The notes beneath the pieces were generated by a model, which was not told where the DNA came from, did no database searches, and saw only the letters and a program-made list of their open reading frames with translations. A DNA stretch of 64,000 nt from Patescibacteria group bacterium (lineage in GTDB: Bacteria > Patescibacteriota > Microgenomatia > Levybacterales > UBA12049). Positions 1 to 64,000 of this stretch are shown here, in pieces. The number at the start of each line of letters is the position of its first letter. The stretch's first letter is position 1. The translations under genes were made by a program, and so were the position numbers. The stretch is from contig JBBTXS010000012.1 of the NCBI GenBank assembly GCA_038062115.1, forward strand, positions 23,141 through 87,140. The letters are read 5' to 3'.

Positions 1-674
1 TTATATCCCTTTTATGTGGACTTCAATCTGAAATAATCGGAGAAAGGGAAATCTTTCTGCAGGCACGAAAAGCTGTTTATAATGCCGTGCAAAATAGATC
101 GTTATCAAAAGAATGTTTCTGGAAAATTAACTCACTGTTTGACATAGCAGAGCAAATTAGAAATAAGCATAGCCTTACTCAGCTGGAAAATTATTCAACA
201 ATAGGCGCAGATCTACTTAATAGAAAAATTAAAAGCCCGGCAGTTATAGCAATTATTGGGGGAGGATATATGGCGGAAATTTTTTTCAAAAAAGTAAATA
301 TGTCTAAAATTAAAAAAATTATATGGATTAATAGAAGTCTTGATAAGGTAAAAAAAATTGTCAATGACCAGAATAATATTTTAAAAGATTTTTTTGAGTT
401 CTACAATTTTGAAAACGTAGAGGAAAAATTACGTAGTGCTGACTTTATTTTCTCCGCGGCTCATAATTGTGGCGGATTATTTTCATCGTTGCGTTTGGAA
501 AAGACGAAATGTGTAATTGATATTTCTTATCCGGCATTATTTTCCGATAAAGTTTCATGCGAATTTTATTCGATTAACAATACATATTTTGAAAATTTAT
601 TGAAGAATCCTGTACCAAAAATGTCTGTACTTGCAGCAGAAAAGGAAATAGATGCCTTGTTTAAATTTTTATGA
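1..674 (+). CDS. Glutamyl-tRNA reductase-like NAD(P)-binding protein; N-terminus lies outside the window. The ORF track starts it at a GTG at 87, but the frame is open from position 3.
   Basis: The frame translates from position 3 as ...EIIGEREIFLQARKAVYNA..., which resembles the HemA ETQILGQVK motif. A Rossmann motif AVIAIIGGGYMAE is followed by NRS, consistent with the NRT motif of the HemA family. Confidence 0.45.
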   Translation, partial: ISLLCGLQSEIIGEREIFLQARKAVYNAVQNRSLSKECFWKINSLFDIAEQIRNKHSLTQLENYSTIGADLLNRKIKSPAVIAIIGGGYMAEIFFKKVNMSKIKKIIWINRSLDKVKKIVNDQNNILKDFFEFYNFENVEEKLRSADFIFSAAHNCGGLFSSLRLEKTKCVIDISYPALFSDKVSCEFYSINNTYFENLLKNPVPKMSVLAAEKEIDALFKFL

Positions 675-1336
675 AAACAAATTGGATTGAAAAAGAATTG
701 GAGAAATTTGTAGAGCGAGGGAGCATATTGTTTGTTACGGCCCAAGGTGCAGATAAAAGTTCCGATATCGATATATATTGTGTTATTAAAAATGGATTAA
801 AATCCCAAATTCATATTTATAAAAAGAATAATTGTTGGATTGAAGTTTTTATTGATACGTGGGATGACATGGCTAGTAAGATAAAAAACTTTGATGAGAT
901 TGCAGTTGGTTTTATTTCAAAAATGGATCCATTAGCTCGCTTGAGCAACGTTTACTACCATCGTAAAGCTTTAAAACTTATTGGGGCAAAATATAAACTT
1001 CCCAATGAACGAAAAAGGCTATTACAATATCGCATCAAAGTGTTAGCATCAAAATATTATTCATCAGTTAATGAAAAGAATGAGCATTTTTTTGTTGGAC
1101 AGTTAATGCCATTTCTAATAATGGCTGTTTTTAGTAAATATGGAGTTTGGCCTAAGTCGCCAAAAAAATGGATTTGGCAATTGGAACAGATTAAAAAACC
1201 AGAATCAAAACAATTACTCAAAATTCTAGACGGCAAAGCAAAAGTTGATAATTTAATTGAGGAATTGACGTTAGATTTTGAAGGAATTTCTCTAGAAAAA
1301 AACAAGGAAAATAATAAAATTACTTATTTAGGATAA
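671..1336 (+). CDS. Nucleotidyltransferase-domain protein (Pol-beta-like NTase fold; ANT/Lnu-like or MNT-like)
   Basis: GSILFVTAQGADKSSDIDIYCV matches the GS-x9-13-DxD nucleotidyltransferase signature, and the C-terminal part is helical. The gene overlaps the upstream gene by 4 bp. Confidence 0.55.
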   Translation: MKTNWIEKELEKFVERGSILFVTAQGADKSSDIDIYCVIKNGLKSQIHIYKKNNCWIEVFIDTWDDMASKIKNFDEIAVGFISKMDPLARLSNVYYHRKALKLIGAKYKLPNERKRLLQYRIKVLASKYYSSVNEKNEHFFVGQLMPFLIMAVFSKYGVWPKSPKKWIWQLEQIKKPESKQLLKILDGKAKVDNLIEELTLDFEGISLEKNKENNKITYLG

Positions 1337-1648
1337 GCATATATTAAATGAATAAGACACTAACGACAGATATCTCTAATTTACTGAAACTTCCTTTATT
1401 CTCCGTTAGGGATAAAAAAATTAAAAATGAATATGAAAGACGGTTTTTTAATGGTCGTTTTGGACAGATCCGAGAGGGCTTGATCATGCCAGAGCGGCCA
1501 TTTGAATTTGGAAAAATTTTTGCGTTTTTTCTGAGCTGACAGTTTTTGGAGCGAGTTGGAAGGCCGAGCAATATAAAATAGTAGGAGGGAGCGGAAGCGA
1601 CCGACTACAATGATAACATGAAAGAAGTCCGAACTTTTTCGTAAAGGA

Positions 1649-1751
1649 GCTCACATTGGGACTTTTCAAAAGCCTGCGTTTGGGGACTTTGGACGAGAGA
1701 TTGCGTTTGGAGGTCTGCAAAGCCCAAATTGTAGGATGGGAAAAGTTGCCG
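1649..1751. repeat. Left arm of a perfect 103-bp inverted repeat flanking the serine recombinase gene
   Basis: Its reverse complement is identical to 3198..3300. It contains sub-repeats gcgtttgggg and gcgtttggagg. Confidence 0.9.
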
Positions 1752-1799
1752 GTTAAAAGAGAAGAAAAAAACGCAAAAATTAATAAGAAATAAACTGCC

Positions 1800-3362
1800 A
1801 TGAAATATATAGGATATTGCAGGAAATCAACGGATGAAAAAGATAGACAGATTTTATCTATAGAAGCTCAAATAGCAGAGCTGACCGAATTTGCTAGACG
1901 CGAAGGTCTGGAAATTTCAGAATTTATTACAGAGGCAAAGACAGCAAAAATTCCAGGCCGTGAACAATTTGACAAACTCTTAATGCTGCTTGAAAAAGGA
2001 AAAGCTCAAGGAATTATCTCATGGCATCCCGACCGCTTAGCTCGTAATTCCATTGATGGCGGAAAGATTATTTACTTACTCGATACAGGAAAACTTCTTG
2101 ACCTAAAATTCCCATCACATTGGTTTGAGAATACACCGCAAGGGAAATTTATGCTTAGTATCGCTTTTAGTCAGTCGAAATATTATATTGACAATCTTTC
2201 CGAGAATGTTAAAAGAGGTTTAAGACAAAAATTAAGAAACGGTGTTTATCCCGGAAAAGCATTTTGGGGATATGCGAACAATAAAGAGTTGGGAATTATT
2301 GAGGTTGATGTGACAGAGTCCAAGATTATCAAAAAGGCTTTCCAGTTATTTGCTAGTGGCGGAAAAACTTTTATGGATATTTCCCGCTTCTTACATAAGC
2401 ATGGACTTACCCAAAAAAACGGCAAAGATCTAAAAATAGACAGGATAAAAGAAATTCTTTCAAATAAATTTTACATTGGCATCATCTTTTACGCAGGAGA
2501 ATACTACGAAGGAAAACATAAGTTGTTTATTTCGAAAACATTATTTGACCGAGCGCAAAAACAGTTCAAATTCACTGAAAGATCAAAGCCCAATAACAAA
2601 CACAATTTATCTTTCTTAGGACTGTTGAAATGCGGTGAATGTAAAGCAAGTATTACCGGAGAAATGAAAATAAAATATTACAAAGAAACCCAAAGAAAAG
2701 CTGAATATATTTATTACAGTTGTACTAAAAAACTGGGAAACTGTTTGCAGAAACCAATTCCAGAGCCGGAACTGGAATTACAAATAAGAAAAGCGGTTAG
2801 CGATGTGGCCTTGCCCGAAAGTTGGGCTAGCGATTGGTATAAATGGCTTGAAAGAGATGAGATAACAGAAAAACAATTGAAAGAAGAAAATTTACAGAAA
2901 TTAAATGAAGAAATAAAAGCTCTGGATCAAAAATTAAATTTTCTTTTAGATAGTTACTTGGACAGCGTTATTGATGCCGATATCTACAAGAAAAAGAAAA
3001 ATGAATTATTCGAGGAGAAACTAAGAAAACAAGAAGAAATTACCAAGTTGCAGACCAATGGTTCAAGTTGGCTCGAACCTTTCAAGGAATTCGTAGATAG
3101 CGCATTACAATGCGGAAAAATTGCGCGCGAAAAAAAAACAAAAGAAGAATTGGCATTCTTCGCAAAAACTGTCGGCTCGAACTTCTTTTTAACTGATCGG
3201 CAACTTTTCCCATCCTACAATTTGGGCTTTGCAGACCTCCAAACGCAATCTCTCGTCCAAAGTCCCCAAACGCAGGCTTTTGAAAAGTCCCAATGTGAGC
3301 GGGATACGGGAGTCGAACCCGTCTTTTCAGATTGGAAATCTGACGTTGAACCGCTCAACTAA
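1800..3362 (+). CDS. Large serine recombinase (resolvase/invertase N-terminal domain, recombinase domain and zinc ribbon). The ORF has no stop until it has read through the right inverted repeat and tRNA-Gly, so the true 3' end is uncertain.
   Basis: The N-terminus YCRKSTDEKDRQILSIEAQ...RLARN is a serine-recombinase catalytic motif. The Cys cluster CGECKASITGEMK...YYSCTKKLGNC is a zinc ribbon typical of large serine recombinases, followed by a coiled-coil region. Confidence 0.8.
   Translation: MKYIGYCRKSTDEKDRQILSIEAQIAELTEFARREGLEISEFITEAKTAKIPGREQFDKLLMLLEKGKAQGIISWHPDRLARNSIDGGKIIYLLDTGKLLDLKFPSHWFENTPQGKFMLSIAFSQSKYYIDNLSENVKRGLRQKLRNGVYPGKAFWGYANNKELGIIEVDVTESKIIKKAFQLFASGGKTFMDISRFLHKHGLTQKNGKDLKIDRIKEILSNKFYIGIIFYAGEYYEGKHKLFISKTLFDRAQKQFKFTERSKPNNKHNLSFLGLLKCGECKASITGEMKIKYYKETQRKAEYIYYSCTKKLGNCLQKPIPEPELELQIRKAVSDVALPESWASDWYKWLERDEITEKQLKEENLQKLNEEIKALDQKLNFLLDSYLDSVIDADIYKKKKNELFEEKLRKQEEITKLQTNGSSWLEPFKEFVDSALQCGKIAREKKTKEELAFFAKTVGSNFFLTDRQLFPSYNLGFADLQTQSLVQSPQTQAFEKSQCERDTGVEPVFSDWKSDVEPLN
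3198..3300. repeat. Right arm of the 103-bp perfect inverted repeat
   Basis: It is the exact reverse complement of 1649..1751 and overlaps the 3' end of tRNA-Gly by about 3 bp. Confidence 0.9.
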
Positions 3363-3368
3363 TCCCGC
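3298..3368 (-). tRNA. tRNA-Gly (anticodon UCC)
   Basis: Manual fold of the reverse complement gives acceptor GCGGGAT/ATCCCGC, D-stem GTTG/CAAC, anticodon stem TCAGA/TCTGA with loop TTTCCAA, and T-stem ACGGG/CCCGT with loop TTCGACT. Confidence 0.85.
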
Positions 3369-3521
3369 GCATATTGATTTTATCAAATGCGATCAGTATT
3401 GTGCAAATGGAAAATTTAAGCTAAAATAACTGTGAACGTCGGGGTGGCGGAATTGGAGCGGAGTCCCGACGAGTCGGGACGAGCTCGCTTGCGAGCGTAG
3501 CGCGAGACAAGCGTGGAAGAC

Positions 3522-3605
3522 GCCGCGGTGGTGGAATGGTAGACACGAAGGCCTTAAGAGCCTTTGTTCCAAAAGAACGTGAGAGTTCGACTCTCTCCCG
3601 CGGCA
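3522..3605 (+). tRNA. tRNA-Leu (anticodon UAA), class II with a long variable arm
   Basis: Acceptor GCCGCGG/CCGCGGC, anticodon stem AAGGC/GCCTT with loop CTTAAGA, variable-arm hairpin GTTC-CAAAA-GAAC, T-stem GAGAG/CTCTC with loop TTCGACT. Confidence 0.8.
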
Positions 3606-3607
3606 CT

Positions 3608-3681
3608 CGGGGAGTAGCTCAGTTGGCTAGAGCGCACGGTTTGGGACCGTGAGGTCGGAGGTTCAAGTCCTCTCTCCCCGA
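3608..3681 (+). tRNA. tRNA-Pro (anticodon UGG)
   Basis: Acceptor CGGGGAG/CTCCCCG, D-stem GCTC/GAGC, anticodon stem CACGG/CCGTG with loop TTTGGGA, T-stem GGAGG/CCTCT with loop TTCAAGT. Confidence 0.85.
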
Positions 3682-3699
3682 CCCCATACTCATTTCTAA

Positions 3700-4515
3700 T
3701 CAATCTCTAATAGAGAATATTGTGCCAGTTTTTGGCAATGTCAATCTTGGAAGCGAAAAAGGTTCGGGGTTTGAATCTTCTTCTTTAATTTTTGCATTAG
3801 GACAGTTTTTTAAATGACAATCAACTTCTTGGCAAAGTCCGCAGAGGTATTTTTTTTCGTGCTTTTTTTCTATCGCAACATATGTAATTTTATACATATT
3901 ATTTGGAAACGTGTCTATAATGGTACGGGTTTGGGATTCTTCCTTACGTAAAGTTGGAGTGTTGATAACTAAACTATCATGTATTCCTTTTCGCGCATTC
4001 GCCTCAACTTGCGCTCTCATAAGAATTAACGCAAGCTGATCTCCTGAAACTTCACGCAAAAATGCAATAATCTCTGCAGCTATGCTTCGCACATCTGTGG
4101 AATATTTTGATATAACGCTTGCCGCCAAACTTCCCGCAGTTTCCCAGTCGTGTCCACCATGATAACAATGCATCATGTCAACTTTATATTTGTCGCTTCC
4201 AAAGCCTCGGGCACGACCTTCATGCGTATCAACTCCTCCTCCAGCAGCAATCACTTTCATCCTCTCAAGAGAAACCAAACCGCTAATCGTAGTTCTTCCC
4301 AAAGAATCGCCTGTTGGTATAACAGAAATGCTTTCAATGGGTACCCCATACGCCAGAGCTACAAGTGCGTGATTTAATTCATGCGAAGCAACACTTATCG
4401 ACTCTCGTGAAACCAAACCCGAACGATTTTCCGGAACAAAAGAAAGAGGCATCGCCTTTTGGAGAGGCGTTTCAACTAATTGCTGTGTAGGGCGACTTAA
4501 CTCTGCTGCCGCCAT
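3700..4515 (-). CDS. Stand-alone FtsH-like (peptidase M41) zinc-metallopeptidase domain protein with a C-terminal Cys4 zinc-ribbon-like tail and no AAA ATPase domain
   Basis: SVASHELNHALVALAYG...KVIAAGGGVDTHEGRARGFGSDKYKVD matches the FtsH protease-domain pattern vAyHEaGHAlva...GGraAE...GasnD. The C-terminus has CGLCQEVDCHLKNCP. Local GC content is visibly higher than the surrounding sequence. Confidence 0.55.
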   Translation of the reverse strand: MAAAELSRPTQQLVETPLQKAMPLSFVPENRSGLVSRESISVASHELNHALVALAYGVPIESISVIPTGDSLGRTTISGLVSLERMKVIAAGGGVDTHEGRARGFGSDKYKVDMMHCYHGGHDWETAGSLAASVISKYSTDVRSIAAEIIAFLREVSGDQLALILMRAQVEANARKGIHDSLVINTPTLRKEESQTRTIIDTFPNNMYKITYVAIEKKHEKKYLCGLCQEVDCHLKNCPNAKIKEEDSNPEPFSLPRLTLPKTGTIFSIRD

Positions 4516-4530
4516 AGTAAGCAGATTTTA

Positions 4531-5136
4531 TCACTTATGGCGGATATATAAAAGATATGGCAAAATGCCTACAAAATTAACAACCGATGCTAATATAAAC
4601 AAAAAATTAAATCCATAAGCGCTTGCTATAAAACCACCAAGCGCTGCAGTTGATGCCATTCCTATAAAGGTAACAGCATCATAGATGCCCCATTCTGTTG
4701 TTTCTTTGTTTTTATCTAGATGAGTTGCAAATAAAGAGTTTTTTACAGGAGATGCTATTCCTAGTCCCATTCCAACGATACCAAAAAATACAAAAAGCGA
4801 CATTACGCCATTGGAAAAAGCAAAACCTAAATACCCCAAACTAATAAACAACATGCCAGCCATTGTAGTAATAAATTTATTAAACTCGTTACTCCTTCCA
4901 AAATATTTACATGTAATCAGTTCGAATACCACTCTAACTATCAAGAAAAAACTGTAGGCACTGGCTGCGATTTGCACGTTTCCGCCTCTTATGTTATTAA
5001 GAACAAAGACGGCAAAAAGTGGAATAACAAAATTATATGCAGACCACAAAAATGCCTCCGAAACTATAAATGCCTTGACGATAGGATTTACCTGAAAATG
5101 CGTTGGATTTCTGCCAAGAAATTGTTCTTTCAACAT
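4531..5136 (-). CDS. Six-TM membrane protein resembling the C-terminal half of an MFS transporter
   Basis: Six predicted hydrophobic helices with Gly-rich helices, e.g. GIVGMGLGIASP. It is only about half the length of a full MFS transporter. Confidence 0.4.
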   Translation of the reverse strand: MLKEQFLGRNPTHFQVNPIVKAFIVSEAFLWSAYNFVIPLFAVFVLNNIRGGNVQIAASAYSFFLIVRVVFELITCKYFGRSNEFNKFITTMAGMLFISLGYLGFAFSNGVMSLFVFFGIVGMGLGIASPVKNSLFATHLDKNKETTEWGIYDAVTFIGMASTAALGGFIASAYGFNFLFILASVVNFVGILPYLLYIRHK

Positions 5137-5189
5137 TTATTGCCTATAAATAATTTTGCAACAGATTTTCTAAAAAAGCAAGACCTCTT

Positions 5190-5993
5190 CTAGCCACTCT
5201 TAAAATAATTTACTGCTCCAAAAACATTATCGGTAACAATATCTATGATTCCAGATTGCTTAAAATACTTAAATCCCGATTCTCTATTTATAACCCCTGC
5301 CATAACTTTAAAACCATTTTCTTCGTAAAATTCTCTTAACTTAGTTAAACGGCTAACAGATATTAATCTTCTAAATAACCGTTCGCTCCCATGCCAATTA
5401 TCAATCCACCCCAGCATTACTCCATAACTTTTGCGAGGCTTTCTAACATAAGAATAAAGAGGAATATTTATGATCTGCAATACCCTAAGTTTAGGATATT
5501 TGGATTGCATACGCAATGCGGTACCAATAAAAAAAGAAAATCCAATAATGTTTACCTGTAACCACAAAGACTTCTCTTCGATTTTTTTTACAATTTTTTC
5601 AACTAGAATTTTAGATGAACTTTTGATTTCTAAAAAAAACTGTATGTGTTTATTATTTGTGATATAAACAAACAACTCATCAAGAAGTAATGGTTCATAC
5701 AATTGTTTCTTATAAAAAGAAGCAAGATCTGTGAATAAAATATTTGAGATTGCAACTTTTTTGTTAGCAATCATTATTCTTTTGTCGTGATGGAGTACAA
5801 TTTTATTATCCAAGGTTAATTGTAGATCGCACTCAACGCCTTTCGCACCCATTTCCAAAGCTTGCTCAAAGGCTACAATTGTATTCTCTTTATTATTAGT
5901 ATTTCTGCCTCTATGAGTAATAATCATGTCCTTATTCCAAACCGTTTCTTTTGTTGGGTTTATATTTCTTATAGATATAATATATCGAGGCAA
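5190..5993 (-). CDS. Glycerophosphodiester phosphodiesterase family protein
   Basis: HRG...ENTIVAFEQALEMGAKGVECDLQLTLDNKIVLHHD is the GDPD catalytic motif (HR..ENT..E.D...T.D..V.HD). Confidence 0.7.
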   Translation of the reverse strand: MPRYIISIRNINPTKETVWNKDMIITHRGRNTNNKENTIVAFEQALEMGAKGVECDLQLTLDNKIVLHHDKRIMIANKKVAISNILFTDLASFYKKQLYEPLLLDELFVYITNNKHIQFFLEIKSSSKILVEKIVKKIEEKSLWLQVNIIGFSFFIGTALRMQSKYPKLRVLQIINIPLYSYVRKPRKSYGVMLGWIDNWHGSERLFRRLISVSRLTKLREFYEENGFKVMAGVINRESGFKYFKQSGIIDIVTDNVFGAVNYFKSG

Positions 5994-6591
5994 TTGTCAA
6001 CAAAGCAATAACTGCAACAAATACGCTCTTGCCAAATATTTTTTTATAAACTTCTTCTCCAATATAAAATATAAAAATATCTGGAACAGACGCAAATAGT
6101 GTAGCAAGCATAAATTTTTTATAACTTATTTTTGTTAGCCCAGCGATATAAGAAGAAAAATCCATAACTGGGACTGTAAATAGCCTAAGCGCCACTATTG
6201 CAAGAAATTGTTTCTTTTTGGATATTTCGCCTTCGAGTTTGTGAATCTTTTGAAGGGGCATAAATCTTTGGACAAGTTTCTCCCTAAAAGTTCTAGCAAG
6301 AAAAAATGCAACTGAAGTTCCAACAAGAATTCCCGAAAGAGTATAAATATACGTGTGAAGCCATCCAAATATTGGCACCACTGCAAAAGAAATTACACCA
6401 GCGGGCAAAGCTGGAAATACTATTCCTAAAATCCGCCAAACAATAAGAAGCAGAGGTCCAATCACTGTGTGTCTTCCTACAAAATCAATCCCAGCATCAA
6501 TATTTGAAGGTCTTGAAAGTATAACTACAACTACTAGAGAAAACAACAATAAAACAACCGCTAAACTAATAAATATATGCTTTTTACGCAT
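5932..6591 (-). CDS. TVP38/TMEM64 (DedA-related, SNARE-associated) family membrane protein
   Basis: Multi-TM protein carrying the characteristic VFPALPAGVISFAVVPIFGW motif. Confidence 0.6.
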   Translation of the reverse strand: MRKKHIFISLAVVLLLFSLVVVVILSRPSNIDAGIDFVGRHTVIGPLLLIVWRILGIVFPALPAGVISFAVVPIFGWLHTYIYTLSGILVGTSVAFFLARTFREKLVQRFMPLQKIHKLEGEISKKKQFLAIVALRLFTVPVMDFSSYIAGLTKISYKKFMLATLFASVPDIFIFYIGEEVYKKIFGKSVFVAVIALLTIASIYYIYKKYKPNKRNGLE

Positions 6592-6724
6592 TAATAAATT
6601 CCTCTATAGATTATATAGCATATAGATATGTATTGCACACCTCCGATGTATGCGGCTACACGGCGCAAAAGCAAATCTATTACATCTCCTTCGCAATTAT
6701 GATATATTAAAAACAGAGTTCAAA

Positions 6725-7498
6725 ATGAAAACACTAAATCTTCTTCTTACATTGTCTTCCCTAAACGTCATTTTAGTTACAATAGAAAGATTTTCTTTCA
6801 CAACAAAAATTATCTTACAACCATATAGTTTTCTAAGACTTCATGAAGTATTCCAAATAACAGTGCTAATACTTATAACTATTGTTATCCCCTTTTTTCT
6901 ATTAAAAGAAATTACTCATAATTTTGATTCGCTAAAAACTGCAAAAGGCACAATCTTAGGACTTTTTTTCGTAGTTGGCGTTTATTTATATGGCACTGGA
7001 AACGGGGTACACGAACTCGCAAGCTACTTATTTAATACATTTTGTCCTATAAAAAATTTTTCATCCTTACAATGCCAAAGCATGTATTTTAATGATTACT
7101 ATTTTGGAAACATATTGTATTTTGTAGGAGCGTTCTTAATAAATATATCTTTGATAATTTTTGAGCGAATAAAACCTAACATTAATTTCTCTAAGAAAGA
7201 TTTAGCCGTAACTTCTATAAATAGTCTTATTCTTGCATTTGCAATTTTTGCTTATTCAGCTTTTGATCGGGTGTTAGTTGGTCTTGTCTATTCTATGTTT
7301 ACTATGATTGTAGCCTATTTCTTTTTATTTACCGCGCACCACAATGCCCCGCTCGTCAGGACAATGCCCCGCCCGTTAGGTCGTGGTGCGGGGTTTACTT
7401 GGAAGAAAAAGTATATTTATATTCCATTTACTTTGTATATAACAATCGCCTATACAATTGGAACCCTAGCCTCAATAGCGATTCGATTTATTCGATAA
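6725..7498 (+). CDS. Polytopic membrane protein of unknown function; its C-terminal region carries an in-frame small repeat element
   Basis: Multiple hydrophobic helices. The ORF could start at 6650, but 6725 (MKTLNLLL) looks more plausible. Residues ...TAHHNAPLVRTMPRPLGRGAGFT... are encoded by the repeat at 7332..7399. Confidence 0.45.
   Translation: MKTLNLLLTLSSLNVILVTIERFSFTTKIILQPYSFLRLHEVFQITVLILITIVIPFFLLKEITHNFDSLKTAKGTILGLFFVVGVYLYGTGNGVHELASYLFNTFCPIKNFSSLQCQSMYFNDYYFGNILYFVGAFLINISLIIFERIKPNINFSKKDLAVTSINSLILAFAIFAYSAFDRVLVGLVYSMFTMIVAYFFLFTAHHNAPLVRTMPRPLGRGAGFTWKKKYIYIPFTLYITIAYTIGTLASIAIRFIR
7332..7399. repeat. Small GC-rich hairpin repeat (family C, ends in GGTGCGGGGTTTACT); related to 26621..26724
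   Basis: Terminal inverted repeat cgcaccac/gtggtgcg, tandem sub-units (a)caatgccccgc, and the same 3' terminus ggtgcggggtttact as the copy at 26.7 kb. Confidence 0.7.
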
Positions 7499-8267
7499 TA
7501 GTATCTTGGCTCCCTCCCAACGCATGAACCCAATCTAATAATGGAGCCCTACGGCTAAAGCCGTGGTGCATATTTAATGCCCTCCTTCGTCCCGCTCAGC
7601 GGGACTACGGAGGGTTATCCGCCACTAGCCGAGGCGACATCCGCCGTAGCTTACCCCACATTCATCCACGACTAAAGTCGTGGTTTTCTGCGAAGGCGGA
7701 TTAATTAAGGAAATAAAACTGCTTAAATGAGATGATGTTATGAGTAGGGGAAAAGATACGAATCTAAAAAAATGTGTAATGCTTATTATCTTTACCTGAT
7801 CTAATCAGAAACTTTTCAAAATTAAGCAGATTTATTACTTTAATCTGCTAGACTAGGAATGAGTATATCAGAAAATGCATGGAATGTCAATAATCACTAT
7901 AGGATAGTAATTAAAGAGGTGTTGAGTCAAGCCACCATTCGGCAATACCCATGGTTTAAGCATGGAGGGCGGAATAGATTTGCAAAAGAGGAAAGATTTC
8001 CCTCAGGGTAAATAATTGATTTCCACTGTTGCAGTGAAGCATAAATTTGGTTCCAATTCTGAAACATTTGGGCTACAGCACGTAATAGTTCACTCTTCTG
8101 ACATGAATTTTATTCTTCGATCCGTCAGCTGACGGAGAGAAGTTTTCAATGATTCTAGTTCTCTCGGCCTTTGGCGGATCGAACAATAATTTTTATGTCA
8201 GAAGTCTGAGTAGTTACTACATCACCTGTAGTTGATTTTGACTAACTCCTCATATATAATCCAAATT

Positions 8268-8606
8268 ATGACAATCAAGCGAATTAGCTATCCAAATGGA
8301 AAAGCCCTTCCTCTTGATGTCCCTGCAGCAGTAAGCTTAGGTCAATTCGTACTGAAAGATCGTAATCTAGCAAGAGATGTACCAGAAGGAGAGTGTGATA
8401 TAACACCAGCAGGATTAACAAAAGATGTCTATGGTTATTCTTTGAAAGTCAATGAGGACGGTTCTGGAGTTTTAGAAATGACAGTAAAAGATACAGACGA
8501 TGCAAGAGAAGCAAGAAAAGTTCGCCCAACTGAGGATCGAACTATTAGAATTCCACAAGACAAACCATCATTTGCCTTAGTAGGACCAAAAAAAGATAAT
8601 CCTTAA
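8268..8606 (+). CDS. Hypothetical protein with no recognisable domain
   Basis: Intact ORF following a ~730-bp region with no ORFs. I see no known motif. Confidence 0.3.
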   Translation: MTIKRISYPNGKALPLDVPAAVSLGQFVLKDRNLARDVPEGECDITPAGLTKDVYGYSLKVNEDGSGVLEMTVKDTDDAREARKVRPTEDRTIRIPQDKPSFALVGPKKDNP

Positions 8607-8746
8607 ATTCATGTATTTGAAGTACTTTACCATGAACCAGGAAGAAGTCCACGAAGATATAGAGAGCGATAATATTCGTTACCTAGAAGACTTTAACAAA
8701 GCCAATCAATACCGAGTGTTAATAATTTATTCATCCACGCAACTAA

Positions 8747-9706
8747 TTACAGCAGATTCTCGAACTCGTTTTTTAAGATGTCCAGGCTTTTTTGATCGTA
8801 AATCGAAGAACTGATGACTTTCTTTCCTTTTTTCTTCAGAATCTTTATGTTGTTTTTGATTGTCTTTTCATCTGCAAGATCGGATTTTGTAAGTAGTATT
8901 ATTTCAGGTTTGTCTAGCAATGAGATATTATATTGCGCAAATTCATGGCGGACAGTTTCGTATGCTTTTTCCGCATTTTCATCTGTAGCGTCTATGCAAT
9001 GAACTAAAACTTTCGTTTTTTCAATATGCTTTAAAAATGCAATTCCCAAGCCACGCCCCTTTGATGCTCCTTCAATAAGTCCTGGAATATCTGCAATTGG
9101 ATAATTTCCCAACATTCCAATATTCGGCTCAAGCGTGGTAAAAGGATAATCACCAATTTTTGGCCTCGCATTTGTCAAAACAGAAAGAAGACTGCTTTTT
9201 CCGGAATTTGGCAACCCAATCAGTCCGACGTCTGCGATTAGCCGAAGTTCGAGAAGTAATTTTTTTTCTTCACCCAATGTGCCCTTCTCAGCATAGCGCG
9301 GAGTCTGATTGGTAGCAGACTTAAATTCGGTATTGCCCCGCCCGCCTTTTCCGCCCATTGCCAAAAGAATGCGAGTAGTAGTGTCTGTTATTTCAATCAC
9401 ACTTCCTAGAGCAGTATCAGTGATTCGTGTACCAAGAGGTAAATAAATGGTTAAATGAGGTGCGTTTTTCCCAAACAATTTTTTGTGTTTGCCGGAGGTG
9501 CCATCTTCTGCAATAATTTTTTTCTGAAAGCGGAATTGCCGAAGATCATTGATATTAGTTGATCCCTGAAAATATATATTTCCTCCGTTTCCGCCATTGC
9601 CCCCATCTGGTCCGCCTTTGGCTGTAAGAGCGTTTCGCAAAAAAGTTGCTGCACCATCGCCACCCTTGCCCGCTTTAATATGTAAGGTAATATTGTCTAC
9701 TAACAT
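8747..9706 (-). CDS. obg: GTPase Obg/CgtA (short form without the C-terminal TGS domain)
   Basis: N-terminal Gly-rich Obg fold (KAGKGGDGAATF...GGPDGGNGGNGGNIYF) followed by a GTPase domain with GLIGLPNSGKSSLL and DIPGLIEGA. Confidence 0.85.
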   Translation of the reverse strand: MLVDNITLHIKAGKGGDGAATFLRNALTAKGGPDGGNGGNGGNIYFQGSTNINDLRQFRFQKKIIAEDGTSGKHKKLFGKNAPHLTIYLPLGTRITDTALGSVIEITDTTTRILLAMGGKGGRGNTEFKSATNQTPRYAEKGTLGEEKKLLLELRLIADVGLIGLPNSGKSSLLSVLTNARPKIGDYPFTTLEPNIGMLGNYPIADIPGLIEGASKGRGLGIAFLKHIEKTKVLVHCIDATDENAEKAYETVRHEFAQYNISLLDKPEIILLTKSDLADEKTIKNNIKILKKKGKKVISSSIYDQKSLDILKNEFENLL

Positions 9707-9766
9707 GTTGTAGGCATTGTACCATTTTTCGGTGGTACGACTTTTTGTTGCAATGACTTAGATTTT

Positions 9767-10192
9767 TTGGTAGCATTTAAAACACCTATGAAGACAATCG
9801 TAAGAAATATTGGCATTTATTCTTTTTCTCTTTTTATCTTAACGCAAGTATTAAGTGGCATAAAAGTATCAGGAGGAGTAACGACCTATATCATCGCAGG
9901 AGTAGTGCTGTCAATTATGTTTTTAATAATAAAACCAATTCTTAGCATTATTACTTTACCTCTAAATATTATTACTCTAGGTTTATTTTCTTTTTTGATA
10001 AATGCAATTATTCTTTATCTTCTTACAGTCTTAGTTAAAGGCATTTCCGTGAGCCACTTTGTATTTAAGGGTTTTTCTTTTGCGGGGTTTGTAGTTCCAA
10101 GTGTAACTCTTAATACTTTCTTTGCCTTTATTATTGCATCGCTATTTCTTTCTATTTTTGTTGGATTTTTAACATGGTTGATAAAAAAATAG
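9767..10192 (+). CDS. Small four-TM membrane protein, YvlD/holin-4 superfamily-like
   Basis: 141 aa with four hydrophobic helices and the pattern IIAGVVLSIMFLIIKPILSIITLPLNIITLGLF. Confidence 0.35.
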   Translation: MVAFKTPMKTIVRNIGIYSFSLFILTQVLSGIKVSGGVTTYIIAGVVLSIMFLIIKPILSIITLPLNIITLGLFSFLINAIILYLLTVLVKGISVSHFVFKGFSFAGFVVPSVTLNTFFAFIIASLFLSIFVGFLTWLIKK

Positions 10193-11130
10193 TCTGTCTT
10201 GGAGGAGGCATTGGGACGGTAAATTTAATAATAGGATTGAAAAAATATTTTAGCGATATTACCGTTATTGTTTCTATGGCAGATGACGGTGGGTCTTCGG
10301 GGCGGCTCAGGAGACTTTATAATATCGCGCCTCCCGGTGATTTAGTTTCCTGTATGGCAACGCTTGCTAAGACCGATGATTCATATTTAACAAAGATACT
10401 CACTTATAGATTTGCTGGAGAAAGATATGGTAGGGACGAAGAAATAGGAGGACAAAAACTAGGTAATCTTATAATGGTTGCTATGCGAGATATCACTGGA
10501 AGTTTTGATAAAGCTATAGCGTTATTTCAGAAGACTTTTAACGTTAAAGGAGACTTTTTTCCAGCCACAACTGGGAATGTTACAATTTCTGCAAAAACAA
10601 TAGAGGGGAAAAGAATATTTGGAGAAGAAAAAATTGATATGGGTAGATATGCAGGCAAAAGAATTTTAGAAAAAGTTTTCTTAGAACCTGCTAATGCAAA
10701 AACTAGTTCAAAAGTCTTAAAAAGCATTAAAGAAGCAGACGCTATTATTGCAGGTCCTGGAGACTTATATACAACAATTTTGCCTGTTCTGATAGTAAAA
10801 GATATAAAAGAAGAGTTAAAAAAGAGTAAGGCTTTAAAAATCTTTCTAGTGAATGTTGCTAACAAGCCGTTTGAGACCAAAGGATACAGTGTTAATGATT
10901 ATATTACAGCTCTTAAAAGACACTTAGGGTCTTTTCCTTTTGATAAGATAATCGCAAACAGTAATTTTAGCGTCGGAATTCCCAAAAAATATAAATATCA
11001 GTATGTGGCTCTTACAGCACCTAAAAAACTAAATGGCGTTAAACTTATAACAAGCGACATAGTGAATGAGAATTTTCCTCTATATCATAATTCTTCTAAA
11101 CTTGCAAAAACGATAATAGAAAATATATAA
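10174..11130 (+). CDS. yvcK: YvcK/UPF0052 gluconeogenesis-factor family protein (CofD-like fold)
   Basis: IVCLGGGIGT...SMADDGGSSGRLRR...PPGDL is the family signature. Confidence 0.8.
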   Translation: MVDKKIVCLGGGIGTVNLIIGLKKYFSDITVIVSMADDGGSSGRLRRLYNIAPPGDLVSCMATLAKTDDSYLTKILTYRFAGERYGRDEEIGGQKLGNLIMVAMRDITGSFDKAIALFQKTFNVKGDFFPATTGNVTISAKTIEGKRIFGEEKIDMGRYAGKRILEKVFLEPANAKTSSKVLKSIKEADAIIAGPGDLYTTILPVLIVKDIKEELKKSKALKIFLVNVANKPFETKGYSVNDYITALKRHLGSFPFDKIIANSNFSVGIPKKYKYQYVALTAPKKLNGVKLITSDIVNENFPLYHNSSKLAKTIIENI

Positions 11131-11139
11131 TATGCTTAC

Positions 11140-11355
11140 ATGCTTCTTAATATACTAGAAATTATTGTTGCTGTATTTCTTATTATTGTGATTCTTTTGC
11201 AGGTACAAGGAGGTGGATTGTCTGGAGCATTTGGCGCAGGTAAGGGAGAATTTTATCGAAGTAAAAGAAGTTTTGAAAAACTACTAGTTTGGATAACTAT
11301 TATCCTCTCGGCTTTATTTGGTGTTTTGTCGATTGTCCTTCTAATTCCTCGTTAG
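11140..11355 (+). CDS. secG: Preprotein translocase subunit SecG
   Basis: 71 aa, two TM helices, and the SecG motif LLQ..GGGLSGAFG. Confidence 0.75.
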   Translation: MLLNILEIIVAVFLIIVILLQVQGGGLSGAFGAGKGEFYRSKRSFEKLLVWITIILSALFGVLSIVLLIPR

Positions 11356-11362
11356 AGAATAT

Positions 11363-12718
11363 ATGATTACCATAAGACGTCGCCTAATCATTTGGCTTAT
11401 AAGAGCATATATTAGGAAAATGGGCAAAACGATCCTTATTTATTTTGCAGTTGGACTGTTGGTATTTTTTGTACTTCGCTTGTCTTTTAAACACATTCTT
11501 CCTAAATATCACTCTTATCAGAAAGAAACTATAGGTGTAGTTGGAGCTTACACAACCGATGATTTGCCTCCAAGTATTTTATATAAAATTTCCAGAGGAC
11601 TAACAACTATTGCCCAAGATGGGACTGTAAAACCAGACGTTGCTAGATATTGGAAACTAGAAAATGATGGTAAAACTTATATTTTTTACCTAAAAACCAA
11701 TATTTATTTTAGCGATGGTAAAGAACTAACTTCTGACCTTATCCATTACGATTTCTCCGACGTAATTACAGATCGGCCAGACAAATATACAATTATATTT
11801 AAATTAAAAGGAACATATTCTCCTTTTTTAGTCACAGTTGCAAGGCCTATTTTTAAAAAAGGCTTTATTGGATTAGGAGGTTATAAAATTAAAAATATAG
11901 AATTAAATGGAAATTTTGTCAAATCAATGGAATTAGTTTCTACCAATAACAAAAAGAGTTTGATTTATGAGTTTTATCCAACTGTTGCTTCGTCAAAAAC
12001 TGCTTTTGTTCTTTCGGACGTATCAAAGATTATTGACATGCCAGATGTAAACTTTAAAAAAACTTCTTTTTACAACTTTAAAAATGCTAACGTTAGTAAA
12101 AACATAAATTATAAACAGTTGGTTACACTATTTTACAATACAGAAGACAAAAACCTTTCTTCCAAAACCTTAAGAGAAGCTCTGTACTATACGATTCCTA
12201 ATCATTTTGATGAGGGCTTGAGGCATTTTGGTCCTTTCTCTCCTTTTTCTTTTGCGGTACAGGAGGGGTTGTACACATATCAACAAGACATATCACATGC
12301 ACAGCTACTTCTTGATAAATTTAAAAATGCAAGCCTTGGTGCAAAGCTTTCTTTAACAATAGATACTCTACCTCAATATAATGGTGTTGCCGAAACAATT
12401 TCAAAAATCTGGAACAGTCTTGAAATAGAAACTAGGATACAAATTACGGATAAGGTGCCTTCAAATTTCCAAGTTTTTCTTGGAGAATTTAGCCTGCCGC
12501 CAGATCCAGACCAATATGTTTTGTGGCATTCAGATCAAATAAACAATATTACACATTATAGTAATCTTCGCATAGATAAGTTATTGGAAGATGGAAGACA
12601 AACAAATGATATCGAAAAACGTAAAAAAATTTATGCTGATTTTCAAAAATACATTTTGTCCGATCCGCCAGCATCGTTCTTGTTTTTCCCATACACCTAT
12701 GACGTTGCCAGAAAATAG
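11363..12718 (+). CDS. Membrane-anchored solute-binding protein, SBP family 5-like (OppA/DppA fold), shortened
   Basis: N-terminal TM anchor. DGTVKPDVARYWKLENDGKTYIFYLKTNIYFSDGKELTSDLIHYDFS resembles the SBP_bac_5 core. Confidence 0.45.
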   Translation: MITIRRRLIIWLIRAYIRKMGKTILIYFAVGLLVFFVLRLSFKHILPKYHSYQKETIGVVGAYTTDDLPPSILYKISRGLTTIAQDGTVKPDVARYWKLENDGKTYIFYLKTNIYFSDGKELTSDLIHYDFSDVITDRPDKYTIIFKLKGTYSPFLVTVARPIFKKGFIGLGGYKIKNIELNGNFVKSMELVSTNNKKSLIYEFYPTVASSKTAFVLSDVSKIIDMPDVNFKKTSFYNFKNANVSKNINYKQLVTLFYNTEDKNLSSKTLREALYYTIPNHFDEGLRHFGPFSPFSFAVQEGLYTYQQDISHAQLLLDKFKNASLGAKLSLTIDTLPQYNGVAETISKIWNSLEIETRIQITDKVPSNFQVFLGEFSLPPDPDQYVLWHSDQINNITHYSNLRIDKLLEDGRQTNDIEKRKKIYADFQKYILSDPPASFLFFPYTYDVARK

Positions 12719-12721
12719 ACA

Positions 12722-14107
12722 TTATTTGTATAGAATATTTGATCTCAACTTGCGGTGATAGAAAATTGCAAATCTGTGAGCTTCGTCGCGGATTCGCTGT
12801 GTAAGATGGAGGACTGGCGAGTCCTTTGGAAGGAAAATTTCGACAAAGCTTGCTCTGTCGTCATTCTGAGGAGCGTTAACGACTCCAGAATCTCTCCTTT
12901 CAGTGTAATTAAAGGAGACTCTGGACGCGCTCGTTCCTCGCTTGCCAGAATGACGGTTTAAGCTTAGGGGAATAATAATTGTCTCCTCCCTTTTTGCAAG
13001 TCCTATAACTGGAATTTGCATACCCTTTTCTTTTAAAGCCATAAGAGCAGAGGATACTTGACCTTTTCCCCCATCAACTATTATTAAATCGGGCATTGGC
13101 CATTCTTTGTGATTGAGCCTTCGTCCTATAACTTCTTTAATCATTGCAAAATCGTTTGGAACAGGATAAAAATTTTTAATTTTAAACCTTCTATATAAAG
13201 ATGAATCTTTGTCTCCATTAATAAAAACTACCATAGATCCAGTAGCAGATTTTCCTTGGATATTAGATATATCGTAGCATTCTATTCTTTCTAATTTTTC
13301 AGCATGTATTCCATTTTGGGAGAGTAAGCATCGTAGACTAGACAACTGATTATCTAGTGTGTCTTGAGTTAAGTTTGGGTTAACTTTATGATCAAATTGA
13401 TTGTAGGCTGGATTTGTAATTAGTTTTATGGCATCTAGTTTTTTTTGAATTAGAGCTGCTTTTTCAAATTCTTCAAGTTTACTTAAATTATCTCTTTCTT
13501 TTTTAAGATCTTTAACAACTTTTTTTGTTTTGCCATTTAAGAAAGTAATAAGATGATTAATGTTTGATCTATATTCCTTATTGCCAACAACCTCTGGACA
13601 TGGGCAAAGTCCTAAATGGTAGTATAGGCAAAGCTTTTTTTGGTGATTTATGGTGGATTGAAACGGAAAAATTTTTCGTACAGTTTTTAAGACTAAGCGT
13701 AATGCCTGAGCGTTTGGAAATGGGCCAAAATATATAGATTTTTTGTCCTGAGCTTTCCTTGCAATTAAAACTTTAGGATATTTATCTACAGTAATTCGTA
13801 TAAGGGGATATGCTTTTCCATCAGTAAGCCGTACATTATATTTTGGCTTATATTTTTTAATGTAATTTGCTTCTAACAATAGTGCTTCTATTTCTGAGGC
13901 AACTGAAATTGTTTTTATTTTTTTGATCTTTGAAATCAAAATTTTTGTCTTTGGGCTAAGCAAGTTTAGATTAGTAAAATAAGAACTAACCCGCTTTTTA
14001 AGACTTTTTGCTTTTCCAACGTACAAGACTTCATTGTTTTGGTTTAAAAATAGATATACCCCAGGCCCTTGGGATAATGATCGATAAAAGTATGCTGATA
14101 GTAACAA
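12722..14107 (-). CDS. uvrC: Excinuclease ABC subunit C (UvrC), short form; carries an in-frame palindromic-element insertion near the C-terminus
   Basis: GIY-YIG domain (GPGVYLFLNQNNEVLYVGKAKSLKKRVSSYF), UvrBC motif, LAKREE...RIRDEAHRFAIFYHRK. An insert of about 35 aa (RHSGKRGTSASRVSFNYTERRDSGVVNAPQNDDRASF) lies between LAKREE and EIFLP. Confidence 0.85.
   Translation of the reverse strand: MLLSAYFYRSLSQGPGVYLFLNQNNEVLYVGKAKSLKKRVSSYFTNLNLLSPKTKILISKIKKIKTISVASEIEALLLEANYIKKYKPKYNVRLTDGKAYPLIRITVDKYPKVLIARKAQDKKSIYFGPFPNAQALRLVLKTVRKIFPFQSTINHQKKLCLYYHLGLCPCPEVVGNKEYRSNINHLITFLNGKTKKVVKDLKKERDNLSKLEEFEKAALIQKKLDAIKLITNPAYNQFDHKVNPNLTQDTLDNQLSSLRCLLSQNGIHAEKLERIECYDISNIQGKSATGSMVVFINGDKDSSLYRRFKIKNFYPVPNDFAMIKEVIGRRLNHKEWPMPDLIIVDGGKGQVSSALMALKEKGMQIPVIGLAKREETIIIPLSLNRHSGKRGTSASRVSFNYTERRDSGVVNAPQNDDRASFVEIFLPKDSPVLHLTQRIRDEAHRFAIFYHRKLRSNILYK
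12859..12955. repeat. Palindromic element, family A (termini GTCATTCTGAG...CAGAATGAC), in frame inside uvrC
   Basis: Terminal inverted repeat gtcattctg/cagaatgac, internal imperfect palindrome tccagaatctctccttt/aaaggagactctgga, GC-rich relative to the flanks. Confidence 0.75.
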
Positions 14108-15854
14108 TTAATATCCCTCCTATAATTCGTAAATCTAAAAATAAAGGGTAAACTTTTATATTTTTAGAAATAGATTGATTATCAAGATGTATTGTAAGCA
14201 CATCTGTTTTGTTTGTCAAAATTGGAGTTTTGTTAAAGGCAATAGGTATTGTTAAAGATCCAAAAGGTGGTATTTTGTCAAGATTAATTTTTTGATAGGA
14301 AGGAGAAAGATGTTTTGTAGTAATAATTGCGGTTTGGGGATTTGCTACTCGTTTTCCAATATTTTTAATAACTATATTACCTTTTATTGGAAGATTAGAA
14401 AAATAGCCTTTATAAAAAGTATCCGAAATTGAAAGCATTGAACCTGCTTCTTCAAAATTACTAGAAAATTTTACATCAACATCTTTGGTTGTTGTGTCTT
14501 CTGGCAACTTATATCCTCCTGCAGAAACTGGATATTGGCTGTCTATGCCTTTTATTACAAAAGCGAAATGGTCAAAGTCAAGAGTTTGGAAATAATCTAC
14601 TCCTCCTGTTGTGTTTCCCCAAGTAGGATCAATCATTACCCATGTTTTGAGAGTGTAATCGTAATACTCTGGCCATGCGTGTAAGACGTCTTTTACAAGC
14701 GATAGCGGTCTTTCTTTAGAATTTTGAGTATAGGCAAAACCATTTACTTCTCTTGCTGGAACTCCTAAAGATCGGGCAAGTGCAATAAATAAGTCTGTAA
14801 ACTCAAGACAAACCGCGGAAGATGGATTTTTTAGTGTGTCGAGTGCTCCTAGTCTTTTTTTGCCATCTGTTACTCTTGTAAGATCATATTTTAGGTTCTT
14901 AACTAAATATTCATAAATAGCATGAGGTGTTTTTAATGTGTTTGCTAAGTTTTTAATATCTTCATTTGATGTTTGCCAATAAGGCTGCTCTTTAAGGTAA
15001 ACTTTTAGTAGATCTTTGGAAGTAACTTCTTCCTTTGGAGTAAGAGATATTTTTGCTTTCCCAATTACTTTTATATTAACTTTTTGAGAAGGAGAAAGTA
15101 CATATTGCGCAAGCCAATTGCCATCTTTATCTGCTACAACTTCTATAGGTTTGGGGGTTATGTCCAGAATTTGTATTTCTTGGTAGTTGGTGGTGGGAGG
15201 GATGGCTATTTCGGTTTTTATTGGAAATAGATTTCTATTCGCAAGGTGATATAAAAGACTAAATTCGTAGATTTGCTCTTTGCCATATGCAATTGATATT
15301 CCAGATTTTCCAAGTTGGTCTTTAGAAAAGACTAAGTTGTCTGTCTCCAAACCTTTTATACTCGGCTTTATATAAACTGGATTTTTTAGAAAACTTGGAA
15401 CCTTAACGCTGACATTAAAGGAATTAAAATCGTTTTGACTGGCCAAGCCAGGAATATCGATTTGCCAAATTTTTCCATTTTTTTGAGCTACGTCTATGGT
15501 ATCAAAAGACAATCTAAAATTGAGTTTATTATCAATTCCAACCACCTTTTTATTAAAAGTTAAGGCAATACTTCTGCCGTCATCATTTTCGTTAATAGTA
15601 GGCGTTATTGGTCCATCGGGATCGTTGGCAGTAAGGTTGTCTATATTTTCAAAACCAATTTGGATATTATAGGATGAAGCATAATATTGGCTGGTTTTGT
15701 TAGTTAAGGTAATATCAAAAACTACATGCGTTTTGGCATCGTCTCCTACTGTATAAATAACATTGTAGTCAGTTGCAAAATTAGAAGAAGCAAAAGCAGG
15801 AGGTGTAACAAAAAGGATAAGAAGGAAAATTAGACAGAATATTATTTTTTTCAT
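14031..15854 (-). CDS. Secreted, membrane-anchored transglutaminase-like cysteine-protease-domain protein
   Basis: Signal peptide, then SSAVCLEFTDLFIALARSLGVPAREVNGFAY and HAWPEYYD (transglutaminase-like Cys/His core), then a C-terminal TM helix. Confidence 0.6.
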   Translation of the reverse strand: MKKIIFCLIFLLILFVTPPAFASSNFATDYNVIYTVGDDAKTHVVFDITLTNKTSQYYASSYNIQIGFENIDNLTANDPDGPITPTINENDDGRSIALTFNKKVVGIDNKLNFRLSFDTIDVAQKNGKIWQIDIPGLASQNDFNSFNVSVKVPSFLKNPVYIKPSIKGLETDNLVFSKDQLGKSGISIAYGKEQIYEFSLLYHLANRNLFPIKTEIAIPPTTNYQEIQILDITPKPIEVVADKDGNWLAQYVLSPSQKVNIKVIGKAKISLTPKEEVTSKDLLKVYLKEQPYWQTSNEDIKNLANTLKTPHAIYEYLVKNLKYDLTRVTDGKKRLGALDTLKNPSSAVCLEFTDLFIALARSLGVPAREVNGFAYTQNSKERPLSLVKDVLHAWPEYYDYTLKTWVMIDPTWGNTTGGVDYFQTLDFDHFAFVIKGIDSQYPVSAGGYKLPEDTTTKDVDVKFSSNFEEAGSMLSISDTFYKGYFSNLPIKGNIVIKNIGKRVANPQTAIITTKHLSPSYQKINLDKIPPFGSLTIPIAFNKTPILTNKTDVLTIHLDNQSISKNIKVYPLFLDLRIIGGILIVTISILLSIIIPRAWGISIFKPKQ

Positions 15855-15924
15855 TCCATGTCTATCTTATCACAAAAGCCCTCGTTTGCCTGACCGTACA
15901 TGAGTCATACTCACTACATTTTTG

Positions 15925-18804
15925 CTATAATACTTTTCTCAAAAACTGGCCTGTATAAGAGCCTTTGTTTTGAGCAATTTCCCAAGGTGTTCCAATAGCA
16001 ACTACTTTCCCACCTTTTTCTCCCCCATCAGGTCCTAAGTCTATTATAAAATCTCCGTTTTTAATTACATCTAAATTATGTTCTATTACAATAACTGTGT
16101 TGCCAGAATCAACTAAGCGCCTAAGCACCATTAGCAGTTTTTCAAGATCGGCGAAATGTAAGCCTGTGGTTGGTTCATCAAGCAAATACAATGAACCTTG
16201 TCCTCTTTTGGATAATTCATGTGAAAGTTTTACTCTTTGAGCCTCTCCTCCAGATAAAGTTGGTGCTGGTTGGCCTAATTTTATGTAAGAGAGCCCTACA
16301 TCATTGAGCGTTTGTAATTTGTGAGAAAGAGCAGCGTAAAATGAGAAAAATTGCAAAGCCTCTTGTACGCTCATACCAAGAATTTCTGCTATGTTTTTCC
16401 CCTTAAATAAAACCTCCAACGCTTCCCTATTGTATTGTAGTCCGTTGCATTCCTCACAAGTTATATAAACATCTGGTAAAAATTGCATCTCGATTTTTAT
16501 TTGCCCTTCTCCTTCACACGTCTCACATCTCCCACCTTTTACATTAAAAGAAAACCTTCCTGGTTTATAACCCTTTGCTCTTGCTTCTTTTGTTTGAGCA
16601 AAGAGATCGCGAATATAAGTAAATGCGCCAGTATAGGTTGCTGGGTTACTTCTTGGTGTTCTACCAATAGGAGATTGATCGATTAAATAAACCCTTCTTA
16701 TATTTTCGTATCCAACAAGCGCTTCATGAATTCCAGGTGTCTGCCTATGATATGGATTTTGTAATTGCATTAGGGCATGATATAAGATATCATTTATTAA
16801 AGTTGATTTTCCCGATCCTGAAACTCCAGTTACTACTACAAATTTATTTAGAGGGAAGCTTACGTCTATATTTTTTAAGTTGTGCTCCTTTGCTCCTTTT
16901 ACAAGGATACTCTTTGTGTAAAGAGTATCCTTGTTGTTATCTTTAATTATTTTTATTTCTCTTTTTCCAGACAAATACTGTCCAGTGAGTGAATTTGGGT
17001 CTTTTTTTATATCCTCAATAGTTCCCTTGGCAACAATTTTCCCACCATTAAAACCCGCGCCCGGTCCAAAATCTATTAAAAAGTCTGCCTGTTCCATTGT
17101 TTCCTTATCGTGTTCGACAACCAAGACTGTATTCCCAAGGTCCCTTAACTTCTTGAGAGTCTCAATTAGCTTTTTATTATCTTTTTGGTGGAGCCCAATT
17201 GATGGCTCGTCCAAAACATAAAGTACTCCAGTTAAGCCACTTCCTATTTGGCTGGCTAGGCGAATTCTTTGTGCTTCTCCTCCTGCAAGAGTTTGTGCGC
17301 CTCGTCCCAAAGTAAGATAATCAAGGCCAACATCTATTAAAAACGAAAGTCTAAGTTTTATTTCTTTAACAATAACTTTACTTATTTCACTTTCCCGAAA
17401 ACTTAAAATATTTTGAATATTATTTATAAACTTTAGGCAATCAATAATAGACATATTAGATACGTCAGCTATCGATTTGTTATTTATGGTAACTGCCAGT
17501 GCTTCTTTTTTGAGTCGATTACCACTACAAGAGTCGCATATTTCGTAGCGCATAAATCTCTCTATTCTTGTTTTTAAAAACATTGATTCTGTTGTACTAT
17601 GCCTTTGCTTTAGCTCCCAAAGTATTCCGCGAAACTGTTCGTAAATTTCTGTTTGTCTTCCCCACCTGTTGTTTCCAATCACACGATATTTTTTGTCTCC
17701 AGTTCCTTCTAGCAATAAATCTTTTTTTGAGTTACTGATTTCAGATAGTCTAATGTTAATCGGGATATCATTCTCTTTGCAGAAAGCAATAAAAGTTCTT
17801 GAGAACCAAGTATCGTTTTCAAAAAGATTGGAAAAAGGCAGAATTCCTCCTTCGGAAATTGTGAGGTTGTTGTTAAAGACTAAATCTTTATCAACTGTTA
17901 ATATAGTTCCTAGTCCATTACATCTTGGACACGCGCCGTGGGGCGTATTGAAAGAAAATAGACGAGGTTCAATTTCTGCAATAGATATGCCGCAAACCGG
18001 ACAAGCAAACTTTTCCGAAAAAAACTCGTCTTGCATTTTTTTGGGTTTTTGAGGCATAGAAAATCCTAGATCTTTAATAATCGATACTAGCAACTCCCCA
18101 TTACCAAACCTAAGTCCAGTTTCTACATCTTGGGAAATTCTTGATTTGTCGGTTTCGTTAGATAAAACGATCTCGTCTATCACAAGTTCGATTGTGTGTT
18201 TGTTTGTTTTTATAAGAACAAAATCTTCGTTTAAAGAAAAAATTTCTTTATCTATTCTTACTTTTTTGTATCCACGTTTTTTTAGATCAAAAAAAAGTTC
18301 CAAATATTCACCTTTTCTGTCTTTCACAATAGGAGCTAATATTAAAATTTTTATTTTTTGTACAGAAGAAGTTTTTAAAAGACCAAAAATAGAACTTGTT
18401 ATTTGTTCTTTGGATTGATGAGATATTTCCCTATTACAATTTGGGCAATGGGGATGACCTACTCTTGCAAACAAGAGCCTAAAATAATCATAAATTTCTG
18501 TAACAGTACCAACAGTGCTTCTTGGATTATGAGAAGTTGACTTTTGATCAATTGATATTGCTGGAGAAAGGCCTTCGATTAAATCAACATCGGGTTTTTT
18601 CATTACCCCTAAGAATTGTCTTGCATACGAAGACAAGCTTTCGACGTAGCGCCTCTGTCCTTCGGCATAAATTGTGTCAAAGGCAAGAGAAGACTTGCCG
18701 CTCCCAGATAAACCAGTAAAAACTACAAGTTTATTTTTGGGAATTTCAAGATTGATGTTTTTTAAATTATGCTCTCGTGCGCCTCTAATGACGATACTAT
18801 CCAT
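15925..18804 (-). CDS. uvrA: Excinuclease ABC subunit A (UvrA)
   Basis: 959 aa, two ABC ATPase modules (GLSGSGKSSLAFDT..., GVSGSGKSTLIND...) and zinc-finger Cys pairs. Confidence 0.95.
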   Translation of the reverse strand: MDSIVIRGAREHNLKNINLEIPKNKLVVFTGLSGSGKSSLAFDTIYAEGQRRYVESLSSYARQFLGVMKKPDVDLIEGLSPAISIDQKSTSHNPRSTVGTVTEIYDYFRLLFARVGHPHCPNCNREISHQSKEQITSSIFGLLKTSSVQKIKILILAPIVKDRKGEYLELFFDLKKRGYKKVRIDKEIFSLNEDFVLIKTNKHTIELVIDEIVLSNETDKSRISQDVETGLRFGNGELLVSIIKDLGFSMPQKPKKMQDEFFSEKFACPVCGISIAEIEPRLFSFNTPHGACPRCNGLGTILTVDKDLVFNNNLTISEGGILPFSNLFENDTWFSRTFIAFCKENDIPINIRLSEISNSKKDLLLEGTGDKKYRVIGNNRWGRQTEIYEQFRGILWELKQRHSTTESMFLKTRIERFMRYEICDSCSGNRLKKEALAVTINNKSIADVSNMSIIDCLKFINNIQNILSFRESEISKVIVKEIKLRLSFLIDVGLDYLTLGRGAQTLAGGEAQRIRLASQIGSGLTGVLYVLDEPSIGLHQKDNKKLIETLKKLRDLGNTVLVVEHDKETMEQADFLIDFGPGAGFNGGKIVAKGTIEDIKKDPNSLTGQYLSGKREIKIIKDNNKDTLYTKSILVKGAKEHNLKNIDVSFPLNKFVVVTGVSGSGKSTLINDILYHALMQLQNPYHRQTPGIHEALVGYENIRRVYLIDQSPIGRTPRSNPATYTGAFTYIRDLFAQTKEARAKGYKPGRFSFNVKGGRCETCEGEGQIKIEMQFLPDVYITCEECNGLQYNREALEVLFKGKNIAEILGMSVQEALQFFSFYAALSHKLQTLNDVGLSYIKLGQPAPTLSGGEAQRVKLSHELSKRGQGSLYLLDEPTTGLHFADLEKLLMVLRRLVDSGNTVIVIEHNLDVIKNGDFIIDLGPDGGEKGGKVVAIGTPWEIAQNKGSYTGQFLRKVL

Positions 18805-18877
18805 ATTTAATGACCTTCTATTATATGTAATTTTTTGCTACTTGACAAATATAGTTTTTAGTGGCTATCATAGATTT

Positions 18878-19579
18878 ATGATAATAAAATCATTTTCATT
18901 AGTGTTAGGTGTAGCATCGTTTCTTGTCTTTACTGTTAGCGCTTTAGCTGGGACTGCGTCGATAACTGGAACTACAGATTCTGCTGTTACTATAAGAAAG
19001 CCGATACAAGCGATTCAAGAGCAACGAGAGATGATGCTTAAAAATAGGCAAGAAACTAAAGCTATGTTGAAAGACACGAAAGAGGATCTTAAAGAAAAGC
19101 TTAATGTAATTCGAGACGAGAAGAAAAAAGTTTTAGTTGAAAAGATTGATGATAAGATTACCACAATGAATAAAACTCATACCGCAAAATTTTCTGCTGT
19201 GTTAGAAAAGCTCATGATGATTCTAAATAAAATTACCGACAGAGCCCAAAATGCAAAATTAAAAGGAGTTGATACCTCTACGGTTGATTCCGCTATTGAG
19301 GCTGCTAAAAAGGCAATAGATGTTGCAAAAGCCGCAGTTACTACGCAATCTGCAAAAACTTATAGCATAGAGGTGACTAGTGAAACCACATTAAAAACAA
19401 AGGTTGGAAGGGTAGTTAGTATGTTTAGAAAAGACCTAAGAGATGTGCATAAAATTGTAGTTGATGCAAAACAAGCTGTACAAAAAGCAGAAAGAGAATT
19501 AGCTAAAGCTCACGGAGAACAAATAGAAAAAAAGGCTCTGGATAATCGGATTAAAGAAATACCCAGTGTAAATGAATAA
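18878..19579 (+). CDS. Secreted coiled-coil protein of unknown function
   Basis: Signal peptide MIIKSFSLVLGVASFLVFTVSALA followed by Lys/Glu-rich helical repeats. Confidence 0.4.
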   Translation: MIIKSFSLVLGVASFLVFTVSALAGTASITGTTDSAVTIRKPIQAIQEQREMMLKNRQETKAMLKDTKEDLKEKLNVIRDEKKKVLVEKIDDKITTMNKTHTAKFSAVLEKLMMILNKITDRAQNAKLKGVDTSTVDSAIEAAKKAIDVAKAAVTTQSAKTYSIEVTSETTLKTKVGRVVSMFRKDLRDVHKIVVDAKQAVQKAERELAKAHGEQIEKKALDNRIKEIPSVNE

Positions 19580-19913
19580 TAATATGGAGCAAAATACAAA
19601 TCAAGTTACAACACAAGCAAATACCATAACCACAACTGATACTAAAAAAAGCAGGAGTAATGTTTTAATGTTACTGATATTGGTAGTATTATTTGCAATA
19701 TATGGCATACTAATTTATGGAATAAAAATGAGTAATGAAGTAGATTATATAACTACAATGAAACTAGAAAATGTTTCAAATTTAGATAGACCAGTTGTAA
19801 ACCGGTTACCTACGCCTTCGCCTCAAGAACAAATTGAAGGAATAGATAGCATAGATGTTGGAGATGTAGATACAGAGCTTCAGGATTTGAATGCTGACGT
19901 GCAGGGTTTGTGA
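19572..19913 (+). CDS. Small single-pass membrane protein
   Basis: 113 aa with one TM helix (VLMLLILVVLFAIYGILIYGI). It overlaps the upstream gene by 8 bp and the downstream gene by 4 bp, so the three are probably co-transcribed. Confidence 0.35.
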   Translation: MNNNMEQNTNQVTTQANTITTTDTKKSRSNVLMLLILVVLFAIYGILIYGIKMSNEVDYITTMKLENVSNLDRPVVNRLPTPSPQEQIEGIDSIDVGDVDTELQDLNADVQGL

Positions 19914-20668
19914 TGAAGAAGACCTCGTGGGGAGATTTTGCGGGCTGGTATAACGATCTAATCGAAAAAGAAAAGAACACTTATCAGAAAGAACTTATAC
20001 TTCCTAATCTTTTAAGACTTTTAGCTATAAAGAAAAATGATGTAATTTTAGATATAGCTTGCGGGCAAGGATTTTTTCCCCGTGAGTTTGCAAAGTTAGG
20101 TGCAAAAATTATAGGGGTTGATATATCTCAAGAATTGATTGACATTGCAAAAAAGAAATCTTCTTCTATAACGTATTACGTTAGTTTGGCAGAAAACATG
20201 CCCTTTTTAACAGGCTCAAGTATAGATAAAATTACAATAATTTTATCTATCCAAAATATAGAGAATGCTAATGATGTTTTTAAAGAATGTAATAGAGTGT
20301 TAAATTCTCAAGGACAAATGTATCTTATCTTAAATCACCCTGCCTTTAGGATTCCTAAGGAAACTTCGTGGGGGTGGGATGGGAAAAGAAAAATTCAGTA
20401 TAGACGTATCGATAGTTACCTTAGTGAATCAAAAGCGAAGATTCAAATGCATCCAGGTAGCAGTCCCAATGAGTTTAGTTGGTCCTTCCACCGTCCAATG
20501 CAATTTTATTCTAAAGCTCTATTAAAGAATAACTTTTGTATTTCAAGAATTGAGGAATGGAATTCTCATAAAAAAAGCGAGCCAGGCCCTAGGGCTATTG
20601 CCGAAGATCGTGCTCGCAGGGAAATTCCCCTTTTTCTTTTTATAGAAGCAAAACGTAGTAACTGTTAA
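19910..20668 (+). CDS. Class I SAM-dependent methyltransferase
   Basis: Motif I VILDIACGQGFF, motif II KIIGVDIS, and the rest of a Rossmann MTase fold. Confidence 0.7.
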   Translation: MMKKTSWGDFAGWYNDLIEKEKNTYQKELILPNLLRLLAIKKNDVILDIACGQGFFPREFAKLGAKIIGVDISQELIDIAKKKSSSITYYVSLAENMPFLTGSSIDKITIILSIQNIENANDVFKECNRVLNSQGQMYLILNHPAFRIPKETSWGWDGKRKIQYRRIDSYLSESKAKIQMHPGSSPNEFSWSFHRPMQFYSKALLKNNFCISRIEEWNSHKKSEPGPRAIAEDRARREIPLFLFIEAKRSNC

Positions 20669-21231
20669 GTTTGTTTTTCGGCCCGGCTAGTGTAGCTTCC
20701 ATCCCTAGTATCTAGTATTATTTGGTCTCCTATGTTTATAAATAGTGGAACTTTTGTTTTGAGGCCGTTTTCAAGTAGGGCTTCTTTATAAACATTTGTT
20801 GCTGAATTTCCGCGAACCCCAGGATCTGTGTCTGTAACTTTAAGTTTAATTTTTGGCGCTAGGATCATGCTTAGCGCTTCGTCTTTGTAAAACCCTATGG
20901 TAACTGTTTGTCCCTCTTTTAAAAACAAATGTCCTTCTAAGTTTTTAAGAGGAATACTTACCTGATCAAAGGTTTGGGGGTCCATAAAATAGCAACCTTC
21001 ATTGTCTTTATAAAGGTATTGAAGATTTTTTTTCTCAACCCTTACTTGGTTTACTTGGCCATTGCTTGCAAAACTTTTTTCAATTGTCATGCCTTTTCGC
21101 AAACTTCTTACCTTGAGTTTAACAACGGAGCTTGTTTTTCTCAAATGTACATTATTGTAGGTGATGACCTCAAAAATATCTCCATTGTCTTCAAAAGTAG
21201 TGCCTGGCCGCAATGTTGTAACTGGAATCAT
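20665..21231 (-). CDS. efp: Elongation factor P
   Basis: Three OB/KOW-like domains and an EF-P-like N-terminus (MIPVTTLRPGTTFEDNGDIFEV). The ORF extends to 21276, but 21231 is the likelier start. Confidence 0.75.
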   Translation of the reverse strand: MIPVTTLRPGTTFEDNGDIFEVITYNNVHLRKTSSVVKLKVRSLRKGMTIEKSFASNGQVNQVRVEKKNLQYLYKDNEGCYFMDPQTFDQVSIPLKNLEGHLFLKEGQTVTIGFYKDEALSMILAPKIKLKVTDTDPGVRGNSATNVYKEALLENGLKTKVPLFINIGDQIILDTRDGSYTSRAEKQT

Positions 21232-21241
21232 AGATGATATT

Positions 21242-22132
21242 TTACCATTTTTCCTTTCTATTTTGAAAATAGTCATAAACTGCTTTTGACACTTCTGCTA
21301 TCCGTTCTTTGGCTTGAGGAGGCGAATCACTTTCTGACAAAACTATAATAAGATAATCCCCTTTAGGGGAATAAACTATACCTGCGTCATGAGTAAAAAA
21401 ATCTATCTCACCAGTCTTATGAGCAATAATAGTGTCTTGTGGTAGATATTTAGGTAACTTGTCATTGAGTTTTTGCTCTTTTAGTAGACCCAACATTTTA
21501 TTGCTATACTCTAGATTGGTAAGTTCCTCCTTGTATAACTTTTCAAAGAAAAGGGCTATATCATAAGGAGTGGTCTTAGGAGGTTCTCCTAGTGATGATT
21601 CACGAAAACCATTTTGAGTTAAAAAAGATCTGACAGAAGAATGCTTAACCCTTGCCGTAAGAAGAAATGATGCATAGTTGTGAGAAATTGTAAGCATTTG
21701 TCTCAAAGCGTGACTAACAACAAGAGTTATTGTTCCTTCTGTCATTTCTGCTTCCTCGGAAGCAATGTTGAACTTATCGTTTAGTACTGTTACATCTTCG
21801 CTTAATACCTCATCTTCTTTTAATTTTCCGTTCTTAATTTGATCAAAAGCTGTTGCCATAATCCAAATTTTATAAAGACTTCCAGGTTGATAAACTCTGT
21901 GTTCATTTGTAAAATATGCTTCACCTGTTTTTAGATTTTTAATAACAATTCCATATATTCCTTTAGTTCCTTTTAGCGTATTTTGGACAACATATTCTAA
22001 CGATCTGTCCACGCGTTGGTTATTATTATTTTTTGTAAATCTATTAAACAGAATAAGCACGATAAGTCCTACTACTAAAATAAATCCTAAAGATTTGATA
22101 TTTTTCTTTGCTGAATTTCGCTGATTTCTCAT
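21242..22132 (-). CDS. Membrane-anchored serine hydrolase with a class A beta-lactamase / PBP-like fold
   Basis: N-terminal TM helix, SxxK (GSLYK), SxN-like SHN, and KTG (AHKTGE) motifs. Confidence 0.6.
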   Translation of the reverse strand: MRNQRNSAKKNIKSLGFILVVGLIVLILFNRFTKNNNNQRVDRSLEYVVQNTLKGTKGIYGIVIKNLKTGEAYFTNEHRVYQPGSLYKIWIMATAFDQIKNGKLKEDEVLSEDVTVLNDKFNIASEEAEMTEGTITLVVSHALRQMLTISHNYASFLLTARVKHSSVRSFLTQNGFRESSLGEPPKTTPYDIALFFEKLYKEELTNLEYSNKMLGLLKEQKLNDKLPKYLPQDTIIAHKTGEIDFFTHDAGIVYSPKGDYLIIVLSESDSPPQAKERIAEVSKAVYDYFQNRKEKW

Positions 22133-22219
22133 TATTCGTACCGTAATACTTCAATAAGAAGAAAGCTTACAAATAAACTGAATGTAAATCTTATTAGTTT
22201 TGTGTGAGGTAAGACTTAG

Positions 22220-22293
22220 TACCGCCAAGGGGATTCGAACCCCTGATTCTTGGGCTGAAAACCCAATGTCCTGGGCCACTAGACGATGGCGGC
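22220..22293 (-). tRNA. tRNA-Glu (anticodon UUC)
   Basis: Reverse complement GCCGCCATCGTCTAGTGGCCCAGGACATTGGGTTTTCAGCCCAAGAATCAGGGGTTCGAATCCCCTTGGCGGTA folds as a cloverleaf with anticodon loop TTTTCAG. Confidence 0.85.
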
Positions 22294-22400
22294 ATAAAAA
22301 ACTATTAACTTACACACAATTATATCTAAAATTGATCCGTTAGACAAATTGGAATCCTTCGATTTCTCTCAGGATAAAATAAAAATTAAGTCTTTAATTT

Positions 22401-23075
22401 TTATTTTAGCTTTTTTTTAAGCTCCGCCAAAATCTCACTGGCGCTGTCTTTTCCGCCCAATCCAAACGCTATTCCCCCAGCAATTGCAACCATTGCGACA
22501 AATCCAGTAAATAGGATCCTAATTAAATCTGACGCAACACCAAGCTGAGTCAGAATTGCCAGTATTACAAATACGTTGATAGCCCAACGAGTTACCGATG
22601 CAATCGCATTGGCAGCATCTAGAGATATACCTTTTGCCGATGCCAAAATAACATCGTGGGAAAGTCTGGCAAATACAAATCCAACTATTGCAATTATTGC
22701 TGCAACAAAGACATTTGGCAAATAGAGCAAAAATTCATTTAATATCGTAACCACTCTTGGCAAACCCCAAACATCTGCTGTTGGGATTAAGAAAACTATT
22801 ATTACAAACCATCTTGCTATTTCGGCTATTATGTTTGTCCAAGTAAATTCTTCTTTGGCCTCTGGAACCCCGTATTTTCTAAGCACACTTTCTATCTTTA
22901 GTGCTCTAAAGATTCCGACCACTACCTGTCTAAGTAGAGAGGCTATAATTATTCCTAAAAGAAGAATTATTCCTCCAACAATAAATTTTGGGACAAAACC
23001 AACAACAGCCGTAATGCCATTATTAATAGAGATAATTAGAGTTTGACCAATATCTGTTGTCATTTCTTTTTTCAC
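22401..23075 (-). CDS. Conserved-TM-helix family membrane protein (mechanosensitive-channel-like repeats)
   Basis: Repeated amphipathic TM segments typical of the TM_helix family, e.g. VVGFVPKFIVGGIILLLGIIIASL. Confidence 0.45.
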   Translation of the reverse strand: MKKEMTTDIGQTLIISINNGITAVVGFVPKFIVGGIILLLGIIIASLLRQVVVGIFRALKIESVLRKYGVPEAKEEFTWTNIIAEIARWFVIIVFLIPTADVWGLPRVVTILNEFLLYLPNVFVAAIIAIVGFVFARLSHDVILASAKGISLDAANAIASVTRWAINVFVILAILTQLGVASDLIRILFTGFVAMVAIAGGIAFGLGGKDSASEILAELKKKLK

Positions 23076-23178
23076 CCCCTTTCTTTTAATCTTTTAAAGG
23101 GTCCAAGATTAGTCTATATTGCATCTAGTTACCTTGTCAAGAGTTGATCTTGTTGTTATAATTACACTGGGTCATTTT

Positions 23179-23253
23179 GGTCCGGTAGCTCAGTGGTAGA
23201 GCAGGAGCCTTTTAAGCTCTTGGTCCAGGGTTCGAATCCCTGCCGGATCACCA
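23179..23253 (+). tRNA. tRNA-Lys (anticodon UUU) with CCA encoded
   Basis: GGTCCGGTAGCTCAGTGGTAGAGCAGGAGCCTTTTAAGCTCTTGGTCCAGGGTTCGAATCCCTGCCGGATCACCA; anticodon loop CTTTTAA. Confidence 0.85.
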
Positions 23254-23481
23254 TAAGAGATTTTTGAGTGGTATTAGTCCATTTTGGCTCGATACAGTAA
23301 GCTAATTTAGTGGTTTCAAATTTTACACCGTCAAAAGGTAGCCCTTGAGGAAACAGGAACTTTTGGAACCGTTTCTTAATCTCTAAATCCACTCGCATCC
23401 ATACTACGCTTATATCCTCAAGAATAGATATGCTATGCCTTACTACCTTCATTACATCCTCTTGGTTTTCTTGGTAGCCAT

Positions 23482-24294
23482 TTAACTTCTAAGAAATGCT
23501 GCTATTTTATCTAATATTAATGCACCTTCAACTGGATGATCAATAATCCAAGGCACAACCCCATGATCACTCCCTGGAATAATAATCATTTCGCGCCTTT
23601 CAGGTGAAACTGCATGATAGATCATCTCCATTACCTCTTTTGGTATTGGGCTATAGTAGCCCTTGTTATCTATCTCTACTTTTCCTGCAGACGTGCCTTG
23701 TGGTTTGCCATAGGCTACAGGATCTAAAGCATCATACTCTCCCTTTATTAGCAGTAGCTTACCATGGAAAGCTTCAAGATTTGCAATGACATCGTTTTCA
23801 TGATAACTAAAAGGTTCCGAAATTATCCTTCTAAATTCCTTCCCGAAGGGCTTATCGTAAGCTTGCGCTGAATAAAAAGCTGGGCCAAATAAGACAATTT
23901 TATCAACTTGGTCTAAATGCATGCCAAGAATCTTAAGGGCTGGTGTAGCTCCAAGGCTATATGCAAGAATTTTTTTCTTTCGTTGCGGATCTAGGTATGA
24001 ATAAAATGCCTCAGTTTCTTTCACATTATTGCCAAGCGTGGTTTGTTCCAAGGAAATTTTACTGGCAGGATTATGTCCCGACATATTGAAACCTAAAATC
24101 GAATATCCTCGCTCTTGCAGTCCAACTGTTACAGCGTCAGACTTGGTATAGTCAGACCTTGCCCCATGTACAGATACTAGCCACGGTTCCTCATGTCTAT
24201 TGTTATATAATATACGTCCCCCTAGAGAATACTTGCCAAAGTTATGTTCAAAGTAAAAACTATTTTCTAATCGCGATTTTTTCCTTATTTTCAT
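23482..24294 (-). CDS. Alpha/beta-hydrolase fold protein (esterase/lipase-like)
   Basis: A nucleophile-elbow-like AYSLGA, and a downstream HG and acidic residues consistent with an a/b hydrolase triad. Confidence 0.5.
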   Translation of the reverse strand: MKIRKKSRLENSFYFEHNFGKYSLGGRILYNNRHEEPWLVSVHGARSDYTKSDAVTVGLQERGYSILGFNMSGHNPASKISLEQTTLGNNVKETEAFYSYLDPQRKKKILAYSLGATPALKILGMHLDQVDKIVLFGPAFYSAQAYDKPFGKEFRRIISEPFSYHENDVIANLEAFHGKLLLIKGEYDALDPVAYGKPQGTSAGKVEIDNKGYYSPIPKEVMEMIYHAVSPERREMIIIPGSDHGVVPWIIDHPVEGALILDKIAAFLRS

Positions 24295-24390
24295 AATTCA
24301 TACTCATAATGAAAGTTTTACTCCTAATCCAGTTATATACAGCTTTTGCGTTTACTCCTGTCTCTTGGGATACTGGAATACCATCATTTT

Positions 24391-24586
24391 TGTCCTGTCT
24401 AATATTGTTAAACAAGAATAGAAATGTCCGCTTTTTTGTCATTCCGAGTGCAGTGAAACGGAGTCGAGGAATCTGATCCCTCCACTCCGCTATCGCTACG
24501 GTCGGGATGACAAACCATGTAACTTATTGTGTCTCTTAAATAGGACATTTCTATTCTTGTCTGACATGTCCTGTCTAATATTTGTT
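24391..24586. repeat. Composite palindromic element: family A core (24436..24513) nested inside an 18-bp outer inverted repeat and a ~16-bp direct repeat
   Basis: Core termini ttgtcattccgag...cgggatgacaa. Outer inverted repeat acaagaatagaaatgtcc/ggacatttctattcttgt. Direct repeat tgtcctgtctaatatt on both sides. Confidence 0.75.
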
Positions 24587-24780
24587 TCTTTATTTCTTTT
24601 GGTATAAATGTAACAGTACCCATTATATTTTATCACATCCTCACTCCTGACTTTAGAAGCCCATGATCAAGTTTCTGAACCACATGAAGATGAAGTCTTG
24701 TAATAAAATTCTCAACTGCATCTACAAACTTCTGAGAATCGCCATTAAAAGTCTCAACTTTAATGATAGCTGAAAAGTGC

Positions 24781-25764
24781 TTAATTAAAGGTATAGATTG
24801 TCTTCTCATAGTTTCCATGAATAAGTGATTTTGTTTTTGGCGTTACTTCACAAACAAATAATGTACTTGTGTTACCAATAGATTCTGCGCCTTTATACCT
24901 ATTGAATTTATCAAATACCCACCTTATCATTAAACCCAAGTCAAGAAATGCACGGTAGATAGGAAGAAATCTCTCTTTGGCTTTATCGCTAGTCCCATAA
25001 CATACATAGACCCTTGCCGACTGGTTTGTTTTATCAAGCGAATCAATGGCTCTTGAAACAAAAAGTGTTATTCCGTTTGGTGTATAGGGAGGATCCGTAA
25101 ATACCACATCAAACTTTCCCGAAAGCTTCTTAGGAAATTGCTTCCGAGCATCATAAGCGACAGTTGTTATATTGAAGCTTTGTTGTTTTGATGCCTTTCC
25201 TATGTTGTTTAAGATTCTAGTATCTATATCAAGAACTGCTATCTCTGCTGCTCTTCTATATCTAGAAATAGCCACAGAGGTAAAATCGTTATCTCCCAAA
25301 AACAATATTCTTTTCCCCGCAATGTCTTCAAAAAACTGAAGTAGTACGGCTCTTTTAGCTGTTGTTTCTATAGTTGCGGTAAATTGATCATATTCTCGTT
25401 TTGCTGCGGGGCGAAGGTCGGAACATTTCTCTAGAAGATTAATGATTTTTTCAAAACTCTCGCCACCCAAAGCAGAATATAACTCGTCTTCTATTTTGTA
25501 ATCAGTAGCAAATAGAGTCTGCATATCTTGACGCACATTTTTTTTCAATTGAGTATTCCTAGACACATCATTTAACAAAGATCTCAAAGCTTTCTTTATT
25601 TGATTTATAGCATTTTTTGAAATGCCAACTTTCATAAGCAGTTCGTGATTATCGACAGGTTTCCCCGTATGCAAAAAATAAAAAATATCCATTACCTTTT
25701 TTGTTGGAATACCAGTCTCTTTAGATACCTGCAAAATTTTCAAATATATTTGATTTCTACCCAT
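24781..25764 (-). CDS. DUF43-family protein (BpsA-like branched-chain polyamine aminopropyltransferase / MTase fold) with an N-terminal HTH-like region
   Basis: KRILFLGDNDFTSVAISRY...AVLDIDTRIL...GKFDVVFTDPPYTPNGITLFVSRAIDSL matches the DUF43 core, including the DPPYT motif. Confidence 0.5.
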   Translation of the reverse strand: MGRNQIYLKILQVSKETGIPTKKVMDIFYFLHTGKPVDNHELLMKVGISKNAINQIKKALRSLLNDVSRNTQLKKNVRQDMQTLFATDYKIEDELYSALGGESFEKIINLLEKCSDLRPAAKREYDQFTATIETTAKRAVLLQFFEDIAGKRILFLGDNDFTSVAISRYRRAAEIAVLDIDTRILNNIGKASKQQSFNITTVAYDARKQFPKKLSGKFDVVFTDPPYTPNGITLFVSRAIDSLDKTNQSARVYVCYGTSDKAKERFLPIYRAFLDLGLMIRWVFDKFNRYKGAESIGNTSTLFVCEVTPKTKSLIHGNYEKTIYTFN

Positions 25765-25833
25765 TGTTTATTAATTATAGCTACTTTCGAACTTTTTTTC
25801 ACTATGGCATTTATGCAGATCAAAACAAAACAG

Positions 25834-25965
25834 TGTAGCCGTTCAGGGTTTGACAAAACATCTGTCATCTCGAGCCTAAGCGAGAGATCTCCTTGAGATT
25901 TCTCACCTACTTCGTAGCTTCGAAATGACAATTCTTTGACAACTCCTGAACGGCTACAAAACAGT
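25834..25965. repeat. Composite palindromic element: family A core (25863..25931, tgtcatctcgag...cgaaatgacaa) with a 14-bp perfect outer inverted repeat
   Basis: Outer inverted repeat tgtagccgttcagg/cctgaacggctaca. The core resembles the other family A copies. Confidence 0.7.
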
Positions 25966-26159
25966 TTATTGATTTGCTTTTATGATCTATACTAGTATAA
26001 CTTCGTCAGGAAGATCGCAGTTATTTTGATGATTTAAAACACTTGATAGTATTTAATTAAATAAATAATATTCTTAAAGATTACAATGTACAAGATAATA
26101 AGATAAAACACGAATTAATAATCTAATAATCCATTTTTGTTCTAAAAAGAATTTATACG

Positions 26160-26345
26160 GTCGGAAAAATTACAGTAGATATTTTGTGGCGGCGTCCGCC
26201 GCCCCCGCCCAATCATGGAGTCATAGCATTAAAGGAGGGCTACCGTCAGAGAAACTTTAACCTAAGATATATTTTGGGGAGGTAGCCCGACCAACGCGAG
26301 AGCCGAACTCGGCTCGATCCGATGTGTCTGGGTTTTCCCACCTTT
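26160..26345. ncRNA. Candidate structured RNA of unknown class, or a degenerate repeat, in a GC-rich intergenic stretch
   Basis: Several strong hairpins within ~185 bp in an otherwise AT-rich intergenic region: ggcggcgtccgccgcc, gggctacc...ggtagccc, gagccgaactcggctc. No ORF is present. Confidence 0.25.
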
Positions 26346-26359
26346 CACGTAGCGATCTT

Positions 26360-26624
26360 TTACACTGTTATTGCTTCTCCAGTTTGTATGCCATAGAATT
26401 TTATTCCAAATTGTTTAAAATACTTAGTTAGTCTTTCATAAAAAGTTTCTCTTACTTTATCTCTCCAGTGCCAGTCATGGATTGGAATTATTACTTTTGG
26501 CTTTAGATAAACTGCAATTTCTACTGTTTCAACAAGACTTCCCCATGGCGCTTGTACTGGAAGAGCAAGAACTGCTTTGGTTGCACCAAAATGGAATGAA
26601 TCTCCATTTTCCTCATTTACCCCG
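26360..26624 (-). pseudogene. C-terminal fragment (~88 codons) of a metallo-beta-lactamase-fold hydrolase, with no N-terminal catalytic half, abutting a repeat element
   Basis: The minus-strand translation GDSFHFGATKAVLALPVQAPWGSLVETVEIAVYLKPKVIIPIHDWHWRDKVRETFYERL...* resembles the C-terminus of UPF0173/MBL-fold hydrolases. No HxHxDH region lies upstream. The frame is broken at the repeat at 26621..26724. Confidence 0.5.
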
Positions 26625-26724
26625 TACCCAGAATGCCCTGACCGTAAGGTCAGGGATGAATGGGTTATTTCCGCGAAGCGAACCCCTAATGCCCCGAGCG
26701 TAAGCTCGGGGTGCGGGGTTTACT
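26621..26724. repeat. Family C hairpin repeat (ends GGTGCGGGGTTTACT) with two GTAA-tetraloop hairpins
   Basis: Hairpins ccctgacc-gtaa-ggtcaggg and ccccgagc-gtaa-gctcgggg. The terminus is shared with 7332..7399. Confidence 0.7.
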
Positions 26725-26755
26725 AAAAGACACGAATGTATGTGTTTAGATATTT

Positions 26756-27085
26756 TCATTGCTCGATATTTGGTTGGAAAATTCCAGGCGGTTGCTTGCA
26801 TCCCGTTCTCTCATTTAGTATCCCAATAATTAGCCCAAGTGGCGCTCTGCACACTCCCATTGTTGTATCTATTCCTGACGACAGAGTTTCTTTTCCAAAG
26901 GGTCGATTATTTACATTCTTGGGATCAAACAACTTACAATTGCCGCAAACCTTTTCCAAACCTTCCTGACCTTGCGATGTTTCAGGTGACCCCATAATTT
27001 TAATAATATCAAACTGCCACATCTTAGGCAATATAATATCCTTTGGAAAATAACAGGAAGAGAATAAATAGTAAGATAATACCAA
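26756..27085 (-). CDS. Hypothetical small protein containing a CxxC pair
   Basis: Intact 109-aa ORF. It overlaps the upstream membrane-protein gene by 62 bp in a different frame. Confidence 0.25.
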   Translation of the reverse strand: MVLSYYLFSSCYFPKDIILPKMWQFDIIKIMGSPETSQGQEGLEKVCGNCKLFDPKNVNNRPFGKETLSSGIDTTMGVCRAPLGLIIGILNERTGCKQPPGIFQPNIEQ

Positions 27086-28208
27086 CTATTGAGTAGACAG
27101 TTTTTATTGTTTTACTTTTTACTAGAGCCAAAGCGATAAAAATTGGAAATAAAACTAAGGAGTATCTTGGCAGCCCTGTAAAAGTGCCGCTTGATATTGG
27201 AATGAAGAAACATATAATTGCAAAAATAATATAAGAGAGGCGAAGCCTCTTCTTCCACGCTACAAAAAGCATAAAAGCTACAAACATAAATGTCGAGATT
27301 TCAAGCAGCGCTATCCACCATTCATAATGAGATAATGAAACACTTGTTAGAATTTTTATATATCGATATATTGTTTGGGGAATAAGTATAAGGGTAGCCA
27401 CAGATCTATTGTTTAAGAAGCTTCCCTGAGCTTGAATAAAATAGAAAATATCTCCCCATTTTAAAAAATTAAACAACATGTATCCTAAGATTCCTAAAGG
27501 CGTAAAAAGTAAAAATAAACTTTTAGCTTTAAACAATGTTCTTCTTGCCCCCAGGAGCTTTAGCGAAGAATGGTCTTGTTTTATAAATTCATATATAAGA
27601 GCTGGAATTATTGCAATCCCAACTAGTCTTGTTGCTGTTAGCAATCCTCCGCATAAAGAGGCTAAAATCCATCTTTTTTTTCTTGCAAAATAAAATGCTA
27701 AGACCGATAAAAGCAAAAAAAGGCTTTCAGAATAAATGGAAGCGAAGAAAAATGATGTTGGAAAAAGAAGCATAAAAACAATCGTCGATAAAGCTACACT
27801 ATCTTTATAGTCAATTCTCAAAAGCTTGTATATTATGATAAGAGCTATTAAAAAGTATAAGCCAACAAGTAAAAGTGCAGTAAAATATTGTATTGGGTGG
27901 AAGGGTAATTCCGCCGAGGCGGGAGCAAAAATAGAAGTTGTTAAATGTAAAAATAAAGGAAACAATGGAAAGAAACCAGCATTTACAGTATAACCGTTGG
28001 CTGCAATTAGAAGGTAGTAAACTCCATCGAAATTTGCCCAAGGCGACAGAAAAAAATTAGAGATTAGACTATGCTTATCGCTTAAAAAATATAAAGGCGA
28101 CGTATATGCATAACCTTGGCGAAATTCAACGAATGCTTGAGCAATAAAAAGAGGAATAAATAAAAAAAATCTCCAAAATAAGAAAAACAAAACAATTTTT
28201 TTAAACAT
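27024..28208 (-). CDS. Polytopic membrane protein, glycosyltransferase-like (GT39/GT87/DUF2029-type fold)
   Basis: About 11 predicted TM helices with Arg/Lys-rich loops. I have no catalytic motif to confirm the assignment. Confidence 0.35.
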   Translation of the reverse strand: MFKKIVLFFLFWRFFLFIPLFIAQAFVEFRQGYAYTSPLYFLSDKHSLISNFFLSPWANFDGVYYLLIAANGYTVNAGFFPLFPLFLHLTTSIFAPASAELPFHPIQYFTALLLVGLYFLIALIIIYKLLRIDYKDSVALSTIVFMLLFPTSFFFASIYSESLFLLLSVLAFYFARKKRWILASLCGGLLTATRLVGIAIIPALIYEFIKQDHSSLKLLGARRTLFKAKSLFLLFTPLGILGYMLFNFLKWGDIFYFIQAQGSFLNNRSVATLILIPQTIYRYIKILTSVSLSHYEWWIALLEISTFMFVAFMLFVAWKKRLRLSYIIFAIICFFIPISSGTFTGLPRYSLVLFPIFIALALVKSKTIKTVYSIVGIILLFILFLLFSKGYYIA

Positions 28209-28317
28209 AGCGTAATCAATAGTATTTTACTATTTGAATAACTTCTACACAAATTTACGCATAGAGTATTATCTTATGCTATTGCGTAGTATATATTGTC
28301 TTTCGTATAATTATTTC

Positions 28318-29472
28318 ATGTTGTACTTGTATAATTCATTAATGCGGACAAAAGAAAAATTTATTCCGAATGACAACAAAAAAGTTAAAATGTATGTCTG
28401 TGGCATTACGCCTTACGATACAACTCATTTAGGCCATGCGTTTACTTATGTCTCTTTCGATGTGTTAGTAAGATATCTTCAATATAAAGGCTACGAAGTT
28501 ATTTATACCCAAAATGTTACCGACATAGACGATGATATTTTACTAAAAGCCAAACAAGAAGATAGAGATTGGAGGGAATTGGGAGATTTTTGGACAAAAA
28601 AATTTCTTGATGACATGAAATCTCTTAACGTTTTACCTCCCACTCATTTCGTAAAAGCAACTAACTCCATCGCTCTAATGATACGTATCATTAGAATGTT
28701 GATTGATAAAGGAATCGCTTACGAAAAAGATGGGAACGTATATTTTGAGACTAAGAAGTTTAAAAATTATGGAAATTTATCCAAGTTTAATGATAGACAA
28801 ATGAAGATTTTACTTAAGGAACGGGGTGGCAACCCTGACGATCCATTGAAAAAAGACCCATTAGATTTTCTACTTTGGCAAAAAACAAAGCCAGATGAGC
28901 CTTTTTGGGAAAGTCCATGGGAGAAAGGAAGACCGGGATGGCACATTGAATGTTCTTCGATGATAAAAAACTATCTTGGAGACCAAATAGATATTCATGG
29001 TGGAGGCAGAGATCTTATTTTCCCTCATCACGAAAGCGAAATCGCGCAGAGTGAAAGTTTCACAAATAAAAAACCATTTGCAAAATTTTGGGTTCATACG
29101 GCTATGGTTTTGTATCAAGGTGAAAAAATGGCAAAATCGCTTGGAAATTTAGTAATGGTTTCTAATCTATTAAAGTATAATAATGCTAACGAAATTAAAT
29201 GGCTCTTGCTTTCTCATCACTATAGAAAACCATGGGAGTTTGAAAAAGAAGAATTGGAGTTAATAAAGAAAAAACTTTTAATGATTAAAAAAGTCATAAA
29301 AACTAATAAAAATCAGAAAATAAATACTTTGTACGTCAGGAAATTTATAACGATTATGGATAATGACTTAAATACTCCACAAGCTCTAAATTTTATATTA
29401 GATATTGTAAAAAAACCAAACCTATCTCCTACCATTCTAAAATGTTTGTCGATATTAGGTATTGAACTCTAA
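28318..29472 (+). CDS. cysS: Cysteinyl-tRNA synthetase, compact form
   Basis: MYVCGITPYDTTHLGHA (HIGH region) and KMAKSLGN (KMSKS region). 28318 is chosen as the start (MLYLYNSLMRTKEKF) by analogy with the N-termini of other CysRS proteins. Confidence 0.85.
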   Translation: MLYLYNSLMRTKEKFIPNDNKKVKMYVCGITPYDTTHLGHAFTYVSFDVLVRYLQYKGYEVIYTQNVTDIDDDILLKAKQEDRDWRELGDFWTKKFLDDMKSLNVLPPTHFVKATNSIALMIRIIRMLIDKGIAYEKDGNVYFETKKFKNYGNLSKFNDRQMKILLKERGGNPDDPLKKDPLDFLLWQKTKPDEPFWESPWEKGRPGWHIECSSMIKNYLGDQIDIHGGGRDLIFPHHESEIAQSESFTNKKPFAKFWVHTAMVLYQGEKMAKSLGNLVMVSNLLKYNNANEIKWLLLSHHYRKPWEFEKEELELIKKKLLMIKKVIKTNKNQKINTLYVRKFITIMDNDLNTPQALNFILDIVKKPNLSPTILKCLSILGIEL

Positions 29473-29500
29473 GAGTCTGTTTGAAAAGTGTTACACAATC

Positions 29501-29595
29501 TGTCATTGCGATCAGTCAGGCTTAGCCTGACTGAGAAGCAATCTCTCATCAATGGGATTGCCACGTCGCTCGTTCCTCGCTCCTCGCAATGACAC
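29501..29595. repeat. Palindromic element, family A (tgtcattgcga...ctcgcaatgacac)
   Basis: Termini plus internal palindromes tcagtcaggcttagcctgactga and gcaatc...gattgc. Intergenic between cysS and the glycoside-hydrolase-like gene. Confidence 0.8.
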
Positions 29596-29625
29596 AACTG
29601 ATCTGAAGCAAAATGGTATACTGTA

Positions 29626-30792
29626 TTGATGAAATCAATTTTCAAAATATTAATTTTATTTCTTGTGTATTTATTTCTGTTTCAACTTGTACCTAGTGTA
29701 TATTCGGTAGATCCACTGTCTTTCCCAAATAACAAATTTGGCGTCCATATCCTATTTTCTTCAGAAATCGGTGACGCCGCCAAATTAGTAAACTCAAGTG
29801 GCGGCGATTGGGGATACGTTACTATTCCGATTCAAGCTGGAGATAAAAACCTTGTAAAATGGCAAAAATTTATGGATAAAGCCCGCGAATTGCATGTGAT
29901 TCCTATTATCCGCATTGCAACAGAGGGCGATTTTTTTAATAAAAAAGTTTGGAGAAAACCGATAGATGAAGACATTATAGATTTTGCCAATTTTCTTAAT
30001 TCTTTAGACTGGCCTACAAAAAACCGCTATGTTGTAATTTTAAATGAGGTCAATAGGTCGGATGAATGGGGGCAAGACCCAAATCCGAAAGCCTACGCTG
30101 AAATCTTGCAATATGCGCTAGCGGTTTTTAAGTCAAAACACAGCGATTTCTTTATAATTTCGGCAGGCTTGGACAATGCTGCGGCTAATATTTCAAAAGA
30201 ATCTATGGATGAGTACAAGTTTATGACGGAAATGAATAATGCAGTGCCTGGCATATTCAATCAAATTGACGGATTAGGAAGTCATTCTTACCCTAATCCA
30301 GCATTTCTACAGCCTCCATCGGTAGATACTCCCAAAAGTATTAGTAGCTTTAAATACGAAAAAGATTTAGCAGAGAAATTATCTAACAAAAGCCTGCCAG
30401 TCTTTATAACAGAAACTGGTTGGTCATTAGATATGGTAAATGAATCTAAAATGGCATCGTATTACGAAGAAGCATTTAAAACTGTTTGGAATGACGAAAA
30501 CATCGTGGCTGTAACACCCTTTTTGCTTAAGGCTGGAACAGGACCTTTTTCTCAATTTTCGTTAATAAATATCCATGGTGCCCCAACTTTAGGCTATAAG
30601 GCTTTAGAAAAAATTCAAAAAGTGAAAGGCAATCCTAAACTTCCTGATGATTATATAAAAATTGGCATAGATAACCCTCAAAGCAATTTGATTCCAAAAA
30701 AAGATTTTCTAGATGATCCAACAAGCAAAAAAGATAGTTTCATACAGCTTGATACTGTAAAAACCATCCTAAAATGGCTCATAAAATCTTAA
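29626..30792 (+). CDS. Secreted glycoside hydrolase, clan GH-A (GH5-like)
   Basis: Signal peptide, an acid/base NE motif (VVILNEVN), and a nucleophile TE motif (VFITETGWS). Confidence 0.55.
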   Translation: MMKSIFKILILFLVYLFLFQLVPSVYSVDPLSFPNNKFGVHILFSSEIGDAAKLVNSSGGDWGYVTIPIQAGDKNLVKWQKFMDKARELHVIPIIRIATEGDFFNKKVWRKPIDEDIIDFANFLNSLDWPTKNRYVVILNEVNRSDEWGQDPNPKAYAEILQYALAVFKSKHSDFFIISAGLDNAAANISKESMDEYKFMTEMNNAVPGIFNQIDGLGSHSYPNPAFLQPPSVDTPKSISSFKYEKDLAEKLSNKSLPVFITETGWSLDMVNESKMASYYEEAFKTVWNDENIVAVTPFLLKAGTGPFSQFSLINIHGAPTLGYKALEKIQKVKGNPKLPDDYIKIGIDNPQSNLIPKKDFLDDPTSKKDSFIQLDTVKTILKWLIKS

Positions 30793-30831
30793 AATATGAT
30801 ATAATACACGCAGTTTTTACTCCTCAAACTT

Positions 30832-31356
30832 ATGGATAGAGAAGATTATGCTTGGAACGATAAGCTCGAAAGTATTACTCATGGTAGCGTAAAGATCTAC
30901 GAGGCAATAAAGATTATAAAAATGTTTTTGGACGAAGATCCTTCTGCTGACTATAGTTTGGTTATTGGTACAGATTCTCATGAGAAAAATACCGCCAAAA
31001 ATAAAACTAAAGTTATTAGTCTTGTAACTGCTATTCTAGTACACAGACGTGGATTTGGGGGAAAATATTTTTGGAAAAGAAAAGAAGTTGAAAATATCCA
31101 TACACTTCGCGAAAAAATCTATGTTGAAACAATGAGTTCTATAAACTTTGCGTCTAAATTTGTGCCTTTACTTAAAAAAACTTTAAACGGAAGGACTCCT
31201 AAATACAACTTAGAGATTCATATTGATGTTGGCGAACACGGCGACACACGTGATATGATAAAAGAAGTGGTTGGAATGGTAACTGGAAATGGCTATGTTG
31301 CTAAAACAAAACCAGAGGCATACGGAGCAACGTATATTGCCGACAAGCACACGTAA
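30832..31356 (+). CDS. DUF458 / YkuK-like protein (predicted RNase H-like fold)
   Basis: 174 aa with LVIGTDSHEK, which resembles the DUF458 conserved core. The length matches YkuK-type proteins. Confidence 0.45.
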   Translation: MDREDYAWNDKLESITHGSVKIYEAIKIIKMFLDEDPSADYSLVIGTDSHEKNTAKNKTKVISLVTAILVHRRGFGGKYFWKRKEVENIHTLREKIYVETMSSINFASKFVPLLKKTLNGRTPKYNLEIHIDVGEHGDTRDMIKEVVGMVTGNGYVAKTKPEAYGATYIADKHT

Positions 31357-31365
31357 AAAACCAAG

Positions 31366-31797
31366 ATGCCAAAACTCAAAAGTCATGACCCTGAGCGAAG
31401 TCGAACGGGTCAAAAGTTAGAATGGCAGGAAGCAAAAGAGGTAAAAAAAAATATAGAAAATATTCTTAAGGTTTTAAATTTGCCTCACATCGATTCTTCT
31501 AGAATTTTTTGTTTTAGAACCAAAGGATCAAAATCAAGATCATATGCACGCATTTGGTCTATGCCAAAAATCTTTCAGACAGTTCTTAATGTAAAACCAG
31601 CTTATGTAATAGAAGTGATAGCCCGGCATTTTGATAGATTAGATACAGACGGAAAGAAAAAAGTATTAATTCACGAACTTTTGCATATTCCTAAAAATTT
31701 TTCTGGAGCGCTCTTACCTCACCGTAGTCGCAATCGGCATCTTGGAGCATTGGTGAATAGATTGTTTAAAGAATATAAGAAAATTTCTAATTCCTAA
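31366..31797 (+). CDS. Small HExxH zinc-metallopeptidase-like protein (DUF45/YgjP-, WLM- or SprT-like)
   Basis: VLIHELLHIPKNFSGALLPH contains HExxH plus a downstream His. It starts 10 bp after the DUF458 gene. Confidence 0.4.
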   Translation: MPKLKSHDPERSRTGQKLEWQEAKEVKKNIENILKVLNLPHIDSSRIFCFRTKGSKSRSYARIWSMPKIFQTVLNVKPAYVIEVIARHFDRLDTDGKKKVLIHELLHIPKNFSGALLPHRSRNRHLGALVNRLFKEYKKISNS

Positions 31798-31912
31798 TTA
31801 ACCTAATTTCTAAATAAATCCCAAAAACTAAGTTCCAATTGGGTTATTTAGACATTTAGGAATTGATTAGGTCAATTAGAAATTAGTAATTAGAAATTTA
31901 TATGATTACTAT
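31775..31912. repeat. First copy of a 138-bp perfect direct repeat (second copy at 32114..32251)
   Basis: Identical to 32114..32251. It spans the last 23 bp of the HExxH gene, the intergenic region, and ATGATTACTAT (the first 11 bp of the holA-like gene). Confidence 0.9.
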
Positions 31913-32115
31913 CCTGAGTTTCCCATTTTCGAGTAGCAAAATTAAAAAGCTTGATTTGACAATCTTTTTTTGAAAAAATTTAGTGCGAAACCGCACTACC
32001 GAAAGATTTCAAAGACAAAAGCTAATAGAAGAAATGCTATGGTTTCTAGCAGACTTTCGAGCCTAGAAATGGTTTTTTGCTAAAATTAAACCGCACTAAT
32101 TGGGAAACTCAGGAT
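31911..32115. mobile_element. 205-bp MITE-like non-autonomous element with 15-bp perfect terminal inverted repeats
   Basis: Terminal repeats atcctgagtttccca / tgggaaactcaggat, internal hairpin tagtgcg-aaa-ccgcacta, and no ORF. Confidence 0.7.
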
Positions 32116-32251
32116 AAGAAAATTTCTAATTCCTAATTAACCTAATTTCTAAATAAATCCCAAAAACTAAGTTCCAATTGGGTTATTTAGACATTTAGGA
32201 ATTGATTAGGTCAATTAGAAATTAGTAATTAGAAATTTATATGATTACTAT
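32114..32251. repeat. Second copy of the 138-bp direct repeat; contains the functional start of the holA-like gene
   Basis: Identical to 31775..31912. Confidence 0.9.
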
Positions 32252-32936
32252 TATTCATGGAGAAGACATTGTAAATTCAAGAAAATTTTTTATTGACGAG
32301 CGGAAAAGATCATCGTATCCAATAACGTTTTTGAGCGATAATCTTAATCTAACAGATCTTACTCAAACACTTGAGGGCGGCAGTTTGTTTGACATTAAAG
32401 ATAAAGAAATATTTATCGAAGATTTTTTTTCAAAAAAACGAAGTCAAGAATTTGATAGCATTATTTCTTATTTGCAAAAACATGGTAAAAATGTAAATAT
32501 AAAAATTTGGGAATCAAGAGAGGTGTCTAAAAAACAATTAAATAATCTTAAAAATACTACAATCAAGCTGTTTAGTCTCCCTAAACCCCTTTTTTTATTT
32601 TTGAATAAACTCGCGCCTCATAACAGTAAAAGACTGATCTATCTCTTCCATAAAACACTAGAAAGCATAGAGGCTGAATTAGTATTTTATATGATGATTC
32701 GCCAATTTAGATTATTATTGGCTATTTTTGGGGAATCCCAGAATAATCAAATAGACGAAATAAAAAATATACAGCCATGGCAAAAAGCAAGGCTTAAGAA
32801 ACAAGTAAGTTTTTTTTCGGAAACTCATCTTAAAAATATATACAATAAAATTTGTACTATAGAAATTTCGCAAAAGACTGGTAGTAGTATTTTGTCTCTC
32901 CCTCAAGCCATTGACTTTTTATTGCTCTCTATCTAA
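32241..32936 (+). CDS. holA: DNA polymerase III delta subunit-like protein (HolA-like, short)
   Basis: An N-terminus IIHGEDIVNSRKF and a C-terminal helical region (ELVFYMMIRQFRLLL) resemble delta-subunit features. Confidence 0.45.
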   Translation: MITIIHGEDIVNSRKFFIDERKRSSYPITFLSDNLNLTDLTQTLEGGSLFDIKDKEIFIEDFFSKKRSQEFDSIISYLQKHGKNVNIKIWESREVSKKQLNNLKNTTIKLFSLPKPLFLFLNKLAPHNSKRLIYLFHKTLESIEAELVFYMMIRQFRLLLAIFGESQNNQIDEIKNIQPWQKARLKKQVSFFSETHLKNIYNKICTIEISQKTGSSILSLPQAIDFLLLSI

Positions 32937-32979
32937 GATAATATAAATCCAGCATCTTAGAAAAGGTGCTGGATAAAAT

Positions 32980-34374
32980 ATGCCACTTTTAAAAAAGACC
33001 ATGTTTCGCGAGTACGACATTCGAGGCATAGAAACTCGCGATGAGCTTAACGACTCAAGCATGTATTTTATTGGACGCGGTTTTGGCACATATCTGAGAC
33101 ATCTTAATATTACAAAGGCTGTTGTTGGTTGCGACGCAAGGGCTACGTCTGAAAGCTTTAAAAACAGTGCGATTAAAGGCATAAGAGAATCTGGGATAAA
33201 TGTTATAGACATTGGAACTGTTACAACCCCAATGAGTTATTGGGCTCAGTACTTTCTTAAAGTTAAAGGGCTTGTTTGTGTTACTGCTAGTCACAATCCA
33301 TCTGGATGGAATGGAGTAAAACTTGGTACAAATTTTTCATCAACCCTTCTTACACAAGAATTGCAAGATCTATATAGTATAATAGCAAAAGAAGAATTTT
33401 TAAGTGGTCAAGGTAACATACAAAAAAAAGATATTGCGGATGTATACATAAAAGACTTAATTTCAAAAGCAACAATTACTAAAAAATTTAAGATTTTAGT
33501 TAATACTGGCAATGGGACAGCGGGTTTGTATATTCCCAAACTATTAAAGTTGGCAGGTTGCGAAGTAGTAGAACATTTTACAAATATAGACCCAACTTAC
33601 CCTAACTATACTCCAAACCCCGATGGTATAGCTATGATGGAAGATACAGGATTGCAAACTGTTAAAAACAATTGCGATTTGGGTTTTGCATATGATGGAG
33701 ATGGAGACAGGCTTGGTTTGGTAGATGAAAATGGAAATATTATTTGGCCAGATCGGTACATTATTTTACTTTCAAGACTTGTGCTTTCAAAACATAAGGG
33801 TGCTAAAATTGTTTTTGATGTAAAAGTGTCCGAAGCAGTTCCCGAAGACATAAAAGCTCATGGAGGAATCCCAATCATGTGGAAAACAGGCCATTCATAC
33901 ATTAAATCAAAATTAGCCAAAGAAAAGGCTGCCATGGCAGGAGAGATGAGCGGACATATTTTTTTTGTGGATGATTTTTATGGTTTTGACGATGCTTTTT
34001 TTGCTGGCCTAAAGCTTTTGGAATATCTTTCTACCCAAAATAAACCATTGTCCCAAATAATAGCAACAACTCCTTACTATGTTTCAACACCAACCATTCA
34101 GGTTAAAACAACTGATGAGGAAAAATATAAAGTCGTTGAGTCTTTAACAGACGAATTCAAAAAAGAAGGTTATAAAATTATCGATATTAATGGAGCAAGG
34201 GTTTATATGGAGGGTGGATGGGGTTTGGTTAGAGCATCCTCTAATACCCCAACGCTTGTTCTACGGTTTGAAGCAAAAACTCAAAATGATTTAGATAAAA
34301 TTAAATCTGTCTTTAGGGAAAAATTAGAAAAATTTGACGTTGTTAATAAAGATTGGGATATGAGCGGTAGATAA
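32980..34374 (+). CDS. Phosphoglucomutase/phosphomannomutase (alpha-D-phosphohexomutase)
   Basis: Active-site TASHNPSGWNGVK, metal-binding DGDGDR, and the sugar-binding loop GEMSGHIFF. Confidence 0.85.
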   Translation: MPLLKKTMFREYDIRGIETRDELNDSSMYFIGRGFGTYLRHLNITKAVVGCDARATSESFKNSAIKGIRESGINVIDIGTVTTPMSYWAQYFLKVKGLVCVTASHNPSGWNGVKLGTNFSSTLLTQELQDLYSIIAKEEFLSGQGNIQKKDIADVYIKDLISKATITKKFKILVNTGNGTAGLYIPKLLKLAGCEVVEHFTNIDPTYPNYTPNPDGIAMMEDTGLQTVKNNCDLGFAYDGDGDRLGLVDENGNIIWPDRYIILLSRLVLSKHKGAKIVFDVKVSEAVPEDIKAHGGIPIMWKTGHSYIKSKLAKEKAAMAGEMSGHIFFVDDFYGFDDAFFAGLKLLEYLSTQNKPLSQIIATTPYYVSTPTIQVKTTDEEKYKVVESLTDEFKKEGYKIIDINGARVYMEGGWGLVRASSNTPTLVLRFEAKTQNDLDKIKSVFREKLEKFDVVNKDWDMSGR

Positions 34375-34378
34375 AAAT

Positions 34379-34816
34379 ATGTTTGACTTAAATCGATTCG
34401 ATAAATCTAAATTCACCAATAAGCCACACGAGAAAAAAATTGAAAAGCCTTGGGGATACGAAATTCTTCTTACTCCTCCAAATTTACCATACACTGCTAA
34501 GATAGTACATGTAAATTTAGGTCATAGACTTAGTCTTCAGGTGCATGACGCAAAACAAGAAACTATGACTTTGGTCTCTGGAGGGGCAAACCTTCTTATT
34601 GATGGCAAGGATGGAGAAATTAAAAAAATCCAAATGCAGCTTCGTAAAGGCTATACAGTTCGAGTTGGACAAAGACATAGGGTTCAAGCAGTAACCGATT
34701 GTGAAATCCTCGAGGCATCAACGCCAGAAATTGGTACAACTTATCGGTTAGAAGATGATTATTCTAGGGGAGATGAAACAGAAGAGATAAGAAAAGAAGA
34801 AAGAAGCAAAATGTAA
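34379..34816 (+). CDS. Cupin-domain protein, mannose-6-phosphate isomerase type II C-terminal-like
   Basis: KPWGYEILL...LSLQVHDAKQETMTLVSGGANLLIDG...GQRHRVQAV matches the PMI type II cupin pattern. Confidence 0.55.
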   Translation: MFDLNRFDKSKFTNKPHEKKIEKPWGYEILLTPPNLPYTAKIVHVNLGHRLSLQVHDAKQETMTLVSGGANLLIDGKDGEIKKIQMQLRKGYTVRVGQRHRVQAVTDCEILEASTPEIGTTYRLEDDYSRGDETEEIRKEERSKM

Positions 34817-34817
34817 A

Positions 34818-36185
34818 ATGAGAATCGCAAGTTATATTACTTGGTTTTCCGAAGTAGACAAAGAAGATGTTGCTCTTGTTGGAGGCAAAGGAGCAGCTCT
34901 TGGCGAGGCAACAAGAGCGGGTTTTTCTGTTCCTAACGGCTTTATTGTTACGTCATATGCATATTATGATTTTATTTTAGAAAATAACCTTGCTGCCAAA
35001 ATTAAGCATTTGTTAAAGACTGTTGACTTTTTTAATCCAGACTCTTTAGAACACGTATCTTTGGATATTAGAAAAGAGATAATTAAATCAAAAATATCGC
35101 AAGAACTTGCTTACCAAGTGAATAGGGCGTATAGAAGATTAAGCGGTACATTGTCTGATGCTCTTGTTGCAGTAAGGTCATCCTCAACTATCAAAGATCA
35201 GGCTTATGCTCCATTTGCTGGACAACTTGGTACTTTTCTAAATGTCAAAGGAGATGCAAGCGTTATTTTAAAAATAAAAGAAGTCTGGGCTTCTCTTTTT
35301 AGTGGTCGTGCAATTTTTTATAGACACGAAAACAAATTAGATCACTTAAGAATAGGTGTTGCTGTACCAGTTCAAAAAATGATTGAGTCGGAAAAATCTG
35401 GAGTTATGTTTACAATAGATCCTGTTACAGGAGATAAAACAACAATTGTTATTGAAGCTATATATGGGTTAGGTGAGTTAATCGCACAAGGAGAGGTTAC
35501 GCGAGACCATTACAAAGTTAACAAAATTAAAGATTTAATAATAGAGAAAAATATAGTAAGCCAAAAATTTTATCTAAAAAAAGTAGGGATCAAGAATAAA
35601 ATAATTAAGGTAGCAAGTGTAAAGGCAGAAAAACAAAAAATTTCAAACGATAAGATTTTGGAACTTGCAAGAATTGGTAAAAAGTTAGAAAAACACTACT
35701 ATTTTCCACAAGATGTAGAATGGGCAATAGAAAAAGGAAAGATCTATATTATTAAGATACGGCCGGTGACAACAGTTAAAAGTGCAAGGTTCAACCCAAC
35801 GACAAAGCTTGGGGCAAGAGTTCAGGGTGTCAGTAAGCACGAAGTATTGGTCGGTGGATACGCGGCATCTCCCGGAATTGCCTCGGGTTATACAAAAGTT
35901 ATTAAAAATCTGAAAGAAATAAATAGAGTAAGTATTGGCGATGTACTAGTTGTAGATCAAACAAACACAGATTATGTTGCTGCAATGAAGAAAGCGATTG
36001 CTATTGTTACAGAAAGAGGAGGAAGAGTCTCGCATGCCGCAATAGCTGCTCGCGAACTTGGAATCCCAGCAATAGTTGGGGCAGAATTTGCAACAAAAAT
36101 ACTAAAAACTGGAATTGTAATAACAGTAAATGGAACAAAAGGGCAAGTTTATAAAGGCGGTTACTTACAAAATATCACAGTTTAA
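34818..36185 (+). CDS. PEP-utilising enzyme with a PpsA/PPDK-like N-terminal nucleotide-binding domain and a phosphohistidine swivelling domain, but no C-terminal PEP/pyruvate TIM-barrel domain
   Basis: GGKGAALGE (PPDK_N ATP-grasp) and GGRVSHAAIAARELGIPAIVG (mobile-domain His). The protein ends after the mobile domain. Confidence 0.65.
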   Translation: MRIASYITWFSEVDKEDVALVGGKGAALGEATRAGFSVPNGFIVTSYAYYDFILENNLAAKIKHLLKTVDFFNPDSLEHVSLDIRKEIIKSKISQELAYQVNRAYRRLSGTLSDALVAVRSSSTIKDQAYAPFAGQLGTFLNVKGDASVILKIKEVWASLFSGRAIFYRHENKLDHLRIGVAVPVQKMIESEKSGVMFTIDPVTGDKTTIVIEAIYGLGELIAQGEVTRDHYKVNKIKDLIIEKNIVSQKFYLKKVGIKNKIIKVASVKAEKQKISNDKILELARIGKKLEKHYYFPQDVEWAIEKGKIYIIKIRPVTTVKSARFNPTTKLGARVQGVSKHEVLVGGYAASPGIASGYTKVIKNLKEINRVSIGDVLVVDQTNTDYVAAMKKAIAIVTERGGRVSHAAIAARELGIPAIVGAEFATKILKTGIVITVNGTKGQVYKGGYLQNITV

Positions 36186-36189
36186 TTTT

Positions 36190-37449
36190 ATGGCAAAAAT
36201 AAAACAAGTAAAAGCTCGCGAAATATTAAACTCAAAGGGAGTCCCAACTGTTGAAACAAGTGTAATTTTAAGCGATGGGAGCGTTGGAACGTCTTCTTAT
36301 CCAATAGGAACATCCGTTGGCTCCTATGAGGCTTGGCAACTTAAAGACAGCGAGCAGAAACGTTATCAAGGCCAAGGAGTACAAAAGGCTATTCAAAACA
36401 TAGAATCTCAAATCGCACCAAACATTGTCGGACTAGAGGCCGATAGACAACAAGAGATCGACAAAATAATGATCGACCTTGACGGTACCCAAAATAAAGG
36501 TCGTTTTGGAGTAAATGCGATTTTGTCTGTTTCTATGAGTGTAGCGAAAGCCGCATCCACAAGTTCTGTTTTGCCTCTTTTTCTTTATCTTAGAGAATTT
36601 ATAAAAAAAGAAAATTTGTTACTCAAAATCCCAACTCCAGCTTTTAATCTACTAAATGGGGGTAAACACGCTAGGGGAACTTTGAATTTTCAGGAATTTC
36701 TTGTAATTCCAGCTTCTTCAAAGACGTACAGCGAATCTTTAGAGATTGGCGTGTCTATTTATAGAGCCTTAGGAAAAACATTAGAGTTTAAAAGTCTCTC
36801 TACTCTTACTGGAGATGAAGGAGGGTATTCTCCCAGTGTTGCTAACAATATAGATGCTTTTTCTCTTTTAAGAGAAAGTATAGAAAGAACTTCAATTCAA
36901 CTAGAATTTGATGTTTTTTTTGGACTAGATAGCTCCGCTTCAAATTTTTTTAGCGATAAAAAATATTATATTAAAGATAAACCAGCAGGTCTATCGTCAA
37001 ATGAGCTTATGTCTTACTACGAAGAGTTAAACAGAAACCATCACCTTTTATATATAGAAGATCCTCTAGCAGAAGATGATTGGGGTGCATGGTCAGATCT
37101 TTGTTCTCGGATGTCGCAAACAACAATCATTGCCGGGGGTGATTTGGTTGCAACAAATCCTTATAGACTTCAAATTGCTCTAAACAAAAAAGCAATAACT
37201 GCAATTGTTATTAAGCCTAGCCAAATAGGCACTGTTATAGAGGCTTTGGCTGTTGTTGAAATAGCAAGGCAATCAGGCCTTAAGATAATTGTTTCCAATA
37301 GAGGGGGTGAAACAAACGACAATTTTATCGCAGACTTTGCAGTTGCTGTGTCGGCTGATTATGTTAAGTTTGGAGCACCAGCCCGTGGAGAAAGAGTCGA
37401 AAAATACAATAGGCTTTTACAAATAGAAGATGAGATAAATGCTTTATAA
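36190..37449 (+). CDS. eno: Enolase
   Basis: MAKIKQVKAREILNSKGVPTVE at the N-terminus, the enolase signature region, and SNRGGETND near the C-terminus. Confidence 0.9.
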   Translation: MAKIKQVKAREILNSKGVPTVETSVILSDGSVGTSSYPIGTSVGSYEAWQLKDSEQKRYQGQGVQKAIQNIESQIAPNIVGLEADRQQEIDKIMIDLDGTQNKGRFGVNAILSVSMSVAKAASTSSVLPLFLYLREFIKKENLLLKIPTPAFNLLNGGKHARGTLNFQEFLVIPASSKTYSESLEIGVSIYRALGKTLEFKSLSTLTGDEGGYSPSVANNIDAFSLLRESIERTSIQLEFDVFFGLDSSASNFFSDKKYYIKDKPAGLSSNELMSYYEELNRNHHLLYIEDPLAEDDWGAWSDLCSRMSQTTIIAGGDLVATNPYRLQIALNKKAITAIVIKPSQIGTVIEALAVVEIARQSGLKIIVSNRGGETNDNFIADFAVAVSADYVKFGAPARGERVEKYNRLLQIEDEINAL

Positions 37450-37454
37450 AAATA

Positions 37455-38108
37455 ATGGCAAATTTAATTTTAGTTAGACACACAGAATCTGTGTGGAATA
37501 AAAAAGGGATTTGGACAGGATTAACAGACATACCTCTAAGTAAAAAAGGTAGAAAAGAAGCAAAAGACGTTGCAAATTTACTTAAGAACATGAAGCTAGA
37601 TATTGCTTATACTTCGGTTTTAAGTCGCGCAACAGAGACTCTTGGTATTATAAAAAATGTTTTGCATCTCGATTCTATCCTAATCGTAGGAAATAAAGCT
37701 TTAAATGAACGGGATTACGGAGAACTTACTGGTAAAAATAAATGGGAAATCAAAAAATTATACGGAGAACAAAAATTTCTTAACATAAGAAGAGGTTGGG
37801 ATTATCCAATTCCAAATGGCGAGACGTTAAAAGATGTTTATGAGCGAGTAATTCCCTATTATAAACGTGAAATTTTGCCAAAATTAAAGATGGGCAAAAA
37901 CGTTATTATTGTTGCACACGGAAATTCTTTAAGAGCTCTTGTTAAATATCTCGAAAATATTTCAGACGAAGATATTTCTAAAATAGAGATTGCAACTGGA
38001 GAAATTTATATATATAAGCTCGATAAAAAGGCCAACATTACCTCAAAGCAAATAAAAATTTATAAGCCTAACTTTCCAAATGAAACAAAACTACAAATTC
38101 ACCTTTAG
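37455..38108 (+). CDS. gpmA: Histidine-phosphatase-family phosphoglycerate mutase
   Basis: LILVRHTESVWNKKGIWTG (RHGE-type catalytic His motif) and a downstream AHGNSLRAL. Confidence 0.75.
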   Translation: MANLILVRHTESVWNKKGIWTGLTDIPLSKKGRKEAKDVANLLKNMKLDIAYTSVLSRATETLGIIKNVLHLDSILIVGNKALNERDYGELTGKNKWEIKKLYGEQKFLNIRRGWDYPIPNGETLKDVYERVIPYYKREILPKLKMGKNVIIVAHGNSLRALVKYLENISDEDISKIEIATGEIYIYKLDKKANITSKQIKIYKPNFPNETKLQIHL

Positions 38109-38778
38109 GCAAAACTTTACTAAAATGTTCAATGGATTCAGAAATTTTCTCTCGCCTTATTTCCTCATGGATTTTGGTAAGTTCGCGAGCTAAAACAATG
38201 TCAATGTTTCCAAAGGCTTCTTGTAACTCCTGTAAGGTCTTAAGCAGTTTGTGTGGAGCTTCAAATAGAATATAGGTTACTTTAATACTGCGCTGTATTA
38301 TAGTAAGTGACCGAAAAAGTTTTTTACGGCGACCTTCTTTGTTTAGCGGATATCCTAAGAATAAAAACTTGTCTGTTGGCAAACCAGAAACTACAAGTGC
38401 TGATATCAAAGAAGAAGGTCCTGGTATTGATTCTACTCTTATTCCATTCTTAATACACTCTCTAACTAGCTTAAATCCAGGATCAGAAATTGTTGGTGTA
38501 CCAGCATCAGAAACTAGAGCCACATCGAGTCCATTGCTTAGGGCATTTAGAACCTGAGGAATTCTTTTAAATTCATTCTGTTCGTAATATGAAAGAAGTG
38601 TTGGCTCAACTACATTTTGGGTACTTAGCTTATTTTCTCTAATGTATTTAAGAAGAAGTCCAGTATGCCTAGTGTCTTCGCACGCAATAATTTTTACTCT
38701 AGTTAATATATCTATTGCTCGTAAACTTAGATCTTGCAAGTTGCCAATTGGTGTTGCTACAATGTACAAAGTACCCAT
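38068..38778 (-). CDS. rsmI: 16S rRNA (cytidine1402-2'-O)-methyltransferase RsmI
   Basis: GTLYIVATPIGNLQDLSLRAIDIL...ACEDTRHT matches the N-terminus of the tetrapyrrole-methylase-family RsmI. Confidence 0.8.
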   Translation of the reverse strand: MGTLYIVATPIGNLQDLSLRAIDILTRVKIIACEDTRHTGLLLKYIRENKLSTQNVVEPTLLSYYEQNEFKRIPQVLNALSNGLDVALVSDAGTPTISDPGFKLVRECIKNGIRVESIPGPSSLISALVVSGLPTDKFLFLGYPLNKEGRRKKLFRSLTIIQRSIKVTYILFEAPHKLLKTLQELQEAFGNIDIVLARELTKIHEEIRREKISESIEHFSKVLPKGEFVVLFHLES

Positions 38779-38782
38779 GTAA

Positions 38783-39409
38783 TTATTTTTTAAAAAGCTT
38801 TAGGGATAAAGATAAAAGTTGTTTTCTGTTATTCTTTTCTTTTAACAGATGAATAGCTTGCGGCAGGAGTGACATAACAATAATTAATACAATTATTGGC
38901 AAAAGGTAACGATCTATATCTGGAATAATACTGCCTAAAAAATATCCTATAATAGGCAGTAAAACCGCCCACAAAAATCCTCCAATAACATTATACGTTA
39001 GAAATGTTTTGTAGTGCATATTGCCGATTCCAGCGACAATTGGCGCGAACGTTCGCACAATTGGCAGAAAACGAGCTAAAACAATAGTTTTTTTTCCATG
39101 CTTCTCGTAAAATCTTTGGGCTTTTATGAGATGGTCTGGATGAAACAAGAAAGACTCCTTCTTTCTAAATAATCTTCTTCCTAGTTTTCTCCCAATAGCA
39201 TATCCAGCACTATCTCCTAAGACCGCAGCAAAAAAACAAACAAGAACTAATGATTTAATTTCGAATGCTCCTTGTGAAGCAAGAACCCCGGCGGTAAAAA
39301 GAAGACTGTCTCCTGGAAGAAAAAAACCAAATAAAAGTCCAGACTCGGCAAAAATTATGGCAAATATTCCTAAAAGTCCAAGTGTAGGAAGGATGGTTTC
39401 TAAATGCAT
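38783..39409 (-). CDS. DedA-family membrane protein
   Basis: GLLFGFFLPGDSLLFTAGVLASQG is the DedA/SNARE-associated signature. Multi-TM. Confidence 0.7.
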   Translation of the reverse strand: MHLETILPTLGLLGIFAIIFAESGLLFGFFLPGDSLLFTAGVLASQGAFEIKSLVLVCFFAAVLGDSAGYAIGRKLGRRLFRKKESFLFHPDHLIKAQRFYEKHGKKTIVLARFLPIVRTFAPIVAGIGNMHYKTFLTYNVIGGFLWAVLLPIIGYFLGSIIPDIDRYLLPIIVLIIVMSLLPQAIHLLKEKNNRKQLLSLSLKLFKK

Positions 39410-39483
39410 AGAATTATATTATACATATTTTACAAATAGTTTTCATTGGAGCTTTAGCAAGACGAAGAATGTTATGGTAGAGG

Positions 39484-40110
39484 TTAAAAACGTCGTACCA
39501 ACCCTACAGCTTTTCCCTGCACTATCAAGGAGTTTGGATAAATAGGTTCCATTTCTGCATTGGCTGGTTTAAGAACGACTTTGCCGTTTTCTTTAAAAAA
39601 ACGTTTAAGTGTAGCTAGGTTATTATCTACAAGAGCAACAACAATGTCTCCATTTACTGCTTCTTCTGTTCTTTCAATAATCATATAATCGCCATCCAAA
39701 ATTCCATCTTCAATCATAGAATGTCCTTTTACCTGCAATACATAAGCAGTCTTTTTGCCAGAAAGCATACTAGCAGAAACTAAAAATGTTGCATTTGGAT
39801 CACTGTGTGGTTCTAATGGTTTTCCAGCGGCAATGTAGCCCATTAAAGGAAGAGTTATAGACGGTTGACTGCCCATTAATGCGTATGTAACTTTCTCGTC
39901 TATAATCTTTAATACTCTTTTATTGCCTTCTACTTTTTGAATATATCCTTTATCCACCAAACCGCCAATTAACGAATGGACTGTAGAATTGCTTTTGTGC
40001 CCGGTAGCAACTGCTATCTCTGTAAGAGTTGGAGAATATCCGTACTGTCTTTGGAATTGAGCTAAGTAGTCTAATACTTCTCTTTCTTTTTTGTATAAAA
40101 CTCCCGCCAT
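39484..40110 (-). CDS. lexA: LexA repressor (winged-helix domain plus S24 peptidase domain)
   Basis: N-terminal HTH (LTEIAVATGHKSNSTVHSLIGGL), an Ala-Gly cleavage site (AAGKP), and S24 Ser/Lys (KGHSM ... K). Confidence 0.8.
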   Translation of the reverse strand: MAGVLYKKEREVLDYLAQFQRQYGYSPTLTEIAVATGHKSNSTVHSLIGGLVDKGYIQKVEGNKRVLKIIDEKVTYALMGSQPSITLPLMGYIAAGKPLEPHSDPNATFLVSASMLSGKKTAYVLQVKGHSMIEDGILDGDYMIIERTEEAVNGDIVVALVDNNLATLKRFFKENGKVVLKPANAEMEPIYPNSLIVQGKAVGLVRRF

Positions 40111-40125
40111 ATACAATATTTTATA

Positions 40126-40136
40126 CGAAATATTCG
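40126..40136. promoter_or_regulatory. Palindrome CGAAATATTCG in the divergent lexA/uvrB intergenic region; candidate SOS operator
   Basis: A perfect dyad in the lexA promoter region, similar in spirit to CGAAC-N4-GTTCG LexA boxes. I have no other instances with which to build a motif. Confidence 0.25.
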
Positions 40137-40210
40137 AGAATTTTGTCAATAGGACAATCACGTACAAACTAGGTCAATTTTTGTAATCCTCATGTGTTAA
40201 AATAGTTTCT

Positions 40211-42196
40211 ATGAATTTTAAGCTTGTATCAAGTTTTAAACCAACCGGCGATCAGCCCCAAGCTATAGAAAAGTTGGTTAAAAATCTTAATAAAAATATA
40301 AGATACCAAGTGCTTTTAGGTGTTACAGGGAGCGGAAAGACTTTTACTATGGCAAACGTTATAAACATCGTCCAAAGACCAACGCTTGTAATTTCGCACA
40401 ATAAAACTTTGGCTGCCCAGCTATATCAAGAATTTAGGGACTTTTTTCCGCATAATGCAGTTTGCTACTTTGTTTCATACTACGATTATTATCAACCAGA
40501 AGCCTACATTCCCCAAAGCGATACTTATATAGAAAAGGAAGCAGAAATAAACGAAGAAATAGATAAATTGAGACTTTCGGCAACGGCAAACCTTTTAACT
40601 AGAAATGATGTTATAGTTGTTGCGTCAGTCTCGTGCATTTATAATTTGGGCTCCCCTATTGAATATGGAAAATTCATTTTGGAATTAAGAACTGGGGTTT
40701 CCATCAATCAAAAGTCAGTTTTGCTTCGATTAACAGATTTGCAATACGAAAGAAACGAGTATAATTTTAAGAGAGGAACTTTTAGAGTACGTGGCGAATC
40801 AATTGATTTATTTCCCAGCTATTCAGATAACGGAATTAGAATAGAAATATTTAACGGAAAAGTCAAACAACTTTTAGAGTTTAGTCCATTAACTGGAGAA
40901 ACAATATCCTCATTAAATGCCGTAGTAATATACCCTGCAAAACACTACATGACTGATCCAAAATCGTACAACAGCGTTTTTGAGCAGATTCGAAACGACC
41001 TGAAACTACAAGTTGAAAAATTTAAAAAACGAGGAAAATTTTTAGAAGCGCAAAGAATAGAAGACAGAACAAATTTCGATCTTGAGATGATTAGGGAAAC
41101 AGGTTATGTAAATGGAATCGAAAATTATTCTCGTTATTTTGACGGCAGAAATATAGGTGAGGCACCATATACACTTTTAGATTATTTCCGAGAATGCTCA
41201 AAAGATTTTTTGTGTATGATCGATGAATCGCACATGACAGTACCCCAACTAAGAGGCATGTACAATGGCGATCGCGCGCGAAAAGAAACATTAATTGAGT
41301 ATGGCTTTAGACTTCCATCTAGCTTAGACAACCGACCTCTTCGTTATATTGAGCTACTTGGAAGACTTAATCAAATAGTATTTGTTAGTGCAACACCTAG
41401 TGACTACGAAATTTCTTTATCTTTAGAAAAAAATGCGGTTGTTGAACAATTGGTTCGTCCAACCGGTCTTGTTGATCCAGAAGTTGTTGTGCGGCCAACT
41501 CAAGGCCAAATTCTAGACTTAATTTCCGAAATAGAAAAAAGAGTATCAAAAAAACAAAGAGTCTTAGTAACAACTCTTACAAAGCGTATGGCAGAAGAAT
41601 TATCATCGTATTTAGAAGAAAAAGGAATTAAAGTATCGTATCTTCATTCTGATATTCAAACTCTTAATCGTCAAGATGTGCTAGATAAACTAAGAAGTGG
41701 AGATTATGATGTTATTGTTGGAATTAACCTACTTCGCGAGGGTTTAGATTTACCCGAAGTTTCTCTTGTTGCAATTTTAGATGCCGACAAAGAAGGATTC
41801 TTGCGTAGCAAGACTTCTTTAGTACAAACAATGGGGAGAGCTGCTAGGCACATAGACTCAATGGTAATCATGTATGCAGATATTGTTACAAAATCAATGG
41901 AGTTTGCAATAAAAGAAGTAGAACGTCGCAGAAAAATTCAGATCAAATACAATAAAGAACACAACATAACGCCCCTTGGGATTAAAAAATCAATCCGCGC
42001 AAAATTGATTGAGCAGGATAATACAGAACGCGCAGATTTCCTGCAAGTTTTAGAAAGAAAAGAGATTTTATTGCCAGATGAAAAAGAAGTTCTTATTAAA
42101 AAATTGAGAAAAGAAATGATTTATGCAGCAAGGGATCTCGACTTTGAGAAAGCTGCAATTTTAAGGGATAGAATAAGGCTTCTTAAAAACCGCTGA
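40211..42196 (+). CDS. uvrB: Excinuclease ABC subunit B (UvrB)
   Basis: Walker A GVTGSGKT, helicase motifs, and the C-terminal UVR domain (ILRDRIRLLK). Confidence 0.95.
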   Translation: MNFKLVSSFKPTGDQPQAIEKLVKNLNKNIRYQVLLGVTGSGKTFTMANVINIVQRPTLVISHNKTLAAQLYQEFRDFFPHNAVCYFVSYYDYYQPEAYIPQSDTYIEKEAEINEEIDKLRLSATANLLTRNDVIVVASVSCIYNLGSPIEYGKFILELRTGVSINQKSVLLRLTDLQYERNEYNFKRGTFRVRGESIDLFPSYSDNGIRIEIFNGKVKQLLEFSPLTGETISSLNAVVIYPAKHYMTDPKSYNSVFEQIRNDLKLQVEKFKKRGKFLEAQRIEDRTNFDLEMIRETGYVNGIENYSRYFDGRNIGEAPYTLLDYFRECSKDFLCMIDESHMTVPQLRGMYNGDRARKETLIEYGFRLPSSLDNRPLRYIELLGRLNQIVFVSATPSDYEISLSLEKNAVVEQLVRPTGLVDPEVVVRPTQGQILDLISEIEKRVSKKQRVLVTTLTKRMAEELSSYLEEKGIKVSYLHSDIQTLNRQDVLDKLRSGDYDVIVGINLLREGLDLPEVSLVAILDADKEGFLRSKTSLVQTMGRAARHIDSMVIMYADIVTKSMEFAIKEVERRRKIQIKYNKEHNITPLGIKKSIRAKLIEQDNTERADFLQVLERKEILLPDEKEVLIKKLRKEMIYAARDLDFEKAAILRDRIRLLKNR

Positions 42197-42566
42197 TGTT
42201 TTTTATAAGTTCTATGTTCCCGACTTTGTTATTAATTCCCAAAGTGACGGCGACTGCATCAACTCTCATGCTATCTGGAAGATTTGGGTGAATCAATTTG
42301 TAAAATTGCGCTGCTTTTATAAGTGATTTTAGCTTCCATGGAGTGATTGCTTCAAGCGGACTGCCAAAGCTGTTAGATTTTCTTGTTTTCACTTCTATAA
42401 AAGCTAACACCTTTTCATGTTGGTTAGAAGAAGAGTCAATACCAATAATATCTATTTCTCCATAACCTTTTCTAAAATTTCGCTCGATTATTTTGAAGCC
42501 ATTTTTTTTAAGGAAGTTACACGCCTTATCTTCTCCCGCTTTCGCAGTTGGGTTTACTATTTTCAT
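42183..42566 (-). CDS. yraN: YraN-family (UPF0102) endonuclease
   Basis: GEDKACNFLKKNGFKIIERNFR...GEIDIIG...LAFIEVKTRK matches the family signature. Confidence 0.7.
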   Translation of the reverse strand: MKIVNPTAKAGEDKACNFLKKNGFKIIERNFRKGYGEIDIIGIDSSSNQHEKVLAFIEVKTRKSNSFGSPLEAITPWKLKSLIKAAQFYKLIHPNLPDSMRVDAVAVTLGINNKVGNIELIKNISGF

Positions 42567-42844
42567 TTAGTATTAAATAGATAGTAAAGCTTTGCTCTTT
42601 TTACTTTTTTCTTTGGATGTTCTTTAACTACGACTTTTTCAATATTCGGAGAAATAAATGGCCAAATTCTTTCAACCAAGACGTCTCTAACCAATTTTCT
42701 AACCCTAAAGCTCTTATTTTTCCCCCTACCCCTTATTCCCAAAACCGTTCCCTCAAAAACTTGAGTACGAGTCTTTTCTCCATCTTTGATCTTTTCAAAA
42801 ACCTTTACTATGTCTCCTGGGGCAAAATCAATCTGAGCTATCAT
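42563..42844 (-). CDS. rplS: 50S ribosomal protein L19
   Basis: FAPGDIVKVFEKIKDGEKTRTQVFEGTVLGIRGRG...RAKLYYL resembles L19. The ORF could extend to 42877, but that extension runs into the upstream repeat. Confidence 0.8.
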   Translation of the reverse strand: MIAQIDFAPGDIVKVFEKIKDGEKTRTQVFEGTVLGIRGRGKNKSFRVRKLVRDVLVERIWPFISPNIEKVVVKEHPKKKVKRAKLYYLFNTK

Positions 42845-42857
42845 AAACAGTATTGTG

Positions 42858-42965
42858 GCTGGGTCATAAATACCCATTTGTCATTCCGAGCGAGTGTAGC
42901 GAGTCGAGGAATCTCGTTGAAGGAGATTTCTCGGCAAGCTCGAAATGACAATTGTGACCCAGTCA
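42858..42965. repeat. Family A palindromic element with the extended terminal inverted repeat (c)tgggtcat...tgacccagtca; near-identical to 52151..52260
   Basis: Its core ttgtcattccgagcgagtgtagcgagtcgaggaatctcgttgaaggagatttctcggcaagctcgaaatgacaa differs by one base from the copy at 52.2 kb. Confidence 0.85.
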
Positions 42966-42998
42966 TAAACAGTATTATAGCAAATATTTACACCCATA

Positions 42999-43061
42999 TC
43001 ATGCTGAACTTGTTTCGGCATGAAGAGCAGGTTAGATCCTGAAATGAATTCAGGATGACAC
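42999..43061. repeat. Family B palindromic element (TCATGCTGAA...TTCAGGATGACAC); related to 61038..61089
   Basis: catgctgaacttgtttcggcatg hairpin plus atcctgaaatgaattcaggat hairpin, and a shared terminus ggatgacac. Confidence 0.7.
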
Positions 43062-44717
43062 ATTTTTGCACGCTTCAATAAAACCCAAAAATATTGGATG
43101 GGGAAGAAGAGGCTTGCTTTTGTACTCTGGATGGCCTTGTGTGCCTAAATAAAATGGATGCGTGCTATTTGGTAGTTCGATTATTTCTACAAGATTTTCT
43201 ATGACAGATCTAGCGGATATTACAAGACCAGCTTTTTCTAAATCTTTTGTATACCTTTCGTTAAATTCGTATCTGTGTCTGTGTCGCTCGTTTGTTAAGC
43301 CTTGAGAAATATTTATAAAACCACCGTATATTTCGTAAAGGCTAAATGTTCTTGTTTTAGGTTTAACAATTGCTTCCCATCCGCCCAGTCGCATAGTTCC
43401 ACCGTATGCTCTCCTTTTCATGATATTTTCTTGTTTTGGCATAAGATGTATAACTGGATGGGATGTTTTGGGATTATTCTCTGTGGTATCAGCGTCTTTC
43501 CAACCCAATACGTCGCGAGCGAAAGCAACAACTGCAAGCTGCATTCCATAGCAAAGCCCAAGATAAGGAATTTTATTAATCCTAGCGTAGGATGCAGCTT
43601 TAATCATTCCTTCAGCGCCTCGTTCTCCCCAACCTATAGGAACGATAATACCATCTGGACGTCCAAGTATACTTTCCAATTCTTCTTTATGAGATTCAAC
43701 CTTTTCTGCGTCTATCCAACGTGTTCTGACACTAACGTTCAACTGCCAGCTTGCGTGATCAATAGCGTCAAATAAAGCAGCATAAGAATCTCGAAGCTGA
43801 TAATCTCCAGTGCCAAAATATTTACCTAGAATTGCAATCTCTATGTGTTTCTTGTTGGTTTTCTTAATGCTAGATAATAAATTCTCCCAATCTTTAAGAT
43901 GAGGTGCTTTTACTTTTAAATGAAGTTTTTGCAATATTTTTTTGTCTAAATTTTGTTTATGCAGAATAAGTGGAATTTCATAAATAGAAGAAAGGTCTGG
44001 ATTAGAAATTATGTCTTCTTTATGCATATTGCAAAAAAGAGCAAATCTATCTCTTCTTCTTTGATCTAAATATTTTTCCGATCGTGCAATAATAAAATCT
44101 GGCTGAATTCCCATGGAATTTAAAGTTCTAACAGAAAGCTGAGTTGGTTTTGTTTTTGGTTCTCCAATGTGGGGCGGAGTTGGAACATAGCTTACGTGAA
44201 TATGTAAAACATCCCCTGGATTTTTAAGCGTTAATATTCTCGATGCTTCGTAGTAAAAAATATTTTGATATTCTCCTGCTGTTCCGCCTAGCTCTATAAT
44301 TACAAAGTCAGCGTTTTTTTTATGACCCAAAGTCACAATACGACGAATAATCTCATCAGTTATATGAGGTATAGCCTCAACATCTTCTCCGTTGTATTCA
44401 AAGCGCCTTTCACGATCAATAACGGTTTTGTAAATCTGCCCCATGGTAACAAAATTATCCCTCCCCATGGGCTCGCCCAAAAACTTTTCGTAACTTCCTA
44501 TATCCATATCAGACTCTGTTCCGTCTTCGCATAGGAAAGGATCACCATGCTCAATGGGATTAATAGTTCCAGCGTCCATATTAAGATAGTTTTCAAATTT
44601 AATTGGAGCGACTTTAAACCCTCTAGATTTAAGAAGAAGGGCAATTGAGGCAACTGTAGTACCTTTTCCTATTCCCGAAATAACACCACCTGAGACAAAG
44701 ATATATTTAGTGCGCAC
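43050..44717 (-). CDS. pyrG: CTP synthase
   Basis: N-terminal synthetase domain (FVSGGVISGIGKG) and a C-terminal GATase domain (GLCYGMQ). Confidence 0.95.
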   Translation of the reverse strand: MRTKYIFVSGGVISGIGKGTTVASIALLLKSRGFKVAPIKFENYLNMDAGTINPIEHGDPFLCEDGTESDMDIGSYEKFLGEPMGRDNFVTMGQIYKTVIDRERRFEYNGEDVEAIPHITDEIIRRIVTLGHKKNADFVIIELGGTAGEYQNIFYYEASRILTLKNPGDVLHIHVSYVPTPPHIGEPKTKPTQLSVRTLNSMGIQPDFIIARSEKYLDQRRRDRFALFCNMHKEDIISNPDLSSIYEIPLILHKQNLDKKILQKLHLKVKAPHLKDWENLLSSIKKTNKKHIEIAILGKYFGTGDYQLRDSYAALFDAIDHASWQLNVSVRTRWIDAEKVESHKEELESILGRPDGIIVPIGWGERGAEGMIKAASYARINKIPYLGLCYGMQLAVVAFARDVLGWKDADTTENNPKTSHPVIHLMPKQENIMKRRAYGGTMRLGGWEAIVKPKTRTFSLYEIYGGFINISQGLTNERHRHRYEFNERYTKDLEKAGLVISARSVIENLVEIIELPNSTHPFYLGTQGHPEYKSKPLLPHPIFLGFIEACKNVSS

Positions 44718-44777
44718 GATTTATATTAGCAAAACAAATAGTTGCCGTCAACTACTAAAACTTGTAGAATTACCTAA

Positions 44778-45062
44778 ATGCACAAGGCCATTCTACTACT
44801 TAGAAAAATTCCAAAAGGGAAAGTGTCAACGTATAAAGAGATGGCGAGAGTTTGCAAAACATCGCCCCGAGCTATTGGACAAATAATGTCAAAAAATCCC
44901 TATCCTATTAATTATCCATGCTACAAAGTAGTTGCAGCAAATGGAGAACTTCGCGGTTATAGTGGACGTGGCGGATTGGAGGCAAAGAAAAAACTTTTGG
45001 AAAAAGATGGAATAGAAGTTATAAACGGCAAAGTAGACAAAAAATATTTTTATAAATTTTGA
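44778..45062 (+). CDS. Stand-alone 94-aa Ogt/MGMT C-terminal DNA-binding-domain protein (ATL/Ogt-like)
   Basis: KVSTYKEMARVCKTSPRAIGQIMSKNPYPINYPCYKVV is the MGMT helix-turn-helix and active-site region. The Cys is retained (PCYKV versus canonical PCHRV). No N-terminal domain is present. Confidence 0.55.
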   Translation: MHKAILLLRKIPKGKVSTYKEMARVCKTSPRAIGQIMSKNPYPINYPCYKVVAANGELRGYSGRGGLEAKKKLLEKDGIEVINGKVDKKYFYKF

Positions 45063-45178
45063 ACAAAACTAAGATTTGGGGACGGTCATGAGAAAGATTG
45101 TTGTAGCACGCTGAAAATAAAACACTTTGATTTATCGCCCCTCCAGAGGCGGGCAGGCATCAACAGGATTATTTTTTG

Positions 45179-45250
45179 AGCCGTCAGTCGGACTTGAACC
45201 GACAACCTGTGGTTTACGATACCACTGCTCTACCATTGAGCTAAGACGGC
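45179..45250 (-). tRNA. tRNA-Thr (anticodon CGU)
   Basis: Reverse complement GCCGTCTTAGCTCAATGGTAGAGCAGTGGTATCGTAAACCACAGGTTGTCGGTTCAAGTCCGACTGACGGCT; anticodon loop ATCGTAA. Confidence 0.8.
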
Positions 45251-45277
45251 ATAATGTGTGGGATTATTCTATGAAAT

Positions 45278-45940
45278 TCAGGAAGAAAGCGCAAGGGATG
45301 CCCATGATGAAGGGTCTTTAAACCATAAATCAACACTTTTCTTTTGTTTATCGTTTAATACTTTATTTTTGTAGGATTGCTCTACAATTGTTTTTCCATC
45401 AGTTAAAGCAAAAAGAGTTATTTTATTGTTTTTTAAAAGATCATCTGACTCTTTTGTATCATAGGTTGTTGTTGCAACTGCATAAGAAACTTTTCCTCCT
45501 AATTCTCTAACAGTTTCTGCATTATTAACAATACTTGTTGCAGTTGAGACATGGTCTTCAATAATAACAAGTTTTGCACTTTTTTTTAAGTATCCTTCCA
45601 ACTTGTTTCCTTTTCCGTATGATTTTGTTGAGGGTCTGATATATACCATTGGCAAATCTAAAATTCCTGCAACCCATGAAGCTTGGGGGATTGCTGCGCT
45701 TGCGGTTCCTGAGATGTAGTCAATATTTGAAAGTCCGATTTTTTCCTTAATTATTTGAACATAGAACTCGACAATCTTACGGCGTACTGCTGGGTATGAC
45801 ATAACAATACGATTGTCCAAATATATTGGGCTTTTCATGCCTGTTGTGTAGGTAAAAGGAGGGTTAAATCGAAAAGAAACTGCATCTATTTTTAACAAAA
45901 GCTGTGCAGTCTTTTTGGCAATGTTTTTATTTACAATCAT
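45278..45940 (-). CDS. pyrE: Orotate phosphoribosyltransferase
   Basis: Type I PRTase PRPP-binding loop VIIEDHVSTATS, in operon context with pyrF and pyrD. Confidence 0.7.
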   Translation of the reverse strand: MIVNKNIAKKTAQLLLKIDAVSFRFNPPFTYTTGMKSPIYLDNRIVMSYPAVRRKIVEFYVQIIKEKIGLSNIDYISGTASAAIPQASWVAGILDLPMVYIRPSTKSYGKGNKLEGYLKKSAKLVIIEDHVSTATSIVNNAETVRELGGKVSYAVATTTYDTKESDDLLKNNKITLFALTDGKTIVEQSYKNKVLNDKQKKSVDLWFKDPSSWASLALSS

Positions 45941-45947
45941 GATTTGA

Positions 45948-46841
45948 TCAAGTTCGAAATTTATTAATAAGAACTTTTAATTTTACAGCTTCCTCTCGTG
46001 CTTTTTGAGCAAAATCTTCTTTTTTTGATGCATATATTATCTCACGACTCGTGTGAATTATCAGTCCAGACCTTTCTTTTGTCAGACCATTTTTTAGTGT
46101 TTTTTCAACATCCCCTCCTTGTGCGCCAATACCAGGAACTAAGAAGAAAATGTCAGGCGCGATATCTCGAATTTTTTTCAATTCTTCTTGCCATGTTGCG
46201 CCAACAACCAGAAGACAGTTTTGGTATTTTTTATTCCATTCAACAATTTTTTTTGCAACTTTTATATAAAGCGGTTCTAAAAAAAAATCCCTAGGTGTTC
46301 TATCTGATTCACCACCGAGGTGAGATCCTATTTGTATCTCGGTATCTTGTAGGTCTTTTGCACCAGAATTAGATGTTCTACAAAGAATGATAATTCCTTT
46401 ATTTTTCCATTTAAGGAACGGTTCAACCGAGTCATATCCCATGTATGGATTAACTGTTACTGCATCTGCATCCCAGTACTCAAACACAGCTTTTGCGTAC
46501 ATTTTGGAAGTGTTCGCAATATCAGCGCGTTTGGCATCTAAAATAACTGGAATTTCTGGGTGCTCTATTTTTAAATACGCAATTGTTTTTTTAAGAGATA
46601 GAAGTGTTTTTTCGCCATATGCTTCATAGAAAGCGGAGTTAAGTTTATAAGAGCAGATGAGATCGAATGTGTTGTCGATAATCAGCTTGTTGAAAGTAAA
46701 TACAGGATCATTTTCTTTTAGTAAGTGCTTGGGAATTTTCTCTAAATCTGTATCAAGACCAATGCAAAGAAGAGAATTATTTTTTTTTACAATTTTTTCT
46801 AGCTTTTGTTTAAAATTCATATTTAGTTTTCTCTTTTCCAA
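45948..46841 (-). CDS. pyrF: Orotidine 5'-phosphate decarboxylase (long type 2 form)
   Basis: LCIGLDTD...ILDAKRADIANT (DxKxxDI catalytic motif). Confidence 0.75.
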   Translation of the reverse strand: MEKRKLNMNFKQKLEKIVKKNNSLLCIGLDTDLEKIPKHLLKENDPVFTFNKLIIDNTFDLICSYKLNSAFYEAYGEKTLLSLKKTIAYLKIEHPEIPVILDAKRADIANTSKMYAKAVFEYWDADAVTVNPYMGYDSVEPFLKWKNKGIIILCRTSNSGAKDLQDTEIQIGSHLGGESDRTPRDFFLEPLYIKVAKKIVEWNKKYQNCLLVVGATWQEELKKIRDIAPDIFFLVPGIGAQGGDVEKTLKNGLTKERSGLIIHTSREIIYASKKEDFAQKAREEAVKLKVLINKFRT

Positions 46842-47903
46842 ATTTCATATGCAAGATAGGGATTCCACATTGCGCCAGTTGCAGATTGAACAATATCTGC
46901 CCCCGACTTTTTATACTCAAAATAATCATCTGGGGTTAATACTCCGCCAATTCCTATTATTTGGAATTTATAATTTTTATTTTGTCTAATTTTATTTAAC
47001 ATTTTGACCATTTTAAGCCCAGCCCATCGTATTGCGTATCCACATACACCGCTTTTCAGTCTGTTTGCACCCGGGAGCGCCTGATTTCCATTTTTACCTA
47101 CTATTTCTGCCTGAATTGTGTTTATTGCCGCAATTGCATTAGCATATTCATTGGCAATTTCTGCAAGTTTTTCAAGGTCTTTGTAGGTCTTATAATATCC
47201 AATTTTAAGAATAAGAGGAGTATTGCCAATTGCTTTTCTTACCATTTGACATACTTTTTTGGTTACGTCTTGGTTATAGCAGACTAACCCTTCATTTCCA
47301 ATATTAGGACAAGATAGGTTTGCTTCTAATACTTTTGCTTGAGTCTGTTTGGCAAGCTTGCCTGCTTTTGCAAAATCATCAATAAATTCTTGTTGAGTTT
47401 GGTTCTTTTTAACAGTGCCCATAAAGCTTAGTATCATAAGACTTCCCTTTTTTTGACAAGCTAAGGCTCTTTTTACGTCTTTTTGCCAGAATCTCGAATC
47501 TTTCGATGGAACTCCAAATGAATTAGTTATCGTTAAATTTTTTGAAACTTTTGCACCACTTCTAACTTTTAGACGAGATATTTTTGAAGGGTCAAATTTG
47601 TTAGGAGAATCCAAAAATACAATATTGGGATATGGATGACAGGGAAAAGAGTCTGTCCTAACAGTTTTATATGTGGATACTGCGAATCCAAAATCAAATG
47701 CTTCTTTTATAAATTTAGAATTCAATAAGGGGCCTGCCGGAATACCAAATGGGATATTTATTGGAAATCCTAAAAACTTATAGGAATGATTACTTTTTTT
47801 AAAAATGGGTTTTTTAAGATTCCTACTCCCAAGTGGGCCTTTTTTAAAATTCTCATCGTATGATTCATAAATGTTGTAGAGCAATGCATTCATAGAGGAT
47901 TTA

Positions 47904-49737
<1,834 letters not shown>

Positions 49738-50601
49738 TTACATAATTGTAGTAAAAGTTGCGCTGCTAATATCTAATATTTCGTTTGTTATTCTCTCTTG
49801 CCTGGCTTTATTATACTCAAGCCTAATTTCATTTGTAATTTCAATTGCATTATTCGTTGCATTTTGCATTGACAACATTCGAGCTGCCTGTTCGGATGCA
49901 TAACTTTCCAAAGAAATGTGAAATATTACAGTTTCTAAATAGTGTTGCAAAAGAGGAGACAGCAGTATTTGGGGCGATGGTTCAAAAATAGTAGTCTGAC
50001 TCATAGGTTTTGCTGTTTCTTTAGAAGGAAATTCAATTGGCAATAAATCAGCAATTTCTTGTTGTTGGGAAAACACATTCAAGAATTTAGAATATAAAAT
50101 TTTGACACTTTTAACTTTTTTTCCTTGGAAAAAACTATTAATAATTGTTATAAGAGGGTAAACTTTGTCGAATTGGGGTCGAGTAGTACCGAAGTTAAAC
50201 GAGGCAACAATCTCTTTGTTAAGACTCGAAACATATTTTTCGATTTTTTTACCAACTGTTATATAAATTGTATTTGGGTTTTTGGAATCAAAATTAAAAA
50301 TTTCATCAATTATATTTCCTATTAATCCTCCACAAAGCCCTTTATCTGGAGCAAAAATAATTAGGAGATTGCTCTTTACCTGTTTTGGAGTTTTCATATA
50401 GTCATGATAAAATTTTTCTTCTAATTTGCTTACAATATTTTGTAGTAGTTGCACCAATTTGTCAGCGTAGGGCCTGGATTTTAGCGCTAAATCTTGGCCG
50501 CGTTTTAACTTTGAGGCGGCAATCATTTGCATTGCTTTTGTTGTTTTCGAAACATTTTGAGCTGCTGTTATCCTTCTTTTTAAAGATAAAATGTTTGCCA
50601 T
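49738..50601 (-). CDS. atpG: ATP synthase F1 gamma subunit
   Basis: Conserved gamma N- and C-terminal helices (ITKAMQMIAASKL..., ...ITNEILDI). Confidence 0.9.
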   Translation of the reverse strand: MANILSLKRRITAAQNVSKTTKAMQMIAASKLKRGQDLALKSRPYADKLVQLLQNIVSKLEEKFYHDYMKTPKQVKSNLLIIFAPDKGLCGGLIGNIIDEIFNFDSKNPNTIYITVGKKIEKYVSSLNKEIVASFNFGTTRPQFDKVYPLITIINSFFQGKKVKSVKILYSKFLNVFSQQQEIADLLPIEFPSKETAKPMSQTTIFEPSPQILLSPLLQHYLETVIFHISLESYASEQAARMLSMQNATNNAIEITNEIRLEYNKARQERITNEILDISSATFTTIM

Positions 50602-50611
50602 ATTTATTTTT

Positions 50612-52126
50612 TTAAAAGGTTTTCCTAAATTCTTGGGTTGCTTTTTGGACTTGTTTTAAGGTTGCCTCAGATGGTCTTTCGCCACTAGTTAAATTCTCAA
50701 TGATTTTTGGATGATGTCTTTTTATAAAAGCATGATATTTATTTTCGAATTCTTGAATTTTATCAACTGGAATATCATCCAAAAATCCACTTACCGCAGA
50801 GTTTATGCTCAAAAATTGTAATGGTTCTGCTAATGGCGCAAATCGCGGCTGCTTTAAAATTTCTGTTATTCTTTTTCCTCTTTCTATTTGGGCTGTGGTT
50901 GCTGGATCAAGCTCTCCTCCAAATTGAGCAAAAATAGCAAGTTCTCGATATTGTGCAAGCTCAAGTCTTAGTTTTCCAGATACAGATTTTATCGTGGCAG
51001 TTTGAGCGGCTCCTCCAACTCTTGAAACTGAATTTCCAACATTGACCGCTGGTCTTATCCCTGCATTAAAAAGATCTAATTGTAGATAAATTTGTCCGTC
51101 AGTGATTGAGATAACATTTGTTGGAATATAGGTAGAAATATCATTCGCTTGTGTTTCTATAATAGGTAGGGCAGTAATTGATCCGCCACCGTTTTGACTA
51201 TTTAATTTAACTGCTCGTTCAAGAAGTCTGCTATGCAAATAAAAAATGTCTCCTGGATAAGCTTCGCGACCTGCGGGACGTCGTAATACCAAGGATATTT
51301 GCCTATATGCCCATGCATGCTTGGAAAGATCGTCATAAATTATTAAAACATCTCTTCCTTTTTCCAAAAAATATTCTGCAACAGCGCATCCTGCATAAGG
51401 GGCAAGATACTGTAGGGAAACAGGACTAGATGCGCCCGCGTTTACAACCATAGAGTAGTCAAGAGAGTTTGTTTGAGACAGTTTATCTATAACCTGAGCA
51501 ACAGTACTTTGTTTTTGACCTATTGCTACATAAATGCAAATAACCGGTTTCTTATCTTTGGTCGTTGATTTTTGGTTGATGATTGTATCGATTGCTATAG
51601 AAGTTTTTCCTGTTTGGCGGTCCCCAATTATAAGTTCGCGTTGGCCCCGTCCTATTGGAATCATTGTGTCGATAGCTTTTATTCCAGTTTTAAGAGGCGT
51701 GTTAACCGATTCTCGTTCAACAACACCTGGTGCTATCCGTTCAAGAGGCATACTTTTACCGTTCTTGATTTTTGGTTTTCCATCCAATGGTTCTCCAAGC
51801 GGATTTATTACCCTTCCCAAAAGTGCGTCTGATGCATCAATACTTAGTATTGTTCCACTCGTTTTAACTTCGTTTCCTTCTTTTATGGTTTCTCCTTTTC
51901 CAAGAAGTATTATGGAGACATAGTCTTCCTCTAGATTTAATACAACTCCAGTCGTACCTTCTTCAAAGTGTACTATTTCTCCGATTCTAGCCTGTGATAA
52001 CCCAGAAGCAACTATTACACCGTCTGTATTTTTAATCACCCTACCAATATTTTTAACCCTTAGGTCCTCCCCAAATGTCATTAATCTTTCTTCCAATTTC
52101 TTTATAATATTCTCGTTATCAATCAT
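50612..52126 (-). CDS. atpA: ATP synthase F1 alpha subunit
   Basis: Walker A GDRQTGKTSIA and the alpha signature region. Confidence 0.95.
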   Translation of the reverse strand: MIDNENIIKKLEERLMTFGEDLRVKNIGRVIKNTDGVIVASGLSQARIGEIVHFEEGTTGVVLNLEEDYVSIILLGKGETIKEGNEVKTSGTILSIDASDALLGRVINPLGEPLDGKPKIKNGKSMPLERIAPGVVERESVNTPLKTGIKAIDTMIPIGRGQRELIIGDRQTGKTSIAIDTIINQKSTTKDKKPVICIYVAIGQKQSTVAQVIDKLSQTNSLDYSMVVNAGASSPVSLQYLAPYAGCAVAEYFLEKGRDVLIIYDDLSKHAWAYRQISLVLRRPAGREAYPGDIFYLHSRLLERAVKLNSQNGGGSITALPIIETQANDISTYIPTNVISITDGQIYLQLDLFNAGIRPAVNVGNSVSRVGGAAQTATIKSVSGKLRLELAQYRELAIFAQFGGELDPATTAQIERGKRITEILKQPRFAPLAEPLQFLSINSAVSGFLDDIPVDKIQEFENKYHAFIKRHHPKIIENLTSGERPSEATLKQVQKATQEFRKTF

Positions 52127-52150
52127 AACGTTTTGTAATATATGAGATTA

Positions 52151-52260
52151 TGACTGGGACATAAATACTCATTTGTCATTCCGAGCGAGTGTAGCGAGTC
52201 GAGGAATCTCTTTGAAGGAGATTTCTCGGCAAGCTCGAAATGACAATTATGACCCAGTCA
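52151..52260. repeat. Family A palindromic element (near-identical to 42858..42965), between atpA and atpH
   Basis: Same core with one mismatch, extended terminal repeat tgactggg.../...cccagtca, and a flanking direct repeat atatgagatta. Confidence 0.85.
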
Positions 52261-52591
52261 CATATGAGATTATATCATCTAGCCTACTTTTTAGATTGAA
52301 TTCGTAAACATTGTCGTTATCTACGATTTTTACCCCTAACATTAAAGATGGATCAATTTTGTAAACTATTTTTTTATTAGGAAATAATTTTTCAAATCCT
52401 ATGTTACTGTATGCCTTAAAAGGTGTAGTAACTATAATGTTTTTTTTATCTTCGTAATTTTTAAGCGCATCAATATACTGTTTAAGTTCGAATCTTGTAA
52501 AACAGTTTACAATGGCATATACTTTGTTGCTGTCTAAAATATCATTTTTATAACTTTCTGCCACCAAATTTTTTAGTTTGTTTCTGGTCAT
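52247..52591 (-). CDS. atpH: ATP synthase F1 delta subunit (OSCP), short form
   Basis: Operon position between atpF and atpA, and a C-terminus (DPSLMLGVKIVDNDNVYEFNLKSRL) that resembles delta. Confidence 0.6.
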   Translation of the reverse strand: MTRNKLKNLVAESYKNDILDSNKVYAIVNCFTRFELKQYIDALKNYEDKKNIIVTTPFKAYSNIGFEKLFPNKKIVYKIDPSLMLGVKIVDNDNVYEFNLKSRLDDIISYVTGS

Positions 52592-52597
52592 AAAGTT

Positions 52598-53101
52598 TTA
52601 AACTAATATTTTTATCTTTTTTAAGGCCTTTTCCACAACTTCTTTTTGATCTCTTTCCGAAAATAACTGTTCAACAGATTTTTGTAAAAATTTTATTGCC
52701 AAACTACTAACATTTTCCATTAATCTTTTTTCGGTCTCACTTCTCTCTTTTTCTATTTGTAGTCTTACTTCTTTTAGAATCTTTTCGGATTGCTTTTTAG
52801 CGTTTTCCTGTATTTCTTTTGAGGCTTCTATAGATTGAAGAGTTGCATCCTCGACAATTTTTTTTGCCTGAATTTGGGCATTTCGTAGAATATTTTTTTC
52901 TTCTTGCAATACTTTCTCCATCCGCTTTTGAGCTTCTTCCGCGGTTTTTAACCCCTCTATTATAGTATCTTTTCTCTTTTGCAAAAGTTGAGTAATGGGT
53001 TTGTACAATAACTTACGAAGAATAAATAAAACTATTAAAAAATTAACAACCTGAGCACCTAATAGTATAGGGTTAATTCCAAAATTTTTGATAAGTTCCA
53101 T
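52598..53101 (-). CDS. atpF: ATP synthase F0 subunit b
   Basis: N-terminal TM helix then a long charged helix, in operon context. Confidence 0.8.
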   Translation of the reverse strand: MELIKNFGINPILLGAQVVNFLIVLFILRKLLYKPITQLLQKRKDTIIEGLKTAEEAQKRMEKVLQEEKNILRNAQIQAKKIVEDATLQSIEASKEIQENAKKQSEKILKEVRLQIEKERSETEKRLMENVSSLAIKFLQKSVEQLFSERDQKEVVEKALKKIKILV

Positions 53102-53106
53102 AATAC

Positions 53107-53313
53107 TTATTTGGTAAATGCTAAAATTAAGGAATAAATTGCGATAGCCTCAGCAAATGCCATTGCAAGAAGCATGGCTGGCAGGATTCTTCCCGAAGCT
53201 TCTGGATTTCTCCCAAGTGCTTCCATTGCCTTGCTTCCAATAAGGCCAATTGCTAAAGCTGGTAATGCTCCGCCCAAGGCAATAATCAGTCCTCCTGAAA
53301 TGCTAAAACTCAT
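53107..53313 (-). CDS. atpE: ATP synthase F0 subunit c
   Basis: 68-aa hairpin proteolipid with a loop RNPE... and a conserved acidic residue in helix 2 (AFAEAIAIY). Confidence 0.9.
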   Translation of the reverse strand: MSFSISGGLIIALGGALPALAIGLIGSKAMEALGRNPEASGRILPAMLLAMAFAEAIAIYSLILAFTK

Positions 53314-54044
53314 GTTGTCGTCACCTCCTTTGGCTTGTGGTGTGTAGTTAATATAGCCATAAAAGCCATTGTTAGCATTGCAAAAACAAGTGCTTGTACC
53401 ATACCTATTATAATCTCAAGCAATAAGAAAGGGGTAGGAAAAATAAAAGCAAAAATCGAAGATACAGTTAGAAGAACTACTTCGCCAGCAAAAATATTGC
53501 CAAAGAGACGGAAAGACAAAGAAATTACTTTGGTTATCTCCGAAATTACTTCTAATATTCCTATAAAAAGATTTATTGGGTTTAGAGACAAGTATCGACT
53601 TAAATAGTCCCCAAAGCCAACTACTCTAATACTTAATATGTGAGTAGCAACTGACGATACAATTGCGAGTGCAAGAGTTAGATTTAAATCGCTTGTTGCG
53701 CTTCTTAAAAGCGGAATAAGCTTTTCGTCTCTAAATAACCCTATTGTGCCAACCCCAGGAATTAACCCGCTCCAATTCGCAACGAGAATAAAAAGAAAAA
53801 AAGTCATAACATAAGGAAAAATTAGTGATGCTCGATTTTGAGCAACAGATTCTATTAAACTATAGAATATTTCTATTATATATTCACTCACGTTTTGGAA
53901 AAAGTTGGGAATAGCGGACAATTTTTTTGTTATAAATACAGAACTTCCTATTAGAATTATATCGACCAATAATGTACCTAATAAAGTGTTTGTGATGCTA
54001 ATTGATCCTAAGCTAAAAATTGATTCAGGTGTAAACGAAACCAT
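53310..54044 (-). CDS. atpB: ATP synthase F0 subunit a
   Basis: Multi-TM protein with a conserved Arg in the penultimate helix (SLSFRLFGNIFAGE). Confidence 0.85.
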   Translation of the reverse strand: MVSFTPESIFSLGSISITNTLLGTLLVDIILIGSSVFITKKLSAIPNFFQNVSEYIIEIFYSLIESVAQNRASLIFPYVMTFFLFILVANWSGLIPGVGTIGLFRDEKLIPLLRSATSDLNLTLALAIVSSVATHILSIRVVGFGDYLSRYLSLNPINLFIGILEVISEITKVISLSFRLFGNIFAGEVVLLTVSSIFAFIFPTPFLLLEIIIGMVQALVFAMLTMAFMAILTTHHKPKEVTTT

Positions 54045-54094
54045 AGAATTACCTTTTATTCTTAATCTAAGTGTAGACTTAATTATATATTAAG

Positions 54095-57000
54095 TCAAGA
54101 CGAAAAATGATTTTTTGTAGATATTTTTTCTGCAATAACGGTTGGCTTGTCATTCTTTGTATCAAGCTTTCCTTCTATAATTACAACAGAATCTTTTATT
54201 AATAAATTTTTGTGTCGTTCATAAATTCTTGGAAAAATAACACATTCTACAGATAGTCCTTTTTCGTCGCCAACTGTTGAAAATGCCATTTCGTTCCCGC
54301 TTTTAGTAAATATTCTTTTAGTTGTTTCTATAATTCCGCCTATTTTAACTCTTGTGCCTTCTTTTTCTTCTGTCAAAAGATCAATCTCATGGGAAATTAC
54401 TGATTTTAAAGATAATAAGTTATCAAGTTGTGGATGGGATGTTAAATAAAGTCCTAAAAATTCTTTCTCAAAAGCTAGTTTTTCATTGGACGAAAAATCA
54501 TCTACATTTGAAACAGTTCTTTTAAGATTATCCATGCCTAAACTATCGCCAAAAAGGCTAGATTGTCCAACCTGAGCCTGTTTTCGTTTTCTATGAGCAT
54601 TCTCGGCAATCTCTGGATACGAGATTAAAAGATTTGCTCTGTTTCCAAAAGAATCCATAGCACCTGCTTTTATAAGACTCTCAACTGTTTTTTTATTCAC
54701 TGGACCAGGGTCAACTCGATCATAAAAATCTACAAGACTTTTAAACAAACCAGTTCTTCGTGCGGTAAGAATGCTATTTATGGCTGCTTCTCCAACATTT
54801 TTTATAGCAGAAAGCCCAAACCGAATGTTTTTTTTATCCTCAATAGTAAAATCGCTAGCAGATTTATTAACGTCTGGAGACAAAACTGTAAGTTTTAATC
54901 TTTTACACTCTGCAACAGCTTGAGCGATTTTTTCGTTTTTTGTTGGACCAGTAGTGCCCCGAGACTCTGCGGTTAATAAGGCAGTCATAAATTCTACTGG
55001 AAAATGCGCCTTAAGATACGCAGTTCTAAAAGCAATGGTTGCGTAACCCGCAGCATGTGCCTTATTAAAACCGTATCCCGCAAACGGCTCAAATAAATTC
55101 CATAAATTTTGAGCATTATCCTTTTTCATTCCGCCTGCTACGCATCCTTGTACAAACTTGTCATGTTGTTTTTTCATCTCTGATGGGATTTTTTTACCAA
55201 TCGCTTTTCTTAGTTTGTCTGTCTCAAGCCAAGAGTATCCTGCTACTTTTATTGCAGTCAACAAAACATCATCTTGGAAAGTAATAACGCCATATGATTC
55301 TTTTAATATCTCTTTAAGTCGAGGATCAGGATATTTGATGTGAGATGCACTATGCTTACGTTTAACAAACTCTGGAATATTTGCCATAGGTCCTGGTCTA
55401 TACAAAGCAACCATGGCCTGAAGATCAAATATAGAGGTTGGCTTTAATTCTTTTATATATCTTCTCATTCCAGAAGATTCCAACTGGAATATTCCAGTAG
55501 TTTCTCCCGAAGAAAGCAACTCAAATGTCTTTTTGTCATCAAAAGATGCCTGAGACAAATCAATATTTATTACTTGGTTTTCTTTAATGAATCGTAAAGC
55601 TTCTTCTATGATTGCTAAATTTCTAAGCCCCAAGAGATCAATCTTTAAAAGTCCCACGCCATCTTCTCCAACAGTGTACATGTCGTACTGAGTAACTATT
55701 TTCTCTCCGTTAGTTTCTCGTTGTAGAGGAGTGTATTCAGTAAGAGGCCTATCTGCAATTACAACTCCAGCAGCATGCATAGATGCATGTCTGACAACAC
55801 CTTCCAATCTTGTCGCAAGATCCAATAGTTTTTTGGCGTCTGGTTCTGTAGCATAGACAGTTTTGAGATCAGTACTCTGTTCAAGAGCTTTTTCTATGGT
55901 CATTGCATGGCCTTGCCAACCAGGAGGAATCATCTTTGCTATTCTATCGCAAACTGCATATGGCATGCCAAGCGCCCGGCCAGTATCTCTTACAGAACCC
56001 CTTGCTTCCATTGTTCCAAATGTAATAATCTGAGCAACTTTATCCCGACCGTATTTTTGAGTTACATATTCTATAACTTCATCTCGTCTGTTATCGGCAA
56101 AATCAAGATCAATATCTGGAGGAGAAGGCCGCATTGGATTAAGAAACCTTTCAAATGGAAGCTTAAAAAACAAAGGATCTATATCCGAAATGCCTAAGGC
56201 ATAAGACACTATAGAGCCAGCATTAGATCCTCGGCCTGGACCAACCGTAATCCCATGGTTTTTTGCCCAATTGACAAAATCTGCAACAATAAGAATATAC
56301 GTTTCGTAGCCTTTCTTTAAAATGATAGACAGCTCATATTCAGCTCGCTCTCTTATTTCACGAGTTATTTCTTTGTATCTATTCTTTAGCCCTTCTTCTA
56401 CTTTATTTTTCATGAATTCTTGTGGCGTTTTATTGTTTGGTACATCAAAAATAGGCATAATCCACTTGCCAAGAGATATTTCTACGTTACACATATCTGC
56501 AATTCTAGAAGTGTTTTCTAGGGCTGTTTGTGTTTGAATAAAGAGACCCTTCATTTCTTCTTGAGACTTCATATAGAAATCAGGAGAAGAGATCATAGAA
56601 AGCTTACGGTTTGGCGTATTTAAGGCTGTTTGTGTTTGAATACAAAGCAAGATTTCTTGTGCTTCTGCATCTGTATTATAAATATAATGATTATCGTTAG
56701 TTGCAACCAAAGGTAAACCCATTTTTTTGGAAAGAGCAATTAATTTTTCGTTTAGAATATCTTGATCCTCAACGTTTATGTGTTTTTGGAGTTCTAAATA
56801 AAAGTTGCCTTCTCCAAATATTTTATATAAAACCTCTGCTCTTTTTACCGCTGTTTCTTCTTGGTTTTGTATCAGTGGATCAGAGATATACCCATTGACG
56901 CATGCGCTTAAACATATTAAGCCGTTGCTAAATTGCCGAAGAAGTTCAATATCGGTTCTTGGTCTGTAATAATATCCCTCTAAGTTTGCAATAGAAATTA

Positions 57001-57313
57001 TTTTAATAAGATTTTTGTATCCTGTATTATTTTTTGCCAAAAGTATTAGATGGTTTGAGTCGTTGTCAACTCCCGCCTCTTTATCGTGTCTTGATCTTTT
57101 GGATATGTAGATTTCGCATCCAATAATTGGTTTAATACCTAAAGCTTGGCATGTTTTATAAAAGGTAATCGTTCCGTACATATTTCCATGATCTGTAATC
57201 GCTAACGCTTTCATATTAAGTTCTTTGGCACGCTTGACCATTTCTGGGATTTTTGAAAGCCCATCTAAAAGAGAATATTCACTATGATTATGAAGGTGAA
57301 CAAAATTTGCCAT
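54095..57313 (-). CDS. dnaE: DNA polymerase III alpha subunit
   Basis: PHP domain (FVHLHNHSEYSLLDG), polymerase core, and an OB domain; 1072 aa. Confidence 0.95.
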   Translation of the reverse strand: MANFVHLHNHSEYSLLDGLSKIPEMVKRAKELNMKALAITDHGNMYGTITFYKTCQALGIKPIIGCEIYISKRSRHDKEAGVDNDSNHLILLAKNNTGYKNLIKIISIANLEGYYYRPRTDIELLRQFSNGLICLSACVNGYISDPLIQNQEETAVKRAEVLYKIFGEGNFYLELQKHINVEDQDILNEKLIALSKKMGLPLVATNDNHYIYNTDAEAQEILLCIQTQTALNTPNRKLSMISSPDFYMKSQEEMKGLFIQTQTALENTSRIADMCNVEISLGKWIMPIFDVPNNKTPQEFMKNKVEEGLKNRYKEITREIRERAEYELSIILKKGYETYILIVADFVNWAKNHGITVGPGRGSNAGSIVSYALGISDIDPLFFKLPFERFLNPMRPSPPDIDLDFADNRRDEVIEYVTQKYGRDKVAQIITFGTMEARGSVRDTGRALGMPYAVCDRIAKMIPPGWQGHAMTIEKALEQSTDLKTVYATEPDAKKLLDLATRLEGVVRHASMHAAGVVIADRPLTEYTPLQRETNGEKIVTQYDMYTVGEDGVGLLKIDLLGLRNLAIIEEALRFIKENQVINIDLSQASFDDKKTFELLSSGETTGIFQLESSGMRRYIKELKPTSIFDLQAMVALYRPGPMANIPEFVKRKHSASHIKYPDPRLKEILKESYGVITFQDDVLLTAIKVAGYSWLETDKLRKAIGKKIPSEMKKQHDKFVQGCVAGGMKKDNAQNLWNLFEPFAGYGFNKAHAAGYATIAFRTAYLKAHFPVEFMTALLTAESRGTTGPTKNEKIAQAVAECKRLKLTVLSPDVNKSASDFTIEDKKNIRFGLSAIKNVGEAAINSILTARRTGLFKSLVDFYDRVDPGPVNKKTVESLIKAGAMDSFGNRANLLISYPEIAENAHRKRKQAQVGQSSLFGDSLGMDNLKRTVSNVDDFSSNEKLAFEKEFLGLYLTSHPQLDNLLSLKSVISHEIDLLTEEKEGTRVKIGGIIETTKRIFTKSGNEMAFSTVGDEKGLSVECVIFPRIYERHKNLLIKDSVVIIEGKLDTKNDKPTVIAEKISTKNHFSS

Positions 57314-57322
57314 AGCTCAATA

Positions 57323-57412
57323 TGTCATTGCGAGCGAACTTTAGTTCGCGCGGCAATCTCTTTTGATGGGGATTGCTTCGTCTCAGGCTTCGCCTGATCC
57401 TCGCAATGACAC
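57323..57412. repeat. Family A palindromic element between dnaE and gatB
   Basis: tgtcattgcgag...ctcgcaatgacac with internal palindromes gcgaactttagttcgc, gcaatc...gattgc and tcaggcttcgcctga. Confidence 0.8.
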
Positions 57413-58857
57413 TATAATAATTGCTTTTTAATCTCTCTTTTTACTATATTAGGATCTATACTTTTTAAAATTTTTCTTAATACCATTCCTACCAAAAACA
57501 TAATCACATTTGCTTTACCTTTTTTATAATCGCTTATTGCTCTTGGATTGTCAAGAATTACTTGTTTTACTGTTTTTTCAAGGTACTTCTGATCAACAGT
57601 CGTTTTTTGCGTTGACGTAATAATACTTCGAACTAACTGCGCTGGCATTGTTTTTTCTAAATCTACTTTTTTATTGATAATCCAGTTAGCAATAACCTTT
57701 GTATTTATAGATTCCTGATTCTTAATTCTTAATTCACGATTCACTTTTACCGCTTCTTCGAAATATTCTGCAATCCCTCTATCTTTTGTTAATATTTCAC
57801 TGTCGTAATCTGACAAACCATAAATTTTTGTGAATCGTTGAAACTTTTGATCGGGTAGTTCTGTCATTTGAAATTTGAAATTTGAAATTTGTAATTCCAC
57901 CCACCGAATGGGTGGTATATCTGGCTCTGGGAAGTATCTATAATCCATTGTTTCTTCTTTTACTCTTTGAGACACTGTAATTTGTTTTTTGCTATCCCAA
58001 CCCCTTGTTTCTTGGATTGGAGTTTTTCCTGATTCTAAAATCTTTTTCTGCCTTTCTATCTCGTAATTTATTGCCTTTTCGACAAAACGGAAAGAATTAA
58101 TATTTTTTACTTCGACTTTATAGGTAGGCAACCTCTCACTGTCATTGCGAGCGAAGCGAAGCAATCCCTCTACTTTTGAGATTGCTTCGTCGCCGCGTCT
58201 GACGCGGCTTCCTCGCAATGACATTTCAGATAGTGAAATGTTAGGCTCCAACCGCATCTGCCCTCTCTCCATGTCTGCGTCTGACACGTCTAAGTATCTA
58301 ACGATTTGCTGGAGTTTTTTTAGATATTCAACGACCTCTGTTGCAGATTCAAAATCAGGTTCAGTAACTATTTCAACAAGCGGAACTCCTGATCGATTAA
58401 AATCTATCAGCGTTACTTTTTCCCCTTTTACAATAGAATGAATTAGCTTACCAGTATCTTCCTCCATGTGAACCCGACGTATCCGAATTATTTTTTTACC
58501 CTCACCTCGAAGGTGTTTATCCGTTTCACCTTCCAGGTGTACATATCCACCGACTGCAAATGGTTGATCGTATTGTGAAATCTGGTATCCCTTAGGAAGG
58601 TCTGGGTAAAAATAATTTTTCCGATCAAACTTTGAAAATAGAGGAATCTTGCAATTTAATGCAAGCCCAATCATCACACACCACTCAATTGCTTTTTTGT
58701 TTGGAACTGGTAGGGCTCCAGGGAGCCCTAAGCAGACTGGACAAACGTGAGTATTTGGGTCTTTACCAAAATAATCCACAGAACAGCCACAAAACATTTT
58801 AGATTTTGTTTTTAACTCAACATGAACCTCAAGACCTATGACTGGTTTGTACCCCAT
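57412..58857 (-). CDS. gatB: Asp/Glu-tRNA(Asn/Gln) amidotransferase subunit B, with an in-frame palindromic-element insertion
   Basis: MGYKPVIGLEVHVEL..., a zinc-binding CGCS, and KNINSF. An extra ~28 aa (EMSLRGSRVRRGDEAISKVEGLLRFARNDSE) sits in the loop before KVEVKNINSF. Confidence 0.9.
   Translation of the reverse strand: MGYKPVIGLEVHVELKTKSKMFCGCSVDYFGKDPNTHVCPVCLGLPGALPVPNKKAIEWCVMIGLALNCKIPLFSKFDRKNYFYPDLPKGYQISQYDQPFAVGGYVHLEGETDKHLRGEGKKIIRIRRVHMEEDTGKLIHSIVKGEKVTLIDFNRSGVPLVEIVTEPDFESATEVVEYLKKLQQIVRYLDVSDADMERGQMRLEPNISLSEMSLRGSRVRRGDEAISKVEGLLRFARNDSERLPTYKVEVKNINSFRFVEKAINYEIERQKKILESGKTPIQETRGWDSKKQITVSQRVKEETMDYRYFPEPDIPPIRWVELQISNFKFQMTELPDQKFQRFTKIYGLSDYDSEILTKDRGIAEYFEEAVKVNRELRIKNQESINTKVIANWIINKKVDLEKTMPAQLVRSIITSTQKTTVDQKYLEKTVKQVILDNPRAISDYKKGKANVIMFLVGMVLRKILKSIDPNIVKREIKKQLL
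58140..58224. repeat. Family A palindromic element inserted in frame within gatB
   Basis: tgtcattgcgagcgaagcgaagcaatc...gattgcttcg...ctcgcaatgacat. The reading frame stays open through the element. Confidence 0.8.
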
Positions 58858-59596
58858 TACTTCTCCTTTCCTTAACAAAATTTTGAACTTCTTGATAACT
58901 TTTCTGCCATGGCCAATAAAGCGAACCTGATAGACCATATACAGGAATACAAAAGTTAGGTCGATCTCTATTTATTGATGTCATTTCCGAAACAACAATA
59001 TCTACCGTTTCTTGTACAGTCGTACTTTTAAGATCAACACATTCTGAGAAACGGATAGAACTTAGTATTTGATCAAGTACAACAATGCCTTTAAATAATT
59101 GTGGACCTACTCTATTTTTTGCTAATTCTTCTACGGGGTTTCTTTTAGCATAAGGCTTATTTTCAACAAGAATAACACACAGATTCTCTCGGGGGATCAC
59201 GATCCTATTGAAGTTATACTTAAGATCATGCGTCGCGCTCAAAATAGCAGTTTCAAAAGATTTCTCCAACGTTACATCTGTATTAGAAAGGGATATACTA
59301 GTCTTATTTACGGGATCTACCCAGTTTCTGCTAAAAAGTATCCCTTTTTTTCTTGCAAAACTCTCAGCCACTAATCCATGGAGAAGAATTCCCCGTAGTC
59401 TATCTACTGGTAAATTTGTGAGGCCATTATTGTTATGAATATCCCCTAAGCGGATAAAGCCATGCTTAAATAACAACGGCTCAGTGTGGATGTCTACAAC
59501 TTTATTTATTGCTGCTTCTTGTGCCATTTCAATAAAGCTGGATGAATGTTCAGGACTTACTTCGACATTCATAGTATAGGTTTTTGTTTGTGCCAC
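58829..59596 (-). CDS. Hypothetical protein located between gatA and gatB
   Basis: Intact 255-aa ORF within the gat cluster. It has a weak GDIH motif but no complete metallophosphoesterase signature. Confidence 0.35.
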   Translation of the reverse strand: MAQTKTYTMNVEVSPEHSSSFIEMAQEAAINKVVDIHTEPLLFKHGFIRLGDIHNNNGLTNLPVDRLRGILLHGLVAESFARKKGILFSRNWVDPVNKTSISLSNTDVTLEKSFETAILSATHDLKYNFNRIVIPRENLCVILVENKPYAKRNPVEELAKNRVGPQLFKGIVVLDQILSSIRFSECVDLKSTTVQETVDIVVSEMTSINRDRPNFCIPVYGLSGSLYWPWQKSYQEVQNFVKERRSNGVQTSHRS

Positions 59597-61023
59597 TCTG
59601 TTTCTTGTTCGTATTTATAAGCAACGTTTAGTATTAACGCTTCCGAAAACTGGGGGCCGATGATTTGCATGCCAATGGGTAGACCTTGTTTTGAAAATCC
59701 GCAGGGAACACTGATGCCAGGAAGCCCTGCGATAGAGGACGGTTCTACCAATACATCTGCCATTTCGCCAAACATAGGATGATTTTTGCTAGAGCCAAGA
59801 GGTAACGCTGTTGATGGACTTGTTGGCCCTATAATTACATCTACTCCGCCAGTTGACGGATTAAATGCTTTTTCAAAGTCTTGAATTATAAGTGTTCTAA
59901 CTTTTTGTGCTTTATTGTAATATTGGTCATAGTACCCAGCAGACAATGTATATGTTCCAAGCATTATTCTCCGTTTTGCCTCATCGCCAAAGTAAGATCG
60001 ATCATTACCATACCTAATCCCATCGTATCGCGCAAGATTTGAAGAGACTTCCGAACGCTGAAGAATCGTATATACTGCGATTGCATATTTTGGTGGAAAA
60101 AGTTTAATAGTTTTTATTATTGCACCCTTTTTTTCTAAAACTTTTAAAGCATTATGTACTCCATTTTGAACTTCTTGATCAACACCCTCGAAATAATCAT
60201 TAGAAACTCCTATCTTGACTTTCTCAATCGATCGATTGAGATTTTTGGTATAGTATGGTACTTTTTTGGGAGAAGTAGTGGCATCAAAAGAATCTTTTCC
60301 TGCTAATACTTGTAAAATTAATGCACTATCTTCTACAGTTTTTGTAATTGGGCCAGGAGAATCAAGAGAAGACGCCATTGCGATAAGGCCATATCTACTT
60401 ACCCTTCCATAAGTTGGCTTAAGACCTACAACTCCACACCAAGATGCTGGTTGTCGAATAGAACCAGCAGTTTCTGATCCAATTCCAGCAATTGCTTGAT
60501 TAGCTGCAACGCTTGCCGCAGCGCCGCCTGATGATCCACCAGGTAAAAAATTCGTATTCCAAGGATTTTTTGTAGTTCCATAATCAGAAGTTTCGGTTGA
60601 TGATCCATGCGCCCACGCATCCATGTTGGTTTTTCCAAGCATTATCATCCCAGCATCTTTGAGTCGGTTTACAACTGTAGCATCATATGGTGGAATAAAA
60701 TCATCAAGTACCTTACTTGACGCAGTTGTTCGAATACCTTTTGTACAAAAATTATCTTTTATGCTAATAGGGATGCCAAGAAGGGGAAGAGTATTTAATT
60801 GCTCAATTGTTAAATTGTTAAATTGTTTGTCTGCCATTTTTGCAGCTCCGATTGCTTCTTTTTCGCAAACTGTAATAAACGCATTTATCTTTGAGTCGAG
60901 TTTTTTAATTTGGTCTAGGCAGTCTTCGGTAAGTTCGAAAGATGAAAATTTTTTATTCCTTAATCCTTCTTGTGCTTGTTTAATTGTTAGTTGATTTAGT
61001 TTCATAGTTTCTCTCAATGTCAT
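59569..61023 (-). CDS. gatA: Glutamyl-tRNA(Gln) amidotransferase subunit A (amidase signature family)
   Basis: GGSSGGAAASVAA (amidase signature) with the Ser-cisSer-Lys triad context. Confidence 0.9.
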   Translation of the reverse strand: MTLRETMKLNQLTIKQAQEGLRNKKFSSFELTEDCLDQIKKLDSKINAFITVCEKEAIGAAKMADKQFNNLTIEQLNTLPLLGIPISIKDNFCTKGIRTTASSKVLDDFIPPYDATVVNRLKDAGMIMLGKTNMDAWAHGSSTETSDYGTTKNPWNTNFLPGGSSGGAAASVAANQAIAGIGSETAGSIRQPASWCGVVGLKPTYGRVSRYGLIAMASSLDSPGPITKTVEDSALILQVLAGKDSFDATTSPKKVPYYTKNLNRSIEKVKIGVSNDYFEGVDQEVQNGVHNALKVLEKKGAIIKTIKLFPPKYAIAVYTILQRSEVSSNLARYDGIRYGNDRSYFGDEAKRRIMLGTYTLSAGYYDQYYNKAQKVRTLIIQDFEKAFNPSTGGVDVIIGPTSPSTALPLGSSKNHPMFGEMADVLVEPSSIAGLPGISVPCGFSKQGLPIGMQIIGPQFSEALILNVAYKYEQETEWHKQKPIL

Positions 61024-61037
61024 GCTGAATTTATTTC

Positions 61038-61089
61038 AGCATCTATTTTCTGTCATGAGTAAGATTCTGAAACAAGTTCAGGATGACAC
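61038..61089. repeat. Family B palindromic element between gatA and gatC
   Basis: catgctgaatttatttcagcatc hairpin plus gattctgaaacaagttcaggatgacac. Confidence 0.7.
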
Positions 61090-61093
61090 AGAA

Positions 61094-61375
61094 CTATCCA
61101 TCTAGTATTGTTTTTACTTTAAATAAACCATTATGTACAGACTTTGCATTTTTTAAAACTTCTTCTTGAGAAAGCGAGGGTTTTGCTTCATCTTCTCTTG
61201 TAACATTTTCCAGGCCTGTTACTTGACTTGTAGGTTCAATATTTTCTGTAGCAACTTCTTTTAGTTTGTTTATATACTGTAAGATTGAAAAGAGTTGTTT
61301 TTGAAATTTTTCCTTTTTATCTTCTTTTATCTGTAGATTCGCAAGTTTTGCAATATGGGAAACATCTATTTTCAT
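61094..61375 (-). CDS. gatC: Glutamyl-tRNA(Gln) amidotransferase subunit C
   Basis: ~93 aa: MKIDVSHIAKLANLQIKEDKKEKF...PTSQVTGLENVTREDE... resembles GatC. The ORF could extend to 61540, but only by crossing a palindromic intergenic region. Confidence 0.7.
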   Translation of the reverse strand: MKIDVSHIAKLANLQIKEDKKEKFQKQLFSILQYINKLKEVATENIEPTSQVTGLENVTREDEAKPSLSQEEVLKNAKSVHNGLFKVKTILDG

Positions 61376-61491
61376 AAATTTGCCTTTCCCCCGAGTTTTG
61401 TTAATTAATGATGCAAAGGATCTCTTTTCTAGGAGATCCCTCTGCCTGCTGACCTCGGGATGAGTCTGAAATAACATTCCAGACTCAGTTA

Positions 61492-62358
61492 TTATACCGA
61501 AATACCCAAGCGTTTCGCAATTGTCTCGTGGGCTTGCCATTCAAGGGAGTCGTTAAGAGAGGAGAGGTTGATAGATTTTTTGTACTTTCTCTTAAGAGCA
61601 AGTTTTATTAGGTAATCTGCAAAATGGGGATTTTTTGGGAGGATTGGGCCGTGTAAATAGCTTCCAAAACTGTTTTTATAAACTACTCCTTCTGTTTTAT
61701 CTTCTCCATTATTCCCAAAACCCTTAAGAACTTTACCCAAAGGTTTTATCTCTTTGCCAAGATAAGTTCTACCCCCATGATTCTCGAACCCAACCAGATA
61801 ATCCTTTTTGTCATTGCGAGGAGTTCTGAGCTTGTCGAAGGACGACGAAGCAATCCCATTGATTTGAGATTGCTTCACTTCGTTCGTAATGACATCTGTT
61901 TTGATGACAACATTTCCAATAAGTCTCGGTACTTTTTCTCCCCGGTTTTCTGTACATAAATCTAGGATACATAGTCCATCGATAATATTTCCGTCTGCTT
62001 CTTTGTAGTATTTGCCTAAAAACTGATAAGCGCCGCAAATATAAAGGCCTGTAACCCCATCCTCTATAATCTCTTTTAGCGCTTTTACCTTTTCTTTGCT
62101 AAAATCATGGGAAACGATTTTTTGCTGCGTATCTTGTGCTCCGCCCATAAATAGAAAATCACAAGATCTTAAATCTTGAATCTTAAATCCTAAATCTAAA
62201 TGTTTTACCTTAGTCTCAATCTTTCGCCATTCACATCGCTTTTGAAGACAAATAATATTACCTCTATCGCCATAGGTACTCATTAACTCTGGATACAACC
62301 AACCAATAACCAACTTATAATTCATACACTTATTGTCATCCCGAGCGAAGGGATGCAC
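61492..62358 (-). CDS. gatD: GatD-like glutamine amidotransferase (CobB/CobQ-type GATase partner of MurT), with an in-frame palindromic-element insertion
   Basis: It is adjacent to murT, has a GATase-like Cys context (LYICGAYQFLG), and ends in HGP. An inserted ~29 aa (DVITNEVKQSQINGIASSSFDKLRTPRNDKKD) is encoded by 61809..61895. Confidence 0.7.
   Translation of the reverse strand: MHPFARDDNKCMNYKLVIGWLYPELMSTYGDRGNIICLQKRCEWRKIETKVKHLDLGFKIQDLRSCDFLFMGGAQDTQQKIVSHDFSKEKVKALKEIIEDGVTGLYICGAYQFLGKYYKEADGNIIDGLCILDLCTENRGEKVPRLIGNVVIKTDVITNEVKQSQINGIASSSFDKLRTPRNDKKDYLVGFENHGGRTYLGKEIKPLGKVLKGFGNNGEDKTEGVVYKNSFGSYLHGPILPKNPHFADYLIKLALKRKYKKSINLSSLNDSLEWQAHETIAKRLGISV
61809..61895. repeat. Family A palindromic element inserted in frame within gatD
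   Basis: tgtcattgcgag...gaagcaatcccattgatttgagattgcttc...cgtaatgacat. Confidence 0.8.
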
Positions 62359-62443
62359 CAGACGGTGCGTCCCGAAGTCGAGGGATCTCCTGCAATTGCG
62401 ATGAAAGAGATTTCTCTCAGGCTTCGCCTGATCGAAATGACAA
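62333..62443. repeat. Family A palindromic element (111 bp) between murT and gatD
   Basis: ttgtcatcccgag...cgaaatgacaa. It shares the module tctcaggcttcgcctgatc with the copy at 57.3 kb and has an internal palindrome gggatgcaccagacggtgcgtccc. Confidence 0.8.
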
Positions 62444-62459
62444 ATGAACTAAATAAAAA

Positions 62460-63830
62460 TTACAATATTTTCTTTCCTGTTAATATTTTTCTAACTTCAA
62501 GCATTGCAGAATATGTCGGCAAGATATATAAGATATCACTTTTATTCATTTCTTCTAGCCCTTGCATAATAGCTCGTTTTAAATCTTTAATAATTTTAAA
62601 TTTTACACTTTTATTTTTTATTTTTAATCTTTCATTTTTAATTTCAGAAGAACTCGAATATTTTAGTCTTAAACCCATATCGTAGGCACGCTCTCCGCTT
62701 ATAATAATACTTTTTATTCCATCAGGTTCTTCTGTGTCTACATCCCAAATCCACGAAACATCTCGGCCATCTGGAATGCGATCATTCAAAACAAACACTA
62801 CATTTCTCGCACCTAAACTTGCTACAGTCCTAAGGGATTCGTTAAAGCTTGTTGGGTTTTTGGATAGAAATATTTGTGCTTTTTTACCGTTGATATCAAA
62901 TATTTCTTGCCTGCCAAATGCTGGAATAAATGTTCTTAAGGATTTGTTAATTATCTCATCAGAAACCCCAATCTTTTTAGTAACTAGAACTGTCGCAAGA
63001 ATGTTATAAAGATTATATGTCCCTGTCAACCTGCTTGGTGGGGGAGTCGAAAAAATATTTTTGGGTCGTATATTTTCGCAGTTTTTACATTCCCAATTTC
63101 CAAGATGAGAGTAATAAACTGAATGATAATAAAGTTTCGAGTTACAGTTTGGACAATAAGTTGAGTCAGCTGCGTGTTGATATGCTGTTTGAGCGAGCTT
63201 TTTATCGTTAAGCCCAAAGTAGAACACCAAGGTGTAGCTACGTTTTAACACCCGATGTTCAATCCTATATCTGTTCTGTTGGAATCCTAGGTAGGCAATC
63301 TGCGGATCATCTGCGTTAAGGATAAGTTGAATTTTTGGAAGGAGATGTCGAATGGCATCTCTCCACTTACCAGCAATTGTATTAACTTCGCCATATCTGT
63401 CTAATTGATCTCTAAATAAATTAAGAAGAATTAAATAATCAGGAGTTATCTCTTTTAACGCTAATGGTAAAGTTGCTTCGTCAACTTCAAATATCGCATA
63501 ATCATAATTAATTGTCGAAAGTATATTACTATGTAGTACTATACTTGACGCAATTCCGTTTAAAAGATTTGCACCGGATTCATTTTGAAAAGTTCTATAA
63601 TTAGCATTTTTTAAGATAGTTTGGATGAGTTTACCAGTTGTTGTTTTTCCATTAGTTCCTGCAATTAAAATTATTTTAAGCTGCGGATTTGCTTCAATAA
63701 GTTCTCTGATAAAGTTTTTATTTGCTAAAAGCGCAATATGCCCCGGCCACGTTGATCCATTACCAATGCGAAAAGAAGTACTTATTGAAGAAAGAAGCTT
63801 TCCAATTATTATGAGAAAAAAATTAATCAT
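62460..63830 (-). CDS. murT: MurT (Mur-ligase-family subunit of lipid II isoglutaminyl synthase)
   Basis: Mur ligase P-loop GTNGKTTT and the C-terminal MurT Cys4 ribbon CPNCNSKLYY...CKNCEN. Confidence 0.85.
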   Translation of the reverse strand: MINFFLIIIGKLLSSISTSFRIGNGSTWPGHIALLANKNFIRELIEANPQLKIILIAGTNGKTTTGKLIQTILKNANYRTFQNESGANLLNGIASSIVLHSNILSTINYDYAIFEVDEATLPLALKEITPDYLILLNLFRDQLDRYGEVNTIAGKWRDAIRHLLPKIQLILNADDPQIAYLGFQQNRYRIEHRVLKRSYTLVFYFGLNDKKLAQTAYQHAADSTYCPNCNSKLYYHSVYYSHLGNWECKNCENIRPKNIFSTPPPSRLTGTYNLYNILATVLVTKKIGVSDEIINKSLRTFIPAFGRQEIFDINGKKAQIFLSKNPTSFNESLRTVASLGARNVVFVLNDRIPDGRDVSWIWDVDTEEPDGIKSIIISGERAYDMGLRLKYSSSSEIKNERLKIKNKSVKFKIIKDLKRAIMQGLEEMNKSDILYILPTYSAMLEVRKILTGKKIL

Positions 63831-63832
63831 TA

Positions 63833-64000
63833 CTACATTGAGCGAAGAATTTTAATTCTCTCTTCAATCGGTGGGTGGGTGTTGAAAAGATTTGCAAACC
63901 AGCTACCTGAAATTTTATCTTTAAATGGATTCGCAATATACAAATGTGCAGTCGCATTATTTGCTACTTCCAAGGGTTCCTTATCTTTTGCAATTTTTGA
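63833..64000 (-). CDS. htpX: C-terminal part of an M48/HtpX-like zinc metalloprotease; the 5' end lies beyond the window
   Basis: The minus-strand translation ends ...NTHPPIEERIKILRSM*, matching the HtpX C-terminal THPP..ERI motif. Confidence 0.55.
   Translation of the reverse strand, partial: SKIAKDKEPLEVANNATAHLYIANPFKDKISGSWFANLFNTHPPIEERIKILRSM

What the first reader, a model, noticed from the sequence alone, without database searches (positions are those of the whole stretch)
1340..4520. Large serine recombinase between perfect 103-bp inverted repeats, abutting a tRNA cluster, with a GC-richer peptidase gene alongside
A 520-aa large serine recombinase gene (1800..3362) is bracketed by a perfect 103-bp inverted repeat (1649..1751 and 3198..3300). 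The right arm lies inside the recombinase ORF's 3' end, which reads on through tRNA-Gly(UCC). tRNA-Leu and tRNA-Pro follow immediately, and then a gene of visibly higher GC. This architecture resembles a Hin-type invertible segment (recombinase inside its own invertible DNA), but with a large serine recombinase and very long repeats. Alternatively it could mark the boundary of an integrative island at a tRNA attB. Perfect identity over 103 bp implies ongoing recombination or gene conversion between the arms.
Basis: partly seen in the sequence, partly recalled or inferred. Interest (0 to 1): 0.8.

Follow-up and report, generated by a model that had tools for sequence, protein, structure and literature searches.

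The report
Flippable tRNA-targeting serine recombinase cassette
The recombinase gene between 103-bp perfect inverted repeats is real and belongs to a large, apparently undescribed family of small mobile elements in ultra-small (CPR) bacteria that insert at the 3' ends of many different tRNA genes, carry a built-in imitation of a tRNA end, and are found in both orientations.

Summary
A 520-aa large serine recombinase (LSR) gene (1800-3362) lies between perfect 103-nt inverted arms (1649-1751 and 3198-3300). The right arm ends on the 3' end of tRNA-Gly(UCC).

This is a family trait, not a one-off. In 35 related CPR loci the arms have a median length of 103 nt and are at least 97% identical in 33. 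The outer end of one arm supplies the last acceptor bases and discriminator of an adjacent tRNA, which varies over 15 or more amino-acid specificities. The other arm abuts a conserved T-loop mimic whose GTTCGA core sits 4 nt further out.

The arms evolve in concert: 100% identical within a locus, about 90% between orthologous loci. Recombinases at least 90% identical, with identical arms, continue into different tRNAs or into the mimic (the flipped state). One strain pair (99.9-100% identical) shows the cassette inverted.

In 19 or more loci the mimic region has a second perfect inverted copy 1-6 kb away, abutting the chromosome.

Best reading: a tRNA-targeting integrative element with two inverted attP-like copies. 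Integration splits one copy into attL and attR. The intact copy is what brackets the LSR gene with inverted repeats.

Flipping of this particular copy is not shown, and no paper describing the arrangement was found.

The parts
1441..1570 (+). Conserved non-coding leader of the cassette. It contains box 'a' (1514-1530, AAATTTTTGCGTTTTTT), an inverted copy of the recombinase codons for KTVGS (1533-1548), and a hairpin ending in CGAGC (1549-1570).
   Evidence: Homologous to the equivalent stretch in L088, L091, L093 and L094, with box 'a' invariant. Also homologous to L096, L003 and L005 and to L084. The overlapping ORF 1348-1539 is not conserved as a protein: stops occur in L003.
1571..1648 (+). 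Mimic region (M2R): an AT-rich stretch plus a hairpin that imitates a tRNA T-loop (GTCCGAACtttttCGtAAAgga, 1627-1648). Proposed P-type half-site of an attP-like junction.
   Evidence: Conserved outside the left arm in loci with unrelated tRNAs. The GTTCGA core ends 16-17 nt from the arm edge, against 12-13 nt for the real T-loop on the tRNA side, in 30 of 35 loci. A near-identical inverted copy lies at L001 2420-2645, off-window.
1649..1751 (+). Left arm of the inverted repeat. Its outer end, GC|T|CAC, duplicates tRNA-Gly positions 71-72 and the discriminator. GC (1649-1650) is the inferred crossover dinucleotide. Internal direct repeats: GGGACTTT (1658, 1683) and TGCGTTTGG (1675, 1702).
   Evidence: The minimal core shared by all three junction types is 2 nt (L009, L013).
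1766..1782 (+). Box a' (AAAAAACGCAAAAATT), the inverted partner of box 'a', 18 nt upstream of the recombinase start codon.
   Evidence: 16 of 16 nt complementary to 1515-1530. Invariant in five loci. It closes a long-range stem in the predicted leader fold (z = -3.0).
1800..3362 (+). Large serine recombinase ORF (520 aa). Conserved protein sequence runs to about residue 481 (..YNLGFADL). The last ~40 codons are arm sequence and antisense tRNA.
   Evidence: Pfam. 6212 homologs with E <= 1e-10, from sources named Patescibacteria or CPR. Alignment A1 shows S10 and R467 invariant. Closest solved structure: SPbeta SprA/YokA, E = 9e-9.
3198..3300 (-). Right arm of the inverted repeat. It encodes recombinase residues 467-500. 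On the minus strand it supplies the end of tRNA-Gly and forms its 3' trailer.
3298..3368 (-). tRNA-Gly(UCC), the target tRNA. Its T-arm is the proposed B-type half-site of the attR-like junction.
   Evidence: ARAGORN. Rfam 64.8 bits, full length. The orthologous element sits at the same tRNA in L088 and L090.

Best explanation
The cassette is the recombinase module of a CPR-specific family of small (about 2.5-8 kb) integrative elements that insert at the extreme 3' end of tRNA genes.

The element's attachment junction consists of a T-loop mimic, a core of 2 or more nt corresponding to tRNA positions 71-72, and then the arm. The element carries this junction twice, as a long inverted duplication.

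Integration uses one copy and splits it. The arm joined to the tRNA becomes attR, with the arm re-supplying the tRNA's discriminator and CCA. The mimic joined to the chromosome becomes attL.

The second copy stays intact inside the element, in inverted orientation. As a result the LSR module is bracketed by inverted arms, and the cargo module is bracketed by inverted mimic regions.

Exchange between the arms flips the LSR module. The exchange could be made by the LSR at the core or by homologous recombination within the arms. Frequent exchange or gene conversion keeps the arms identical.

The window's copy has an intact recombinase, perfect arms and an intact tRNA. It lacks a clean attL: its distal mimic copy, 5.6 kb left of the window, abuts a decayed arm, and the DNA in between includes GluRS. 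It is therefore probably stranded for excision but still able to flip.

Shown: the anatomy, its recurrence across the family, concerted evolution, the existence of both orientations, and many tRNA partners.

Inferred: the attP/attL/attR assignment, the two-attP free form, and which enzyme makes the flip.
For: Family-wide architecture. Of 80 loci, about 50 have inverted repeats of 50 nt or more. The right arm starts at about codon 465 and ends 4-6 nt inside a minus-strand tRNA. In 35 complete loci the arms have a median length of 103 nt; 20 are 100% identical and 33 are at least 97% identical.

tRNA partners. Gly, Pro, Val, Tyr, Arg, Trp, Glu, Lys, Leu, Gln, Ser, Ala, Ile and Asn.

Mimic. It is conserved, with a constant +4-nt offset of the GTTCGA core. 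From memory of the LI integrase half-site work of Rutherford and Van Duyne, this offset resembles the difference in zinc-ribbon-domain motif position between attP and attB half-sites.

Concerted evolution. The arms of L088 are 100% identical to each other but 90.4% identical to the window's arms. Two cassettes on one contig are 64% identical in protein and have unrelated arms. Decayed copies lose arm identity: L094 is at 90%, and L093 has no left arm.

Mobility. Within clusters of at least 90% identity, identical arm-encoded tails continue into 2 to 5 or more different tRNAs. The sequences diverge exactly at the arm's outer end. Related cassettes lie in unrelated flanks.

Flipped state. P0009/L095, P0101/L096, L046 and L080. 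P0199 has the exact tail predicted for a flipped L006. L103 and L104 are inverted relative to each other at 99.94-100% identity, and arm variants place the exchange in the outer 63 nt.

Second repeat pair and element boundaries. A distal inverted mimic copy (97-100% identical) shares only 2-11 nt of core with the arm and then runs into the chromosome. It is often within 10-110 nt of the next tRNA of a cluster; in L006 the order is Leu, Val, element, Phe, Gly.

Cargo. Variable content: RVT_1, DNA methylases, HigBA-like genes, transporters.

The window's own distal copy.
Against: No excised circular form or untouched attB was observed. L084 is better read as a deletion derivative that retains leader DNA.

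Canonical LSRs recombine only attP with attB. An attP-like by attR-like inversion is not a standard LSR reaction, so the flip may be RecA-mediated.

Flipped contigs with perfect arms are short. An assembler using a k-mer shorter than the identical stretch could in principle have mis-traversed them; k of 63 or less is not excluded for L103.

The exact flipped proteins for the window and five other loci are not in the 15-billion-protein collection.

The window's genome departs from the typical layout. Its distal mimic abuts an arm remnant rather than the chromosome, and the enclosed 7 kb holds GluRS.

Nothing explains why the full 103 nt is duplicated rather than a half-site of about 25 nt.
Confidence: 0.66

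Rival explanations
1. A fixed, non-mobile phase-variation switch of the Hin type. In this view the locus exists to toggle expression of the recombinase itself, of the leader RNA or of neighbouring genes, and the tRNA adjacency is incidental.
For: The recombinase lies inside the repeat-bounded segment, and both orientations exist. In close relatives a promoter-like TTGAAA-N16-TATATT outside the segment points into it. About 90% of copies have the leader and recombinase co-oriented.
Against: Near-identical recombinases with identical arms sit at several different tRNAs and in unrelated flanks. The arm always supplies the tRNA's terminal bases. Typical copies have attL-like and attR-like ends inside tRNA clusters and carry variable cargo. 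No regulated downstream gene is evident. The enzyme is an LSR, not a small invertase.
Confidence: 0.1
2. An IS-like transposon whose terminal inverted repeats are the 103-nt arms and whose transposase is the serine recombinase. In this view the unit from arm to arm moves on its own.
For: Long perfect repeats bound the recombinase gene. In L097 the arms enclose the recombinase plus a restriction-modification pair. Many contigs break at the arms.
Against: The mimic region and leader outside the left arm travel with the recombinase to different tRNAs and contexts. There is no target-site duplication. Copies within one genome are old paralogs at 64% identity, not fresh transpositions, and the window holds only one copy. 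Serine-recombinase chemistry cannot excise DNA between inverted sites unless the core dinucleotide is palindromic, and many loci have TC, GT, CA or CT cores.
Confidence: 0.08
3. An ordinary integrase next to attR of an integrated element, where the left arm is a functionless segmental duplication kept identical only by RecA-dependent gene conversion. In this view the internal mimic|arm junction is never used by the recombinase.
For: A 100-bp inverted repeat 1.4 kb apart can be homogenised by homologous recombination. This is general knowledge; an example is tufA/tufB. The exchange mapped in L103/L104 lies anywhere within the outer 63 identical nt. Canonical LSRs do not recombine attP with attR.
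Against: The duplication is conserved across the whole family, down to 43% protein identity. It has sharp, constant boundaries, a conserved mimic with fixed +4 spacing, and a dyad (AAGTCCGAA..TTGGGACTT) across the junction. That is hard to reconcile with a neutral relic. In L027 real tRNAs abut both arms, which suggests the second junction is recombination-competent.
Confidence: 0.14
4. Assembly artefact: a collapsed or chimeric repeat in a metagenome-assembled genome.
For: The source is a MAG, and inverted repeats longer than the k-mer are hard to assemble.
Against: An independent assembly gives the identical arrangement. Orthologous and paralogous loci from dozens of assemblies and assemblers show the same layout, each with its own arm sequence.
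Confidence: 0.01

Closest known systems
Phage and ICE large serine integrases (SPbeta SprA, Bxb1, phiC31, LI integrase)
   Same: Same domain set: Resolvase, Recombinase and zinc ribbon. SprA is the best solved-structure match. The junctions behave like attL and attR around a core of 2 nt or more. The two half-site types differ in the spacing of the distal motif.
   Different: Only distant sequence similarity (E about 1e-8). The family is almost absent from viral contigs, with 2 real hits in 2.9 million. The elements are tiny. The attP-like junction is duplicated in inverted orientation and is flanked by repeats of about 100 nt. The ORF runs through the att site into the tRNA. Near-identical enzymes use many different tRNAs.
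Hin/Gin/Cin/Pin invertible segments
   Same: As with Hin, the recombinase gene is inside the DNA it appears to invert. Both orientations are found in nature. The enzymes share serine-recombinase chemistry.
   Different: Those enzymes are small invertases of about 190 aa that use 26-bp sites plus a Fis-bound enhancer and switch a neighbouring gene. Here the enzyme is a 520-aa LSR with 103-nt arms, no evident switched gene, tRNA targeting and mobility.
Tycheposons and other tRNA-targeting genomic islets (10.1101/2020.12.28.424599)
   Same: Small cargo-carrying elements that integrate at tRNA genes in streamlined genomes. A minority of tycheposons use an LSR.
   Different: Of 937 tycheposons, 910 use tyrosine recombinases, and they are flanked by direct partial-tRNA repeats of about 40 nt. 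Here there is no direct tRNA repeat beyond a core of 2-11 nt, and the hallmark is a pair of long inverted repeats plus a T-loop mimic.
Yeast 2-micron plasmid (FLP/FRT within 599-bp inverted repeats); from memory
   Same: By inference, the free form would have two unique segments separated by two long, identical inverted repeats that contain the recombinase target. The recombinase is encoded in one segment and flips it.
   Different: FLP is a tyrosine recombinase on a eukaryotic plasmid that does not integrate. The circular form proposed here has not been observed.
SSV1-type archaeal integrases; from memory
   Same: The recombinase ORF overlaps its own attachment site, and the target is a tRNA gene.
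   Different: SSV1 integrase is a tyrosine recombinase whose gene is split by integration. Here only the unconserved C-terminal tail changes with the junction partner.

Membership tests
Large serine recombinase (LSR) | N-terminal resolvase catalytic domain with a serine nucleophile | tested here: met
   PF00239, E = 2e-22, 80 bits against a cut-off of 23.3. S10 within YCRKST is invariant in 26 homologs.
Large serine recombinase (LSR) | Recombinase domain (PF07508) followed by a zinc-ribbon domain (PF13408) | tested here: met
   53.9 and 30.7 bits, both above their cut-offs. C278, C281, C308 and C315 are invariant.
Large serine recombinase (LSR) | Coiled-coil insertion in the zinc-ribbon domain that controls synapsis | not tested
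   Residues about 330-430 look helical and charged by eye. No structure was predicted.
Hin/Gin-type DNA invertase system | Small serine recombinase (about 190 aa) with a C-terminal helix-turn-helix | tested here: not met
   The protein is 520 aa with LSR domains.
Hin/Gin-type DNA invertase system | A segment bounded by inverted sites is found in both orientations | tested here: inconclusive
   Met in relatives. For this copy, the exact flipped protein is not on record, and no reads were available.
Hin/Gin-type DNA invertase system | Short (about 26 bp) crossover sites plus a Fis-dependent enhancer | tested here: not met
   The arms are 67-161 nt, median 103. The enhancer is not testable.
Site-specific integrative element at a tRNA gene | One end lies at the tRNA 3' end, and the tRNA is restored by element sequence | tested here: met
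   The arm overlaps the last 4-6 nt of an intact tRNA in 30 or more loci. tRNA-Gly scores 64.8 bits at full length.
Site-specific integrative element at a tRNA gene | A second end shares the crossover core, and occupied and empty sites are comparable | tested here: inconclusive
   A distal mimic|core|chromosome junction is present in 19 or more loci, inside tRNA clusters. No untouched attB was recovered. The window's own copy lacks this junction.
Site-specific integrative element at a tRNA gene | An excised circular form, or a recombination directionality factor | not testable with these tools
   No circle junction was seen, and no conserved accessory gene is shared among cargo segments.
Insertion sequence or transposon with terminal inverted repeats | Terminal inverted repeats bounding the transposase gene | tested here: met
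Insertion sequence or transposon with terminal inverted repeats | Target-site duplication and multiple near-identical copies per genome | tested here: not met
   No direct duplication at the arm ends. The window has one copy. Copies on the same contig are 64% identical.

The most novel reading that the evidence does not exclude
These are 'amphimeric' integrative elements. Their LSR reads the universally conserved T-arm of tRNA genes as attB, so one enzyme can use many tRNAs.

Because an intact attP-like site survives inside every integrated copy, the element can flip itself. It can also recombine with further tRNA genes, as in L027 where real tRNAs abut both arms. That would drive inversions, deletions and replicon fusions between tRNA loci, making these elements a major engine of genome rearrangement and gene exchange in CPR bacteria.

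The T-loop mimic with its +4-nt offset would be a natural illustration of how LSRs tell attP from attB. It could also be a starting point for integrases with a ready-made target in every genome.
Probability: 0.3. Interest if true: 0.88.

Novelty: new variant of a known kind. Interest (0 to 1): 0.78.

Why it matters
Large serine recombinases are the main enzymes used for inserting large DNA cargo in genome engineering. Their site-selection rules are known from only a handful of phage enzymes.

This family offers three things. It has thousands of members. Each carries, side by side, a natural target half-site (a tRNA T-arm) and an element-borne imitation of it at a fixed 4-nt offset. And near-identical enzymes use many different tRNAs. 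Together these make attP/attB discrimination and multi-target recognition directly testable.

The family also gives CPR/Patescibacteria a defined, abundant class of mobile elements. The mobile genetic elements of these bacteria are poorly known. The elements carry defence and accessory genes, and they could explain rearrangements around tRNA clusters.

For genome curation, the family explains two recurring problems: 'recombinase' ORFs that run antisense through tRNAs, and contigs that break at these loci.

Tried and rejected
1. Prophage integrase. The viral-contig scan gave only 2 real hits. One of them, L097, is a small restriction-modification-carrying version rather than a phage.

2. L084 as a virgin empty site. 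Rejected because it retains the conserved leader DNA fused to tRNA-Gly at a GAGC pseudo-site, and it holds an orphan mimic copy.

3. Small ORF 1348-1539 as an accessory protein or directionality factor. It is not conserved as a protein.

4. A shared island to the left, suggested by ResIII genes in L088 and L091. The proteins are only 34% identical over 96 aa.

5. Crossover at the inner boundary of the arm. Excluded by the arm variants in L103/L104.

6. Excision between the inverted arm ends through a palindromic core. Many loci have non-palindromic cores.

7. Homology search with the predicted flipped C-terminus. The word index rejected the 53-aa query, so the search was wasted.

8. Exact look-up of six predicted flipped proteins. 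None was found.

9. Rfam. Nothing but tRNAs, either in the region at E <= 1 or in the whole window at gathering threshold.

10. Promoter and terminator scans. Uninformative: 8 promoter-like sites against 5.4 expected.

11. Five full-text literature searches and two papers read. No description of this arrangement was found.


Full report
OBSERVATION

The window contains a 520-aa ORF (1800-3362, plus strand) with the three domains that define a large serine recombinase (LSR): Resolvase, Recombinase and Zn_ribbon_recom. All three score above the Pfam cut-offs.

The ORF is bracketed by arms at 1649-1751 and 3198-3300. These are 103 nt and perfectly complementary. A 51-nt arm probe occurs exactly twice in 64 kb, against zero in 100 shuffles.

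The right arm lies in the 3' end of the ORF. It ends on the 3' end of tRNA-Gly(UCC), which occupies 3298-3368 on the minus strand. The ORF therefore reads antisense through the tRNA. tRNA-Leu(UAA) and tRNA-Pro(UGG) follow on the plus strand.

The next gene (3700-4515, minus strand) is only mildly GC-richer. Its peptidase M50 hits are below threshold, although it carries an HExxH motif. It is chromosomal: it keeps its MFS neighbour in a related contig that has no recombinase.

An independent assembly is 100% identical over 8 kb, so the repeat is not an artefact.

A FAMILY TRAIT

The recombinase has more than 6000 homologs, and the sources that name them call them Patescibacteria or CPR. Protein conservation continues past the first arm codon: R467 is invariant, and conservation runs to ..YNLGFAEL. 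After a variable stretch, most homologs read 'G[IVF]EP', which is the antisense translation of a tRNA T-loop.

I fetched 80 related loci at 43-65% protein identity. About 50 have inverted repeats of 50 nt or more flanking the gene. Most of the loci without a detected repeat are cut by a contig end.

In 35 loci with both arms complete:
- the arms are 67-161 nt long, median 103;
- 20 are 100% identical and 33 are at least 97% identical;
- the right arm always starts near codon 455-466;
- the right arm ends 4-6 nt inside a convergent tRNA.

The tRNA differs from locus to locus: Gly, Pro, Val, Tyr, Arg, Trp, Glu, Lys, Leu, Gln, Ser, Ala, Ile and Asn, covering 28 or more anticodons. The outer end of both arms therefore carries the last acceptor-stem bases, the discriminator and, where encoded, the CCA of the adjacent tRNA.

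THE MIMIC

The DNA just outside the left arm is conserved across loci that have nothing else in common. It is a small hairpin, GGTTCGAAttttTTCGtAAA, that imitates a tRNA T-loop.

In 30 of 35 loci the GTTCGA core ends 16-17 nt from the arm edge on this side, against 12-13 nt for the real T-loop on the tRNA side. That is a constant +4 offset. From what I recall of the LI integrase half-site structures, attP and attB half-sites differ in just this way, by the position of the motif bound by the zinc-ribbon domain. I therefore read the mimic as a P-type half-site and the tRNA T-arm as a B-type half-site. This assignment is an inference.

In the window, a 9-nt dyad (AAGTCCGAA / TTGGGACTT) straddles the left junction. 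The arm also contains internal direct repeats spaced 25-27 nt apart, which are candidate protein-binding subsites.

CONCERTED EVOLUTION

L088 and L090 carry the orthologous element at the same tRNA-Gly(UCC). Their two arms are 100% identical to each other but 90.4% identical to the window's arms.

Two cassettes on one contig are 64% identical in protein and have unrelated arms, yet each cassette has matching arms of its own.

Decayed copies lose the match. L094 lies next to a degenerate tRNA and its arms are 90% identical. L093 has lost its left arm cleanly.

So arm identity is actively maintained within each cassette. It is not a by-product of recent copying.

BOTH ORIENTATIONS

If the segment between the arms flips, the ORF should leave the arm into the reverse complement of the mimic. 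For the window the predicted tail is ..SQCELLYEKVRTSFMLSL.

- P0009 is 86% identical to the window's recombinase and ends ..SQSELLYEKVRTSFMLSL. P0060, P0087 and P0101 have equivalent tails, whereas about 80 of 120 homologs read into a tRNA.
- In DNA, L095 and L096 show recombinase, arm, core, reverse-complement mimic and reverse-complement leader in that order.
- L046 shows tRNA-Glu running into the arm and then into the recombinase 5' end. L080 is flipped and has diverged arms. L027 has real tRNA-Glu genes against both arms.
- Five of ten clusters at 90% identity or more contain both kinds of tail. P0199 has exactly the tail I predicted for a flipped L006.
- L104 and L103 are the same strain: 99.94% identity over 4747 nt of flank and 100% over 1343 nt of recombinase. 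The cassette is inverted relative to the same Big_13, HigB-like and HigA-like neighbours. Three arm variants, at positions 64, 66 and 89, place the exchange in the outer 63 nt. That excludes the inner boundary.

Caveat. Flipped contigs with perfect arms are short. An assembler with a k-mer shorter than the identical stretch could mis-traverse them. L080, L027 and L095 have diverged or single arms and are immune to this problem. The exact flipped protein of the window's own copy is not on record.

MOBILITY

Within the same clusters at 90% identity or more, identical arm-encoded sequence continues into 2 to 5 or more different tRNAs, and the sequences diverge exactly at the arm's outer end. Cassettes that are 86-91% identical in DNA lie in unrelated flanks on both sides.

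The family is almost absent from viral contigs, with 2 real hits in 2.9 million.

A SECOND REPEAT PAIR, AND THE MODEL

In 19 or more of 34 loci, the 70-139 nt outside the left arm (hairpin end, AT-rich stretch, mimic and core) has a 97-100% identical inverted copy 0.7-6 kb further left.

That distal copy shares only 2-11 nt of core with the arm and then runs into unrelated chromosome. It often lies 10-110 nt from the next tRNA of a tight cluster. In L006 the order is Leu, Val, element, Phe, Gly. The smallest shared core is GC, which corresponds to tRNA positions 71-72.

The enclosed segment is variable cargo: reverse transcriptases, DNA methylases, a HigBA-like pair, transporters, enzymes and secreted proteins. 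In L097 a restriction-modification pair lies within the arm-bounded segment.

The simplest reading is as follows.
- The distal junction, mimic|core|chromosome, is attL.
- arm|core|tRNA is attR. These two are in direct orientation.

By inference, a free element would then have a recombinase module and a cargo module separated by two inverted attP-containing repeats. That layout recalls the yeast 2-micron plasmid. Integration through one copy leaves the recombinase module bracketed by inverted arms and the cargo module bracketed by inverted mimic regions.

This model accounts for the long repeats, their sharp outer boundary, the tRNA-derived bases at both arm ends, the conserved mimic and the flipping.

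It leaves three things unexplained:
- why about 100 nt is duplicated rather than about 25 nt;
- why the leader contains a decayed inverted copy of the recombinase 3' end and the a/a' pair;
- whether the flip is made by the LSR or by RecA.

THIS COPY

The window's cassette has an intact catalytic domain, perfect arms and an intact tRNA-Gly.

Its distal mimic copy lies off-window, at L001 2420-2645, which is 5.6-5.8 kb left of base 1. That copy has 1 mismatch in about 95 nt through the core. It then continues into a diverged arm of another subtype (about 75% identity) and a remnant a' box, with no recombinase behind it. The roughly 7 kb in between includes GluRS, a GluTR-like gene and the 221-aa gene.

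This copy therefore lacks a clean attL and may be stranded for excision. Its history probably includes a second, now decayed, cassette or an inversion.

L084 is a related contig in which tRNA-Gly is fused directly to the leader at ..CGA|GC|... It is best read as a deletion of the whole mimic, arm, recombinase and arm unit at a GAGC pseudo-site, not as a virgin target.

COMPARISON WITH KNOWN SYSTEMS, AND NOVELTY

The enzyme is a bona fide LSR. Its closest solved relative is SPbeta SprA, and only distantly.

Functionally the element combines two known things: integration at a tRNA, and a recombinase-containing invertible segment. It fails the defining features of Hin-type systems, which have a small invertase, short sites and an enhancer. 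It also fails those of IS elements, which show target-site duplication and identical copies.

Tycheposons are the nearest ecological analogue. They are tyrosine-recombinase elements flanked by direct partial tRNAs.

Five full-text searches found no description of this arrangement.

I rate it a new variant of a known kind. It is well supported as a family-level architecture, and its mechanism is only partly resolved.

Noticed in passing
window 3438-3456, with 3457-3520 downstream: GTCGGGGTGGCGGAATTGG is the 5' fragment of a different tRNA-Leu(UAA), the one that is intact in L084 (1181-1265). GC-rich hairpins follow it. The window's intact tRNA-Leu/tRNA-Pro pair has a different sequence and is inverted relative to its arrangement in L084 and L088. 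So the tRNA cluster next to the cassette has been rearranged.
   Followed up: partly
window 7500-7760: An ORF-free, GC-rich stretch (0.46-0.49 in a genome of about 0.32) with several strong hairpins, for example cctccttcgtcccgctcagcgggactacggaggg. A 20-nt tandem duplicate lies just upstream at 7341-7380. It looks like a structured RNA but has no Rfam match.
   Followed up: partly
L084 1690-1767: An orphan copy of the hairpin, AT-rich stretch and T-loop mimic (GGTTCTAACTTTTAGGTAAAGAC) with no arm or recombinase after it, lying between tRNA-Pro and a DUF2283 gene. It may be a scar of a past recombination event.
   Followed up: no
P0007, P0012, P0014, P0021, P0022, P0036, P0041: A subgroup of homologs is 865-908 aa long, at about 45% identity over the full query length. 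Several of their tails also read into tRNA T-loops (..TRFELM....GFEPLT..). The extra ~370 residues were not characterised.
   Followed up: no
L006 4536-5531 and L065 3007-4152: Reverse-transcriptase genes (RVT_1, E = 6e-26 and 1e-21; 38% identical to each other) recur as cargo in two unrelated elements. They may be retron-like or defence-type reverse transcriptases.
   Followed up: no
L016 2918-4516: A cargo gene encodes a fusion of a LexA DNA-binding domain, a Peptidase_S24 domain and an N6/N4 DNA methylase. This is an unusual architecture.
   Followed up: no
L001 963-1973, about 6.2-7.2 kb left of window base 1: Beyond the distal mimic copy lie a Peptidase_M78 (ImmA/IrrE-like) gene, a 128-aa partner and a DUF4379 protein. 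These are typical regulators of mobile elements, which suggests an older element remnant on that side.
   Followed up: no
window 87-1336: A GluTR_N/Shikimate_DH-like gene follows GluRS (upstream in L001) and overlaps a 221-aa gene with no family match by 4 nt. A glutamyl-tRNA-reductase-like gene is unexpected in a CPR genome, since these genomes are usually thought to lack haem synthesis.
   Followed up: no

Follow-up and report, generated by a model that had tools for sequence, protein, structure and literature searches.

Proteases of the M41 family (PF01434), typified by FtsH, YME1 and AFG3L2, are, in the literature searched and to our knowledge, known only as the proteolytic component of AAA+ machines anchored in the membrane. 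In these machines the M41 active sites lie inside a hexameric chamber and are fed by the ATPase, and in crystal structures of bacterial FtsH proteins an Asp serves as the third ligand of the zinc ion. The equivalent residue of AFG3L2, D649, lies two helices beyond the HExxH helix and binds zinc together with the two HExxH histidines, while the substrate is accommodated as an extra strand running across the active site (bioRxiv 10.1101/551085). Another departure from the canonical FtsH architecture, besides the one described here, is represented by the plastid FtsHi pseudo-proteases (PMC9020784); these retain the AAA motor but have lost HExxH, whereas the present family shows the reverse arrangement, with the active site kept and no motor. 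The literature searched yielded only FtsH proper and the plastid FtsHi versions, and in it we found no study of stand-alone M41 domains or of the family under consideration. That AAA-less M41-like proteins already sit in the databases is shown by A0A6J5RJ76, a short phage protein of 214 aa from an uncultured member of the Caudovirales, which bears an M41-domain-only label and is known as a predicted structure only.

The gene analyzed here occupies positions 3700..4515 on the minus strand of a window of 64,000 nucleotides (i.e. the whole stretch of DNA that was analyzed), and is interpreted as the CDS of a predicted stand-alone M41-like zinc peptidase. It lies where the original prediction had placed it and is an ATG-to-stop ORF of 271 aa (taken from the ORF list, with the motif coordinates checked by translation), which terminates in a stop codon at 3700-3702 on the minus strand and has end-to-end homologs with 88-30% identity. 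We estimate a probability of roughly 70% that its product is a soluble, cytoplasmic, ATP-independent zinc metallopeptidase, whose catalytic domain, judging from sequence profiles and modeled structure, would be a trimmed homolog of FtsH (MEROPS M41).

Extent and affinities of the family

A word-indexed search recovered 32 relatives of 202-348 aa, the closest being 88% identical over 100% of the length. An exhaustive profile search covering 1.84 billion cluster representatives (50% identity clusters) extended the family to at least 279 representatives at E<=1e-3, with 179 at E<=1e-10 and 94 at E<=1e-30. The best 150 of these 279 representatives are all 82-377 aa in length and match essentially the whole profile, and there is no protein of FtsH length among them. 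A search of genome contigs with a very narrow peptide pattern found 3 loci, and a metagenome scan 15, mostly short ones. A third homolog search, with a 132-sequence family profile and capped at 8000 candidates, contributed next to nothing new. One 1.8-kb contig with a family member has been binned as Woesearchaeota. The family is a conserved, unnamed chromosomal family of the Microgenomates (CPR), its named members coming from Candidatus Levybacteria and Gottesmanbacteria and all being annotated as 'hypothetical protein'. No Pfam or NCBIfam model for it exists, and precomputed Pfam domains are absent from the relatives except for PF13398, which is assigned to two members.

An AAA domain was detected neither in the 271-aa protein (with Pfam and NCBIfam) nor in the best 150 representatives. 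The protein also has no transmembrane helix, its highest Kyte-Doolittle mean over 19 residues being 1.49, a maximum that sits on the buried helix and strand following HExxH. Across 159 members there is no credible transmembrane segment either, and hydropathy windows of >=1.6 are confined to the buried helix that follows HExxH, the sole exception being a borderline window of exactly 1.60 at a later position in a single member. The longer members differ in having longer Pro/Gly/Ser-rich leaders, with the segment up to HExxH ranging from about 35 to 135 residues. The absence of the AAA domain and of transmembrane helices, which had been claimed for the single protein, is therefore borne out in that protein and in its relatives, and the family as a whole is shown to be conserved, uniformly short and devoid of either module.

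When the 271-aa protein alone was compared with curated models, the best scores were those of Peptidase_M50 (E 0.0023) and M50B (0.0028), ahead of M41 (0.02) and TIGR01241 (0.024), all of these matches being confined to residues about 34-92. The M41 model PF01434 attains 15.2 bits, below its gathering cut-off of 29.9, and TIGR01241 13.4 against 600; within NCBIfam, FtsH is the only match, at 13 bits. Thus, the strings on which an FtsH signature had been proposed (ASHELNHALVA, AAGGGVDTHEG and GFGSDKYKV) are indeed present in the translation, as is CGLCQEVDCHLKNCP, but the protein on its own reaches no curated threshold; in the same manner, the profile-HMM comparison with Peptidase_M41 recovers an architecture without AAA but only a sub-threshold M41 score. 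A member-by-member comparison with Pfam matched M50B in 49 of 132 members (best 1.9e-6), M41 in 24 of 132 (E<0.1, best 1.3e-6) and M50 likewise in 24.

These scores, taken together with the PF13398 label on two relatives and with the emergence of the MJ0392 S2P as the best single-sequence match in the PDB (E 0.052), could be read to mean that the family branched off from the site-2-protease type (Peptidase_M50 or M50B-like; PF02163, PF13398) as a soluble form and is unrelated to FtsH. However, the Pfam matches in question, sub-threshold to marginal and seen in a third of the members, span the HExxH helix and the hairpin only (profile positions about 8-73 of 200+), and evidently correspond to a local 'HExxH helix + hairpin' pattern that appears to be common to M41, M50 and M50B. 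Furthermore, the M50 and M50B-like proteases are polytopic, with the active site inside the bilayer, whereas the present family is without membrane helices, has a globular, soluble model and is unmatched by them over the remainder of the domain. Comparison of a 132-sequence family profile with PDB sequences recovered 13 chains of FtsH or YME1 with E values between 2.4e-5 and 0.011, with the S2P proteases well behind (RseP 0.073, MJ0392 0.14), and a smaller profile gave the same order. With family profiles the E values of the FtsH chains are thus better than those of S2P by over three orders of magnitude, and the FtsH chains additionally show a second, weaker colinear stretch, in which residues 134-175 of the family correspond to residues 419-459 of T. 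maritima FtsH in the C-terminal helices.

An hhalign comparison of the 159-member alignment with an FtsH protease-domain profile, built from E. coli FtsH and 120 relatives, returned a probability of 96.2% (E 2.4e-9, 44 columns); profiles are needed on both sides, the single E. coli FtsH sequence giving 41%. In the global hhalign alignment, for which per-column confidence is low, 'IAAGGGVDTH' is paired with 'LYGGRLAEE', 'GFGSD108' with 'GASND', whose Asp (position 492 in the 644 aa of E. coli FtsH) is the zinc ligand of FtsH, and 'VRSIAAEIIAFLREVSGDQLALILMRA' with 'ILHAMKDALMKYETIDAPQIDDLMARR'. The confident sequence alignment to FtsH spans about 45 residues, to which the one weaker C-terminal stretch can be added.

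Structural modeling points in the same direction. Two AlphaFold2 models of the monomer were obtained, the first from 33 sequences (mean pLDDT 76) and the second from 132 (mean pLDDT 85.2, pTM 0.75); in the second, pLDDT reaches 92-98 across the core 21-180. In Foldseek searches against the PDB, the top 10 matches of model 1 and the top 17 of model 2 are all FtsH-family chains (T. maritima, E. coli and A. aeolicus FtsH, YME1, AFG3L2 and FtsHi) with probabilities of 0.95-1.0, and for model 2 the probability drops sharply below these 17. The best E value of 1.2e-3 is modest, and the TM score is about 0.4 when normalized to the full 271 aa. No S2P, SprT or M78 structures occur among the PDB matches of model 2. 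FtsH is accordingly the best match of the family both by fold and by profile. In the BFVD the top two fold matches are the above-mentioned phage protein, annotated as 'Peptidase M41 domain-containing protein' (probability 1.0, E 0.015), and a giant-virus FtsH; the phage protein is only 11% identical, is viral as opposed to the chromosomal CPR family, and shows no evidence of the CCHC module described below. The PHROGs yielded one weak match over the HExxH region, to a 666-position family of unknown function.

On the whole, we conclude from the remote profile matches and the modeled fold that the catalytic domain is probably a divergent, shortened homolog of M41 with about 15% identity, and regard a derivation from site-2-proteases as very unlikely. 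The protein is not a formal Pfam M41 member, and it is certainly not an FtsH. The free-standing, FtsH-like peptidase domain of the original prediction is thus upheld as an M41-like domain by remote homology, fold and the uniformly short family.

Conserved residues and domain anatomy

In model 2, residues 1-20 form a disordered leader that is followed by the catalytic domain, which is placed at residues 21-178 (3982..4455, minus strand) by the model, Foldseek, hhalign and the PDB profile search. It contains a conserved Pro-containing segment at 22-29 (M-P-L-x-x-V-P-E), the HExxH helix 37-55, a β-hairpin at 60-77 with strands 60-64 and 74-77 (S-I-S-V-x-P-x-G-x-S-L-G-R-T), and helices 83-94, 106-119, 124-135, 140-153 and 158-175. 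A Gly-rich loop connects helix 83-94 (I-A-A-G-G) to the helix that begins around D108. The HELNH motif at residues 45-49 (4369..4383, minus strand), which aligns with the HEAGH motif of FtsH, is predicted to supply the two zinc-binding His residues and the catalytic Glu: in the alignment of 159 members, all 155 rows that are ungapped here have both H45 and H49, and 154 of the 155 have E46. D108 (4192..4194, minus strand), which is part of a G-x-G-x-D motif at the start of helix 106-119, is found in all 159 members and is proposed as the putative third zinc ligand. Among the other positions, G104 is 99% conserved and P23, P28, G73, A131 and A168 are each conserved in at least 90% of the 159 members.

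The features shared with FtsH, YME1 and AFG3L2 comprise the HExxH helix followed by a hairpin of the form I-x-(I/V)-x-P-x-G-x-x-L-G-x-T, and C-terminal helices resembling the 'L..kEtl.G.el..il' segment of FtsH; the invariant Asp on a later helix, the candidate third zinc ligand, may be another. In contrast to FtsH, the family has no AAA+ ATPase, transmembrane anchor or periplasmic domain, and its version of the motif is HELNH rather than HEAGH. Its catalytic domain is also smaller (about 155 aa, compared with about 200 in FtsH) and apparently lacks an FtsH-internal stretch of roughly 50 residues after the Asp helix (the 'GFSEKLGPL...FLGR' region in FtsH). Conversely, it has acquired a β-sheet with a CCHC module and conserved terminal peptides.

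The C-terminal module, which is separated from the catalytic domain by a poorly ordered linker (176-195), comprises residues 196-246 (3778..3930, minus strand) and is modeled as a three-stranded β-sheet (196-203, 207-214 and 220-225), a putative zinc knuckle and a short helix (239-246), with pLDDT of about 71-87 and conserved T198, I200, I210 and Y212. The putative knuckle corresponds to a CCHC site, C225-x2-C228-x5-H234-x3-C238 (3802..3843, minus strand), each residue of which is present in 87-92% of the 159 members, and it may represent a second, structural zinc site. Its spacing, C-x2-C-x5-H-x3-C, differs from the C-x2-C-x4-H-x4-C of zinc knuckles, while the ligand order C-C-H-C is conserved; Pfam matches to zinc knuckles are weak and few among the 132 members (zf-CCHC_3 in 2, zf-CCHC_2 in 1 and RYYR-CCHC in 2). 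This region had been described as a Cys4 cluster in which the protein ends, a description that needs correction on both counts: C233 is not conserved, being replaced by Gly in most relatives, such that the conserved set is CCHC, and the cluster covers residues 225-238 of 271, with a further 33 residues beyond it. The conservation of the HExxH, D108 and CCHC positions across the 159 members is more than expected by chance.

Both ends of the protein carry short conserved elements. After a variable low-complexity linker there is a C-terminal PKTGTIF motif at residues 261-267 (3715..3735, minus strand), conserved as P-x-x-G-(T/I)-I-F, with pLDDT of 75 in model 2 against 56 for the linker; the form G-x-[IVL]-[FYW] is seen in the last 30 residues of 41 of the 143 full-length members. 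The N-terminal tip, MAAAE (4501..4515, minus strand), places a conserved acidic residue on the disordered, length-variable leader, with 101 of the 143 full-length members having Glu at position 4-6 against a background of 8.5% per position.

The lack of two of the three FtsH modules, along with the apparent loss of about 50 residues from the M41 domain, might suggest a decayed ftsH remnant or a catalytically dead pseudo-protease, the former having been entertained in the original prediction. Yet the ORF is full-length and conserved within a deep family of at least 279 representatives, its catalytic residues do not vary across the family, it has gained a C-terminal domain specific to the family, and at about 15% identity to FtsH the protein is no recent fragment. 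Neither loss of HExxH or D108 in many members nor frameshifts in the orthologs were seen, and we consider decay to be extremely improbable.

Base composition and genomic context

Among the 57 ORFs of the window, the peptidase gene has the highest GC content (41.5%, the mean being 34.8 +/- 2.7; z 2.5), in line with its predicted GC-richness, although the GC content of the whole window is 35.3% rather than the 33% attributed to the surroundings. It is codon positions 1 and 2 that account for the excess (z 1.5 and 2.6), whereas GC3 is typical (30.1% against 26.6 +/- 4.2; z 0.84; rank 7 of 57). GC content is 45.6% in the catalytic half of the gene (codons 1-180) and 33.7% in the C-terminal third, and the peak of the sliding GC profile, 51-55% at 3300-3750, corresponds to tRNA genes. 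The gene also exceeds its flanks by 2-8 GC points at 11 of 12 homologous loci in other organisms, here too via GC1 and GC2. Since the excess is located in codon positions 1 and 2 and recurs in these loci, it is real and reflects the amino acid composition of the family, not a foreign origin.

The gene was correctly stated to lie beside a recombinase/tRNA locus. A tRNA-Pro gene (3607-3684, plus strand) ends 15 nt from the peptidase gene's stop codon, and beyond it lie tRNA-Leu (3522-3606, plus strand), tRNA-Gly (3297-3368, minus strand) and a large serine recombinase of 520 aa (1800-3362, plus strand) with Resolvase, Recombinase and Zn_ribbon_recom domains; the GC-rich spacer at 3369-3521 has no Rfam match. 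On the other side, 15 nt upstream and on the same strand, there is a half-size MFS protein of 201 aa, followed by a GDPD phosphodiesterase and a VTT/DedA-type protein. The remainder of the window is ordinary bacterial chromosome, with genes such as Obg, UvrA/B/C, PyrG and DnaE.

The distance of only about 340 bp from the recombinase, with three tRNA genes in between, and the highest GC content in the window could suggest that the gene is mobile-element cargo (a toxin, antitoxin or defense protein) introduced by the serine recombinase at the tRNA locus. Several observations contradict this. The nearest orthologous contigs, L013 (75% aa identity) and L025, retain the GDPD-MFS-gene order and are colinear with the window at 79-80% nucleotide identity; in L013 the colinearity (79%) runs from window position 7332 down to 3695 and stops just past the stop codon of the gene. 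The suggested check of related genomes for the same gene next to recombinases came out negative: roughly 25 other homologous loci were read, and neither their annotations nor their ORFs include a recombinase. When the ORFs were clustered, the cluster of the recombinase occurred in the window alone. Viral contigs (IMG/VR) contain no relatives, PADLOC gave no match, the gene recurs in housekeeping loci, and the ordinary GC3 and family-wide GC1/GC2 excess deprive the GC-rich patch of its value as a sign of foreign cargo. The mobile-cargo reading is thus largely refuted, and we assign it only a minute probability. Because of the colinearity with orthologs, the absence of a recombinase from the other loci, and the empty IMG/VR and PADLOC searches, the gene is best viewed as a vertically inherited chromosomal gene which abuts a rearranged tRNA/recombinase spot.

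The wider genomic context varies between lineages. Several Levybacteria contigs share a glmU-x-glmS-gene synteny. In the Levybacteria genome GCA_016182235 this takes the form of glmU, a small ORF, glmS and then the gene, located in a murein-synthesis region, and the glmS-gene order recurs in several independent contigs, sometimes with an ORF of 133-157 aa in between. In another lineage it follows GreA, and in yet another it comes after CysRS and a spermidine-synthase/FemAB-like gene and has a Crp regulator on its downstream side. One lineage (L004-L006, L014) has a LexA gene immediately downstream, the Gottesmanbacteria have a divergent Xre-type HTH gene upstream, and at some loci the gene lies among unannotated ORFs. 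No conserved operon partner was found across lineages, with glmS, GreA, CysRS, the spermidine-synthase/FemAB-like gene, Crp, LexA and Xre each being lineage-specific.

Given that CCHC knuckles commonly bind single-stranded nucleic acids, and that LexA, an Xre-type HTH and GreA each occur as neighbors in one lineage or another, the protein might be a nucleic-acid-associated regulatory protease comparable to SprT/Spartan or IrrE/ImmA, in which the CCHC site would contact DNA or RNA while the peptidase would cut either a protein bound to DNA or a LexA/Xre-type repressor. Against this, each such neighbor is limited to a single lineage without any family-wide partner, the zinc-knuckle matches in Pfam are few and weak, and the modeled fold is M41-like rather than SprT- or M78-like, the ImmA/IrrE (M78) profile being matched by just 1 of 132 members (E 0.036). 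We regard this proposal, which is a functional refinement of the favored explanation and not a different fold assignment, as unlikely, but less so than the other alternatives considered above.

Proposed mechanism and biological implications

For the M41-like, motor-less peptidase that we favor, the conserved residues and the comparison with AFG3L2 suggest a plausible mechanism. The Zn2+ ion would be bound by H45 and H49 of helix 37-55 and by D108 of helix 106-119, with E46 as the general base, and the substrate may be held as an extended strand against the hairpin 60-77, by analogy with AFG3L2. As there is no attached unfoldase, cleavage would be restricted to short peptides, to unfolded chains, or to a disordered segment within some specific partner protein. 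The β-sheet and CCHC zinc knuckle could constitute a recognition module for protein or nucleic acid, while the acidic N-terminal tip and the C-terminal G-x-I-F, both on flexible linkers, might function as regulatory or docking peptides, such tethered elements being candidates for autoinhibition or docking. An FtsH-like hexamer is not to be assumed, because the catalytic domain apparently lacks about 50 residues of its FtsH counterpart. Overall, we favor a housekeeping or regulatory peptidase of reduced genomes over a function in defense or in mobile elements.

A more far-reaching possibility, which we advance tentatively and consider somewhat doubtful, is that the family represents a deep, Microgenomates-wide, ATPase-free lineage of catalytically intact M41 enzymes, in which the zinc knuckle and the tethered terminal peptides provide for substrate selection or self-inhibition, and which might be either the unfused form of the proteolytic module underlying FtsH-type AAA+ proteases or a CPR-specific substitute for part of the proteostasis machinery.

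An M41 active site with neither motor nor anchor raises the question of how safety and specificity are achieved without gating, and also whether the protease module is older than its fusion to the AAA+ domain. At the same time a false lead is removed, in that the GC excess and the adjacent recombinase are no mark of foreign cargo. The family is an architectural variant of an M41-type enzyme and not a categorically new system, and as such it bears on the evolution of M41, on gating and on the biology of the CPR. In these organisms, in which proteostasis is poorly known, several hundred 'hypothetical proteins' thereby gain a name and a testable activity.

An inverted repeat around the recombinase gene

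The large serine recombinase gene (1800-3362, + strand; 520 aa) is bracketed by an inverted repeat with arms of 118 nt at 1649-1766 and 3183-3300. The outer 103 nt of the arms are identical and all seven mismatches are grouped at the inner ends; because the arms diverge there, an assembly palindrome is an unlikely source of the repeat. The C-terminus of the recombinase is encoded within the right arm, and in ORF 1605-1727, which reads the left arm on the opposite strand, the same peptide would be followed by a different tail. Taken together, the inverted repeat and the recombinase have the appearance of a self-invertible recombinase cassette, or of the trace of a recent inversion.

The right arm overlaps the 3' end of tRNA-Gly(tcc) (3297-3368, - strand) by about 3 nt, and this junction is of the type expected at a tRNA-associated recombination site. 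Most of the length of this tRNA is also crossed antisense by the recombinase ORF as listed, the stop of which is putative.

A probable rearrangement of the adjacent tRNA pair

In L013, one of the two nearest contigs sharing the GDPD-MFS-protease gene order, the M41-like protease gene is followed on the same strand by a tRNA-Leu(taa)-tRNA-Pro(tgg) pair (5030-5221 of that contig, compared with window 3412-3684). The corresponding pair in the window (tRNA-Leu, 3522-3606; tRNA-Pro, 3607-3684; both + strand) is inverted relative to L013, and its sequence is only ~69% identical. A remnant is present at 3412-3456, in the form of a 45-nt copy of the region upstream of the L013 tRNA-Leu together with 19 nt from the start of the tRNA itself. 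The inverted orientation of the pair and the tRNA-Leu remnant suggest that the sequence next to the recombinase was inverted or replaced locally. Between the remnant and the intact tRNA-Leu lies a GC-rich spacer (3457-3521), in which searches for an ORF, a tRNA call and an Rfam match found none.

Genes and non-coding elements flanking the protease gene

On its 5' side, the protease gene (3700-4515, - strand) is separated by 15 nt from a gene (4531-5136) encoding only half of an MFS transporter, a protein of 201 aa that covers positions 10-171 of a 347-position profile. Both the half-size MFS gene and the 15-nt spacing are kept in L013 and in L025, the other nearest contig, and the two genes are likely to be co-transcribed. 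Small Zincin_1 (PF06262) proteins are encoded at two further protease-bearing loci, near the protease gene in a Levybacteria genome (L001, 14151-14519) and immediately downstream of it in L017 (900-1250).

Further along, the 3' end of ORF 6650-7498 contains a tandem 20-nt direct repeat (ACAATGCCCCGCTCGTCAGG / ACAATGCCCCGCCCGTTAGG; 7341-7380), and in the adjoining segment 7394-7473 the identity to L013 reaches 92.5%, well in excess of the 79% seen for the genes on either side. The region 7500-8230 lacks a long ORF and includes a GC-rich intergenic stretch (7505-7715; 46-49% GC versus 35% for the genome), which has no Rfam family and no conservation in the comparison with L013. This stretch, a candidate structured non-coding RNA, contains several perfect hairpins, and on either strand it folds far better than shuffled versions of itself (z -3.8 and -4.4).

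Follow-up and report, generated by a model that had tools for sequence, protein, structure and literature searches.

Palindromic elements of a Candidatus Levybacteria genome as likely recognition hairpin pairs of an Ssn-family nuclease

Twelve palindromic copies in the window

The window, a 64-kb stretch of DNA with a GC content of about 35%, comes from Candidatus Levybacteria, a CPR bacterium with a tiny genome, and carries 12 copies of a palindromic element of 68-109 bp, ten of which were delimited by their paired termini. The terminus, TTGTCATTSCGAG, is matched with two or fewer mismatches by 18 sites or half-units in the window, against the 2.3 expected by shuffling (with a maximum of 6 in 100 shuffles). 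Additionally, 84 copies, all of them from genomes of other phyla, were used to build a covariance model that recovered nine window copies (E 1e-13 to 3e-3) when the window was scanned as an independent test, so that these copies group with the foreign ones. An abundant palindromic family forming GC-rich islands in an AT-rich genome, as claimed by an earlier, sequence-only reading of this DNA, is thus borne out (element GC of 0.45-0.55 vs about 0.35 in the window), and the ten start coordinates given there are all correct to a few bases. Of two degenerate fragments also listed there, the one near 61385 is a real copy between gatD and gatC (61385-61466), with a decayed left half and an intact right half, TCATCCCGAG...GGGATC (arms ATCCC/GGGAT). 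Despite its GC richness and a GCGAGCGTAGCG motif, the other, near 3480, has no termini, is missed by the covariance model and is unconfirmed; as a consequence, so is the placement of elements next to tRNAs. Their placement between operon genes and within ORFs does hold.

Among the copies between genes, there are two heterodimers at 24437-24512 (left unit ATTCC/GGAAT, right unit ATCCC/GGGAT; E 9e-4) and 25863-25930 (ATCTC/GAGAT and ATTTC/GAAAT; E 4e-4), and a copy between cysS and the next gene (29501-29594; E 1e-8) that combines ATTGC/GCAAT arms with the side hairpin CAGTCAGGCTTAGCCTGACTG. Another heterodimer, with ATTCC on the left and ATTTC on the right, lies between pyrG and rplS (42879-42950; E 7e-8), and its twin is found in the ATP synthase operon, at the junction of atpH (stop codon at 52247-52249) and atpA (52174-52245; E 6e-8). 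These two had been regarded as near-identical, and their likeness in fact extends about 25 nt into the flank on each side. The gap between the gatB stop and the dnaE start is filled by a copy (57323-57411; E 5e-12; z -6.3) whose ATTGC arms are accompanied by two side hairpins and which shares the internal module TCAGGCTTCGCCTGA with a long copy between murT and gatD (62334-62442); this sharing had been noted before, as had the GCAATC...GATTGC module, which was found again here. The long copy (left arms ATCCC/GGGAT, right arms ATTTC/GAAAT) scores weakly with the covariance model (E 0.4) because of its extra internal hairpin modules, yet its half-units are clear. One further copy, overlooked previously and read here from the sequence, is an AT-rich head-to-head pair with canonical 8-bp stems between gatC and gatA (61018-61088; E 0.1; z -4.2), in which unit 1 is TGTC-ATGCTGAA-TTTAT-TTCAGCAT-C and unit 2, on the opposite strand, is TGTC-ATCCTGAA-CTTGT-TTCAGAAT-C.

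The translations place three copies, a quarter of those in the window, in frame within genes. The copy in uvrC, a gene assigned by NCBIfam, has ATTCT/AGAAT arms (12859-12955; E 0.0017) and encodes RHSGKRGTSASRVSFNYTERRDSGVVNAPQNDD (aa 385-417), after which the conserved RDEAHRFA motif follows. In gatB, an 84-bp copy (58140-58223; E 1e-13) encodes MSLRGSRVRRGDEAISKVEGLLRFARNDS, and the one in gatD (61809-61894; E 6e-10) encodes VITNEVKQSQINGIASSSFDKLRTPRNDK (aa 155-184). Of 120 related GatB proteins, about 30 contain such inserts, which are patchy and occur at three hot spots. No NCBIfam or Pfam model matches the peptides that derive from the elements, even with the threshold relaxed to E<=10.

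Hairpin units and their occurrence across phyla

Each element consists of two hairpin units arranged head to head. A unit, (T/C)GTC-AT-xyz ... z'y'x'-AT-C, starts with the (T/C)GTC tag, continues with a stem beginning AT, a 7-33-nt interior (frequently with its own GC-rich hairpin) and the complementary arm, and ends in C. As the two units face apart, there is one correctly oriented site on each DNA strand. The left and right halves are of differing type in the copies at 24437, 25863, 42879 and 62334 and, therefore, each half is a unit in its own right. The 5-bp stem covaries, with about ten triplet variants (TGC, CGC, TCT, TCC, TTC, GCT, CCT, TGT, CTC and CCC): 50 cells were changed on both sides, compared with 15.3±3.2 after shuffling, and none of 500 shuffles reached as many. 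The match between triplet and partner persists when the inner arm is chosen without requiring complementarity. In foreign copies chosen by their outer termini only, the exact inner arms GCAATC and GATTGC are present in 108 of 126.

The window copies are members of a cross-phylum family, with identical termini and inner arms in at least 120 loci of most bacterial phyla, and the same sequence is found in hosts of 33-69% GC. Consequently, the suggestion that these elements are specific to this lineage is not supported. The twins at 42879 and 52174, together with the patchy GatB inserts, suggest that elements have been copied recently.

The closest described class is that of the CGTC-tagged REPs, a superfamily that includes dRS3 of Neisseria and RPE-4 and RPE-6 of Rickettsia (Di Nocera, De Gregorio and Rocco 2013, BMC Genomics 14:522; PMC3733652). 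Like the window elements, these REPs have an unpaired CGTC or TGTC tag, a stem that begins with AT and a short tail, form mainly head-to-head dimers with outward tags (heterodimers included), have intragenic in-frame copies, notably in uvrABC and other repair genes, and have no associated transposase. By contrast, stems of 8-9 bp and loops of 4-5 nt characterise the four families described, a format that only 61018-61088 fits in the window, and the superfamily was described from five phyla, mostly Alphaproteobacteria, whereas the window termini occur in most phyla.

A small GIY-YIG nuclease as the probable partner

Ssn nucleases and their NTS/SRM hairpin repeats were described by Chenal et al. 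(2025, Nat Commun 16:2388; PMC11893778), and the ssnA gene of Neisseria gonorrhoeae has NTS repeats on its flanks. In the family described here, full-length copies have beside or inside them a small GIY-YIG (PF01541) homolog of Ssn, of 95-98 aa. The Levybacteria homolog is 44% identical over its full length to the 94-aa SsnA of N. gonorrhoeae (E 8e-31) and conserves the catalytic Y6, Y17 and E64. Small GIY-YIG ORFs are neighbours of the element in Woesebacteria L039, in Nostoc L082 and L115 and in Levybacteria L123, and also in Daviesbacteria, Deltaproteobacteria, Thiohalophilus and Mastigocoleus loci. Moreover, ssn is precisely bracketed by half-units, one left and one right, in a Daviesbacteria genome (L127) and in a contig from the Hainich aquifer (L131), and in a Levybacteria genome it has a full element on one side and a half-unit on the other. 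Metagenomic ssn loci whose flanks were long enough numbered 72, and half-units were sought there at a distance of up to 200 nt: 58 loci have one upstream and 58 have one downstream; both sides are occupied in 49, compared with 3 of 100 control windows, and neither side in 5. The elements and the ssn homologs are, thus, physically associated. At these loci, the head reads GTCATTGCGAG in 101 of 118 cases, and the left half of the 58140 copy is identical to that flanking ssn in L131. Between unrelated phyla, the Ssn proteins are 62-74% identical and the elements near-identical. The 64-kb window contains no ssn gene; the nearest examples are in another Levybacteria genome and in a contig from the same aquifer.

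These observations make it probable that the elements are head-to-head pairs of recognition hairpins for an Ssn-family nuclease, the window copies being gene-less miniatures of an ssn-bearing unit. The resemblance to the Neisseria system includes the HGTC tag, the AT-starting stem and the C directly after it, the bracketing of a single-domain GIY-YIG gene of about 94 aa (NTS-ssnA-NTS), and the abundance of the repeats and their spread over phyla. In Neisseria, the GTC upstream of the stem governs SsnA cleavage and the C directly after the stem is the most crucial base for binding (PMC11893778). The differences are also clear. For instance, the published SRM search pattern finds no site in the window and so misses all copies; the window stems have 5 bp and a long interior of 7-33 nt, often with its own hairpin, rather than 8-9 bp and a 4-5-nt loop. 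However, SsnA also cleaves a hairpin built from two separate oligonucleotides (PMC11893778) and, therefore, a large interior should be tolerated. Unlike NTS, the copies of this family are nearly always head-to-head pairs that resemble a single palindrome of 70-110 bp, and the share in frame within genes contrasts with the 2% of intragenic NTS in N. meningitidis. Finally, the host belongs to the CPR bacteria, which go unmentioned in the main text of that paper (PMC11893778).

By analogy with Neisseria SsnA, we infer that an Ssn enzyme of the host genome may cut the window sites and that this cutting may have caused the spread of the elements. The full-length form, of about 385 bp, consists of a left unit, ssn in place of the central loop, and a right unit, and its product would be a single-domain GIY-YIG enzyme of about 95 aa that cuts single-stranded DNA site-specifically. 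This nuclease would bind the folded hairpin only where DNA becomes single-stranded (e.g., in replication, repair or DNA uptake). Its nicks, placed outside the GTC tag by a few bases, would fall at both outer borders of the pair. Repair, recombination or re-ligation provoked by the nicks could in turn lead to copying or movement of the pair with no target duplication. The copies act like selfish or neutral DNA, surviving between genes and, where length and frame permit, persisting as in-frame inserts of 28-33 aa in loops of essential proteins. As changing the stem sequence with the hairpin kept abolishes the activity of Neisseria SsnA (PMC11893778), one enzyme may not serve all the stem variants of the window.

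Competing readings and related elements

A less likely reading, though one that deserves consideration, is that the hairpins are domesticated sites of defence or recombination control, kept by the host so that Ssn cuts incoming or exposed single-stranded DNA, and that their spread is a by-product of recombination rather than Ssn-driven mobility. It shares its grammar and partner with the preferred reading, and the only experimentally shown function of an Ssn/NTS pair, in Neisseria, is the restriction of transforming single-stranded DNA (PMC11893778). Nevertheless, the near-identical elements and similar Ssn proteins of unrelated phyla, the nesting of ssn inside the element and the random in-frame insertions in essential genes resemble a selfish unit that moves horizontally more than they resemble a system tuned to the host.

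It is considerably less probable that the elements are structured signals in RNA or DNA, such as terminators, gyrase sites or stabilisers of mRNA, selected by the host for their effect on neighbouring genes and not as nuclease partners. Many copies are found directly after stop codons in operons (atpH-atpA, gatB-dnaE and murT-gatD), their folds are stable (z -2.6 to -8.8), and Di Nocera et al. argued for RNA-level roles of REPs. By contrast, there is no Rfam match, both strands score equally, some copies lie within ORFs, the ssn link is left unexplained and the same sequence is kept in hosts of very different GC, which indicates a dedicated recognition partner. Such a role could exist as a secondary effect. 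The RNA-structure system that the sequence-only reading had envisaged finds no support in the same Rfam and strand results, and SsnA acts on single-stranded DNA, not RNA (PMC11893778).

That reading had also proposed a proliferating MITE or REP/RPE-like element. The modular, proliferated REP/RPE-like palindromes stand, but a MITE in the usual sense, that is, a deletion derivative of an IS whose 12-bp terminal inverted repeats are recognised by a DDE transposase supplied in trans for its movement, is very improbable. Although the terminal inverted repeats are perfect (TG to CA), the size of 70-110 bp is appropriate, and direct repeats of 12-19 bp bound structures that hold four window copies, no target-site duplication was detected at the termini of 124 copies (k=4: 1 observed, 0.6 expected), nor any flank or target motif, which fits nicking in variable flanking DNA instead. 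Furthermore, a transposase acting on the ends only would not explain inner arms that covary with the termini and are as conserved as these, and full-length versions hold ssn, not a transposase. The least probable reading, REPINs mobilised by a RAYT (REP-associated Y1 tyrosine transposase, IS200/IS605 type), accounts for inverted pairs of short hairpins, high copy number and the lack of target duplications, but is disfavoured by a (T/C)GTC instead of a GTAG tag, by CGTC-type REPs reportedly never flanking RAYT genes (PMC3733652), and by the gene actually flanked, a GIY-YIG nuclease; the RAYT or IS200-like partner that had been proposed, or any other transposase, was found neither among the about 40 window ORFs nor as a recurrent neighbour of the element at the 120 related loci listed.

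As recognition pairs of an Ssn nuclease, the elements would still parallel the REPIN-RAYT system (Bertels and Rainey 2011; Nunvar 2010; Ton-Hoang 2012) as inverted hairpin pairs that are non-autonomous partners of a repeat-bracketed single-copy gene, with an enzyme that recognises folded single-stranded DNA and no target duplication, but REPINs have a GTAG tag and an HUH Y1 transposase rather than a GIY-YIG nuclease.

The window elements also resemble Rickettsia palindromic elements, as both occupy a small AT-rich genome and add peptide segments through in-frame inserts in many essential genes that are unrelated to one another. Ogata et al., in 2000 and 2002, reportedly found the Rickettsia elements inserted in protein-coding genes; RPE-1 measures about 150 bp and is of another sequence family than the window elements. 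These Rickettsia elements are covered by a review (PMC10969869).

The shells of direct or inverted repeats around four of the copies are not predicted by the Ssn model. The 25863 copy is centred in an imperfect inverted repeat of 50 nt, and the 24437 copy lies within a 29-nt inverted repeat that is itself placed between perfect direct repeats of 16 nt.

Structure of the repeats

The terminal motif TTGTCATTSCGAG, with up to two mismatches allowed, is found 18 times in the window, where 2.3 matches are expected and the maximum among 100 shuffles was 6. When left and right termini are paired, the copies listed in an earlier, sequence-only reading of this DNA are recovered (starting at 12859, 24437, 25863, 29501, 42879, 52174, 57323, 58140, 61809 and 62334), and the fragment that it placed near 61385 proves to be a decayed copy whose right half is intact. 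An additional copy, at 61018-61088, was absent from that list, and the fragment near 3480 was not confirmed as a copy. The elements are indeed GC-rich islands, as that reading had described them (GC 0.45-0.55, against ~0.35 in the window), and their density, at 12 copies in 64 kb, is a new observation.

Each element consists of two units in inverted orientation, and all 12 copies of the window are head-to-head pairs. The unit, or half-unit, starts with (T/C)GTC, followed by a 5-nt arm (AT-xyz), GAG, an interior of 7-33 nt, the complementary arm (z'y'x'-AT) and C(T/C)N; 18 units fitting this grammar are found in the window, compared with 2.3 in shuffles. The arm triplets observed there (TGC, TCC, CCC, CTC, TTC and TCT) are always followed by their partner arm within the same half, while the tail after the stem reads C(T/C)(C/G/T), mostly CTC or CCC. 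At least five of the 12 copies are heterodimers (24437, 25863, the twins 42879/52174, and 62334) and, as the halves of one element can differ in type, the half and not the whole palindrome must be taken as the structural unit. The pairing of halves gives each strand one oriented site. Heterodimers carry one G-T and one A-C mismatch on either strand, and a strand-bias test based on mismatches was therefore dropped.

The stem was evaluated by a covariation test covering the window and at least 120 loci from other genomes (foreign loci), in which the inner arm was chosen by its context and complementarity was not required. Ten triplet types still pair correctly with inner arms selected in this way, and double-sided changes occupy 50 cells versus 15.3±3.2 in shuffles, a value of 50 being reached by none of 500 shuffles; registers slid along the stem score below the true one. 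The covarying stem measures 5 bp and encloses 7-33 nt in 11 of the 12 copies; only 61018-61088 has 8-bp stems and 5-nt loops. Folded as whole single strands, the elements produce branched hairpins (z from -2.6 to -8.8). The mosaic internal modules that had been noticed from the sequence correspond to the interiors, which often contain independent GC-rich hairpins, some of them common to several copies.

Relation to known families and insertion sites

It had been proposed that the repeats might belong to a system specific to this lineage, a suggestion that does not survive comparison with other genomes. A scan for TGTCATTGCGAG-N50-80-CTCGCAATGACA, with one genome per species, produced matches at no fewer than 120 loci. 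Those listed belong to Patescibacteria, Bacteroidota, Cyanobacteria, Chloroflexota, Planctomycetota, Desulfobacterota, Alpha-, Beta- and Gammaproteobacteria, Firmicutes, Verrucomicrobiota, Nitrospirota, Gemmatimonadota, Omnitrophota and others, with host GC ranging from 0.33 to 0.69. The plan is common to all copies: outer arms, an optional hairpin, (C)GAAGCAATC(T/C)C, a loop and the mirror image. In 108 of 126 foreign copies, selected by their outer termini only, the inner arms are exactly GCAATC and GATTGC. Additionally, a covariance model built from 84 foreign copies recovers nine copies of the window (E from 1e-13 to 3e-3, both strands equal); consequently, the family is not lineage-specific. 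Searches of general resources were less informative: across the whole window only tRNAs reached the Rfam gathering score, and a permissive Rfam search (E<=10) of 57000-62600 yielded no relevant family; a plasmid megablast with 9.7 kb of the window was without a match; and a full-text literature search with the terminal sequences returned unrelated primers only.

The closest published relatives are two overlapping descriptions. The CGTC-tagged REPs (Di Nocera 2013, PMC3733652) have an unpaired CGTC/TGTC tag, an AT-first stem and a 3-nt tail, occur mostly as head-to-head dimers with the tags outside, commonly as heterodimers, and have no associated transposase; they include Neisseria dRS3 and Rickettsia RPE-4/-6, and those of their copies that lie within genes are found preferentially in uvrABC and in polymerase genes (PMC3733652). 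The window repeats share the unpaired tag at one end, the stem beginning with A-T and then T-A, and the head-to-head arrangement (12 of 12 copies), as homo- or heterodimers. By contrast, the hairpin dimensions of the CGTC-REPs (8-9-bp stem, 4-5-nt loop) fit only 61018-61088, and their tail consensus, CCA, agrees with that of the window in its first base but not in the rest. The second description is that of the Neisseria NTS repeats (CGTCATTCCCGCGMAVGCGGGAATCYRG) and the related SRM, which are bound and cut by SsnA, a 94-aa protein of the GIY-YIG family (Chenal 2025, PMC11893778). As in SRM/NTS, where an HGTC tag precedes the hairpin and a C directly follows it, all half-units of the window read (T/C)GTC-AT...AT-C, and the partner found in related genomes, a single-domain GIY-YIG protein of 95-98 aa, is a homolog of the ~94-aa SsnA inside the defining limits of that family (E<1e-10 over more than 75% of the length). 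Yet the published pattern, HGTCWYN(0-2)YYVSBRHN(0-5)WNVSBRGN(0-2)RNCYNB, has no match on either strand of the window because the stem is too short (5 bp, not 8-9 bp) and the interior too long, with the exception of 61018-61088 in stem and loop dimensions. The window repeats thus belong to the CGTC-REP/SRM class, in which they form a separate TGTCATTGCGAG subfamily, with an expanded loop and with a conserved clade of Ssn enzymes as its partner; their occurrence in CPR bacteria is a new record. This subfamily is very widespread and is missed by the published search pattern. The earlier description of the repeats as REP/RPE-like was right, as their hairpin grammar is that of the CGTC-REPs, and the repeat finding is real and largely explained by known systems.

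Other classes fit poorly, and the MITE and RAYT ideas of the earlier reading were not correct. A MITE mobilised by a DDE transposase would be expected to leave target duplications of fixed length and to have a parent IS that shares its TIRs and encodes a transposase; no duplication beyond chance (k=1-8) was seen at the termini of 124 foreign copies, and the full-length form of the element encodes a GIY-YIG nuclease. For REPIN/RAYT, the tag is GTAG where that of the window is GTC, and the Y1-transposase gene that REPINs would bracket is absent from the window and from the recurrent neighbours of the foreign loci (at least 120), so that the RAYT partner that had been suggested finds no counterpart. 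As for the coding palindromes of the Rickettsia RPE-1 type, six element-derived peptides have no NCBIfam/Pfam match, RPE domains included, at E<=10, on the assumption that NCBIfam release 20 contains the RPE models.

The flank logo of the 124 foreign copies contains no conserved base, and direct repeats in the wider flanks are not enriched across phyla. Flanking inverted repeats of at least 8 nt accompany 15-21% of the copies, compared with 3-6% in re-paired controls. Four window copies lie at the centre of locus-specific shells (24391-24582, 25808-25984, 42841-42981 and 52135-52273), in which an inverted repeat encloses the element and a direct repeat encloses both, and similar shells are found at two foreign loci (L099 and L101). 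For instance, the shell of 24437 has a perfect 16-mer as its direct repeat and inverted arms of 29 nt, while the twins 42879 and 52174 have the inner shell in common and different outer direct repeats, at an identical spacing of 122 nt. The pattern resembles a target duplication of 12-19 bp left by a larger, composite unit. Three Levybacteria assemblies with the same ssn, compared for filled and empty sites, were uninformative because they represent one identical sequence.

The ssn gene and a possible mode of spread

The 2013 description of the CGTC-type REPs did not settle what spreads them (PMC3733652). In a motif search of the fetched foreign loci, ORFs of 95-100 aa with a GIY-YIG signature were found to directly adjoin the element in Woesebacteria (L039), in Nostoc (L082) and at L115; PF01541 is the only domain match of the partner proteins, which have 95-98 aa. 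A previous clustering of ORFs around at least 120 loci had returned as recurrent neighbours only common families (ABC/UvrA ATPases, SDR, TPR and response regulators), since its cut-off of 120 aa excluded ORFs of this size. Across CPR groups, Cyanobacteria, Delta- and Gammaproteobacteria, Cloacimonetes, Elusimicrobia and others, the homologs of this gene, ssn, share 62-74% identity. The protein from Levybacteria has 44% identity to that of N. gonorrhoeae over 93/94 aa (E 8e-31) and conserves Y6, Y17 and E64, residues whose mutation abolishes the nuclease activity of SsnA (PMC11893778). The 94-aa gonococcal protein is itself flanked by NTS repeats, and ssn genes are typically bracketed by NTS/SRM repeats (PMC11893778).

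The same association is observed for the expanded-loop subfamily. In a Levybacteria genome (L123), ssn (4001-4297) has a full element on one side and, on the other, a half-unit overlapping its stop codon; four out of four further homologs, from four phyla, are flanked by the element, and repeats flank ssn on both sides in all eight loci examined in related genomes. Within 200 nt of ssn, 49 of 72 metagenomic loci have half-units on both sides and 5 have none; counted per side, 58 loci have one upstream and 58 have one downstream. Only 3 of 100 control windows placed 800-1000 nt away contain half-units, and GTCATTGCGAG forms the head in 101 of 118 cases. The gene is situated exactly between one left and one right half-unit in Daviesbacteria (L127) and in a contig from the Hainich aquifer (L131, 1159-1544, with ssn at 1201-1497), and the left half in the latter is identical to that of the gatB copy of the window. 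The 64-kb window has no ssn gene.

There are variations on this arrangement. A deltaproteobacterial homolog (L128, 1250-2050) is flanked by variant heads, GTCTTTGCGAG...CTCGCAAAGAC, with stems starting with TT instead of AT; thus, the AT-first rule is not absolute, and enzyme and hairpin may co-vary. Three left half-units are arrayed in tandem beside ssn in Thiohalophilus (L129, 1837-2000; 55-nt spacing) and in Mastigocoleus (L130, 1090-1330; ~60-nt spacing) and, as these are not inverted pairs, the arrangement of units differs between hosts. Phage genomes contain only distant GIY-YIG relatives (35-42% identity, in Rhizobium phages), so no phage vector is evident.

SsnA binds and cleaves the repeat only in single-stranded DNA and on one strand only, cutting a few nt upstream of it; cleavage is governed by the three bases that precede the stem, and for binding the C that follows it is the most crucial base (PMC11893778). 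By analogy with the Neisseria enzyme, an Ssn of this genome would bind each half while the DNA is single-stranded and would nick immediately beyond the tag, so that the nicks would fall at both outer borders of the pair, and repair or recombination at these nicks could then copy or move the pair. A hairpin assembled from two oligonucleotides is also cut by SsnA (PMC11893778), which fits the tolerance of large interiors. Chenal et al. identified the enzyme partner without demonstrating mobility (PMC11893778), and a domesticated role, in which Ssn would control incoming single-stranded DNA as in Neisseria, is a serious alternative. The repeats of the window are related to the ssn-bearing unit as miniatures to a parent, they leave no target duplications, and in-frame copies are tolerated; the full-length copies, in which ssn is nested precisely within a single element, are the clearest sign yet of such an IS/MITE-like relation. 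Mobility through Ssn, taken to its full extent, would make the ~385-bp unit of left hairpin, ssn and right hairpin an autonomous, freely phylum-crossing mobile element of a new mechanistic kind, driven by a 95-aa nuclease instead of a transposase, with its miniatures as a main source of in-frame peptides that remodel essential CPR proteins, a proposal that we advance tentatively and consider rather unlikely as a whole. Matched pairs of enzyme and hairpin are candidate single-stranded DNA tools with new specificities.

In-frame copies and neighbouring genes

Three genes of the window contain in-frame copies: uvrC (aa 385-417, upstream of the conserved RDEAHRFA motif), gatB (gene 57412-58938; aa 239-267) and gatD (aa 155-184); MSLRGSRVRRGDEAISK is an example of the predicted insert peptides. 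When 20 GatB proteins of the Levybacteria type were aligned, the shortest (433-445 aa) had no insert, and the others contained peptides such as SLRG...DEAIS...RFARND, VIARSEATKQS...FARNDD, CHPELVSGS...KQVRHD, HPERSEGS...QND and VILG...ARMT, which are translated heads and tails of elements of several stem types. These inserts fall at the same three loops and recur independently at the same surface positions in different lineages; some proteins have two or three of them, and the length of Levybacteria GatB varies from 433 to 558 aa. The head-and-tail pattern was present in 30 of 120 GatB homologs, with median lengths of 455, 479.5 and 495.5 aa for 0, 1 and 2 inserts, respectively. Intragenic copies occur elsewhere too, for instance in UvrA at a foreign locus (L013). 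So many in-frame inserts, in CPR bacteria, are new as a record, and the interest of the case lies in the dense colonisation of a CPR genome, the inserts in uvrC, gatB and gatD, and the recurrence of same-loop inserts across Levybacteria GatB.

The repeats also affect annotation and assembly. The longest ORFs of gatD (61492-62358, VHPFARDDNK...) and gatA (59569-61023, ATGACA...) start inside repeat copies, and automatic annotation would thus extend their N-termini with repeat-derived residues; in the annotation of CPR genomes, the repeats give rise to spurious ORFs and lengthen predicted proteins. Many ssn homologs are on contigs of 0.5-3 kb, and a 1.8-kb Hainich contig with the atpA of the window ends ~75 nt upstream of this gene, inside the span of the 52174 copy according to estimated coordinates. 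Metagenome assemblies are probably broken at these repeats.

The window is ordinary chromosome (uvrA/B/C, dnaE, gatCAB, murT/gatD, the ATP synthase operon, pyrG, cysS, eno and lexA). The closest relatives of its GatB are from Candidatus Levybacteria (CPR/Patescibacteria), and proteins identical to its AtpA and AtpD are encoded on contigs of the 0.1-um fraction of Hainich groundwater. Apart from a large serine recombinase (1800-3362, + strand; Resolvase, Recombinase and Zn_ribbon_recom domains), which has no link to the repeats, the window lacks transposases of any type, Y1 and DDE included. The end of the recombinase ORF overlaps a tRNA-Gly on the opposite strand (3297-3368, -); a GC-rich, hairpin-rich spacer (3440-3520) separates this tRNA from abutting tRNA-Leu and tRNA-Pro (3522-3684), and the region may be the border of an integrated element.

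Some other genes of the window are unusual. UvrC (gene 12722-14107) has just 461 aa, including its 33-aa insert, and ends soon after RDEAHRFA; its usual C-terminal helix-hairpin-helix domain appears to be missing. Two adjacent ORFs on the minus strand (3700-4515 and 4531-5136) may represent a transporter gene that has split or decayed: only the ORF lying upstream (201 aa) has a match, to the first half of a profile of MFS transporters, while the downstream ORF (271 aa) matches nothing. Finally, at 30832-31797 (+), an RNaseH_like gene (PF04308) is followed by one annotated as a putative phage metallopeptidase (PF18894), amid housekeeping genes.
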